Position numbers and translations under genes: made by a program | Shown: positions 1-51,794 of the stretch, in pieces | Numbering within the stretch: position 1 is the first letter of the stretch | Layout: every line of letters starts with the position of its first letter | Notes under the pieces: model-generated | Databases searched by the model: none | What the model was told of the DNA's origin: nothing | The model's input: the letters and a program-made list of their open reading frames with translations, nothing else | Assembly (NCBI RefSeq): GCF_964213995.1 | Contig: NW_027592528.1 | Span: 1-51,794 of the forward strand | Origin: Mustelus asterias | Taxonomy: Eukaryota | DNA length: 51,794 nt | Reading direction: 5' to 3'

Positions 1-246
1 CCCAAGGCCCAGGAGCGACCGTCGCAGAATCTAACCCGCCAGGAGAGCGGAAGGGGCGTTGAACAGCCATTAACCCGGTTACAAAACGAGAGGATGTTTA
101 GGGAGTGAATCCCACTGCTTGGTGGCGAGGTTCGGCTCGGCAGGGAGGCTCCAGAGGTGGCAATCGGAGGAACGCCAAGATCTCGGAGGCGCCGAGACTC
201 GGAGGAGATTCCCAGGGGCGGTGTGTGCCAATTAGGAGGGAAAGAT

Positions 247-430
247 AGCAGCACAGTGGTTAGCACTGCTGCCTCACAGCGCCAGGGACCCGGGTTCAAT
301 TCCGGCCTCGGGTCACTGTCTGTGTGGAGTTTGCACGTTCTCCCCGTGTCTGCGTGGGTTTCCTCCGGGTGCTCCGGTTTCCTCCCACAGTCCAAAGATG
401 TGCTGGTTGGGTGAATTGGCCATGCTAAAT
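247..430 (+). mobile_element. tRNA-derived SINE (HE1/V-SINE-like), 5' part; interrupted by a Rex1-like LINE, resumes ~998-1045
   Basis: A-box-like GTGGTTAGCACTG and B-box GGTTCAATTCC, then the core GGAGTTTGCACGTTCTCCCCGTGTCTGCGTGGGTTTCCTCCGGGTGCTCCGGTTTCCTCCCACAGTCCAAAGA, which recurs many times in the window. Confidence 0.88.
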
Positions 431-995
431 TTGATTTGATTTTTGATTTGGTTTAATTTGTTATTGTCACATGTATTGGGATACTGTGAAAAGTATTGTT
501 TCTTGCACGCTATACAGGCAAAGCATACCGTTCATAGAGAAGGAAACGAGAGAGTGCAGAATGTAGTGTTACAGTCATAGCTAGGGTGTAGAGAAAGATC
601 AACTTAGTGCAAGGTAGGTCCATTTAAAAGTCTGATGGCAGCAGGGAAGAAGCTGTTCTTGAGTCGGTCGGTACGTGACCTCAGACTTTTGTATCTTTTT
701 CCCGACGGAAGAAGGTGGAAGAGAGAATGTCCGGGGTGTGTGGGGTCCTTAATTATTCTGACTGCGTTTCCGAGGCAGCGGGAAGATGGAGTCAATGGAT
801 GGGAGGCTGGTTTGCGCGATGGACTGGGCTTTGTTCATGACCCTTTGTAGTTTCTTGCGGTCTTGGGCAGAGCAGGAGCCCATACCGAGCTGTGATACAA
901 CCAGAAAGAATGTCTTCTATGGTGCATCTGTAAAAGTTAGTGAGAGTCGTAGCTGACATGCCAAATTTCCTTAGTTTCCTGAGAAAGTAGAGGCT
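431..995 (-). mobile_element. Rex1/Babar-like LINE 3' fragment
   Basis: Minus-strand translation LYFLRKLRKFG...FYRCTIE...IIKDPTHPGHSLFHLLPSGKRYKSLRSRTDRLKNSFFPAAIRLLN is the typical Rex1/Babar ORF2 C-terminus; (AATCA)n tail. Confidence 0.8.
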
Positions 996-1139
996 AACTT
1001 GGCCCTTAGTGTCCAAGGATGTACGGGTTAGGTGGGTTGGAGTGTCCAAAAGACAAAACCCTCACTGTGCAGTGACTGACCTCCCCTGACTGACCTCTCT
1101 CTCTCTCTTTGTGTCTTCTCTCTCTCTCTCTCTCTGCAG

Positions 1140-1223
1140 TTGCGCGACAGCAAAGGGCGGAAGGATGAGGAGGAGGGCGAGGACGATGGCGGGGACGATG
1201 CCAATGGCCAGGACGACCACTAG
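1140..1223 (+). CDS. HNRNPC: Terminal coding exon of probable heterogeneous nuclear ribonucleoprotein C (LRDSKGRKDEEEGEDDGGDDANGQDDH*)
   Basis: Branch-point-like CTGAC motifs, long (CT)n tract and CTGCAG acceptor ending at 1139; phase-0 open frame to TAG at 1221-1223; peptide resembles the recalled human hnRNP C end ([27 protein letters not shown]). Confidence 0.72.
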   Translation: MRDSKGRKDEEEGEDDGGDDANGQDDH

Positions 1224-2599
1224 ACGAAGCGACCGACCGCTGACGACCCCTCCCCTGCCCCCTTCTCTTAAACCCCCTCCCCACCCCCTCCCCCTCCCAA
1301 TCTTTCCGCCATTTGTCAGTTCTCGTTTTCTAAGCAACAAGCGGGGGGGGGAAAAGAAGGAAATCGCTCGACCGTTGGCTGAGCGACCGGCGTTTCAGAA
1401 CAGGGTTTTTATTCTGAATTTAAATGAAGCATCTTTGAAGGGTGGGGGGGGGGGTGCGGAGGAAGGAGAGGAGCCTCTTGTTTTTCTCTCCCCCTTTCCC
1501 CTCTCTCTCCCCCATCCCCCCCCCCCCCCGCCAATCCCACGCTCGGTAACTCCCTCAAACCTCTCGCCATTTCCCGCCTTTCCAATCCTACCCCAAATCC
1601 AAAGTCGCAGACAAAATGGTCGACGGGGGATGGTTTTAATTTAGGGAAGTTATGTTGAAGGATATGACGAGAACTTGTTCTCCCCCCCCCCCTCCGCCCC
1701 CCCCCCCCTCCATCCCAACTCTCTCTCTCTCTCTCTCCCGCCCTTCACCCCCAAACCCCAGCCCCCATCGCCTGCAGTTCCCGCCCCCCCCGCCCCCATT
1801 TTTTGCTTTGAAGTTTCCGACCTGCTTAACGCACTCAATTCTCGGACCGAGAGGTGCTGCTTTTAATGTTTTGCTTTGGGGATGGGGAGTTTGTTTACTG
1901 GTGGGGTGGGGTGGGTATTGGGGGGGGGGGGCGGTGGGGTGTGTAGGTTATGGCTACTTATTTTGGTACGTTTAAACAAAAGGCCAGAAATGTCCGCCGT
2001 ACGTGCGTACGCGCTCGTGTGCCCCGATCTCTTTTCTCTCTCTCTCTCTTCTCGTGGTTTTTTTGCTTGGGGTTAGCCTTAGGGGTCCTCCTTGTCAGCT
2101 CTTTTTCTCCGATCCCAGGGCAGAGATGCAGACGAGGAGCTGGAGTTTAAGCTGCTCGGCTGCGCTGAGCGAGAGCGGTTTGAGCTGCAAGAGGGAAGTC
2201 CCCCTTCCCCCCTCCTCCTCCCGCCCTTCTCTTCCCCACCCCTCCACCCAGTTGGGGTTAATGGGAGAGACTCCCCTGTCAACACGGTGGGGACGCCATC
2301 CTTATTGCTGCCCCCTTTTCTTACCGATATATCTCTCTTCACCCCCCCCTCTTCGTGAGGTGGCCATCAAGCATCCACCCACCTGGCCTACTTTGCTCGA
2401 TCGGGGCATCGTGAGCGGGGGACCCCCGCGTGAGCCGGTGGAGTTGATGTAACACTCACTTTCCTCTTGCTCCTCTCTTTCCCCCTCCCCCCTTTCTGCC
2501 CTCGTTCTCTCCCCCCCCCCCAACCACCCTTTTTCCCTCCCTTTCCTTCCCCCTCCCTTTCCTTCCCCCTCCCTTTCCCTCCTCCTCCCTTTCCCCCCT

Positions 2600-4320
2600 C
2601 CTCCCTTTCCCCCTCTCCCTCCATTTTCCCCCCTCCCTCCATTTTCCCTCTCCCTCCATTTTCCCCTCTCCCTCCATTTTCCCCTCTCCCTCCATTTTCC
2701 CCTCTCCCTCCATTTTCCCCTCTCCCTCCATTTTCCCCTCTCCCTCCATTTTCCCCTCTCCCTCCATTTTCCCCTCTCCCTCCATTTTCCCCTCTCCCCT
2801 CCATTTTCCCCTCTCCCTCCATTTTCCCCTCTCCCTCCATTTTCCCCCTCCCTCCATTTTCCCCTCTCCCTTCATTTTCCCCTCTCCCTCCATTTTCCCC
2901 TCTCCCTCCATTTTCCCCTCTCCCTCCATTTTCCCCCCTGCCTCCATTTTCCCCTCTCCCTCCATTTTCCCCTCTCCCTCCATTTTCCCCTCTCCCTTCA
3001 TTTCCCCCCTCCCTCCATTTTCCCCTCTCCCTCCATTTTCCCCCCTCCCTCCATTTTCCCCCTCCCTCCATTTCCCCCGCCTCCATTTTCCCCTCTCCCT
3101 CCATTTCCCCCCTCCATTTTCCCCCCCTCCCTCCATTTTCCCCCCTCCCTCCATTTTCCCCCCTCCCTCCATTTTCCCCCCTCCCTCCATTTTCCCCCCT
3201 CCCTCCATTTTCCCCCCTCCCTCCATTTTCCCCCCTCCCTCCATTTTCCCCCCTCCCTCCATTTTCCCCCCTCCCTCCATTTTCCCCCTCCCTCCCTTTC
3301 CCCCCTCCCTCCATTTCCCCCCTCCCTCCATTTCCCCCCTCCCTCCATTTCCCCCCTCCCTCCATTTCCCCCCTCCCTCCATTTCCCCCTCCCTCCATTT
3401 CCCCCTCCTCCATTTCCCCCCTGCCTCCATTTTCCCCTCTCCCTCCATTTTCCCCCCTCCCTCCATTTTCCCGCCTCCCTCCATTTTCCCGCCTCCCTCC
3501 ATTTTCCCGCCTCCCTCCATTTTCCCGCCTCCCTCCATTTTCCCCCCTCCCTCCATTTTCCCCTCCCTCCATTTTCCCCTCCCTCCATTTTCCCCCTCCC
3601 TCCATTTTCCCCCCCTCCATTTTCCCCCCCTCCATTTTCCCCCCCTCCATTTCCCCCCCTCCATTTTCCCCCCTCCCTCCATTTTCCCCCCTCCCCGTCC
3701 CTTTTCCCCCTCCCTCCATTTTCCCGCCTCCCTCCATTTCCCCCTCCCTCCATTTCCCCCCTCCCTCCATTTCCCCCCTCCCGCCATTTTCCCCCCTCCC
3801 GCCATTTCCCCCCCCCTCCATTTTCCCCCCTCCCTCCATTTTCCCCCCTCCCCGTCCCTTTTCCCCTCCCTCCATTTTCCCCCCCTCCATTTCCCCCCTC
3901 CCTCCATTTCCCCCCTCCCTCCATTTCCCCCCTCCCTCCATTTCCCCCCTCCCTCCATTTCCCCCCTCCCTCCATTTCCCCCCTCCCTCCATTTCCCCCT
4001 TCCCTCCATTTCCCCCCTCCCTCCATTTCCCCCCTCCCTCCATTTCCCCCCTCCCTCCATTTCCCCCCTCCCTCCATTTCCCCCTTCCCTCCATTTCCCC
4101 CCTCCCTCCATTTCCCCCTCCCTCCATTTTCCCCCCTCCCTCCATTTTCCCCCCTCCCTCCATTTTCCCCCCTCCCTCCATTTTCCCCCCTCCCTCCATT
4201 TTCCCCCCTCCCTCCATTTCCCCCCCTCCCGTCCCTTTTCCCCCTCCCTCCATTTTCCCCCCTCCCTCCATTTCCCCCCTCCCTCCATTTCCCCCCCCTC
4301 CCCGTCCCTTTCCCCCCTCC
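2600..4320 (+). repeat. ~17-18 bp polypyrimidine tandem repeat (CCCTCCATTTTCCCCTCT)n
   Basis: Directly visible, about 1.7 kb; explains the long Pro/Gly-rich pseudo-ORFs. Confidence 0.95.
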
Positions 4321-4608
4321 CTCCTAGTCCAATGTTTCCAATCGTCCCACCGTGCGATCTGAAGTAGGTTTGAAAAGCTTTGTCAAGGATATCTGAATTC
4401 TGTATTTTGTTTTGTTTTAAGGCCTGTTTTAAGGGGGAGGGGGGGATTAGCCCAGGCTGTGTGAAGGGGGGGGGGGGGGGGGGGGCAGCAGAAAGCCGGA
4501 CGCGTGGGTTCAATGACAAGGCTGTGCTGGGCTAAAGGAGACCGGCAGTAGAAAGCAGCCTGTATGTTTTCTAGACTTCTTTCATACTGTATCAGTACTG
4601 TTGGGTTA

Positions 4609-4632
4609 ATTAAACATTTGAAGAATATTAAA
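4609..4632 (+). terminator. Candidate poly(A) signals ATTAAA (4609-4614, 4627-4632)
   Basis: Variant hexamers with upstream TGTA elements near 4561 and 4588. Confidence 0.5.
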
Positions 4633-4809
4633 CAAAAAACACACACGCTCGCCTCTTTACTCCCCACCCTACATCGCAGTCAGGACAGGAAGGGATAGAG
4701 CGAGAGAGAGGGGGGGAAGAACGGGTTTATCAGTGGTCCACTCGGGCCTGGTGGGGTTGGGGATCACAGATCTTTCACTCTCGATGCTTGAAGTGAGTTC
4801 CAGTCCCAC

Positions 4810-7800
4810 ATTTCTCCCCTCTCTCTCTCTCAGCCCCTCTCCCTCCNNNNNNNNNNNNNNNNNNNNNNNNNNNNNNNNNNNNNNNNNNNNNNNNNNNNNN
4901 NNNNNNNNNNNNNNNNNNNNNNNNNNNNNNNNNNNNNNNNNNNNNNNNNNNNNNNNNNNNNNNNNNNNNNNNNNNNCCTCTCTCTCTCGCTGTCCCCCCT
5001 TCTCTCGCTCACTGTCCCCCTTCTCTCGCTCACTGTCCCCCTTCTCTCTCTCACTGTCCCCCCTTTTCTCTCTCTCACTGTCCCCTTCTCTCTCTCACTG
5101 TCCCCCCTTCTCTCTCTCACTGTCCCCCCTTCTCTCTCTCACTGTCCCCCCTTCTCTCTCTCACTGTCCCCCCTTCTCTCTCTCTCACTGTCCCCCCTTC
5201 TCTCTCTCTCACTGTCCCCCCTTTCTCTCTCTCTCACTGTCCCCCCTTCTCTCTCTCACTGTCCCCCTTCTCTCTCTCACTGTCCCCCCTTCTCTCTCTC
5301 ATTGTCCCCCCTTCGCTCTCTCACTGTCCCCCCTTCTCTCTCTCACTGTCCCCCCCCTTCTCTCTCTCTCTGTCCCCCTTCTCTCTCTCACTGTCCCCCC
5401 TTCCCTCTCTCACTGTCCCCCCTTCTCTCTCTCACTGTCCCTCCCTCTCTCTCTCTCTGTCCCCCTTCTCTCTCTCACTGTCCCCCTTCTCTCTCTCTCA
5501 CTGTCCCCCCTTCTCTCTCTCTCACTGTCCCCCCTTCTCTCTCTCTCACTGTCCCCCCTTCTCTCCCTCTCACTGTCCCCCCTTCTCTCTCTCACTGTCC
5601 CCCCTTCTCTCTCTCACTGTCCCCCCTTCTCTCTCTCACTGTCCCCCCTTCCCTCTCTCTCTCTGTCCCCCCTTCCCTCTCTCTCACTGTCCCCCCCTTC
5701 TCTCTCTCACTGTCCCCCCTTCTCTCTGTCTCTCTGTCCCCCCCTTCTCTCTCTCCCTGGCCCCCTCTCTCTCTCTCACTGTCCCCCCTTCTCTCTCTCT
5801 CTGTCCCCCCCTTCTCTCTCTCTCACTGTCCCCCCTTCTCTCTCTCTCTGTCCCCCCTTCTCTCTCTCTCACTGTCCCCCCTGTCTCTCTCTCACTGTCC
5901 CCCCTTCTCTCTCTCTCACTGTCCCCCTTCTCTCTCTCACTGTCCCCCCTTCTCTCTCTCACTGTCCCCCCTTCTCTCTCTCACTGTCCCCCCTTCTCTC
6001 TCACTGTCCCCCCTTCTCTCTCTCTCACTGTCCCCCCTGTGTCTCTCTCTCTCGCTGTCCCCCCTTCTCTCTCTCTGTCCCCCTTCTCTCTCTCACTGCC
6101 CCCCCCCTTCTCTCTCTCTCTCACTGTCCCCCTTCTCTCTCTCACTGTCCCCCCTTCTCTCTCTCACTGTCCCCCCTTCTCTCTCTCACTGTCCCCCCTT
6201 CTCTCTCTCACTGTCCCTCCTTCTCTCTTTCACTGTCCCCCTTCTTTCTCTCACTGCCCCCCCCCTTCTCTCTCTCACTGTCCCCCCTTCTCTCTCTCAC
6301 TGTCCCCCCTTCTCTCTCTCACTGTCCCCCCTTCTCTCTCTCACTGTCCCCCCTTCTCTCTCTCACTGTCCCCCCTTCTCTCTCTCACTGTCCCCCCTTC
6401 TCTCTCTCACTGTCCCCCCTTCTCTCTCTCACTGTCCCCCCTTCTCTCTCTCACTGTCCCCCCTTCTCTCTCTCACTGTCCCCCCTTCTCTCTCTCACTG
6501 TCCCCCCTTCTCTCTCTCACTGTCCCCCCTTCTCTCTCTCACTGTCCCCCCTTCTCTCTCTCACTGTCCCCCCTTCTCTCTCTCACTGTCCCCCCTTCTC
6601 TCTCTCACCCCTTCTCTCTCTCACTGTCCCCCTTCTCTCTCTCACTGGCCCCCCTTCTCTCTCTCACTGTCCCCCCTTCTCTCTCTCACTGCTCCCCCTT
6701 CTCTCTCTCTCACTGCCCCCCTTCTCTCTCTCACTGTCCCCCCTTCTCTCTCTCACTGCCCCCCCTTCTCTCTCTCACTGACCTCCCCCTTCTCTCTCTC
6801 ACTGCCCCCCCCTTCTCTCTCTCACTGTCCCCACTTCTCTCTTCCACTGTCCCCCCTTCTCTCTCTCACTGTCCCCCCTTCTCTCTCTCACTGTCCCCCC
6901 TTCTCTCTCTCTCTCTGTCCCCCTTCTCTCTCTCTCACTGTGCCCCCCCTTCCCTCTGTCACTGTCCTCCCCTTCCCTCTCTCACCGTCCCCCTTCTTTC
7001 TCTCACTGTCCCCCCTTCTCTCTCTCTCACTGTCCTCCCCTTCTCTCTCTCACTGTCCCCCCTTCTCTCTCTCACTCTCTCCCTTCTCTCTCTCACTCCC
7101 CCCCTTCTCTCTCTCTCTGTCCCCCTTCTCTCTCTCACTGTCCCCCCTTCTCTCTCTCTCTGTCCCCCCTTCTCTCTCTCACTGTCCCCCCCTTCTCTCT
7201 CTCTCTGTCCCCCTGTCCCCTTCTTCCCTCTCTCTCACTGTCCCCCCTTCTCTCTCTCTCTGTCCCCTTCTCTCTCTCTCACTGTCCCCCCTTCTCTCTC
7301 TCTCTGTCCCCCTTCTCTCTCTCTCTGTCCCCCTTCTCTCTCTCTCTGTCCCCCTTCTCTCTCTCTCACTGTCCCCCCTTCTCTCTCTCGCTGTCCCCCT
7401 TCTCTCTCTCTCACTGTCCCCCCTTCTCTCTCTCACCGTCCCCCCTTCTCTCTCTCTCACTGTCCCCCCTGTCTCTCTCTCCTGTCCCCCCTTCTCTCTC
7501 TCTCTGTCCCCCTTCTCTCTCTCACTGCCCCCCCCTTCTCTCTCTCTCTCACTGTCCCCCTTCTCTCTCTCACTGTCCCCCTTCTCTCTCTCACTGTCCC
7601 CCCTTCTCTCTCTCACTGTCCCTCCTTCTCTCTTTTTTCTCTCACTGCCCCCCCCTTCTCTCTCTCACTGTCCCCCCTTCTCTCCTCTCACTGTCCCCCC
7701 CTTCTCTCTCTCACTGTCCCCCCTTCTCTCTCTCACTGTCCCCCCTTCTCTCTCTCACTGTCCCCCCTTCTCTCTCTCACTGTCCCCCCTTCTCTCTCTC

Positions 7801-10800
7801 ACTGTCCCCCCTTCTCTCTCTCACTGTCCCCCCTTCTCTCTCTCACTGTCCCCCCTTCTCTCTCTCACTGTCCCCCCTTCTCTCTCTCACTGTCCCCCCT
7901 TCTCTCTCTCACTGTCCCCCCTTCTCTCTCTCACTGTCCCCCCCTTCTCTCTCTCACTGCTCCCCCCTTCTCTCTCTCACTGCTCCCCCTTCTCTCTCTC
8001 TCACTGCCCCCCTTCTCTCTCTCACTGTCCCCCCTTCTCTCTCTCACTGCCCCCCCTTCTCTCTCTCACTGCCCTCCCCCTTCTCTCTCTCACTGCCCCC
8101 CCTTCTCTCTCTCACTGTCCCCCCTTCTCTCTTCCACTGTCCCCCTTCTCTCTTCCACTGTCCCCTCTTCTCTCTCTCACTGTCCCCCTTCTCTCTCTCA
8201 CTGTCCCCCCTTCTCTCTCTCTCTCTCTGTCCCCCTTCTCTCTCTCTCACTGTGCCCCCCCTTCCTCTGTCACTGTCCTCCCCTTCCCTCTCTCACCGTC
8301 CCCCCTTCTTTCTCTCACTGTCCCCCTTCTCTCTCTCACTGTCCCCCCTTCTCTCTCTCACTCTCCCCCCTTCTCTCTCTCACTCTCCCCCCTTCTCTCT
8401 CTCACTCTCCCCCCCTTCTCTCTCTCACTCTCCCCCTTCTCTCTCTCTCTGTCCCCCTTCTCTCTCTCTCACTGTCCCCCCCTTCTCTCTCTGTCCCCCC
8501 CTTCTCTCTCTCACTGTCCCCCCTTCTCTCTCTCACTGTCCTCCCCTTCCCTCTCTCACCGTCCCCCCTTCTTTCTCTCACTGTCCCCCCTTCTCTCTCT
8601 CTCACTGTCCCCCTTCTCTCTCTCACTCTCCCCCCTTCTCTCTCTCACTCTCCCCCTTCTCTCTCTCACTGTCCCCCCTTCTCTCTCTCACTGTCCCCCC
8701 TTCTCTCTCTCACTGTCCCCCCTTCTCTCTCACTGTCCCCCCCTTCTCTCTCTCACTGTCCCCCCTTCTCTCTCTCACTGCTCCCCCCTTCTTCTTTCTC
8801 ACTGCTCCCCCTTCTCTCTCTCTCACTGCCCCCCCTTCTCTCTCTCACTGTCCCCCCTTCTCTCTCTCACTGCCCTCCCCCTTCTCTCTCTCACTGCCCT
8901 CCCCCTTCTCTCTCTCACTGCCCCCCCCTTCTCTCTCTCACTGTCCCCCCTTCTCTCTTCCACTGTCCCCCCTTCTCTCTTCCACTGTCCCCTCTTCTCT
9001 CTCTCACTGTCCCCCCTTCTCTCTCTCACTGTCCCCCCTTCTCTCTCTCTCTCTCTGTCCCCCTTTCTCTCTCTCTCACTGTGCCCCCCCTTCCCTCTGT
9101 CACTGTCCTCCCCTTCCCTCTCTCACCGTCCCCCCTTCTTTCTCTCACTGTCCCCCCTTCTNNNNNNNNNNNNNNNNNNNNNNNNNNNNNNNNNNNNNNN
9201 NNNNNNNNNNNNNNNNNNNNNNNNNNNNNNNNNNNNNNNNNNNNNNNNNNNNNNNNNNNNNNNNNNNNNNNNNNNNNNNNNNNNNNNNNNNNNNNNNNNN
9301 NNNNNNNNNNNNNNNNNNNTCTCTCACTGTCCCCCCCTTCTCTCTCTCTCTGTCCCCCCCTTCTCTCTCTCACTGTCCCCCCCTTCTCTCTCTCTCTGTC
9401 CCCCCCTTCTCTCTCTCTCTGTCCCCCTTCTCTCTCTCTCACTGTCCCCCCTTCTCTCTCTCTCTGTCCCCCTTCTCTCTCTCTCACTGTCCCCCTTCTC
9501 TCACTCACTGTCCCCCCCTTCTCTCTCTCTCTGTCCCCCTTCTCTCTCTCTCACTGTCCCCCCTTCTCTCTCTCTCTGTCCCCCTTCTCTCTCTCTCACT
9601 GTCCCCCCTTCTCTCTCTCGCTGTCCCCCTTCTTTCTCTCTCACTGTCCCCCTTCTCTCTCTCTCACTGTCCCCCCTTCTCTCTCTCTCACTGTCCCCCC
9701 TTCTCTCTCTCACTGTCCCCCCTTCTCTCTCTCACTGCTCCCCCTTCTCTCTCTCTCACTGCCCCCCCTTCTCTCTCTCACTGTCCCCCCTTCTCTCTCT
9801 CACTGCCCCCCCTTCTCTCTCTCACTGCCCTCCCCCTTCTCTCTCTCACTGCCCCCCCCTTCTCTCTCTCACTGTCCCCCCTTCTCTCTTCCACTGTCCC
9901 CCCTTCTCTCTCTCACTGTCCCCCCTTCTCTCTCTCACTGTCCCCCCTTCTCTCTCTCTCTCTCTGTCCCCCTTTCTCTCTCTCTCACTGTGCCCCCCCT
10001 TCCCTCTGTCACTGTCCTCCCCTTCCCTCTCTCACTGTCCCCCCTTCTTTCTCTCACTGTCCCCCCTTCTCTCTCTCTCACTGTCCCCCCTTCTCTCTCT
10101 CACTCTCCCCCCTTCTCTCTCTCACTCTCCCCCCTTCTCTCTCTCACTCTCCCCCCTTCTCTCTCTCTCTGTCCCCCTTCTCTCTCTCNNNNNNNNNNNN
10201 NNNNNNNNNNNNNNNNNNNNNNNNNNNNNNNNNNNNNNNNNNNNNNNNNNNNNNNNNNNNNNNNNNNNNNNNNNNNNNNNNNNNNNNNNNNNNNNNNNNN
10301 NNNNNNNNNNNNNNNNCTTCTCTCTCTCTCTGTCCCCCTTCTCTCTCTCTCACTGTCCCCCCTTCTCTCTCTCTCTGTCCCCCTTCTCTCTCTCTCTGTC
10401 CCCCTTCTCTCTCTCTCTGTCCCCCTTCTCTCTCTCTCACTGTCCCCCCTTCTCTCTCTCGCTGTCCCCCTTCTCTCTCTCTCACTGTCCCCCCTTCTCT
10501 CCCTCACTGTCCCCCCTTCTCTCTCTCTCACTGTCCCCCCTGTCTCTCTCTCGCTGTCCCCCCTTCTCTCTCTCTCTGTCCCCCTTCTCTCTCTCTCACT
10601 GTCCCCCCCCTTCCCTCTGTCACTGTCCCCCCCTTCCCTCTCTCACCGTCCCCCCTTCTCTCTCTCACTGTCCCCCCTTCTCTCTCTCTCTGTCCCCCTT
10701 CTCTCTCTCTCACTGTCCCCCCCTTCCCTCTGTCACTGTCCCCCCCTTCCCTCTCTCACCGTCCCCCCTTCTCTCTCTCACTGTCCCCCCTTCTCTCTCT

Positions 10801-13800
10801 CTCACTGTCCCCCCTTCTCTCTCTCACTCTCCCCCCTTCCCTCTCTCACTCTCCCCCCTTCTCTCTCTCTCACTGTCCCCCCCTTCTCTCTCTCTCTGTC
10901 CCCCCTTCTCTCTCTCACTGTCCCCCTTCTCTCTCTCTCTGTCCCCCTTCTCTCTCTCTCACTGTCCCCCCTTCTCTCTCTCTCTGTCCCCCTTCTCTCT
11001 CTCTCACTGTCCCCCCTTCTCTCTCTCTCTGTCCCCCTTCTCTCTCTCTCTGTCCCCCTTCTCTCTCTCTCACTGTCCCCCCTTCTCTCTCTCTCTGTCC
11101 CCCTTCTCTCTCTCTCACTGTCCCCCCTTCTCTCTCTCTCTGTCCCCCTTCTCTCTCTCTCACTGTCCCCCCTTCTCTCTCTCTCTGTCCCCCTTCTCTC
11201 TCTCTCTGTCCCCCTTGTCTCTCTCTCACTGTCCCCCCTTCTCTCTCTCTCTGTCCCCCTTCTCTCTCTCTCACTGTCCCCCCCCTTCCCTCTGTCACTG
11301 TCCCCCCCTTCCCTCTCTCACCGTCCCCCCTTCTCTCTCTCACTGTCCCCCCTTCTCTCTCTCTCACTGTCCCCCCTTCTCTCTCTCACTCTCCCCCCTT
11401 CTCTCTCACTCTCCCCCCTTCTCTCTCTCTCACTGTCCCCCCCTTCTCTCTCTCTCTGTCCCCCCCTTCTCTCTCTCACTGTCCCCCTTCTCTCTCTCTC
11501 TGTCCCCCTTCTCTCTCTCTCACTGTCCCCCCTTCTCTCTCTCTCTGTCCCCCTTCTCTCTCTCTCACTGTCCCCCCTTCTCTCTCTCTCTGTCCCCCTT
11601 CTCTCTCTCTCTGTCCCCCTTCTCTCTCTCTCACTGTCCCCCCTTCTCTCTCTCTCTGTCCCCCTTCTCTCTCTGTCCCCCTTCTCTCTCTCTCACTGTC
11701 CCCCCTCTCTCACTCTCACTGTCCCCCTTCTCTCTCTCACTGTCCGCCCTTCTCTCTCTCACTGTCCGTCCTTCTCTCTCTCACTGTCCCCCCTTCTCTC
11801 TCTCACTGTCCCCCCTTCTCTCTCTCACTGTCCCCCTTCTCTCTCTCACTGTCCCCCTTCTCTCTCTCACTGTCCCCCCTTCTCTCTCTCACTGTCCCCC
11901 TTCTCTCTCTCTGTCCCCCCTTCTCTCTCACACTGTCCCCCATTCTCTCTCTCTCACTGTCCCCCCCTTCTCTCTCTAACTGTCCCCCTTCTCTCACTGT
12001 TCCCCCTTCTCTCTCTAACTGTCCCCCCTTCTCTCTCTCACTGTCCCCCCTTCTCTCTCTCACTGTCCCCCCTTCTCTCTCTCTCACTGTCCCCCCTTCT
12101 CTCTCTCTCACTGTCCCCCCTTCTCTCTCTCTCACTGTCCCCCCTTCTCTCTCTCACTGTCCCCCCTTCTCTCTCTCACTGTCCCCCCTTCTCTCTCTCA
12201 TTGTCCCCCCTTCGCTCTCTCACTGTCCCACTGTCCCTTCTCTCTCTCACTGTCCCCCCCTTCTCTCTCTCTCTGTCCCCCTTCTCTCTCTCACTGTCCC
12301 CCCTTCCCTCTCTCACTGTCCCCCCTTCTCTCTCTCACTGTCCCTCCCTCTCTCTCTCTCTGTCCCCCTTCTCTCTCTCACTGTCCCCCTTCTCTCTCTC
12401 TCACTGTCCCCCCTTCTCTCTCTCTCACTGTCCCCCCTTCTCTCTCTCTCACTGTCCCCCCTTCTCTCCCTCTCACTGTCCCCCCTTCTCTCTCTCACTG
12501 TCCCCCCTTCTCTCTCTCACTGTCCCCCCTTCTCTCTCTCACTGTCCCCCTTCCCTCTCTCTCTCTGTCCCCCTTCCCTCTCTCTCACTGTCCCCCCCTT
12601 CTCTCTCTCACTGTCCCCCCCTTCTCTCTGTCTCTCTGTCCCCCCCTTCTCTCTCTCCCTGGCCCCCTTCTCTCTCTCTCACTGTCCCCCCTTCTCTCTC
12701 TCACTGTCCCCCCTTCTCTCTCTCTCACTGTCCCCCCTTCTCTCTCTCACTCTCCCCCCTTCTCTCTCACTCTCCCCCCTTCTCTCTCTCTCACTGTCCC
12801 CCCCTTCTCTCTCTCTCTGTCCCCCCCTTCTCTCTCTCACTGTCCCCCTTCTCTCTCTCTCTGTCCCCCTTCTCTCTCTCTCACTGTCCCCCCTTCTCTC
12901 TCTCTCTGTCCCCCTTCTCTCTCTCTCACTGTCCCCCCTTCTCTCTCTCTCTGTCCCCCTTCTCTCTCTCTCTGTCCCCCTTCTCTCTCTCTCACTGTCC
13001 CCCCTTCTCTCTCTCTCTGTCCCCCTTCTCTCTCTGTCCCCCTTCTCTCTCTCTCACTGTCCCCCCTCTCTCACTCTCACTGTCCCCCTTCTCTCTCTCA
13101 CTGTCCGCCCTTCTCTCTCTCACTGTCCGTCCTTCTCTCTCTCACTGTCCCCCCTTCTCTCTCTCACTGTCCCCCCTTCTCTCTCTCACTGTCCCCCCTT
13201 CTCTCTCTCACTGTCCCCCTTCTCTCTCTCACTGTCCCCCCTTCTCTCTCTCACTGTCCCCCTTCTCTCTCTCTGTCCCCCCTTCTCTCTCACACTGTCC
13301 CCCATTCTCTCTCTCTCACTGTCCCCCCTTCTCTCTCTAACTGTCCCCCTTCTCTCACTGTTCCCCCTTCTCTCTCTAACTGTCCCCCCTTCTCTCTCTC
13401 ACTGTCCCCCCTTCTCTCTCTCACTGTCCCCCCTTCTCTCTCTCACTGTCCCCCTTCTCTCTCTCTGTCCCCCCTTCTCTCTCACTGTCCCCCTTCTCTC
13501 TCTCTGTCCCCCCTTCTCTCTCACACTGTCCCCCATTCTCTCTCTCTCACTGTCCCCCCTTCTCTCTCTCACTGTCCCCCCTTCTCTCTCTCACTGTTCC
13601 CTCCTTCTCTCTCTCACTGTTCCCCTTCTCTCTCTCTCTCTGTCCCCCCTTCTCTCTCTCTCACTGTCACCCCTTCTCTCTCTCTCACTGTCACCACTTC
13701 TCTCTCTCTCTCTGTCCCCCCTTCTCTCTCTCTCACTGTCTCCCCTTCTCTCTCTCACTGTCCCCCTTCTCTCTCTCACTGTCCCCCCTTCTCTCTCTCT

Positions 13801-13900
13801 CACTGTCCCCCCTTCTCTCTCACTGTTCCCCCCACCTCTCTCTCACTTTCTTCCCCCTCTCTCGCTCTCTGTCTCTCGCTGGCCCCTCTCTCTCGCTAGC
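4810..13900 (+). repeat. ~9 kb pyrimidine-rich satellite, ~20-24 bp unit (CACTGTCCCCCCTTCTCTCTCT)n, with three internal N gaps
   Basis: Directly visible; hundreds of copies with variable C-run and CT-run lengths. Confidence 0.97.
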
Positions 13901-14654
13901 CCCCTCTCTCTCTCGCGGAGGGAAGGGAGGGTGTGAGGACTGTGCCTGATATTTTATCCCTCAGAGCACTAGAAAAAAAAACATTCACTGTTCATTCGTC
14001 AAGCACGACTTGTGGGATCTTTCTGTGTTAAAATTGGCGGCCCTAGCATCTGTGACTGCTCTCAGAAAATGTACCGTGGCTGTGGGGATGCTTTGATGCT
14101 GGCTGTGGGGGTGAGAGATACGACAGGAAAGCATTCAATGTTACCTTTAGGCGTGCCAAGGATCCAGATCATAAGCTGGAACAGTGGAAGGCCATTCAGC
14201 CCTTTTGAGCCTACTTTCCCCCTCCCTCCCTCCCCAGTTAATAATGGCTAATCTGACCTTGGGCCTCAGCTCCACTTTCCTGCCCGTCTCCCCCCTCCCT
14301 CCCCCTGTCGATGGGGAATCTCTCTAACTCGGGCCTTGGATATATTCAGTGTCCTGCAGCCTCCACTGCTCCTCTGGGGGAGAGAATCCCACAGACCCAC
14401 CCCCCCTCTGAGAGAAGGAATTCCCTCCTCATCTCCATCTGCAATGGAAGGGGGAAAGAGACCCCCCAGTTTTCAAACCATGACCCCTCTCATTCTAGAT
14501 TTCCCCCGTGAGGGGAAACATCCTCTCAGCCGCCACCCTCTCAAACTCCTCCCCCACTCCCACCCCCCACTCAGAATCATATATGTTTCAATAATATCAT
14601 CTGTCATCCTTTCGAAACTCCAATAGGTATCGCCCCCTGCCCCAAACCTCTGTT

Positions 14655-15009
14655 CATTCATTCCTGGGACATGGGCGTCGCTGGCTGGGCCCAGCATTTA
14701 TTGCCCATCCCTAGTTGCCCCTTGGAGGGCAGTTGAGAGTCAACCACATTGCTGTGTGGCTCTGGAGTCACACCCAGACCGGGTAAGGACGGCAGATTTC
14801 CTGCCCTCAAGGACATTAGTGAACCAGATGGGTTTTTCCGACAATGGTTTCACCGTCATCAGTAGATTCTTAATTCTAGATATTTTTTTTATTGAATTCA
14901 AATTCCACCAACTGCCGTGGGCGGGATTCGAACCCGGGTCCCCCCAGAACATTAGCTGAGTTTCTGGATTAATAGTCTGGCGATAATACCACCAGGCCAT
15001 CGCCTCCCC
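14655..15009 (-). mobile_element. tRNA-derived SINE, second family
   Basis: Minus strand begins GGGAGGCGATGGCCTGGTGG...GGGTTCGAATCCC (A and B boxes); its 3' body recurs at ~22420-22555. Confidence 0.7.
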
Positions 15010-15039
15010 AAACCGGTTCAACCCTTCCTCATAATCCTG

Positions 15040-15425
15040 TGAACAGTTCTGCTCCCCTTATCTGAGGAAAGATAACACCGGCACTGGAGGCAGTCCAGAG
15101 AAGGTTCACTCGGTCGATCCCGGATTCAGAGGGATTTTCTTATGAGGAGAGGTTGGGTCTGTAACTCATTTGCAGTTGAGAAGGATGAGAGGCGACCTTA
15201 TTGAGACATATCAGATATTCAGGGGCGGGGGGGGGGGGGGGGGGAGGTGTTGTGGTTTGACAGGGTTAGATGCTGAGAGTTGTTCCCCCTTGTGGGAGAG
15301 TCTAGGACCAGAGAGTGTAAACTCAGAGTGAGGCAGGGTGGAGGGAGTCAGAGACGAGGAGGAATTTCTACTGAGGGTAGTGTGTGTGTGGAATTCTTCA
15401 CCGCAAAGGGGTGTGTAGAGGCTGG
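15040..15425 (+). mobile_element. Degenerate CR1 LINE 3' fragment (continues ~16020-16175)
   Basis: Similar to the QRRFTR...RGDLIE...GESRTRG region of the intact CR1 copy. Confidence 0.7.
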
Positions 15426-15426
15426 G

Positions 15427-15966
15427 TCATAGAATCCCTACAGTACAGAAAGAGGCCATTCGGCCCATCGAGTCTGCACCGACCACAATCCCACCCAGGC
15501 CCTACCCCCATATCCCTACATATTTACCCACTAATCCCTCTAACCTACACATCTCAGGACTCTAAGGGGCAATTTTAGCATGGCCAATCAACCTAACCCG
15601 CACATCTTTGGACTGTGGGAGGAAACCGGAGCACCCGGAGGAAACCCACGCAGACACGAAGAGAATGTGCAAACTCCACACAGACAGTGACCCGAGCCGG
15701 GAATCGAACCCGGGACCCTGGAGCTGTGAACCCCATAACCCCATGCATTTACCCTAGCTAGTTCCCCTGACAGGGGCAATTTGCATGGCCAATCCACCCA
15801 ACCTGCACGTCTCTCAGACTGTGGGAGGAAACCGGAGCACCCGGAGGAAACCCCCGCAGACACGGGGAGAATGTGCAAACTCCACACAGACAGTGACCCC
15901 GAGCCGGGAATCGAACCCGGGTCCCTGGCGCTGTGAGGCAGCAGTGCTCACCACTGTGCCACCGTG
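15427..15966 (-). mobile_element. Two tandem HE1-like SINEs
   Basis: Reverse complement of the SINE consensus twice, including the CATAGAATCCCTACAG tail. Confidence 0.88.
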
Positions 15967-16553
15967 CTCCAAGGTGTGAGGTAGGGGAGCAAGGGAGGGA
16001 GATTCCAGATTTTTCCGCCCTATGTTAGGTATGTTCGAGGCTGAGACAGACAGATTTTTAACCGGGGAGGGAATCGAGGGTCACGGGGAATAAAGCGGGA
16101 GTTGAGGATTCTCACATCAGATCAGTCATTGAATGGGCAGGACAGACTTGATGGGCCAAATGGCCTACTTCTGCTGCTGGTCGTGTCGGGCGAACCCCCA
16201 GGAATGAACCTAGTGAACCTCCGAACGGTCTCCAATGCAAGCAGGTGCCTGAATACCACTGCCTTCCCGAAGGGCAATTAAGGATGGGCGTTAGACGCTG
16301 GAATGGCCAGCGGCGCTCACAGTCCCAATGCCCCGTTCTTAAGCATTGAGGCCGCGAGACTTCCTGTTCCAACGGGGCTGCGTTTACAGCTGAACTCCGG
16401 GGGAAGATTATGATGGAGACGCTGAATGAATGGAAGCCGTGCGCAGCTTATCGTTGACCCCCCCGTCAACCCAACCCAAGATGGCCGCCTGAAGGTTCCG
16501 CTGCTGCCTGCACCAGGAAAGACGATTCGAGTCGTGAGCTGGGTGTCGAGGTA

Positions 16554-16559
16554 TTTATT
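16554..16559 (-). terminator. Candidate poly(A) signal AATAAA for the Ig light-chain C exon
   Basis: First minus-strand AATAAA downstream of the C stop codon, with TGTA about 45 nt upstream on the minus strand. Confidence 0.5.
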
Positions 16560-18027
16560 CATGATGCACACAAAAGACACGCATGCGAGTAAAGGCACAT
16601 TGTTACAGGGCAGCCGCCCCAAGGAACTTTCCACCTGAGAACAACCGGCTGACGGAACAACTGACCGCGGTTCTGAAGTGAAGCGTCAGCTCCTGGTGGG
16701 ATGGGATGGTGGGGAAGGGGGGCGACATCCGGGGCGGAGGGAGGGGGCAGGGAAGGAGTGGGGGTGGGGGAACATCCTCGTGAACCTGCTCCTGGCTAAA
16801 CTTGCCCTCAACAGGTCCGGGAAGCGAGAGGAGGAGGGGGTCTGGGATTGTCCAACACGACTGTCTGCCCCCTCCACCATGGCTAAATTCACAGCCGGGT
16901 GTGGCTGGAGAGGGAGCGTGCGCTGTCCGCAGGCACCTCCCCTGAGGCTTTCCGTACTTCCCTGGGCACCGCCGGGACTGGAGTGCATTATTGACCCCTC
17001 TGCTCACATCTGGCTCCCAAACCGCGCCCCCTCCCTCGCCCCAGCACCTGGGGGCGGCTATCGGGACATCGCACCCTGGGGAGAGGGGGAGACAGACCCC
17101 CGAGAGGGGAGGCTGTGTAGATCCCCTGGGAGGTTACCCCAGAGCTCCGAGGGTTTAAATTGCCAAGAGGGGTCTCGCACACGCCAACGCGTTTCGAAGA
17201 TGCAGGGGTCGATTTGATGAAAGTTTTCAAAATATTAAGGGGGGAGAGTTAGGTGGGGGGGAACTGGGTGAAGGGGAGGGAGTCTCCAGAAAGAATAGGC
17301 TTCTCCGGAGTGGGAAACCAAGGCAGTGTGTGGCTGGAGATCGGGACAAAAAGCAAGAAAACGTCGGAAAAACCCCGAGCAGGTCAGCTGGGGAGAGAGA
17401 GAAACAGATCGCATCTCGAGTCCCCGTGACTCTTCCCCAGAGCGTTTGTGAAGGGCACAGAGAGGATGGGAGAGGGTTTGGGACTCCTGCCCCTCGAGGG
17501 GGCAATCGATGCTCGCTCGAGCCCTCTTGTTAATTTTCAATCTCAGGTCGACGGGCTCCGATCGCAGATCGGCCATCATCTGGTTGGGAATGGCGGGGCA
17601 GTCTCAAGGGGCTGAATGGTCTCCTCATGTTCCTGTGTTTGCGGGGGGGGAGGTGAGGGGTGGGGTGTGGGGAATTGATTCCTCACCCAGTGGTTGGGTT
17701 GGCGATCGATGTGTTCTGTTACCGTCGTACGGGCAGCGTGGTTGGAGGGCGAACCAGCCCATGCAAAGAACCTCCCAGGGATGTCCATTATCCACCCAAG
17801 GTCACCAGAAGGGTCAGAGGTTAAAGATCAGCAGCCGACAAATGAATAAAGCCAAACCCCCACCCTCCTTCTCGGGGTCAGTTGGGATTCTCTGTGTCGA
17901 TCGGTCAATGTTCTGCAAGGCGTTCCTCAGGGCATTGTTGGGGAAGGGGTGAGGGGTGTCTTTCCACTACTTAAAGCGAGGGAGAGACTTTGGTGAGGGG
18001 GGGGGGGTGGGGGTCTAAGGGTCAGGG

Positions 18028-18353
18028 TTAGCAGGCCGCGCTGCTCAGGCTCCTCTCGATGGGCTGGGCCTGTGTCTGGTGCCGGACCTGGCAGGAGTAA
18101 CGCCGCCCTCCCTGCCAGTTGCTGACGGGCAGGCGCAGATAGCTGGCCACCCGGTGGGTGCCCCCGGCCTCCAGCGTGACCGGGCTCAGGCTGGTGCCGG
18201 CGCTGACCTCGGCGCCATCCGCGCTCCACTGCACGTCCACGAAGCCCGGCTTAAAACCGCTCACCAGGCAGCTGAGGGTGGCCGTGTCAGAGCTGGACAG
18301 CTCCTCTGCCGAGGGGGGGAAGATGGAGACCGATGGCGGGAGAGCCGCATTGC
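18028..18353 (-). CDS. Immunoglobulin light-chain constant (C1-set) exon, intact; isotype uncertain (sigma/sigma-2/lambda-like)
   Basis: Pyrimidine tract plus CCAACAG acceptor ending at 18354, phase 1; (G)NAALPPSVSIFPPSAEELSSSDTATLSCLVSGFKPGFVDVQWSADG...SYLRLPVSNWQGGRRYSCQVRHQ...SSAAC* has the C1-set Cys, Trp and YxCxVxH motifs and a terminal Cys typical of light chains. Confidence 0.93.
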
Positions 18354-18387
18354 CTGTTGGGGGAGGAGAGGGAAAGGGGGGGACAGT

Positions 18388-18690
18388 TAGAGAACAATTG
18401 CACAACAAGATTAACCACAACATCCACAAACCCCCCCCTTCAACCTCCCCACATCTAAGATTCCTTATAATCCCCTCCCCAAAGCATTTGTGACCCCTTC
18501 CTAATTTCCCCTTGAGAAGGGGTGGGTTGCAGCAGGAGGGAAAAGAGGACAGCTAGAGAGCAATTGCACAAGAAGATTAACCATGTCATCCACAAACCCC
18601 CTCCTCCAATCCCCCCTTCTCAGATTCTCATATAATGCCCTCCCCAAAGCATTTGTAACCCACCCATAATTGCCCCTTGAGAAGGTGGTG
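18388..18690. repeat. Local tandem duplication of ~165 bp in the intron next to the C exon
   Basis: CAATTGCACAA.AAGATTAACCA...CCCCAAAGCATTTGT...CCCCTTGAGAAGG occurs at ~18395 and again at ~18561. Confidence 0.8.
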
Positions 18691-18889
18691 GGCAGCTTGA
18701 TCATGGTGGCAGGGATGTGGCATTTTATCTCAGGGTTGGGGGGGAGTATGATGGAATGGGAGGGGCTGTTTGAGTGGGGAGTGGGGCAGGTGCAATGTCG
18801 GGAGGCAAAGGGGCAATTAGGAAGTGGTGAATTTGGGCGGGGAGGACGTGGGTAGGGGTTAGGATGCTTTGGGTGAATGATGGGCTTTT

Positions 18890-19495
18890 TTTATCAATCG
18901 AGGGATTGAGTTTAGGAGTCCGGGGATAATGATGCAGCTATATAAGACCCTTGTCAGACCCCACTTGGAGTACTGTGCTCAGTTCTGGTTGCCTCATTAC
19001 AGGAAGGATGTGGAAAAGATTGAAAGGGTGCAGAGGAGATTTACAAGGATGTTGCCTGGATTGAGTGGCATGCCTTATGAGGATAGGCTGAGGGAGCTCA
19101 GTCTTTTCTCCTTGGAGAGATGTAGGATGAGAGGAGACCTAATAGAGGTATATGAGATGTTGAGAGGCATAGATCGGGTGGACTCTCAGAGGCTTTTTCC
19201 CAGGGTGGAAATGTCTGCTACGAGAGGACACAGGTTTAAGGTGCTGGGGGGTAGGTACAGGGGAGATGTTAGGGGGAAGTTTTTCACACAGAGGGTGGTG
19301 GGCGAGTGGAATCGGCTGCCGTCAGTGGTGGTGGAGGCAAACTCAATCGGGTCTTTTCAGAGGCTCCTGGATGAGTACATGGAGCGTAATAGGATGGAGG
19401 GTTATAGGTAGGTCTAGAAGGTAGGGATGTGTTCGGCACAACTTGTGGGGCCGAAGGGCCTGTTTCGTGCTGTAGTTTTTCTATGTTTCTATGTT
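18890..19495 (+). mobile_element. CR1 LINE 3' fragment
   Basis: ORF LYKTLVRPHLEYCAQFW...QRRFTRMLPG...RGDLIEVY...FFTQRVV; CR1 3' UTR. Confidence 0.92.
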
Positions 19496-19626
19496 TATTC
19501 CTTACAGAGTTTAATTTAGATAAATATGAGATGATGCATTTTGGTAGATTGAACCAGGGCAGGACTTACTCAGTTAATGGTAGGGCGTTGGGGAGAGTTA
19601 CAGAACAAAGAGATCTAGGGGATCTA

Positions 19627-20175
19627 GGGCGGCACGGTAGCGCAGTGGTTAGCACTGCTGCTTCACAGCTCCAGGGACCTGGGTTCGATTCCTGGCTTGG
19701 GTCACTGTCTGTGTGGAGTTTGCACATTCTCCTCGTGTCTGCGTGGGTTTCCTCCGGATGCTCCGGTTTCCTCCCACAGTCCAAAGATGTGCGGGTTAAG
19801 TTGATTGGCCATGCTAAAATTGCCCCTTAGTGTCCCGGGATGTGTAGGTTAGAGGGATTAGTGGGTAAATATGTAGGGATATGGGGGTAGGGCCTGGGTG
19901 GGATTGTGGTCGGTGCAGACTCGATGGGCCGAATGGCCTCTTTCTGTACTGTAGGGTTTCTATGATTTCTATGATAGAATCTCTACAGTGCAGAAGGAGA
20001 CCATTCGACCCATCGAGTCTGCACCGACCACAATCACACCCAGGCCCTGTTGCCATAACACCACACATTTACCCTTGCTAATCCCCCTGACACTAAGGGA
20101 CAATTTAACCTGGCCAATCCACCTAACCCGCACATCTTTGGACTGTGGGAGGAAACCGGAGCACCCGGAGGAAAC
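19627..20175. mobile_element. Full HE1-like SINE (+, 19627-19973) abutting a partial SINE in the opposite orientation (-, 19974-20175)
   Basis: Head GGGCGGCACGGTAGCGCAGTGGTTAGC, tail TTTCTATGATTTCTATG, followed immediately by the reverse-complement tail. Confidence 0.88.
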
Positions 20176-20189
20176 CATAAAAGAAATCT

Positions 20190-20815
20190 CAAAGTATAAA
20201 GAACAAAGAAAATTACAGCACAGGAACAGGCCCTTCGGCCCCTCCAAACCTGCACCGACCATGCTGCCCGACTGAACTAAAACCCCCTACCCATCTGGGG
20301 ACCATATCCCTCTATTCCCATCCTATTCATGTACTTGTCAAGACGCCGCTTAAAAGTCACTACCGTATCCGCTTCCACTACCTCCCCCGGCAACGAGTTC
20401 CAGGCACCCACTGCTCTCTGTGTAAAAATCTGCCTCGTACATCTCCTTTAAACCTTGCCCCTCACACCTTAAACCTGTGCCCCCTAGTAATTGACTCTTT
20501 CACCCTGGGAAAAAGCTTCTGACTATCCACTCTGTCCATGCCCCTCATAATCTTGTAGACTTCTACCAGGTCGCCCCCCTCAACCTCCGTCGCTCCAGTG
20601 AGAACAAACCAAGTTTCTCCAACCTCTCCTCATAGCTAAGGCCCTCCATACCAGGCAACATCCTGGTAAATCTTTTCTGTACCCTCTCCAAAGCCTCCAC
20701 ATCCTTCTGGTAGTGTGGCGACCAGAATTGAACACTATATTCCACGTGCGGCCCAACTAAGGTTCTGTAAAGCGTCAACATGACTTGCCAATTTTTAAAC
20801 TCAATACCCCGGCCT
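20190..20815 (-). mobile_element. CR1 LINE 3' fragment
   Basis: Minus-strand ORF GRGIEFK...LYRTLVGPHVEYSVQFWSPH. Confidence 0.9.
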
Positions 20816-20829
20816 GCGTACCTGTACAC

Positions 20830-21460
20830 TAATTGTCACATGTATTGGGATACAGTAAAAAGTATTGTTTCTTGCCTGCTATACAGACAAAACATACCAT
20901 TCATAGAGTACATAGGGGAGAAGGAGAGGGTGCAGAATGTTGTGTTACAGCTAGGGTGTAGAAAAAGATCAACTAATATCAGGTAGGTCCATTCAAAAGT
21001 CTGATGGCAGCAGAGAAGAAATTGTCCTTGAGTCAGTTGGTACGTGACCTCAGACTTTTGTATCTTTTTCCCGACAGAAGAAGGTGGAAGAGAGAATGTC
21101 CGGGGTGTGGGGGGTCCTTGATGATGCCGGCTGCTTTTCTGAGGCAGCGGGAGTGTGGACAGAGTCAATGGATGGGAGGCTGGTTTGAGTGATGGACTGG
21201 GCTTCGTTCACGACCCTTTGTAGTTCCTTGCGGTTTTGGGCAGAGCAGGAGCCACACCAAGCTGTGATACAACCAGAAAGAATGCTTTCTGTGGTGCATC
21301 CATAAAAGTTGGTGAGAGTCGTAGCGGGGGTACCAAATTTCCTTAAGTTCCTGAGAAAATAGAGGCGTTGGTGGGGCTTTCTTAACTATAGTGTCGGCGT
21401 GGGGGGGACCAAGACAGGTTGTTGCTGATCTGGACACCTAGAAAGTTGAAGTTCTTGACC
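20830..21460 (-). mobile_element. Rex1/Babar-like LINE 3' fragment
   Basis: Near-identical to 431-995. Confidence 0.82.
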
Positions 21461-21624
21461 ATCTAGTAGTAATGCCCTCCGCACTCTCTGGGCACCGCGG
21501 GGACTGGGGTGCCTTACCGACCCCCTCAATCATGTTTCGCTTCGCTGTCTTCAAGTTTCATTGTGTCATTTGTTGTTGGCTGACCCTTTAATTTGTCCCA
21601 CGGTTTTCGTTGGTTATTTCTTGG

Positions 21625-21920
21625 CGACACGGTGGTGCAGTGGGGTTAGCATTGCTGCCTCACAGCGCCAGGGACCGGGATTCAATTCCCGGCTTGGGTC
21701 ACTGTCTGAGCGGAGTCTGCACGTTCTCCCCGTGTCTTCGTGGGTTTCCTCCAGATGCTGGAGTTTCCTCCCACAGTCCAAAAGATGTACCGGTTAGGGT
21801 ACATTGGCCGTGCTAGCTTCTCCCTCAGTGTAACCTGAACAGGCGCTGGAGTGTGGCGACTGGGGGATTTTCACAGTAACTTCATTGCGGTGTTAGTGTA
21901 AGCTCACTAATAAACAAACT
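21625..21920 (+). mobile_element. V-SINE with HE1-like head and an alternative 3' tail (tail recurs at ~27300-27430)
   Basis: Same head and core, then CCCTCAGTGTA...CAGTAACTTCATTGCGGTGTTA...AATAAAC. Confidence 0.75.
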
Positions 21921-22554
21921 TTTAGTTGACCTCCCACACAACGGGGCATTGCTACTTGGCCAGATAACCCAGGGTAACGCTCAGGGGATAGAGGCTCAGA
22001 AATAATTTGGGAAGGCAAGTGGTGTGGATGGCACATAGAGTCCACACCAGAGTAGACAGGCTAGGTGAGTGGACAAAATACTCGGCAGATGGAATGTAAC
22101 ATTGGAAAATGTGAAGTTGTGCACTTTGGGAGGAAGAATAAAGGAGCTGAAAATAATTTAATTGGAGAAAGACTGCAGAAAGCACAGCGGGGATTTGGGG
22201 ATGCTTGTGTATAAACCCAAAGATGTGTGGGTTAGGTTGATTGGCCGTGCGAAATTGTCCCTTGGAGTCGGGGGATTAGTGGGATAATATGTGGGGTTGG
22301 GGGAGTGGGACCTGGGTGGGATTGTGATCGGCGCGGACTCAATGGGCCGAATGGCCTCTTTCTGCACTGTAGGGATTCTATGAAATCAAAAAAGGGCAGC
22401 ACGCAAGTTCAGCAGGTCATAGTTTATTTATTTTTATTCATTTTACAGGACATGGGTGTCGCTGGCTGGGCCCAGCATTTATTACCCATCCCTAGTTGCC
22501 CCTTGGAGGGCAGTTGAGAATCAACCACATTGCTGTGTGGCTCTGGAGTCACAT

Positions 22555-22840
22555 ATAGAATAGAATAGAATCTTACGGTACAGAAGGAGGCCATTTGGCC
22601 CATCGGGTCTGCACCAACCACAATCCAACTAACCTGCACATCTTTGGACACTAAGGGACAATTTAGCATGGCCAATCCACCTAACCCGCACATCTTTGGA
22701 CACTAAGGGGACAATTTAGCATGGCCAATCCACCTAACCCGCACATCTTTAGACACTCAGGGACAATTTAGCATGGCCAATCCACCTAACCTGCACATCT
22801 TTGGACACTAGGGGGCAATTTAGCATGGCCAATCCACTAT
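22555..22840 (-). repeat. SINE tail plus ~4 copies of the 52-bp SINE-internal repeat
   Basis: Unit CACATCTTTGGACACTAAGGGGCAATTTAGCATGGCCAATCCACCTAACCTG. Confidence 0.85.
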
Positions 22841-24625
22841 GCCAATTGGTGGCATAGTGGACATTGAAGAAGGTTATCTCCGATTGCAACGGGATCTTGA
22901 TCAATTGGGCCAGTGGGCTGACGAATGGCAGACGGAGTTTAATTTAGACAAATGCGAGGTGATGCATTTTGGTCGATTGAACCGGTGAAGGACTTACTCA
23001 GTTAATGGTCGGGCGTTGGGGAGAGTTACAGAACAAAGAGATCTAGGGGGTACAGGTTTATAGCTCCTTGAAAGTGGAGTCACAGGTGGACAGAGTGGTG
23101 AAGAAGGCATTCGGCATGCTTGGTTTCATTGGTCAGAACATTGAATACAGGAGTTGGGACATCTTGTTGAAGTTGTACAAGACATTGGTAAGGCCACAAA
23201 GAACAGTACAGCAGAGGAAACAGGCCCTTCGGCCCTCCAAGCCTGTGCCGCTCATTGGTCCAACTAGACCATTCGTTTGTATCCCTCCATTCCCAGGCTG
23301 CTCATGTGACTATCCAACATAGAACAGTACAGCACAGAACAGGCCCTTCGGCCCACGATGTTGTGCCGAGCTTTATCTGAAACCAAGATCAAGCTATCCC
23401 ACTCCCTATCATCCTGGTGTGCTCCATGTGCCTATCCAATAACCGCTGAAATGTTCCTAAAGTGTCTGACTCCACTATCACTGCAGGCAGTCCATTCCAC
23501 ACCCCAACCACTCTCTACGTAAAGAACCTAGAAAGATCCAGGTAAGTCTTAAACGATGTCAGCGTGTCTGCCTCCACCACCCTACTTGGCAGCGCATTCC
23601 AGGCCCCCACCACCCTCTGTGTAAAAAGCGTCCCTCTGATATCTGAGTTCTACTTCGCCCCTCTCACCTTGAGCCCGTGACCCCTCGTGATCGTCACCTC
23701 CGACCTGGGAAAAAGCTTCCCTGTTCACCCTATCTATAACCTTCATAATTTTGTACACCTCTATTAGATCTCCCCTCATTCTCCGTCTTTCCAAGGAGAA
23801 CAACCCCAGTCTACCCAATCTCTCCTCATAGCTAAGACCCTCCATACCAGGCAACATCCTGGTAAACCTTCTCTGCACTCTCTCTAAAGCCTCCACGTCC
23901 TTCTGGTAGTGTGGCGACCAGAACTGGACGCAGTACTCCAAATGTGGCCGAACCAGCGTTCTATACAACCGCAACATCAGACCCCAACTTTTATACTCTA
24001 TACCCTGTCCTATAAAGGACTTGGAATACTGTGTGCAGTTCTGGTCACCCTATTATAGAAAGGATATTATTAAACTAGAAAGAGTGCAGAAGAGATTTAC
24101 TAGGATTCTACCGGGACTTGATGGTTTGAGTTATAAGGAGAGGCTGGATAGAGTCAGAGAGGATTTAGATTTAGAGTCATAGAGATTTACAGCATGGAAA
24201 CATATTATTTTCATGGATAGACTGGCATTCTCTGGAGCATAGAAGGCTGAGGGGTGATCTTATAGAGGTCTATAAAATAATGAAGAGCGTAGATCAGCTA
24301 GATAGTCAATATTTTTCCCAAAGGTAGGGGAGTCTAAAACTAGAGGGCATAGGTTTAAGGTGAGAGGGGAGAGATACAAAAGGGTCCAGAGGGGCAATTC
24401 TTTCACACAGAGGGTGGTGAGTGTCTGGAACAAGCTGCCAGAGGTAGTAGTAGAGGTGGGTACAATTTTGTCTTTTAAAAAGTGTTTAAACAGTTACATG
24501 GGTAAGATTGTTAGAGAGAGATATGGGCCAAATGCAGGCAATTGGGATTAGCTTAGGGGTTTAAAAAACAGGGCAGCATGGACAAGTTGGGTCGAAGGGC
24601 CTGTTGCCATGCTGTAAACTTCTAT
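22840..24625. mobile_element. CR1 fragment (+) split by a minus-strand CR1 (~23198-24017), itself split by a third CR1 3' end (~23320-23530)
   Basis: LVRP|HLEYCVQFW is interrupted at ~23197 and resumes ~24018; minus-strand ORF 23582-23977. Confidence 0.85.
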
Positions 24626-24629
24626 GACG

Positions 24630-25265
24630 CTATAACCCCACCCAGGCCCTATCCCCATAACCCCATACATTTACCCTGGCTCGTCCCCCTGATACTAAGG
24701 GACAATTTAGCACGGCCAATCCACCTAACCTGCACATCTTTGGACACTAAGGCACAATTTAGCATGACCAATCCACCTAACCTGCACATCTTTGGACACT
24801 AAGGCACAATTTAGCATGGCCAATCCACCTAACCTGCACATCTTTGGACACTAAGGCACAATTTAGCATGACCAATCCACCTAACCCACATATCTTTGGA
24901 CATGAGGGGGCAATTTAGCACGGCCAATCCAACTAACCTGCACATCTTTGGAAATGAGGGGGCAATTTAGCATGGCCAATCCACCTAACCCGCACATCTT
25001 TGGACACTAAGGGACAATTTAGCATGGCCAATCCACCTAACCTGCACATCTTTGGACACTAAGGGGCAATTTTAGCATGGCCAATCCACCTAACCCGCAC
25101 ATCTTTGGACTGTGGGAGGAAACCGGAGCACCCAGAGGAGACACACGCAGACATGGGGAGAGAACGTGCAAACTCCACACAGATAGTGACCCAAGCCGGG
25201 AATCGAACCCGGGTCCCTGGCACTGTGAGGCAGCAGTGCCAACCACTGTGCCATCATGCTGCCCA
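24630..25265 (-). mobile_element. HE1-like SINE with ~8 internal tandem copies of the 52-mer
   Basis: SINE 3' body, then the array, then the SINE head in correct order. Confidence 0.88.
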
Positions 25266-25846
25266 TGAGAGAGACAGAGAGAGACACAGAGACTGAGAGA
25301 CACAGAGACTGAGAGAGATGGGAGAGACAGAAAAAAGACAGAGAGAGACAGAAAGAGGGGGAGAGACAAAGAGGCAGAGGAGGAGANNNNNNNNNNNNNN
25401 NNNNNNNNNNNNNNNNNNNNNNNNNNNNNNNNNNNNNNNNNNNNNNNNNNNNNNNNNNNNNNNNNNNNNNNNNNNNNNNNNNNNNNNNNNNNNNNNNNNN
25501 NNNNNNNNNNNNNNNNNNNNNNNNNNNNNNNNNNNNNNNNNNNNNNNNNNNNNNNNNNNNNNNNNNNNNNNNNNNNNNNNNNNNNNNNNNNNNNNNNAGA
25601 TGGTGAACCTGTGGAATTCTCTGCCACAGAAGGCCATGAGGGCCAAGTCACCGAATATATTTAAGAAAGAGATGGATTTTTAAATTCCAAAGGCACCACG
25701 GGGTATGGGGAGAGAGCGGGAGAGTGACAATGTAATACAGGATCAGCCATGATCATAATGAGTGGCAGAGCAGGTTCGAGGGGCTGAATGGCCTCCTCCT
25801 GTTTCTAGTTCCTATGCCACCGTCGCTCTGGGTCTGGGTTAAATTT

Positions 25847-25996
25847 GGAATGAAACTACGTGAGGTAACTTCCCTCTGTTGAAAATAGTCCGACTGTTTC
25901 CCTTCTGAACGGGACCCACACCCTCCCCCTCCCCCCGACAGAGTTGGTGAGGGGGAAGTGAAACCCACTCTCTCTACCCCCATCTGTGTTCATCTG
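25847..25996. promoter_or_regulatory. Candidate B-cell enhancer island: EICE GGAAGTGAAACC (25954-25965), Ets site, IRF-like site, two CATCTG E-boxes
   Basis: Motif cluster in a rare non-repeat stretch upstream of the Ig C exon; motif evidence only. Confidence 0.4.
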
Positions 25997-26959
25997 AATC
26001 NNNNNNNNNNNNNNNNNNNNNNNNNNNNNNNNNNNNNNNNNNNNNNNNNNNNNNNNNNNNNNNNNNNNNNNNNNNNNNNNNNNNNNNNNNNNNNNNNNNN
26101 NNNNNNNNNNNNNNNNNNNNNNNNNNNNNNNNNNNNNNNNNNNNNNNNNNNNNNNNNNNNNNNNNNNNNNNNNNNNNNNNNNNNNNNNNNNNNNNNNNNN
26201 NNNNNNNNNNNNNNNNNNNNNNNNNNNNNNNNNNNNNNNNNNNNNNNNNNNNNNNNNNNNNNNNNNNNNNNNNNNNNNNNNNNNNNNNNNNNNNNNNNNN
26301 NNNNNNNNNNNNNNNNNNNNNNNNNNNNNNNNNNNNNNNNNNNNNNNNNNNNNNNNNNNNNNNNNNNNNNNNNNNNNNNNNNNNNNNNNNNNNNNNNNNN
26401 NNNNNNNNNNNNNNNNNNNNNNNNNNNNNNNNNNNNNNNNNNNNNNNNNNNNNNNNNNNNNNNNNNNNNNNNNNNNNNNNNNNNNNNNNNNNNNNNNNNN
26501 NNNNNNNNNNNNNNNNNNNNNNNNNNNNNNNNNNNNNNNNNNNNNNNNNNNNNNNNNNNNNNNNNNNNNNNNNNNNNNNNNNNNNNNNNNNNNNNNNNNN
26601 NNNNNNNNNNNNNNNNNNNNNNNNNNNNNNNNNNNNNNNNNNNNNNNNNNNNNNNNNNNNNNNNNNNNNNNNNNNNNNNNNNNNNNNNNNNNNNNNNNNN
26701 NNNNNNNNNNNNNNNNNNNNNNNNNNNNNNNNNNNNNNNNNNNNNNNNNNNNNNNNNNNNNNNNNNNNNNNNNNNNNNNNNNNNNNNNNNNNNNNNNNNN
26801 NNNNNNNNNNNNNNNNNNNNNNNNNNNNNNNNNNNNNNNNNNNNNNNNNNNNNNNNNNNNNNNNNNNNNNNNNNNNNNNNNNNNNNNNNNNNNNNNNNNN
26901 NNNNNNNNNNNNNNNNNNNNNNNNNNNNNNNNNNNNNNNNNNNNNGTGATTTGAGTTTT

Positions 26960-27297
26960 AGATCAGCTAGATAGTCAATATTTTTTCCCAAAGGTAGGGG
27001 AGTCTAAAACTAGAGGGCATAGGTTTAAGGTGAGAGGGGAGAGATACAAAAGTGTCCAGAGGGGCAATTTTTTCACACAGAGGGTGGAGAGTGTCTGGAA
27101 CAAGCAGCCAGAGGTAGTAGTAGAGGCGGGTACAATTTTATCTTTTAAAAAGCATTTAGACAGTTACATGGGTACGATGGGTATAGAGGGATATGGGCCA
27201 AATGTGGGCAATTGGGACTAGCTTAATGGTTAAAAACTGGACGGCATGGGACTAGTTGGGCCAAAGGGCCAGTTTCCATGCTGTAAACCTCCGTGAC
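26960..27297 (+). mobile_element. CR1 LINE 3' end
   Basis: RGHRFKVRGERYK...FFTQRV..VWNK. Confidence 0.88.
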
Positions 27298-27594
27298 TCT
27301 ATTGGCCGTGCCAAATTCTCCCTCAGTGTACCCAAACAGGCACTGGAGTGTGGCCACTGGGGAATTTTCACAGTAACTTCCTTGTGGCATTAATGTAAGC
27401 TGACTTGTGACACTGATCAATAAACTTAAACTTAAATCTAAACTCAAGAACGTCCTTATTAGACTTAAAACCGGGTCTCCACGTTTGGCATCCCATGGCA
27501 GGAATGCTTCAGGCCTCCCCCTGACTTTGTGCCGAGCACAGATGTTTCTCAAAGGCCACAGAGTTGGTCGAATAAACCTACAGTCTTTGTGGTC

Positions 27595-29155
27595 ATAGAA
27601 TCCCTACAGTGCAGAAGGAGGCCATTCAGCCCATTGAATCTGCACTGGCCACAATCCCACTCAGGCCCAATCCCCGTAGCCCCACATATTTACCCGCTAA
27701 TCCCCCTGACACTAAGGGCCAATTTAGCATGGCCAATCCACCTAACAATCACATCTTTGGACACTAAGGGCCAATTAAGCATGGCCAATCCACCTAACCT
27801 ACACATCTTTGAACACTAAGGGGCAATTTAGCATGGCCAATCCACCTAACCCACACATCTTTGGACACTAAGGGACAATTTAGCACGGCCAATCCACCCA
27901 ACCTGCACATCTTTGGACACTAAGGGACAATTTAGCATGGCCAATCCACCTAACCTGCACATCTTTGGACACTAAGGGGCAATTTAGCATGGCCAATCCA
28001 CCTAACCCACACATCTTTGGACACTAAGGGACAATTTAGCACGGCCAATCCACCCAACCTGCACATCTTTGGACACTAAGGGACAATTTAGCATGGCCAA
28101 TCCACCCAACCTGCACATCTTTGGACACTAAGGGGCAATTTAGCATGGCCAATCCACCTAACCCACACATCTTTGGACACTAAGGGACAATTTAGCACGG
28201 CCAATCCACCCAACCTACACACCTTTGGACACTAAGGGGCAATTTAGCACGGCCAATCCACCTAACCGCACATCTTTGGACACTAAGGGGCAATTTAACG
28301 TGGCCAATCCACCTAACCTGCACATCTTTGGACACTTAGGGGCAATTTAGCATGGCCAATCCACCCAACCTGCACATCTTTGGACACTAAGGGGCAATTT
28401 AGCATGGCCAATCCACCTAACCTGCACATCTTTGGACACTAAGGGGCAATTTAGCATGGCCAATCCACCTAACCTGCACATCTTTGGACACTAAGGGGCA
28501 ATTTAGCTTGGCCAATCCACCCAACCTGCACATCTTTGGACACTTAGGGGCAATTTAGCATGGCCAATCCACCCAACCTGCACATCTTTGGACACTAAGG
28601 AGCAATTTAGCATGGCCAATCCACCCAACCTGCACATCTTTGGACACTAAGGGGCAATTTAGCATGGCCAATCCACCTAACCTGCACATCTTTGGACACT
28701 AAGGGACAATTTAGCATGGCCAATCCACCTAACCTGCACATCTTTGGACACTAAGGGGCAATTTAGCATGGCCAATCCACCTAACCTGCACATCTTTGGA
28801 CACTAAGGGACAATTTAGCATGGCCAATCCACCTAACCTGCACATCTTTGGACACTAAGGGGCAATTTAGCATGACCAATCCACCTAACCTGCACATCTT
28901 TGGACACTAAGGAGCAATTTAGCATGGCCAATCCACCTAACCTACACATCTTTGGACACTAAGGAGCAATTTAGCATGGCCAATCCACCCAACCTGCACA
29001 TCTTTCAGACTGTGGGAGGAAACCGGAGCACCCGGAGGAAGCCCATGCAGACACGGGGAGAATGTGCAAACTCCGCACAGACAGTGACCCGAGGCCGGAA
29101 TTGAACCCGAGTCCCTGGCGCTGCGAGGCAGCAGTGCTAACCACTGTGCCACCAG
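27595..29155 (-). mobile_element. HE1-like SINE expanded by ~25 internal tandem copies of the 52-mer
   Basis: Tail at 27595, array ~27705-29005, head 29005-29155. Confidence 0.9.
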
Positions 29156-29284
29156 TCCTTGGCACTGCCAGTGAGACAGTGAGAAACACAGTGACCGCAC
29201 CCAGCTCTACCTGATCGAATTGATGGGTTATTCCTCATGAGGTCGTGAAGGTCAGTTGTGAAGAGGACACAAAGGGTCAGGAAA

Positions 29285-29815
29285 TTGTGGGCCCCGATTC
29301 TAAGGAAGGATGTGCTGGCCCCTGGAGAGGGTCCAGAGGAGGTTCATGAGAATAATCCCAGGAATGAAAAGCTTGACGCATGAGGAGCGTTTGAGGACTC
29401 TGGGTCTGCACTCGTTGGAGTTGAGAAGGATGAGGGGGGGTGGGGATCTCGTTGAAAGTTACAGAATACTGAAAGGCCTGGACAGAGTGACGTGGAGAAG
29501 ATGTTTCCACTAGTCGGAGAGAGTGGGATCCGAGGGCACAGCCTCAGAGTAAAGGGAGGACCCTTCGGGACCCCGCTGAGGAGGAATTTCTTCAGCCAGA
29601 GGATGGTGAATCTGTGGAATTCGTTGCCTCAGAGGAGGGCAGGTCATTCAGTATATTTAAGACAGAGATAGGTAGGTTCTGGATTGGTATAGGGGATCAA
29701 AGGTTATGGGTGAAAAGGTGGGAGAATGGGGTTGAGAAACTTAACAGCCATGATCAAATGGTGGAACAGACTCGATGGGCCGAATGGCCTCATTCTGACC
29801 ATGTATCTTATGGCC
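29285..29815 (+). mobile_element. Older CR1 LINE 3' fragment
   Basis: LERVQRRFMRIIPGMKSL.HEERLRTLGL. Confidence 0.8.
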
Positions 29816-29834
29816 TTATGAAATGTAAGCTGTG

Positions 29835-31390
29835 AGATTTGATTTGTTATTGTCACATATGTTGGGATACAGTGAAAAGTATTGTTTCTTATGCGCTATA
29901 CAAACAAAGCATACCATTCATAGAGTACATAAGGGAGAAGGAAAGGAGAGGGTGGAAAATGTGTTACAGCATAGCTCGGGTGTAGAGAAAGATCAACTTA
30001 GTGCGAGGTAGGTCCATTCAAAAGTCTGATGATGGCAGGGAAGAAGCTGTTCTTGAGTCGGTCGGTACGTGACCTCAGACTGACTCATCAACAACCTGTC
30101 CTGGTCCCCCCCATGCCGACACTATAGTTAAGAAAGCCCCACCAACACCTCTACTTTCTCAGAAGGCTAAGGAAATTTGGCATGTCAGCTACGACTCTCA
30201 CCAACTTTTACAGATGCACCATAGAAAGCATTCTATCTGGTTGTATCACAGCTCGGTCTGGGCTCCTGCTCTGCCCAAGACCACAAGGAACTACAAAAGG
30301 TCATGAATGTAGCCCAATCCATCACGCAAACCAGCCTCCCATCCATTGACTCTGTCTACACTTCCCGCTGCCTCGGAAAAGCAGCCAGCATAATCAAGGA
30401 CTCCCACGCACCCCGGACATTCTCTCTTCCACCTTCTTCCTTCGGGAAAAAGATACAAAAGTCTGAGGTCACGCACCGACCGACTCAAGAACAGCTTCTT
30501 CCCTGCTGCTGCCAGACTTTTGAATGGACCTACCTCGCATTAAGTTGATCTTTCTCTTCACCCTAGCTATGACTGTAACACTACATTCTACACTCTCTCC
30601 TTTCCTTCTCTATGAACGGTATGTTTTGTCTGTATAGCGCGCAAGAAACAATACTTTAAACTGTATGTTTAGGGCGGCACAGTGGTTAGCACTGCTGCTT
30701 CACAGCTCCAGGGACCTGGGTTCGATTCCCGGCTCGGGTCACTGTCTGTGTGGAGTTTGCACATTCTCCTCGTGTCTGCGTGGGTTTCCTCCGGGTGCTC
30801 CAGTTTCCTCCCACAGTCCAAAGATGAGCGGGTTAGGTTGATTGGCCAGGTTAAAATTGCCCCTTAATGTCCTGAGATGTGTAGGTTAGAGGGATTAGTG
30901 GGTAAATATGTAGGGATATGGGGGTAGGGCCTGGGTGGGATTGTGGTCGGTGCAGACTCGATGGGCCGAATGGCCTCTTTCTGTACTGTAGGGTTTCTAT
31001 GATTTCTATGTTAATACATGTGACAATAATAAATTAAATCAAATCAAAATCAGACTTTTATATCTTTTTCCCGACGGAAGAAGGTGGAAGAGAGAATGTC
31101 CGGGGTGCGTGGGGTCCTTGATTATGCTGGCTGCTTTGCCGAGGCAGAGGGAAGTGTAGACAGAGTCAGTGGATGGGAGGCTGGTTTGTGTGATGGACTA
31201 GATTTCGTTCATGACCCTTTGTAGTTCCTTGCGGTCTTGGGCAGAGCAGGAGCCCAGACCGAGCTGTGATACAACCAGAAAGATTGCTTTCTATGGCGCA
31301 TCTGTAAAAGTTGGCGAGAGTCGGAGCGGACATGCCAAATTTCCTTTAGTCTTCTGAGAAAGTAGAGGCTTTGGTGGGCTTTCTTAACCA
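29835..31390. mobile_element. Rex1-like LINE (-) with an inverted Rex1-like copy inserted (+, ~30081-31049), which contains an HE1-like SINE (+, ~30671-31010)
   Basis: TCAGACT duplicated at 30074-30080 and 31050-31056 around the + copy; TATGTT flanks the SINE. Confidence 0.85.
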
Positions 31391-31572
31391 ATCAAGAACC
31401 TATCTATCTCTACCTTAAAGACACTCACTGACCCGGCCTCCACAGCTTTCTGTGGCGATCAATTCCACAGATTCCCCACCCTCCGGCTGAAGAAATTCCT
31501 CCTGGCATTGAAGTATACACAACTGAGCATAGAGAGCAGATCTCTGGGGGTGAGCCGAGTGAGAAAGCTCAG

Positions 31573-32103
31573 GTGGTTAGGGGCTGTAAAAGACTGGGCC
31601 TTGTGATTGGGGACTCCACAATTAAGGAGACAGATAGGAGGGTCGGAACTAAAGGTAGGGACTCAGGGTTGGTGTGTTGCCTACCAGGGGCTGGGGTCCG
31701 GGATGTGTCTGACAGGGTATTCAGGACTCTTAGGGGGGAGGGAGATAAACCACAAGTTATTGTACATGTGGGGACACACGACATAGGGAGGATAGGGGAA
31801 GGGGATATTAGGCAGGGATTTATGGAGTTGGGGTGGAAACTAAAGGCCAAGACTGACAGAGTGGTTATCTCTGGACTCTTGCCTGTACCACGGGATAGTT
31901 TAGAGAGGAATAGGGAGAGGGAAGGTTTGAATTCATGGCTGAGGGGATGGTGCAGGAGGGAGGGGTTCAGGTACTTAAGCAATTGGGGCTCATACTGGGG
32001 AAGGTGTGACCTCTATGAGAAGGATGGTCTACACCTTAATCAGAAGGGGACCAATATCCTGGGGGGTAAATTTGCTAAGGCCATGCAGGGAGGTTTAAAC
32101 TGA
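31573..32103 (+). CDS. CR1 ORF1 C-terminal SGNH/GDSL esterase domain
   Basis: Motifs VIGDS, LPGA, VHVGTHD, DGLHLN. Confidence 0.88.
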   Translation: MVRGCKRLGLVIGDSTIKETDRRVGTKGRDSGLVCCLPGAGVRDVSDRVFRTLRGEGDKPQVIVHVGTHDIGRIGEGDIRQGFMELGWKLKAKTDRVVISGLLPVPRDSLERNREREGLNSWLRGWCRREGFRYLSNWGSYWGRCDLYEKDGLHLNQKGTNILGGKFAKAMQGGLN

Positions 32104-32154
32104 TTCGGGGTGGGGGGAGGGATCCTGAGTAGTGGGGCTGAAAGTGAGGGATGC

Positions 32155-34974
32155 ATGGATGGGGACTGCAATGCACGGCATTGCAGAGGTGGGGTGGAGC
32201 AGGGTTTGAAATGTGTATACTTCAATGCCAGGAGTATTCGCAATAAAGTGGGTGAACTTGCAGCGTGGATCAGTACCTGGGACTTCGATGTTGTGGCTAT
32301 TTCAGAGACATGGATAGAGCAGGGGCAGGAATGGATGCTGCAGGTCCCGGGGTTCAAATGTTTTAGTCGAAGTAGGGAAGGAGGTAGAAGAGGGGGAGGG
32401 GTAGCATTATTGGTCAGAGATTGTATCACAGTGTCAGAGAGGAGGTTTGATGAGGACTTATCTGTTGAGGTAGTATGGGCGGAGATTAGAAATAGGAGAG
32501 GAGAGGTCACCCTGTTGGGAGTCTTTTATAGACCTCCTAAAAGTTCTAGAGAGGTTGAGGAAAGGATTGCGGAGTCAATCCTGCTGAGGAGTGAAAGTAA
32601 GAGGGCAATTGTTATGGGGGATTTTAACTTGACTAATATTGACTGGAATTGTTATAGCTCTAGCTCGTTAGAGGGGTCAGTTTTTGTTCAAAGCGTGCAG
32701 GAAGGTTTTTTGACTCAGTATGTAGACAGGCCAACTAGAGGTGAGGCTATATTGGATCTGGTGCTGGGAAATGAGCCAGACCAGGTGCTAGACTTGGAAG
32801 TTGGTGTGCATTTTGGTGATAGTGACCACAATTCGGTTACGTTCACCTTAGTGATGGAAAGGGATAGGCATGAACCTCGGGCCAATGGTTTTAGCTGGGG
32901 GAAGGGTAATTATGAGGCTATTAGGAGAGAATTAGGAAACATAGGTTGGACTAGGAGATTACAGGGACTGGGAACGTCCGACATGTGGAGTTTTTTCAAG
33001 GAGCAGCTACTGCGAGTCTGTGATAGGTATGTCCCTGTCAGGCAAGGAGGAATTGGTAGGGCTAGGGAACCGTGGTGCACCAAAAAAGTTTCTTTGTTGG
33101 TTAAAAAGAAAAAGGAGGCTTATGTTCGGATGAGACGTGAGCACTCGGGTAGTGCACTAGAAAGCTTTAGATTGGCTAAGAGGGAGTTGAAGAGCGAGCT
33201 TAGAAGGGCTAAAAGGGGACATGAGAAGACTTTGGCGGATAGGGTTAAAGAGAATCCTAAGGCGTTCTATAGGTATGTCAAGAACAGAAGGTTGGTTAGG
33301 GCAAGTTTAGGGCCAGTTATAGATGGCAGAGGGAAGTTATGTGTGGAACCGGAGGAGATTGGTGAAGCATTGAACCAATATTTCTCTTCGGTGTTCACGC
33401 AAGGGGACATGAATATAGCTGAGGAGGACACTGGGTTGCAAGGGAGTAGAATAGACAGTATTACAGTTGATAAGGAGGATGTGCAGGATATTCTGGAGGG
33501 TCTGAAAATAGATAAATCCCCTGGTCCGGATGGGATTTATCCAAGGATTCTCTGGGAGGCAAGAGAAGTGATTGCAGAGCCTCTGGCTCTGATCTTCAGG
33601 TCGTCATTGGCCTCTGGTATAGTACCAGAAGATTGGAGGTTAGCGAATGTTGTCCCATTGTTTAAGAAGGGGAACAGAGACTTCCCCGGGAATTATAGAC
33701 CGGTGAGTCTCACTTCTGTTGTCGGCAAGATGTTGGAAAAAATTATAAGGGATAGGATTTATAGTTATTTGGAGAGTAATGAATTGATAGGTGATAGTCA
33801 GCATGGTTTTGTGGCAGGTAGGTCGTGCCTTACTAACCTTATTGAGTTTTTTGAGAAAGTGACCAAGGAGGTGGATGGGGGCAAGGCAGTGGACGTGGTA
33901 TATATGGATTTTAGTAAGGCATTTGATAAGGTTCACCATGGTAGGCTTCTGCAGAAAATGCAGATGTATGGGATTGGGGGTGATCTAGGAAATTGGATCA
34001 GGAATTGGCTAGCGGATAGGAAACAGAGGGTGGTGGTTGATAGTAAATATTCATCATGGAGTGCGGTTACAAGTGGTGTACCTCAGGGATCTGTTTTGGG
34101 GCCACTGCTGTTTGTAATATTTATTAATGATCTGGATGAGGGTATAGTTGGGTGGATTAGCAAATTTGCTGATGACACCAAAGTCGGTGGTGTGGTAGAC
34201 AGTGAGGAAGGGTGTCGTAGTTTGCAGGAAGACTTAGACAGGTTGCAAAGTTGGGCCGAGAGGTGGCGGATGGAGTTTAATGCGGAGAAGTGTGAGGTAA
34301 TTCACTTTGGTAGGAATAACAGATGTGTTGAGTATAGGGCTAACGGGAGGACTTTGAATAGTGTGGAGGAGCAGAGGGATCTAGGTGTATGTGTGCATAG
34401 ATCCCTGAAAGTTGGGAATCAAGTAGATAAGGTTGTTAAGAAGGCTTATGGTGTCTTGGCGTTTATTGGTAGGGGGATTGAATTTAGGAGTCGTAGCGTT
34501 ATGTTGCAACTGTACACAACTCTGGTGCGGCCGCACTTGGAGTACTGTGTGCAGTTCTGGTCCCCACATTACAGGAAGGATGTGGAGGCTTTGGAGAGGG
34601 TGCAGAGGAGGTTTACCAGGATGTTGCCTGGTATGGAGGGGAGATCCTATGAGGAGAGGCTGAGGGATTTGGGATTGTTTTCGCTGGAAAGGCGGCGGCT
34701 AAGAGGGGATCTTATTGAAACATATAAGATGATTAGAGGTTTAGATAGGGTGGATAGTGATAGCCTTTTTCCTCTGATGGAGAAATCCAGCACGAGGGGG
34801 CATGGCTTTAAATTGAGGGGGGGTAGTTATAGAACCGATGTCAGGGGTAGGTTCTTTACCCAGAGGGTGGTGAGGGATTGGAATGCCCTGCCAGCATCAG
34901 TAGTAAATGCGCCTAGTTTGGGGGCGTTTAAGAGATCCGTAGATAGGTTCATGGACGAAAAGAAATTGGTTTAG
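32155..34974 (+). CDS. CR1 ORF2: APE endonuclease plus reverse transcriptase, uninterrupted
   Basis: NARSIRNK, SETW, YRPP, GDFN, SDH (endonuclease); [31 protein letters not shown] (RT); first in-frame ATG at 32155. Confidence 0.95.
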   Translation: MDGDCNARHCRGGVEQGLKCVYFNARSIRNKVGELAAWISTWDFDVVAISETWIEQGQEWMLQVPGFKCFSRSREGGRRGGGVALLVRDCITVSERRFDEDLSVEVVWAEIRNRRGEVTLLGVFYRPPKSSREVEERIAESILLRSESKRAIVMGDFNLTNIDWNCYSSSSLEGSVFVQSVQEGFLTQYVDRPTRGEAILDLVLGNEPDQVLDLEVGVHFGDSDHNSVTFTLVMERDRHEPRANGFSWGKGNYEAIRRELGNIGWTRRLQGLGTSDMWSFFKEQLLRVCDRYVPVRQGGIGRAREPWCTKKVSLLVKKKKEAYVRMRREHSGSALESFRLAKRELKSELRRAKRGHEKTLADRVKENPKAFYRYVKNRRLVRASLGPVIDGRGKLCVEPEEIGEALNQYFSSVFTQGDMNIAEEDTGLQGSRIDSITVDKEDVQDILEGLKIDKSPGPDGIYPRILWEAREVIAEPLALIFRSSLASGIVPEDWRLANVVPLFKKGNRDFPGNYRPVSLTSVVGKMLEKIIRDRIYSYLESNELIGDSQHGFVAGRSCLTNLIEFFEKVTKEVDGGKAVDVVYMDFSKAFDKVHHGRLLQKMQMYGIGGDLGNWIRNWLADRKQRVVVDSKYSSWSAVTSGVPQGSVLGPLLFVIFINDLDEGIVGWISKFADDTKVGGVVDSEEGCRSLQEDLDRLQSWAERWRMEFNAEKCEVIHFGRNNRCVEYRANGRTLNSVEEQRDLGVCVHRSLKVGNQVDKVVKKAYGVLAFIGRGIEFRSRSVMLQLYTTLVRPHLEYCVQFWSPHYRKDVEALERVQRRFTRMLPGMEGRSYEERLRDLGLFSLERRRLRGDLIETYKMIRGLDRVDSDSLFPLMEKSSTRGHGFKLRGGSYRTDVRGRFFTQRVVRDWNALPASVVNAPSLGAFKRSVDRFMDEKKLV

Positions 34975-35569
34975 GTTGGAGGGTCACAGTTTTTTTTTTA
35001 ACTGGTCGGTGCAACATCGTGGGCCGAAGGGCCTGTTCTGCGCTGTAATGTTCTATGTTCTATGTTCCTCATCTCGGTTCTAAAGGGTCGACCCTTCAAT
35101 CTGAGGCCCTCGGATCCGAGTCTCTCCGACTGATGGAAACATCTCCGCCATGCCCACTCTATCCCGAGCCTTTCAGTATGTGTGGAGGGACCAGGACATG
35201 TTGTTGGTGATCTGAACACCTATAACCTTGAAGTCCTTTGGATCATTCACAATCTTGGATATGTAGTGCTCAGTTCCGTCCCCCCCCCCCGCCCCCCATC
35301 GAAGTTACTGACAAAGATTGTGGATGGTAAAGATAAACCACTGATCCGTATGGTGCTCCATTCGTCCTTGGCCTTCATTCCGAAATGTCACCTTTGTTAG
35401 TCTGACTTCCTGTCTGTTAACCAATCCTCAATCTAGTTAATATATATCGCCCATCCTTCCTCCAATCCCGTCAACCTTAGTCTGGTGTGACAACCTTCAT
35501 TGAATATGACCGAAAATTTTGAACACATTACACTTCGTGATGAGGTGAGAGTGACAACCCTTGACATCA

Positions 35570-36195
35570 AAGAACAGTACAGCACAGGAAACAGGCCCTT
35601 CGGCCCTCCAAGCCTGTGCCGCTCCTTGGTCCAACTAGACCAATCGTTTGTATCCCTCCATTCCCAGGCTGCTCATGTGACTATCCAGGTAAGTCTTAAA
35701 CGATGTCAGCGTGCCTGCCTCCACCACCCTACTTGGCAGCGCATTCCAGGCCCCCACCACCCTCTGTGTAAAAAACGTCCCTCTGATATCTGAGTTATAC
35801 TTCGCCCCTCTCCGCTTGAGCCCGTGACCCCTCGTGATCGTCACCTCCGACCTGGGAAAAAGCTTCCCACCGTTCACCCTATCTATCCCCTTCTTAATCT
35901 TGTACACCTCTATCAGGTCTCCCCTCATTCTCCGTCTTTCCAGGGAGAACAACCCCAGTTTACCCAATCTCTCCTCATAGCTAAGACCCTCCATACCAGG
36001 CAACATCCTGGTAAACCTTCTCTGCATTCTCTCTAACGCCTCCACGTCCTTCTGGTAGTGCGGCGACCAGAACTGGACGCAGTACTCCAAATGTGGCCTA
36101 ACCAGCGTTCTATACAGCTGCATCATCAGACTCCAGCTTTTATACTCTATACCCCATCCTATAAAGGCAAGCAGACCATATGCCTTCTTCACCAC
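35570..36195 (-). mobile_element. CR1 LINE 3' fragment (young subfamily)
   Basis: Minus-strand ORF ending GMEGYKRLV*; nearly identical to 45578-46465. Confidence 0.92.
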
Positions 36196-36239
36196 TACCC
36201 TCTGTCTCCACGGCTCTCGAATCCTACCTTTCCTATCAA

Positions 36240-36515
36240 GGCCGCATTCGACTGAGTGTTGCATCAAGGAGCCCGAGCGAAACTGGAATCAATGGGTATC
36301 AGGGGGCAAACTCTCAGCAGGTTGAAGTGATACCTGGTACATAGGAAGATGGTTGTGGTTGTGGAGAGTCAGTCATCTCAGCTCTGGGACATCTCAGCAG
36401 GAGTCCCTCAGGGTAGTGTCCCAGGCCCAACCATCTTCAGCTGCTTCATCAAAGACCTTCCCTTCATCATAAGGTCAGAAGTGGGGATGTTCGCCGATGA
36501 CTGCACAGTGTTCAA
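36240..36515 (+). mobile_element. LINE RT fragment of a different subfamily
   Basis: AGVPQGSVPGPTIFSCFI...MFADDCT. Confidence 0.8.
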
Positions 36516-36654
36516 TGGTGAGCATTCCCGGTGATCCAATCCCGGCATTTATTCCGGGCTCCAGGTATATCAGCCTCAGTGCTTGGCGACACCTTCAGCA
36601 CGCGAAGGTGGGGTGGGGGGGAAGGTTCCACATGAAAGGCTTTTGACTGGGCTT

Positions 36655-38585
36655 CATAGAATCCTTACAGCGCAGAAGGAGGCCATTCAGCCCATCAGGT
36701 CTGCACCGACTCTCCAAAAGAGCATCCGACCCAAGCCCATCCCCGTAACCCAACACATTTACTCCTCTGTTTCCCCCTAACCTGCACATCTTTGGACACT
36801 AAGGGGCAAATTAGCACGGCCAATCCATCTAACCCGCACATCTTTGGACACTAAGGGGCAATTTAGCGTGGCCAATACACCTAACCTGCACATCTTTGGT
36901 CACTAAGGGGCAATTTAGCATGGCCAATCCACCTAACCTGCACATCTTTGGTCACTGAGGGACAATTTAGCATGGCCAATCCACCTAACCTGTACAACTT
37001 TGGACATTAAGGGGCAATTTAGCACGGCCAATCCACCTAACTTGTGCGCCTTTGGACACAAAGGGGCAATTTAGCATGGCCAATCCACCTAACCTACACA
37101 TTTTTGGACACTAAGGGACAATTTAGCATGGCCAATCCACCTATCCTGCATATCTTTGGACACTAAGGGGCAATTTAGCATGGCCAATCCACTTAACCTG
37201 TACATCATTGGACATTAAGGGACAATTTAGCGTGGCCAATTCACCCAATTTACACATCTTTGGACACTAAGGGGCAATTTAGCATGGCCAGTCCACCTAT
37301 CCACTACATCTTTGGACACCAAGAGGCAATTTAACATGGCCAATCCACCTAACCTGTGCACCTTTGGACACTGAGGAACAATTTAGCATGGCAGTTCCAC
37401 CTAACCTGTATAACTTTGGACATTAAGGGGCAATTTAGCATAGCCATTCCACCTAATCTGTTCATCTTTGGAAACTAAGGGGAATTTACCATGGCCAATC
37501 CATCCAATTTACACATCTATCCACTACATCTTTGGACACTAGGGGGCAATTTAGCATGCCCAATCCACCTAACCTGCAGAACTTTAGACACTAAAGGGTG
37601 ATTTAGCATGGCAAATCCAGCTATCCTGTCCATCTTTGGACACTAAGGGACAATTTAGCATGGCCAATCCACCTAACCCGCACATCTTTGGACATTAAGG
37701 GGCAATTTAGCACGGCCAATCCACCTAACCTGCACATCTTTGGACACTAAGGGGCAATTTAGCATGGCCACTCCACCTAACCTGCACATCTTTGGACACT
37801 AAGGGACAATTTAGCATGGCCACTCCACCTAACCTGCACATCTTTGGACACTAAGGGACAATTTAGCATGGCCAATCCACCTAACCCGCACATCTTTGGA
37901 CACTAATGGGAAATTTAGCATGGCCAATCCACCTAACCTGCACATCTTTGGACACTAAGGGACAATTTAGCATGGCCAATCCACCTAACCTGTACATCTT
38001 TGGACATTACGGGGTAATTTAGCATGGCCAATCCGCCTAACCTGCACATCTTTGGACACTAATGGGAAATTTAGCATGGCCAATCCACCTAACCTGCACA
38101 TCTTTGGACACTAAGGGACAATTTAGCATGGCCAATCCACCTAACCTGCACATCTTTGGACACTAAGGGACAATTTAGCATGGCCAATCCACCTAACCTG
38201 CACATCTTTGGACACTAAGGGACAATTTAGCATGGCCACTCCACCTAACTGACACATCTTTGGACACTAAGGGGCAATTTAGCATGGCCAATCCACCGAA
38301 CCTGCACATCTTTGGACACTAAGGGACAATTTAGCATGGCCAATCCACCTAACTGACACATCTTTGGACACTAAGGGGCAATTTAGCATGGCCAATCCAC
38401 CTAACCTGCACATCTTTGGACACTAAGGGACAATTTAGCATGGCCAATCCACCTAACCTGCACATCTTTGGACACTAAGGGACAATTTAGCATGGCCACT
38501 CCACCTAACTGACACATCTTTGGACACTAAGGGGCAACTTAGCATGGCCACTCCACCTAACCTGTAGATCTTTGGACACTTTGGA
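36655..38585 (-). repeat. SINE tail plus ~35 tandem copies of the 52-bp SINE-internal repeat
   Basis: Directly visible; central copies are more diverged than the last ones. Confidence 0.93.
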
Positions 38586-41500
38586 CGCGGTCGGTGGGTT
38601 GCCTCCCAGGAGCCAGAGTCCGTGATGTCTCGAATCGTGTTTTCGAAATTCTTAAGGGGGAGGGGGACCAGCACCAAGTTGTGGTTCACATAGGCACACA
38701 AGACATAGGTAGGAAAAGGGATGGGGATGTAAGGCAGGAATTCAGGGAGTTAGGGTGGAAACTTAGGGCTCAAACAAACAAAGTTGTTATATCTGGTTTG
38801 CTACCCGTGCCACGTGATAGTGATGGGAGGAATAGGGAGAGAGAGCAGTTGAACACGTGGTTACAGGAATGGTGCAGGAGGGAGGGTTTCAGATACCTGG
38901 ACAATTGGGGCTCTTTCTGGGGTAGGTGGGACCTCTACAAACAGAATGGTCTGCACCTGAACCAGAGGAGTACCAATATCTTGGGGGAGTAATCTGCTAA
39001 TGCTCTTCGGGAGGGTTTAAACTAATTCAGCAGGGGGGTGGGTACCTGAATTGTAGCTCCAATGTACAGGAGGTTGAGAGTAGTGAGGTCATGGATGAGG
39101 TTTCAGGGTCGCAGGAGTGTACCGGCAGGCAGGAAGGTGGTTTGAAGTGTGTATACTTCAACGCCAGGAGCATCCGGAATAAGGTGGGTGAACTTGCAGC
39201 ATGGGTTGGTACCTGGGATTTCAATGTTGTGGCCATCTCGGAGACATGGATAGAGCAGGGACAGGAATGGTTGTTGCAGGTTCCGGGGTTTAGATGTTTC
39301 AGTAAGATCAGGGAAGGTGGTAAAAGAGGGGGAGGTGTGGCATTGTTAGTCAAGGACAGTATTACGGTGGCAGAAAGGACATTTGATGAGGACTCGTCTA
39401 CTGAGGTAGTATGGGCTGAGGTTAGAAACAGGAAAGGTCACTCTGTTGGGAGTTTTTTATAGACCTCCAAAAAGTTCCAGAGATGTAGAGGAAAGGATTG
39501 CAAAGATGATTCTGGATAGGAGCGAAAGTAACAGGGTAGTTGTACTGGGGGACTTTAACTTTACAAATATTGACTGGAAAAGCTATAGTTTGAGTACTTT
39601 AGAGGGGTCAGTTTTTGTCCAGTGTCTGCAGGAAGGCTTCCTGACACAGTATGTAGATAGACCAACAAGAGGCGAGGCCACATTGGATTTGGTACTGGGT
39701 AATGAACCAGGCCAGGTGTTAGATTTGGAGGTAGGTGAGCACTTTGGTGACAGTGACCACAATTCGATTACGTTTACCTTAGCAATGGAAAGGGATAGGT
39801 ATGTACCTAAGGGCAAGAGTTATAGCTGGGGAAAGGAAATTATGATGCGATTAGGCGAGATTTAGGTGGCATAGGTTGGGGAAGGAAACTGCAGGGGATG
39901 GGCACAATTGTAATGTGGAGCTTGTTCAAGGAACAGCTACTAAGCGTCCTTGATAAATATGTACCTGTCAGGCAGGGAGGAAGCAGTCGTGTGAGGGAAT
40001 CGTGGTTTACTAAAGAGGTTGAATCTCCTGTGAAGAGGAAGAAGGAGACTTATGTTAAGATGAGACGTGAAGGCTCAGTTAGGGCGCTTGAGAGTTACAA
40101 GTTAGCCAGGAAGGACCTAAAGAAAGAGTTAAGAAGAGCCAGGAGGGGACATGAGAAGTCTTTGGCAGGTAGGATCAAGGAAAACCCTAAAGCTTTCTAT
40201 AGGTATGTCAGGAGTAAAAGAATGACTAGGGCAAGATTAGGGCCAGTCAAGGACAGGAGTGGGAAGTTGTGCGTGGAGTCTGAAGAGATAGGAGAGGCAC
40301 TAAATGAATATTTTTTGTCGGTATTCACACTGGAGAGGGACAGTGTTGTTGAGGGGAGTACTGAGATGCAGGCTGTTGGACTGGACGGGATTGAGGTTCA
40401 TAAGGAGGAGGTGTTAGTAATTCTGGAAAGGGTAAAAATAGATAAGTCCCCTGGGCCGGATGGGATTTATCCTAGGATTCTCTGGGAGGCGTGAGAAGAG
40501 ATTGCAGCCTTTGGCTTTGATCTTTGTGTCGTCATTGTCTACAGGAACAGTGCCAGAAGACTGGAGGATAGCAAATGTTGCCCCTTGTTCAAGAAGGGGA
40601 GTTAGGGACAACCCTGGTAATTATAGACCGGTGAGCCTTACGTCTGTTGTGGGCAAAGTTTTGGAAAGGATGATAAGAGAGAGGATTTATAATAATCTGG
40701 AAAGGAATAATTTGATTAGGGATAGTCAGCACGGTTTTGTGAAGGGTAGGTCGTGCCTCACAAACCTTATTGAATGGGATTGAGGGTGATTTAGTGGTTT
40801 GGATCAGGAATTGGCTAGCTGTAAGAAAACAGAGGGTGGTGGTTGATGGGAAATGTTCATCCTGGAGTTCAGTTACTAGTGGTGTACCGCAAGGATCTGT
40901 TTTGGGGCCACTGCTGTTTGTCATTTTTATTAATGACCTGGATGAGGGCATGGAAGGATGGATTAGTAAATTTGCGGATGACACTGAAGTTGGTGGAGTT
41001 GTAGACAGTGCGGAGGGAAGTGGCAGGTTACAGAGGGACATAGATAAGCTGCAGAGCTGGGCAGAGAGGTGGCAAATGGAGTTTAATGCAGACAAGTGTG
41101 AGGTGATTCACTTTGGAAGAAGTAACAGGAATACAGAGTACTGGGCTAATGGTAAGATACTTGGTAGTGTGGATGAACAGAGGGATCTGGGTGTTCATGT
41201 GCATAGATCCCTGAAAGTTGGCATCCAGGTTGATAGGGTTGTTAAGAAGGCGTACGGTATGTTAGATTTTATTGGTAGAGGGATTGAGTTTCGGAGCCAG
41301 GAGGTCATGCTGCAACTGTACAAAACTCTGGTGCGGCCGCATTTGGAGTATTATGTACAGTTCTGGTCGCCGTATTATAGGAAGGATGTGGAAGTGTTGG
41401 AAAGGGTGCAGAGGAGATTTACCAGGATGTTGCCTGGTATGGTGGGAAGGTCGTATGAGGAAAGGCTGAGGGACTTGAGGTTGTTTTCGTTAGAGAGAAG

Positions 41501-41855
41501 AAGGTTAAGAGGTGACTTAATAGAGGCATACAAGATGATCAGAGGATTAGATAGGGTGGATAGTGAGAGCCTTTTTCCTCGGATGGTGATGGCTAGCACG
41601 AGGGGACATAGCTTTAAATTGAGGGGTGATAGATATAGGACAGATGTTAGAGGTAGGTTCTTTACTCAGAGAGTAGTAAGGGTGTGGAATGCCCTGCCTG
41701 CAGCAGTAGTGGACTCGTCAACATTAAGAGCATTCAAATGGTTATTGGATAAACATATGGATGATATTGGAATAGTGTAGATTAGAGGGGCTTTAGATTG
41801 GTTTCACTGGTCGGCGCAACATCGAGGGCCGAAGGGCCTCTTATGTTCTATGTTC
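38586..41855 (+). mobile_element. CR1 LINE, ORF1-ORF2 pseudogenised by frameshifts, stops and an internal deletion in RT
   Basis: Successive ORFs 38594-38992, 39091-39462, 39446-39865, 39898-40494, 40460-40783 and 40770-41780 all align to the intact copy. Confidence 0.95.
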
Positions 41856-42380
41856 TAAGGGGCAATTTAGCATACCCAATCCACCTAACCTGTCCATTTT
41901 TTACATTAAAGGGCAATTTAGCATGGCTAATTCACCCAATTTACACATCTTTGGACACTAAGGGGCAATTTAGCATGGCCAATCCACCTAACCTGCACAT
42001 CTTTGGACATTAAGGGGCAATTTAGCATGGCCAATCCACCTAACCTGCACATCTTTGGACATTAAGGGGCAATTTAGCATGGCCAATCCACCTAACCTGC
42101 ACATCTTTGGACATTAAGGGGCAATTTAGCATGGCCAATCCACCCAATTTACATATCCTGGACACTAAAGGGCAATTCAGCATGGCCAATTCACCTAACC
42201 TGCACATCTGTGGACATGAAGGGCAATTTAGCATGGCCAATCCACCTAACCTGTACAACTTTGGACATTAAGGGGCAATTTAGCACGGCCAATCCACCTA
42301 ACCTGTACAACTTTGGACATTAAGGGGCAATTTACCATGGCCAATCCCCCTATCCTGCACATCTTTGGACACTAAAGGGC
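41856..42380 (-). repeat. 52-bp repeat array, ~10 copies
   Basis: Same unit. Confidence 0.9.
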
Positions 42381-42399
42381 AAATAAAGGGTACTGCATG

Positions 42400-43872
42400 G
42401 TAGGTTGTTGCATAAAGTTAAATCTCACAGGATCCACAGTGCGGTATCTAAATGGATACAAAATTGGCTTCTTGACACGGCACGGGCGGCACGGTAGCAC
42501 AGTGGTTAGCACTGCTGCTTCACAGCTCCAGGGACCCGGGTTCGATTCCCGGCTCGGGTCACTGTCTGTGTGGAGTTTGCACATTCTCCTCGTGTCTGCG
42601 TGGGTTTCCTCCGGGTGCTCCGGTTTCCTCCCACAGTCCAAAGATGTGCGAGTTAGGTTGATTGGCCAGGTTAAAAATTGCCCTTTGTGTCCTGGGATGC
42701 GTAGGTTAGTGGGATTAGTGGGTAAATATGTAGAGATATGGGGATAGGGCCTGGGTGGGATTGTGGTTGGTGCAGACTCGATGGGCCGAATGGCCTCTTT
42801 CTGTACTGTAGGATTTCTATGATTCTATGACAGAAGTCAGAGGGTGGTTGTAGAGGGTTGTTTTTCAAACTGGAGGCCTGTGACCAGTGGTGTGCCTCAA
42901 GGATCAGTGCTGGGCCCACTGTTATTTGTCATTTATATTAATGATTTGGATGAGAATATAGGGGGTATGGTTAGTAAGTTTGCAGATGACACCAAGATTG
43001 GTGACATAGTGGACAGTGAAGAAAGTTATCTCTGATTGCAACGGGATCTTGATCAATTGGGCCAGTGGGCTGACGAATGGCAGATGGAGTTTAATTTAGA
43101 CAAATGTGAGGTGATGCATTTTGGTAGATTGAACCAGGGCAGGACTTACTCAGTTAATGGTAGGGCGTTGGGGAGAGTTACAGAACAAAGAGATCTCGGG
43201 GTACAGGTTCATAGCTCCTTGAAAGTGGAGTCACAGGTGGACAGAGTGGTGAAGAAGGCATTCGGCATGCTTGGTTTCATCGGTCAGAACATTGAATACA
43301 GGAGTTGGGACGTCTTGTTGAAGTTGTACAAGACATTGGTAAGGCCACACTTGGAATACTGTGTGCAATTCTGATCACCCTATTATAGAAAGGACATTAT
43401 TAAACTTGAAAGAGCGCAGAAAAGATTTACTAGGATGCTACCGGGACTTGATGGATTGAGTTATAAGGAGAGGCTGGATAGACTGGGACTTTTTTCTCTG
43501 GAGTGTAGGAGGCTGAGGGGTGATCTTATAGAGGTCTATAAAATAATGAGGGGCACAGATCAGCTAGATAGTCAGTATCTTTTCCCAAAGGTAGGGGAGT
43601 CTAAAACTAGAGGGCATAGGTTTAAGGTGAGAGGGGAGAGATACAAAAGTGTCCAGAGGGGCAGTTTTTTCACACAGAGGGTGGTGAGTGTCTGGAACAA
43701 GCTGCCAGAGGCAGTAGTAGAGGCGGGTACAATTTCATCGTTTAAAAAGCATTTAGATAGTTACATGGGTACGATGGGTATAGAGGGATATGGGCCAAAT
43801 GCGGGCAATTGGGATTAGTTTAGGGGTTTTAAAAAATAAGGGCCTGTTTCCATGCTGTAATCCTCTATGACT
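42400..43872 (+). mobile_element. CR1 RT and 3' fragment with an HE1-like SINE inserted (~42484-42828)
   Basis: [10 protein letters not shown]...FADD with in-frame stops; full SINE head and tail inside. Confidence 0.92.
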
Positions 43873-43874
43873 CT

Positions 43875-45570
43875 AATTTACCAGGGCCAATGCACCTAAT
43901 CTGTACATCTTTGGACACTAAGGGGCAATTTAGCATGGCCAATGCACCTAATCTGTACATCTTTGGACACTAAGGGGCAATTTAGCATGGCCAATGCACC
44001 TAATCTGTACATCTTTGGACACTAAGGGGCAATTTAGCATGACCAATCCAACTAACCTACACATCTTTGGACACTAAGGGGCAATTTAGCATGGCCAATC
44101 CACCCAACCTATGAACCTTTTGACACTAAGGGGCAATTTAGCATGGCCAATGCACCTAATCTGTACATCTTTGGACACTAAGGGGCAATTTAGCATGGCC
44201 AATGCACCTAATCTGTACATCTTTGGACACTAAGGGGCAATTTAGCATGACCAATCCAACTAACCTACACATCTTTGGACACTAAGGGGCAATTTAGCAT
44301 GGCCAATCCACCCAACCTATGAACCTTTTGACACTAAGGGGCAATTTAGCATGGCCAATCCACCTAACCTGCACATCTTTGGACACTAAGGGACAATTTA
44401 GCATGGCCAATCCACCTAACCTACAAGTTTTGGACACGAAGGGGCAATTTAGCATGGCCAATCCATCTATGATTCTATGATGTTGTGATCTAACCTACAC
44501 AACGTTGGACACTAAGGGACAATTTAGCATGGCCAGTCCCCCTAACCTACACATCTTTGGACACTAAGGGACAATTTAGCATGGCCAGTCCCCCTAACCT
44601 GCACATCTTTGGACACTCAGGGACAATTTAGCATGGCCAATCCACCTAACCTGCACATCTTTGGACACTAAGGGACAATTTAGCATGGCCAATGCACCTA
44701 ATCTGTACATCTTTGGACACTGAGGGGCAATTTAGCATGACCAATCCAACTAACCTACACATCTTTGGACACTAAGGGGCAATTTAGCATGGCCAATCCA
44801 CCCAACCTATGAACCTTTTGACACTAAGGGGCAATTTAGCATGGCCAATCCACCTAACCTGCACATCTTTGGACATTAAAGGGCAATTTAGCATGGCCAA
44901 TCCACCTAACCTGCACATCTTTGGACACTAAGGGACAATTTAGCATGGCCAATCCACCTAACCTACAAGTTTTGGACACGAAGGGGCAATTTAGCATGGC
45001 CAATCCATCTATGATTCTATGATGTTGTGATCTAACCTACACAACGTTGGACACTAAGGGACAATTTAGCATGGCCAGTCCCCCTAACCTACACATCTTT
45101 GGACACTAAGGGACAATTTAGCATGGCCAGTCCCCCTAACCTGCACATCTTTGGACACTCAGGGACAATTTAGCATGGCCAATCCACCTAACCTGCACAT
45201 CTTTGGACACTAAGGGACAATTTAGCATGGCCAATCCACCTAACCTGCACATCTTTGGACACTAAGGGGCAATTTAGCATGGCAAATCCACCTAACCTGC
45301 AGATATTTGGACACGAAGGGATAATTTAGCATGGCCAATCCACCTAACCTGCACATCTTTGGCCACTAGGGGGCAATTCAGTGCGGCTAATCCAGCTAAC
45401 CTCTACATCTTTGTACATTAAGGGGCAATTTAGCACGGCCAATCCACCCAATTTACACATCTTTGGACATTAAGGGACAATTTAGCATGGCCAATCCACC
45501 TAACCTGCACATCTTTGGACACTAAGGGGCAATTTTGCATACCCAATCCACCTAACCTGTATATTTTTTA
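43875..45570 (-). repeat. 52-bp repeat array, ~32 copies, with a ~540-bp higher-order duplication
   Basis: Variant CCATCTATGATTCTATGATGTTGTGATC occurs at ~44463 and ~45005. Confidence 0.9.
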
Positions 45571-45577
45571 CATTTTA

Positions 45578-46465
45578 CATGGCTGGAATTGCGGATAGCG
45601 AAGAGCATTGTCAGGCAATACAGCAGGATATAGATAGGCTGGAAAATTGGGCGGAGAGGTGGCAGATGGAATTTAATCCGGATAAATGCGAAGTGATGCA
45701 TTTTGGAAGAAATAATGTAGGGAGGAGTTATACAATAAATGGCAGAGTCATCAGGAGTATAGAAACACAGAGGGACCTAGGTGTGCAAGTCCACAAATCC
45801 TTGAAGGTGGCAACACAGGTGGAGAAGGTGGTGAAGAAGGCATATGGTATGCTTGCCTTTATAGGACGGGGTATAGAGTATAAAAGCTGGAGTCTGATGA
45901 TGCAGCTGTATAGAACGCTGGTTAGGCCGCATTTGGAGTACTGCGTCCAGTTCTGGTCGCCGCACTACCAGAAGGACGTGGAGGCATTGGAGAGAGTGCA
46001 GAGAAGGTTTACCAGGATGTTGCCTGGTATGGAGGGTCTTAGCTATGAGGAGAGATTGGGTAGACTGGGATTGTTCTCCTTGGAAAGACGGAGAATGAGG
46101 GGAGATCTAATAGAGGTATACAAGATTATGAAGGGTATAGATAGGGTGAACAGTGGGAAGCTTTTTCCCAGGTCGGAGGTGACGATCACGAGGGGTCACG
46201 GGCTCAAGCTGAGAGGGGCGAAGTATAACTCAGACATCAGAGGGACGTTTTTTACACAGAGGGTGGTGGGGGCCTGGAATGCGCTGCCAAGTAGGGTGGT
46301 GGAGGCAGGCACGCTGACATCGTTTAAGACTTACCTGGATAGTCACATGAGCAGCCTGGGAATGGAGGGATACAAACGATTGGTCTAGTTGGACCAAGGA
46401 GCGGCACAGGCTTGGAGGGCCGAAGGGCCTGTTTCCTGTGCTGTACTGTTCTTTGTTCTTTGTTC
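45578..46465 (+). mobile_element. CR1 LINE 3' fragment with an open ORF2 C-terminus
   Basis: ORF 45579-46388, QQDIDRLENWAERWQMEFNPDKC... Confidence 0.93.
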
Positions 46466-46606
46466 TATTAAGGGGCAATTTAGCATGGCCAATTCACCCA
46501 ATTTATACATTCTTGGACATTAAGGGGCAATTTAGCATGGCCAATCCACCTAATCTGAACATCTTTGGACACTAAGGGGCAATTTAGCATGGCCAATCCA
46601 CCTAAC

Positions 46607-47880
46607 AGAGAACAGTACAGCACAGAACAGGCCCTTCGGCCCTCGATGTTGTGCCGAGCTTTATCTGAAACCAAGATCAAGCGATCCCACTCCCTATCAT
46701 CCTGGTGTGCTCCATGTGCCTATCCAATAACCGCTTAAATGTTCCTAAAGTGTCTGACTCCACTATCCCTGCAGGCAGTCCATTCCACACCCCAACCACT
46801 CTCTGAGTAAAGAACCTACCTCGGACATCCTTCCTATATCTCCCACCACGAACCCTATAGTTATGCCCCCTTGTAATAGCTCCATCCACCTGAGGAAATA
46901 GTCTTTGAACGTTCACTCTATCTATCCCCTTCATCATTTTAAAAACCTCTGTTAAGTCTCCCCTCAGCCTCCTCCGCTCCAGAGAGAACAGCCCTGGCTC
47001 CCTCAACCTTTCCTCATAAGACCTACCCTCCAAACCAGGCAGCATCCTGGTAAATCTCCTCTGCACTCTTTCCAGCGCTTCCACATCCTTCTTATAGTGA
47101 GGTGACCAGAACTGCACACAATATTCCAAATGTGGTCTCACCAAGGTCCTGTACAGTTGCAGCATAACCCCACGGCTCTTAAACTCCAACGCCATGTTAA
47201 TAAACGCTAACACACTATAGGCCTTCTTGGCTAAGATCAAGTGTAGTATGGTCGGCAGCCCATGGTCGGCCGCACTTGGTTGAGGTCATGAGGTTACGCT
47301 GAAGCTTCATATGTTTCATATGGAGCAATTTTTTAAAGCGGCATCTCGGCCTTTTGGCTAAGATGCAAATGAGCTCAAGTCTTGGAGGAGGAACCTCCCC
47401 TTTCTCCAATCAGCTTGGCTCATGTAGATCGGGCCCAGGACAGGGTGGTTTTGGTCGCTCGCCCTGTCTTGCCAGCCTGGATCTGAAATGTCTCAACTTG
47501 TTGAGACTCTGAATTGGATTTGATTTGATTGAATTGGAAAAGTAGGCCTTCTTCACAGCTCTATCCACTTGAGTGGCAACCTTTAGAGATCTGTGGATAT
47601 GAACCCCAAGATCTCTCTGTTCCTACACAGTCTTCAGAACCCTACCTTTGACCCTGTAATCCACATTTAAATTAGTCCTACCAAAATGAATCACCTCACA
47701 TTTATCAGGGTTAAACTCCATTTGCCATTTTTCAGCCCAGCTTTACATCCTATCTATGTCTCTTTGCAGCCTACAACAGCCCTCCACCTCATCCACTACT
47801 CCACCAATCTTGGTGTCATCAGCAAATTTACTGATCCACTCTTCAGCCCCCTCCTCTAAGTCATTAATAAAAATCACAAA
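46607..47880 (-). mobile_element. CR1 LINE 3' fragment interrupted by a U2-headed insertion
   Basis: Minus-strand ORF KKAYSVLAFI...LVRPHLEYCVQFW; continues past 47543 into the FADD region. Confidence 0.92.
47229..47542 (+). mobile_element. 314-bp insertion carrying two U2 snRNA 5' fragments, with an 11-bp target-site duplication
   Basis: TTGGCTAAGATCAAGTGTAGTAT (47227-47249) equals U2 nt 17-39; TCTCGGCCTTTTGGCTAAGAT (47344-47364) equals U2 nt 7-27; TAGGCCTTCTT at 47218-47228 and 47543-47553. Confidence 0.85.
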
Positions 47881-48134
47881 CACTAACCTGCGCATCTTTG
47901 GACACTAAGGGACAATTTAGAAACATAGAATCCCTACAGTACAGAAAGAGGCCATTCGGCCCATCGAGTCTGCACTGACCACAATTCCCTCACAGGCTCC
48001 GGGAATCCGTGGGAAAAGACTTCCGCCGTTCCACCGTTTAATCTGTTCTACGGGGGGTGGTGGGATGGGAGAGAGGGTGGTACGGACCTGGCGTGGGGTC
48101 CACCTGAGGGGGAGAAGTCGACTGGCCCACCGAC

Positions 48135-49155
48135 ACAGATTGTTTCCCTTTTAATTTATTTAAAGTGGATCTGGGTGTGAGTGTGTGGGGTCCACAATGA
48201 TTCTCCCTCCCTAACTGTGAGATTAATTCCCTTTGAATTTATTTTAAGGGGGTCTGTGTGTATGAGTGTGTGTGGGGTCCGTATATGTGTGGGGTCTGTA
48301 TGTGTGTGTGTGAGATCCGCAATTATTTTCCTTCCCTAACTGTAAGATTATTGCCCTTTTAATATATTTAAAGGGGGTCCCGTCTCGCTCGCGCATGTGT
48401 GGGATCTGCAGTGATACTCCCTCACTGACAGACTGTTGCCATTTTAATTTATTTAAAAAGGGTCCAGGTGTGCATGCGTGCGTATGTGTGTGTGTGGGGT
48501 CCACAGTGATTATCCCTCTCTCACTGACAGACTGTTGCCCTTTTAATTTATTCAAAAGGTATCTGGTTGTGTGTGTGTGTGTTATCCACAATGGTTCTCT
48601 CTCACTGACAGACTGTTGCCCTTTTAATTTATTTAAAGGGCATCTGTGTGTGTATGGGCGGGGGAGTGTGTGGGGTCCACAGTGATTCTCCCTCCGTGAC
48701 AGAGTGTTGCCCTTTTAATTTATTTAAAAGGGGTCCGGGGTGTGTGTGTGTGTGGGGTCCACAGTGATTCTCCCTCCGTGACAGGGTGTTGCCCTTTTAA
48801 TTTATTTAAAAGGGGTCCGGGGTGTGTGTGTGTGTGTGTGGGGTCCGCAGTGATTCTCTCTCCCTCGTTGGCAGAATGTTGCCCTCTTAACTTATTTGAA
48901 TGGGGCCCGGATAAGTGTCTGTGTGGGGGTCGCAGCCATTCTCCCTCCCGTGCTGACAGATTGTTGCCCTTTTAATTTATTTAAAGGGGGCCCATGGCGT
49001 GTGTGAGTGTGTGGGGTCCACAATGATTCTCCCTAACTGTGAGATTAATTCCCTTTGAATTTATTTAAAGGGGGTCCGTGTGTATGAGTGTGTGTGCGGT
49101 CCGTATGTGTGTGTGTCTGTGGGGTCCACCGAGAGTCGCCCTCCCTCACTGACGG
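48135..49155 (+). repeat. Variable ~65-120 bp minisatellite (TTGCCCTTTTAATTTATTTAAAGGGG...(TG)n GGGGTCCACAGTGATTCTCCCTC...), ~12 copies
   Basis: Directly visible. Confidence 0.9.
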
Positions 49156-49174
49156 CCCCCTAATTCTTTTCCAG

Positions 49175-49240
49175 GTGTCCGGGCCGACCCTCGGGTCACT
49201 CAGGAGGCGTTGGCCGGGCCGGTGAAGCCGACCCGCCAAT
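49175..49240 (+). pseudogene. Possible Ig V-exon 5' remnant (GVRA-DPRVTQE...VKPTR, then stop)
   Basis: Branch-like CCCTAAT plus TTCTTTTCCAG acceptor, phase 1; VTQ motif; GTG AAG CCG ACC CGC is two substitutions from VKLTC; premature TGA. Confidence 0.4.
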
Positions 49241-49315
49241 GAATGCGTCAACCTGCATGAAAAACAAATGGGGGCCTGACGCTTTGGCGTAGGGTCTTTT
49301 CCACCCTCACCGGCC

Positions 49316-49367
49316 CGCTGTGGCTATGGCGCCGGCAACGGAGCTCCATTGGACGTCAAAAGTGAGT
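49316..49367 (+). pseudogene. Degenerate Ig light-chain-type J segment with heptamer-like CGCTGTG and splice donor
   Basis: 39 nt (49323-49361) between CGCTGTG and a phase-1 GTGAGT donor encode YGAGNGAPLDVK, compared with the consensus xxFGxGTxLxVK; nonamer is poor. Confidence 0.55.
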
Positions 49368-49551
49368 AGCTCGTTATTTGAAAACCCCATCAGGTCAGGT
49401 ACCCCCTCCTCTGAGCAAACTCGCGCTTGCTATTGCACTCTGTTTGAAGGGTTAGTATTGAGGGGAAAGTGTCGATTGACCTCCCCCCCCCACCCCACTT
49501 CCCTTGAGCAAACCCCCGCTTGCTATTGCACTCTGTTTGAGGGGTGGGGTA

Positions 49552-49892
49552 TCATAGAATCCCTACAGTGCAGAAAGAGGCCATTCGGCCCATCGAGTCT
49601 GCACCGACCACAATCCCACCCAGGCCCGACCCCCATATCCCTACATATTTACCCACTAATCCCTCTAACCTACACATCTCAGGACTCTAAGGGGCAATTT
49701 TAACCTGGCCAATCAACCTAACCTGCACATCTTTGGACTGTGGAAGGGAACCGGAGCACCCGGAGGAAACCCACGCAGACACGAGGAGAATGTGCAAACT
49801 CCCACACAGACAGTGACCCGAGCCGGGAATCGAACCCGGGTCCCCTGGAGCTGTGAAGCAGCGGTGCTAAACACTGTGCCACCGTGCCGCCA
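49552..49892 (-). mobile_element. Full HE1-like SINE
   Basis: Reverse complement of the complete consensus. Confidence 0.9.
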
Positions 49893-51429
49893 TTGCGGTA
49901 GCACGGGTATCGAGGGGAAAGTGTCGATTTATCCCCCCTTTCCCCTGAGCAATACCCCGCTTGCTATTGCACTCTATTTGAGGGGATCGTATTGTGGGGA
50001 AAATATTGAATGTTCCCGCACCCCCCCACCAAATTCAGTTCCAGGTCTGCGTGGGGTAAGGTTGGAATAGTGGGATGCGGGGCTGGGGGGGGGGGGAGGT
50101 GTCGGGAGGTGCGACCGGCTTGCTTGCCCCCCCCAGGTTGGGGAGCTGTTGGCCAGGTGGTCCGCATGCCATCTCCCACCACTTTGGGCAGATGAGGGAG
50201 GGGGTGGGGGAGGGTGGGGCACTGCAGTATCTTTCACGAGGTGTCNNNNNNNNNNNNNNNNNNNNNNNNNNNNNNNNNNNNNNNNNNNNNNNNNNNNNNN
50301 NNNNNNNNNNNNNNNNNNNNNNNNNNNNNNNNNNNNNNNNNNNNNNNNNNNNNNNNNNNNNNNNNNNNNNNNNNNNNNNNNNNNNNNNNNNNNNNNNNNN
50401 NNNNNNNNNNNNNNNNNNNNNNNNNNNNNNNNNNNNNNNNNNNNNNNNNNNNNNNNNNNNNNNNNNNNNNNNNNNNNNNNNNNNNNNNNNNNNNNNNNNN
50501 NNNNNNNNNNNNNNNNNNNNNNNNNNNNNNNNNNNNNNNNNNNNNNNNNNNNNNNNNNNNNNNNNNNTTTAACTCGGCCGAATGCACCCAAACCCGCACA
50601 TCTTTCAGATTGTGGAGGGGAATCCGGAGGAAACCCATGCAGACACGGTGGGGGGGAGGGGGGGGGGCAAACCCCTTAGTTCGCAGCTGGAGATAAAGGG
50701 GCTTGGTTCCTGGCCTGACACACACACACATTCCCTTCAATTCCCCCAGCATTTAATTTTGGCCAGATGGAATAATCCTGCTTTATCGCTGCGGTCTTGA
50801 CTCCCGCCATTGAATCTTGCTGCCGTGACCCCCCCACCCCGAACCCACCCCCTCCCCCCATCGGGTTTACCCCGATGGGTCTCGTGGCAGTGACCCCCCC
50901 CCCACCTCCACCCACACCCCAGGGTGGGGGGAAAGGGAAGGAACGGGGAGTCACAAGGGACAAAGAGGGCACCCCCCCATCCCTCCCCCTCCCCCACCCC
51001 GCTGCACTCTCCCCCCCCCCCCGCCCCACCTCCATTCCCTCACTCCGTACCCCATTCCCGTCATACTCCCACCCCCCCGCCCCCCACCTCACTGGACCGG
51101 CCCTCGCAAAATACCCCAACCCTAATCTCACCCCCTCACCCTTCCCCGTGACCTCTCTCGCCCCTCCCCCTCCCCCCCCACCCAACAGGGCCAACCAATG
51201 CCCCAGTTGCCCCCCCTCCCCCTTCCCTGTCCCTAACAGACAGCCCCCCAACCCCACCATTCATTTCCTACCCCAACCTCATCCCCATTGGCCCCTTCCT
51301 GAGTCTCCACAGTCCGGGGCAACCCCCCTTCCCCACTCTGACACGTCATCCCAATACCTCAACCCCCTCCTGACTCCCCCAATCACCCCCTCCCCAAACT
51401 ACCCCAATACCCCCCCCACTCCCAGATAC

Positions 51430-51794
51430 CCCTTCCCCTCACTCCCCGATCCCCCTCACTCCCCGATCCCCCTCACTCCCCGATCCCCCTCACTCCCCAA
51501 TCCCCCTCACTCCCCGATCCCCCTCACTCCCCAATATCCCCTCACTCCCCAATCCCCCTCACTCCCCGATCCCCCTCACTCCCCGATCCCCCTCACTCCC
51601 CAATCCCCCTCACTCCCCGATCCCCCTCACTCCCCAATCCCCCTCACTCCCCGATCCCCCTCACTCCCCGATCCCCCTCACTCCCCAATCTTCCTCACTT
51701 CCCAATATTCCCTCACTCCCCAATCCCCCCCACTCCCCAATCCCCCTCGCTCCCCAATCCCCCTCGCTCCCCAATCCCCCTCGCTCCCCAATCC
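51430..51794 (+). repeat. 17-bp tandem repeat (CCCCCTCACTCCCCGAT)n running off the window
   Basis: Directly visible. Confidence 0.93.

What the first reader, a model, noticed from the sequence alone, without database searches (positions are those of the whole stretch)
16530..49367. Apparently orphan, intact light-chain C exon with no V/J on its own strand for >30 kb
Seen: the C exon has a clean acceptor, open frame and terminal Cys, yet I found no FGxG J segment or V exon on the minus strand up to the window end. The only V/J-like sequence points the other way. Known: shark IgL genes are V-J-C clusters (some germline-joined) in a single orientation. Inference: V/J may be hidden in a gap (25387-25598, 26001-26945, 50246-50567) or lie beyond the window. 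Alternatively this could be a non-rearranging, C-only chain resembling a surrogate light chain, or an atypical isotype.
Basis: partly seen in the sequence, partly recalled or inferred. Interest (0 to 1): 0.7.

Follow-up and report, generated by a model that had tools for sequence, protein, structure and literature searches.

The report
Divergent shark sigma-2 light-chain gene
This is the intact constant exon of a divergent shark antibody light chain that other sharks encode as a full-length gene; here only a broken, backwards copy of its variable part lies beside it, and the working variable part is likely missing from the assembly rather than from the animal.

Summary
The C exon (18353-18028, minus) is intact and single-copy; its best paralogues in the assembly are 45% or less. 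Full L-V-J-C orthologues exist in catsharks and horn shark (75-79% in C). Their J has Thr where FGxG has Phe, so a motif search misses it. The plus-strand element is this chain's own V-J, broken: 17 codons of V, no leader found, a J heptamer without a 23-spacer nonamer, and an in-frame J with a donor. It is the assembly's only J match, and no intact V was found. The window is a whole unplaced contig. Depth in two public runs fits one contig covering exactly 49175-49225, acceptor to breakpoint (1 of 3136 intervals). I read this as an intact, spliced V that the assembly lacks. Trees place the chain as a third sigma-2 branch, about 45% identical to classic type I/NS5. I found it undescribed as such, though probably listed in one supplementary table. 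The scan had not found this lineage before; it had a similar V-less kappa case in this genome (e1-9131594).

The parts
18028..18353 (-). Intact C1-set constant exon of a divergent sigma-2 light chain; ends at Cys, two codons before the orthologues' end
   Evidence: 75-79% to catshark and horn shark orthologues; 45% or less to any other scored match in G000
16554..18027 (-). Presumed 3' UTR of about 1.5 kb ending at AATAAA (16559-16554)
49175..49225 (+). Stub of the orthologous V exon: acceptor AG at 49173-49174, 17 codons, then non-V sequence and a stop at 49240-49242
   Evidence: exact in contigs of runs X3 and X4
49293..49322 (+). Defective J recombination signal: heptamer 6/7 at 49316-49322; nonamer match 1/9 at spacer 23, 4/9 at 12, 5/9 at 13, 6/9 at 14-15
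   Evidence: kappa J signals in the same genome score 6/7 and 9/9 at spacer 23
49323..49361 (+). Orthologous J segment (39 nt, YGAGNGAPLDVK) with GTGAGT donor at 49362-49367; phase matches the C acceptor; Ala at the position of the FGxG Phe
   Evidence: only match to the lineage's J pattern in G000
48126..49153 (+). Minisatellite (unit about 82 bp) in the presumed leader-V intron; no second copy found in the assembly
   Evidence: table 8, record 25; one contig in one run
18354..47985 (.). About 30 kb of mostly repeats between C and the V-J block, with a 956-codon LINE ORF at 32104-34974 and two unreadable N runs

Best explanation
The exon is the constant exon of a divergent sigma-2 antibody light chain that is likely made in the ordinary way (V joined to J, spliced to C, disulfide-linked to a heavy chain through the terminal Cys), and the plus-strand element at 49.2 kb is a broken, inverted copy of its own V-J. 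Shown: intact C, orthology, the V stub, the J with its donor, the defective J signal, and no intact V among the assembly's scored matches. Inferred: a working leader-V-J unit exists in the species, on unassembled DNA past the contig end, on the other haplotype, or hidden by a misjoin near 47986. RAG joining is inferred from the 12-RSS-like tail of catshark germline V and from junction variants among the RefSeq isoforms. Heavy-chain pairing was not tested.
For: Orthologue models with L-V-J-C in three shark species. The window's C groups with them at SH-aLRT 100 (quick tree). V stub and J beat shuffles. In runs X1 and X2, depth over the V stub fits one contig on exactly 49175-49225, 1 of 3136 intervals; that starts at the acceptor and ends at the breakpoint. 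In X3 and X4 (one sample, read as genomic DNA) contigs break at 49225, with leftover depth fitting a second path of about 30 bp at depth 2-2.7. All 8 of 8 other light-chain clusters fetched from G000 have V and C on one strand within 1.8-8.2 kb. The contig is unplaced and ends in a minisatellite. The likely catshark gene spans 31.7 kb on one strand (PMC12227049 Table S1; matching it to P0002 is my inference).
Against: The intact V was never read as sequence in this organism; it is deduced from binned depth, and X1 and X2 are not on record as RNA. Neither run put depth on the J. X3 and X4 showed no second J copy, which a second intact unit should give unless it is diverged, filtered or thinly covered. 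The second path is only about a third as deep as the deleted one. No read links V-J to C. The orthologues are predicted gene models. X3 and X4 may be the assembly's own sample.
Confidence: 0.68

Rival explanations
1. The locus is dying in this species or haplotype: an inversion and deletion removed the leader and most of V, and C survives for now with only sterile transcripts.
For: The deletion junction is in contigs of X3 and X4. No leader found. J signal defective. J differs from both orthologues at two Thr positions. C ends two codons early. One J and no V found in the assembly.
Against: The C frame is clean, with a branch (0.15) not far above the orthologues'. The V exon appears spliced and continuing in organism B.
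Confidence: 0.14
2. The inverted J is the working one: an intact V past the contig end, facing C, joins it by inversion, which would turn J towards C.
For: The geometry allows it. J has an open frame, a GTGAGT donor and the right phase. It is the only J seen in the assembly and in X3/X4 contigs.
Against: No nonamer at spacer 23 (1/9), while catshark V reads as a 12-RSS. No depth on this J in X1 or X2. Catshark and horn shark models are single-strand genes. Shark segments tend to lie in one orientation (PMC5192425 passage).
Confidence: 0.1
3. Split, non-rearranging chain as in sterlet IgL4: V and (J-)C are transcribed separately with their own leaders and might act like a surrogate light chain.
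For: A precedent exists in a sigma-like locus whose J lacks a functional RSS (PMC5985310 section IgL4). X2 holds C/UTR words and a V piece, with no J depth.
Against: No leader found on C's strand (control sensitivity 4 of 8). Orthologue models are joined V-J-C with varying junctions.
Confidence: 0.08

Closest known systems
Cartilaginous-fish IgL sigma-2 (sigma-cart, type I, nurse shark NS5)
   Same: Highest mean identity among the groups compared (V 44%, C 45%). Seven V residues shared by all sigma-2 groups. One clade with it at 90/80. V 12-RSS as in the G000 type I locus L033.
   Different: Lies outside the type I clade of sharks and rays (99/98). Both kinds occur in G000. C is about as far from type I (45%) as type I is from lambda/kappa (43%). 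J has Thr or Ala at the Phe position.
Bony-vertebrate sigma-2 (bichir, gar, coelacanth, turtles; Guselnikov 2018, PMC5985310)
   Same: Similar FR2 and CDR2 region. Sister group in the V tree at 99/94. Gar sigma-2 flanks IgH, and the likely catshark orthologue lies on the IgH/TCR chromosome.
   Different: Sister grouping is weak with V+C (76/69), the alternative is not rejected (p-AU 0.33), and the tool warns of long-branch attraction. Gar, coelacanth and turtle genes are germline-joined, and all 14 bony rows have Trp at that J position; the shark lineage is split, with Thr.
Catshark LOC119952034 ('IgLsigma') and great white LOC121270612 ('IgL sigmaprime') in Table S1 of Flajnik 2025 (PMC12227049)
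   Same: The catshark entry has the same NCBI description as P0002 and coordinates that fit P0002's 133.8-Mb chromosome, so it is probably the orthologue (inferred).
   Different: Listed only, with no separate lineage in the passages I read. The great white entry could be classic type I; not tested.
Sterlet IgL4 (split V and J-C) and mammalian lambda5/VpreB
   Same: A light-chain C exon without a usable V in line.
   Different: No leader found for C here, and the orthologue models are full chains.

Membership tests
Ig light chain (any isotype) | Single C1-set exon with both Cys, Trp and a terminal Cys | tested here: met
Ig light chain (any isotype) | Leader, V and J upstream of C in the same orientation | tested here: not met
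   Not in the readable window or among the assembly's scored matches; met in orthologue gene models
Ig light chain (any isotype) | J with F/W-G-x-G motif | tested here: not met
   Thr in 5 of 5 orthologue rows and Ala in the window; aromatic in 44 of 45 other rows with a J; 4 of 54 rows had no J
Ig light chain (any isotype) | Spliced V-J-C transcript | tested here: inconclusive
Ig light chain (any isotype) | Disulfide pairing with a heavy chain | not tested
   No complex prediction was sent; needs protein work
sigma-2 isotype (broad) | V and C group with sigma-2 rather than kappa, lambda or sigma | tested here: met
   90/80 in the V+C tree, just short of starred; 7 shared V residues. No lambda-2 row was included; kappa, lambda and sigma labels are mine, by recall
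sigma-2 isotype (broad) | V 12-RSS and J 23-RSS when split | tested here: inconclusive
   V 12-RSS inferred from the translated tail of P0038 and P0049; window J has no 23-spacer nonamer
Classic type I / NS5 sigma-2 | Falls inside the shark-and-ray type I clade | tested here: not met
   Outside it in the V+C and C trees; the V-only trees leave type I unresolved and draw the lineage among it
Surrogate or split light chain (lambda5, sterlet IgL4) | Own leader exon spliced to (J-)C without V | tested here: not met
   0 leader candidates upstream; control 4 of 8; N runs unreadable

The most novel reading that the evidence does not exclude
Sharks have a fifth, overlooked light-chain isotype: a single-C, rearranging chain that is the true counterpart of bony-vertebrate sigma-2, linked to the IgH/TCR complex. 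Its J has lost the Phe that normally packs against VH, so it would pair with heavy chains in a non-standard way or with a special partner. No member turned up for nurse-shark relatives or rays in my searches, which would explain why it was missed.
Probability: 0.3. Interest if true: 0.7.

Novelty: new variant of a known kind. Interest (0 to 1): 0.45.

Why it matters
The V-less surrogate-chain reading would have been striking but is unlikely. What remains is a deeply diverged sigma-2 branch, kept in horn shark, catsharks and this shark, with a conserved non-aromatic residue at the J position that (by established knowledge, recalled) sits in the VH-VL interface. It changes how shark light-chain isotypes are counted and which shark gene should be compared with bony-vertebrate sigma-2. 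It also shows that FGxG searches miss this J, and that this assembly probably lacks the working gene.

Tried and rejected
No listed run is on record as RNA; zero depth on J in X1 and X2 is a part without cover and proves nothing alone. Two metagenome scans for germline loci found nothing. The representative search returned multi-domain Ig proteins, none above 46% among the best 150. The atlas could not take the neighbour exon, and PDB gave 0 hits for it. Rfam: 0 hits in the window. Searches with both contig ends found no overlapping contig. No second copy of the intron minisatellite or of the V-J block in G000. The careful C tree did not finish; the quick tree is reported. Shared-residue counts do not favour the bony-vertebrate link (V 2 vs 1 vs 2; C 1 vs 2 vs 1). 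I rejected lambda as the isotype despite the C13 lambda exons being the nearest in-genome C hits, because trees separate them. Inverted repeat pairs flank the V-J block but such repeats are everywhere, so they are no evidence of an inversion. The elephant shark supplement gave nothing on IgL. No fold or complex was predicted: an Ig pair would pass by likeness.

Full report
Observation. The exon at 18353-18028 (minus) has a clean acceptor, 107 open codons, the C1-set Cys, Trp and Cys, a terminal Cys and a polyadenylation signal 1.5 kb on. In the 33,441 bases upstream no V or J was found on its strand; 1,478 of these bases read N and could not be examined. The window is the whole of contig C2496 in a 3.68-Gb assembly, and among 150 scored of 659 candidates no other match exceeds 45% identity.

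Identity. A search among longer proteins returned 2 clusters of 715 candidates: catshark (78%) and horn shark (75%), both full leader-V-J-C models. The catshark cluster has 5 members from two species, with different V regions and junctions. Their J reads (Y/V)TGNGTPLDVK: Thr stands where 44 of 45 other rows with a J have Phe, Tyr or Trp. An FGxG search cannot find it. A germline catshark V model and an unnamed JGI protein continue into residues that read as a heptamer, 12-base spacer and nonamer, like the kappa V of this genome; this is inferred from translation.

The opposite-strand element. With the orthologues as probes, only two places beat shuffles, both on the plus strand: 49175-49225, the first 17 codons of V behind an intact acceptor, and 49323-49361, the J with a GTGAGT donor in the phase that C needs. 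The rest of V and its signal are absent. The J heptamer is 6/7, but there is no nonamer at spacer 23 (1/9); the best match is 6/9 at spacer 14-15. No leader was found on either strand (the scan finds 4 of 8 control leaders). In the assembly the J pattern matches once, the block has no second copy, and the best V match is 46% or less among 150 scored of 1217. The 8 other light-chain clusters that I fetched have V and C on one strand within 8.2 kb.

Public runs. Five runs hold C and UTR words; none is on record as RNA. I laid 4 of the 5 on 47900-49560. X3 and X4 (one sample, read as genomic DNA) match the window exactly across the V stub and J, so the deletion is real DNA, though this may be the assembly's own sample. 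Their contigs break at 49225, and leftover depth fits a second path of about 30 bp at depth 2-2.7. X1 (another organism) and X2 (the same organism as X3 and X4) cover 12 and 13 of 30 bins. Their depth over the stub fits a single contig on 49175-49225, 1 of 3136 intervals. A contig that starts at the acceptor and leaves at the breakpoint is what a spliced, intact V would give. This is arithmetic on binned depth; the contigs were not shown. Against it: no depth on J in X1 or X2, and no second J in X3 or X4. One X4 contig departs from the window left of 47986, a weak hint of another haplotype or a misjoin.

Lineage. With V+C (28 rows chosen from the larger set) the chain's group (100/100), bony-vertebrate sigma-2 (99/98) and classic shark and ray type I (99/98) form one clade at 90/80. 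The V tree joins it to the bony group at 99/94 with a long-branch warning. V+C gives only 76/69, and the alternative is not rejected (p-AU 0.33). The window's C sits in the group at SH-aLRT 100 in a quick tree. Mean identity to type I is 44% (V) and 45% (C); type I to lambda/kappa is 36% and 43%. G000 also holds a type I locus (L033), so the two are paralogues. Only 'type I' (P0034) is a source's label; the kappa, lambda, sigma and bony sigma-2 labels are mine, from recall, the trees and the species table of PMC5985310.

Mechanism. Most likely an ordinary rearranging light chain whose working leader-V-J is absent from this assembly, beside a dead inverted copy (0.68). Rivals: a dying locus (0.14), inversional joining to this J (0.10), and a split chain like sterlet IgL4 (0.08). 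The effect of Thr at the interface is untested.

Literature. Seven searches found no description of a second shark sigma-2 lineage. Seen: PMC5985310 abstract, two sections and passages; PMC12227049 abstract, one section, passages and all of Table S1; passages of PMC4279169, PMC5192425 and PMC13320880; a supplement search of PMC3964593. PMC12227049, PMC4279169 and PMC5192425 count four shark isotypes. PMC13320880 mentions unrecognised fish light-chain subtypes without naming them in the passages seen; its supplements were not read. Table S1 lists a 31.7-kb catshark 'IgLsigma' gene that is probably the orthologue. Four relevant papers were not held (PMC7708420, PMC7094790, PMC4874517, PMC12010099) and may describe it.

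Verdict. New variant of a known kind, interest 0.45.

Noticed in passing
window 1140-1223 (+) and the sequence after it: Terminal exon encoding an acidic 27-residue tail, followed by a long UTR-like stretch. By recall it resembles the end of hnRNP C, which in humans lies near PSMB5 and TCR alpha/delta; this would place the contig in the antigen-receptor complex. Not confirmed.
   Followed up: partly
window 32104-34974 (+): 956-codon open LINE ORF with endonuclease and reverse transcriptase domains.
   Followed up: partly
window 47225-47370 (+): Two short stretches that by recall resemble the 5' end of U2 snRNA, beside LINE pieces; Rfam found nothing at gathering score.
   Followed up: partly
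window 2574-13914: 11 kb of pyrimidine-rich minisatellites (18- and 22-base units) between the neighbour gene and the C exon's 3' end.
   Followed up: no
L033 (G000:C23:1595000-1600500): Classic type I sigma-2 cluster with a good V 12-RSS but a degenerate J heptamer; possibly a pseudogene.
   Followed up: partly
L032 (G000:C75:17329000-17338900): A germline VJ-like exon and a light-chain-like C1 exon ending in Cys-Gly-Leu, on a long branch and of no tested isotype.
   Followed up: no
L040 (G000:C13:61410000-61418000): A split lambda-type cluster: V with a 23-RSS and a 12-RSS in J position, although the reviews read say shark lambda genes are all germline-joined; it could be lambda-2-like.
   Followed up: no
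P0066: A caecilian protein groups with bony-vertebrate sigma-2; the isotype table in PMC5985310 lists no amphibian sigma-2.
   Followed up: no

Follow-up and report, generated by a model that had tools for sequence, protein, structure and literature searches.

On balance, and with confidence that is reasonable though well short of complete, we read the 314-bp insert at 47229-47542 of the window (the whole 51,794-nucleotide stretch of DNA that was analysed) as a truncated, tail-less copy of a SINE headed by U2 snRNA, a SINE that is likely mobilised by a Keno-type LINE and likely transcribed from copies lying in U2 snRNA gene arrays.

The insert is bordered on each side by an exact 11-bp repeat (47218-47228 and 47543-47553). 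Because two host paralogues (loci L194 and L110, 96-97% identical across the 150-bp left flank) lack the insert and carry the 11-mer once, the repeat is a true target-site duplication, and these empty sites bear out the boundaries proposed from the letters of the window. A third paralogue (L143) carries a single 11-mer with one change, and the insert was absent from 18 of 18 host copies spanning the window site. The final two letters of the left duplication (47227-47228) are common to U2 17-18 and can be assigned to either the U2 head or the duplication, and six more letters match U2 11-16 over a one-base bulge; the first two letters of the right duplication equal the start of the family tail. 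The interrupted host is a LINE fragment on the minus strand, with its 3' part at 46600-47228 and its 5' part, which has two in-frame stops, at 47543-47880. Its RT C-terminal ORF is continuous across the insertion site and runs on the strand opposite to the insert. By its motifs the host is presumably CR1 or CR1-like; Pfam searches with three host pieces gave no family above cut-off. An independent insertion was found in L011, at most 4 bp from the window's host position. The host LINE adjoins repeats of a 52-bp unit at 46469-46605, and the same unit forms many arrays of up to 25 copies each over 22621-46605; further away, an approximately 11-kb C/T-rich satellite of 18- and 22-bp units with strong strand skew occupies 2574-13914.

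The insert, whose features are given here on the plus strand, has stop codons in all six frames and is non-coding. It begins with a truncated head (47229-47249) identical to nt 19-39 of U2 as encoded in this genome, in agreement with the sequence-only reading. Full copies begin at nt 1, and the end of the head corresponds to the Keno cut site as given in PMC4640811. Next come a junction (47250-47271) specific to the youngest subfamily, A, which holds 38 of the 93 classified copies in a sample biased by the query, and an anti-U2 arm (47272-47295), predicted to pair back onto the head, whose other strand resembles the Keno target and has been struck by later insertions. A predicted 10-bp hairpin (47304-47326) is followed by an A-T6-A3 tract (47327-47337) that Rfam aligns with the U2 Sm site and that, being like the family's own tail, is a possible fossil monomer end; it lacks the closing G of the Sm site consensus. 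The inner U2 piece was correctly described as exact for nt 7-27, but it is actually longer, forming a degenerate second head that covers U2 4-33 (47341-47371), with stem-loop I extended by 3 predicted pairs. The remainder consists of two predicted hairpin modules, A (47370-47422), an old duplicate of B, and B (47426-47484), which also occurs in a sister U2-headed element (L266), a predicted 7-bp hairpin C (47490-47507) and a GATTT/GAATT-rich 3' end (47511-47542). This end had been taken for the tail; the family's real 3' end is TA-T(n)-A(n), which is missing here. With six substitutions and one insertion relative to the subfamily A consensus, 5' truncation and no tail, the window copy is an ordinary dead copy of its family.

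The 3.68-Gb genome was searched with the insert. Of 3,126 candidates, 40 were scored and all 40 were full-length at 97-100%; the 3' 23-mer of the family has 2,589 exact matches genome-wide, its reversed control none. The family is about 345 bp long and has at least 2,589 copies in ten subfamilies. A multi-copy, non-autonomous, U2-headed family had been predicted, together with a genome-wide check of copy number, duplications and copies inside U2 genes; all of these were found, and the single-copy outcome is ruled out. A far higher copy number, which might be read from 135,653 Rfam candidates, is also ruled out by the absence of any family copy in 20 random 10-kb regions (200 kb).

The fetched loci yielded 119 distinct copies, of which 100 carry the head. 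The full head of the family is 100% identical over U2 1-39 to the genome's U2 gene (the reference being shared by 19 of 20 fetched gene copies). Full copies leave U2 at nt 33-40, and heads end mostly at nt 39; 24 of the 100 heads, the modal class, begin exactly at nt 1, about four of these behind variant-U2 spacer. The 3' terminus of full copies is a TA-T(n)-A(n) tail, and target duplications have a median length of 14 bp (29 clean sites, with nested, short or unclear cases left out). Each subfamily has a constant head/body junction: 91 of 93 copies with near-full heads fall into ten junction-defined subfamilies, and the nine with three or more copies show 95-98% identity to their own consensus. 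Tandem copies are common, 15 of 100 listed matches lying less than 1 kb from another (counted by eye), and 9 of the 29 top matches have an older copy at the same locus, most within 50 bp. That such inserts are independent U2/retrocopy chimeras or assembly artefacts, with no family behind them, has a negligible probability: snRNA chimeras do occur in general, but here thousands of copies share one structure, bear individual duplications and form nested subfamilies, and the body sequence was matched in 6 of the 8 public runs compared, from six organisms (the runs being contigs of guessed type), with no coverage of the body in runs X2 and X12.

Rfam gave no match at its gathering threshold over the whole window; in E-value mode it returned U2 only, plus chance matches, and no ribozyme family. 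A classical Pol III SINE was rejected, as Rfam matches U2 without any tRNA, 7SL or 5S head and the head contains T-runs. U4, U1 and U2 40-191 were rejected as sources of the body, since for subfamilies A, H and I none of them aligned better than shuffles did.

One full copy was predicted to fold at -147.6 kcal/mol (z -8.7). Over nine subfamily consensuses, variable columns made up 27 of 204 paired and 56 of 145 unpaired positions, and the changes in variable pairs were compatible and one-sided in 18 cases, double in 2 and pair-breaking in 9, counted among related rather than independent sequences. The arm 3' of the junction is predicted to pair with the head. Head nt 5-33 shows 0 differences from the U2 gene at 29 positions in all nine consensuses, the body drifting by up to 36 of 256, and all six compatible changes in the head/arm helix lie on the arm side. 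In older subfamilies the branch-pairing bases are predicted to be covered, in subfamily A only 2 of 6. Masking of the head as the function of the arm is a tentative proposal drawn from these folds, to which we give somewhat less than an even chance.

The tract that precedes the inner head looks like the tail of the family; within the oldest subfamily, modules A and B are duplicates of each other (0 of 500 shuffles as good); and in sister element L266 a U2 head is joined directly to module B (score 72, shuffle maximum 32). From these three observations we infer that the SINE may be a fossil dimer produced by tandem insertion, a process still visible in present copies. Repeated U2 capture had been suggested at the outset; two U2 heads are indeed stacked, but the second looks like the trace of a tandem insertion and not of captured U2 RNA. 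Tandem copies also bear on the idea that the SINE has its own promoter, internal or array-borne, with an upstream copy giving snRNA-type promoter elements to the next. The octamer-like word ATGCAAAT stands 3' of the inner U2 piece and again about 195 bases upstream of U1 genes. It shares letters with the degenerate second head and with the stem of that head, however, and so has another origin; by eye there is no convincing PSE match in the SINE, and PSE/DSE candidates picked by eye in U1, U2 and U4 flanks were unconvincing and left unused. T-runs in the head further argue against Pol III (PMC4494074), and we consider a promoter of its own improbable.

A zf-RVT search revealed a young LINE with 92-99% identity between copies in ORF2, which encodes 1,144 aa with an APE-RT-zf-RVT arrangement; ORF1, of Tx1 type, has zinc knuckles. 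Of the 58 loci sampled, 40 came from the match list and 18 were chosen, in most cases, for long ORFs. The LINE resembles Keno, the U2-specific Tx1 element described in PMC4494074 and PMC4640811, in possessing an APE endonuclease and in having U2 sequence from nt 38/39 next to its 3' end; unlike Keno as described there, it is followed on its 3' side by U2 nt 38 onward at only 4 of the 58 loci, to which a 15-unit array is added. It fits Keno with relaxed specificity, cutting U2 at nt 38/39 and landing mostly elsewhere. The array, a second U2 array of the genome (L076; G000:C24:44.81-44.94 Mb), is built of 8,035-bp units that are nearly identical. Every unit contains an intact U2, a Keno copy inserted at U2 38/39 with a duplication of 21 bp and, inside Keno ORF2, a short repeat; the multiplication of the units reflects either array amplification or an assembly effect. 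Older Keno copies (78-88%) followed by U2 40-191 in L233 and L198 (G000:C24:41.74-41.76 Mb) record a long history of U2 targeting.

All seven full-length Keno copies carry a U2 head. So do 2 of 51 truncated copies (caps at L080:2299-2330 and L082:2575-2630), which indicates that de novo head capture occurs; the L082 cap contains the SINE junction, pointing to a probable template jump onto SINE RNA. The Keno 5' UTR starts with the complement of U2 2-29 (1 of 300 shuffles pairs as well) and, in the predicted structure, folds back onto the U2 head of Keno itself (L085). A U2-targeting LINE had been anticipated, along with a search for an autonomous element sharing the 3' tail of the SINE. The LINE is present and its insertion sites are common with those of the SINE, but the two share nothing beyond a few terminal letters: the SINE body gave no significant alignment to Keno (local score 23; shuffles mean 22.6). 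The SINE is no internal deletion of Keno, and origin as a deleted Keno or SIDE was rejected, its ends not being LINE-derived.

SINE and Keno share their targeting. Over 13 positions, the U2 cut site was matched at 5.5 by 29 SINE sites and at 4.6 by 20 Keno sites, against 3.3 in controls; the 24 dispersed SINE sites alone reached 5.1 versus 3.3, as did 0 of 2,000 controls. Both sets of sites have a common consensus near RNARY|AWY. The window insert had been placed at a U2-like site. The family does prefer sites that imitate the Keno cut site (U2 38/39), but the window site is no better than random, matching 1 of 13 positions, or 4 when shifted by one base (control mean 3.3). The most plausible reading of the window target's likeness to U2 11-18 is 5'-junction microhomology, which is common at truncated R1/R2 junctions (PMC2718515); mimicry of U2 11-18 as the family target was rejected, contiguous 5' microhomology averaging 1 base (0-3) in 18 copies.

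A SINE was found within 400 bp at 21 of the 58 Keno loci (one picked for that), versus 0 matches in the 20 random 10-kb regions. In L085, Keno and SINEs stand in tandem on one repeated duplication, and both elements have inserted antisense into the arm of older SINEs (L009, L027, L105, L123, L124), whose reverse strand mimics the U2 site. Target duplications are of similar length (median 15 bp for Keno, 14 for the SINE), and sister short elements with different 3' halves (L266, L272, L278) also lie at U2 38/39. The SINE is very probably mobilised by the Keno-type LINE of this genome. It is highly improbable that Keno merely shares the preferred sites of another enzyme (Utopia, or another L1/Tx1 family) acting as the main mobiliser. 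The lack of a common tail would suit this idea, Utopia cuts the identical U2 site (PMC4640811), and our LINE sample, drawn from the top zf-RVT matches, is nearly all one family. SINE and Keno nevertheless agree in relaxed consensus, duplication length and T/A tail style, stack in tandem on one duplication, strike the same antisense hot spot, and the long inserts at the U2 site are Keno.

SINE copies also occur inside U2 genes. Six exact junctions between SINE tail and U2 were found (control 0) and about 12 by looser searches. At the 5' side, six copies lie seamlessly at U2 +1 behind U2 upstream DNA. Five of these stand behind the spacer of variant-U2 genes (C21 array plus dispersed composites), which are 90% identical to main U2 and form 448-bp units (L079, L229, L230; G000:C21:28.05-28.08 Mb); this array is heavily invaded by Keno, with some insertions seamless at nt 33-35. 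The sixth lies where the C24 array ends, preceded by the main U2 promoter; over 1.6 kb its flank shares 99.25% identity with a main-array unit that is intact. This copy (L192) is internally deleted and is the sole copy behind that flank; since the genome contains a single instance of its deletion junction and no progeny were found, it is not shown to be a master. In three dispersed composites (C1, C6, C14), variant-U2 spacer is joined to the SINE head within 10-18-bp duplications; a fourth (C8) has no clear duplication. Because these duplication-bounded composites contain array spacer, array-derived RNA was their likely template, though RNA from upstream of +1, and hence read-through rather than initiation at +1. 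Alternatively, the composites could stem from a template jump by way of the shared head, or from a subsequent insertion in place. The main U2 array (L192, L195-L197; G000:C24:43.016-43.061 Mb) consists of 1,833-bp units. Among 20 distinct units sampled, 8 are scarred at the Keno site, 1 carries a SINE and 11 are intact; in the scar, nt 38-51 are replaced by reiterated U2 19-37 and 19-29.

Transcription of the SINE from U2 loci is, in our view, probable. The fuller proposal, for which the chances are about even, is that U2 genes serve as the breeding site of the SINE, which would home with Keno to nt 38/39, take the gene's first 39 bases and its external Pol II promoter, fold the head away by the antisense arm and seed thousands of dispersed copies. 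In such a cycle Keno would nick U2 at nt 38/39, and the cDNA, through its U2 head, would anneal to nt 1-39 of the gene itself, so that the SINE is joined seamlessly at U2 +1; annealed, uniform 5' junctions have a precedent in R2/R1, where target sequence is carried at the RNA's 5' end and template jumps to snRNA are reported (PMC3774820 and PMC2718515). The U2 promoter or array read-through would then make an RNA starting with U2 1-39, so that the head is renewed from the gene, and the anti-U2 arm would fold it away. Relaxed Keno targeting would finally scatter mostly dead copies, the window copy included, often beside older ones.

A Keno-mobilised SINE might instead owe its transcription to promoters that happen to flank it or to read-through from the host, its head kept identical to U2 by the reverse transcriptase switching onto abundant U2 snRNA tethered in trans by the arm, and the U2 copies being by-products of Keno targeting. 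We hold this, the main rival, to be unlikely, although several observations suit it. Arm-U2 duplexes are predicted at -28 to -47 kcal/mol versus about -19 for shuffles, and the Keno 5' UTR also pairs with U2 2-29; heads were acquired de novo by the two truncated Keno copies and in L203; the array scars reiterate U2 pieces; and Kojima 2015 documented repeated 5' additions and proposed flanking transcription (PMC4494074). Exact and looser junction searches also found no U2-resident copy of subfamily A, that of the window copy, which counts against transcription from U2 loci; array collapse in the assembly may hide one. The constancy of the junction within each subfamily speaks against this switching, as does the lack of a shared non-U2 5' extension among the 100 heads. 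None of the listed 5'-truncated SINE copies bears a fresh head, although a seamless switch inside the head would look alike. Transcription from U2 loci and this flanking-transcription route can coexist.

The tested features of the SINEU class were all found here: an snRNA head (here U2), a short multi-copy non-coding structure, an A-tail with duplications and a target shared with Tx1. Kojima 2015 (PMC4494074) found SINEU in crocodilians only, where it targets Mariner-N4 or Mariner-N4_AMi; the freely accessible papers that were searched describe no U2-headed SINE beyond the crocodilians. The present family resembles SINEU-1, -2 and -3 and their Tx1-Mar partners in its U2-derived head, stacked snRNA pieces, length below 500 bp, A-rich tail and tandem insertion, and also in sharing its target with a Keno-related Tx1 lineage whose members are themselves snRNA-headed, in lacking a LINE-derived tail and in its T-runs. 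It differs, as far as a comparison by description allows, in having U2 or a relaxed mimic as target, with diverse flanks (U2 or older copies), in a head that ends at the Keno cut site, in copies at U2 +1 and in the antisense arm after the head. With R2/R1 and SIDEs in 28S rDNA (PMC3414825, PMC3774820 and PMC2718515) it would share the lack of a promoter and co-transcription from the target gene, which for the SINE is proposed; SIDEs, however, are deleted LINEs with a ribozyme and confined to rDNA, whereas the SINE is not LINE-derived, matches no Rfam ribozyme and is mostly dispersed. Utopia, with crocodilian families whose U2 preference is weakened (PMC4640811), uses the same U2 site with relaxed specificity as here; unlike the SINE, it is autonomous and has a restriction-like endonuclease.

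Kojima 2015 left the transcription of SINEU open, an internal promoter being lacking (PMC4494074). The question becomes directly testable here, because the family is young, the partner LINE is intact and copies lie in register at U2 +1. If U2 genes are the breeding site, this would explain how snRNA-headed SINEs are transcribed without internal promoters, and it would extend the R2-type strategy of living in one's target gene to a SINE that is not LINE-derived. The U2 array would bear a cost, namely Keno-site scars in two fifths of the main-array units sampled, a case of a site-specific retrotransposon damaging an essential snRNA array.
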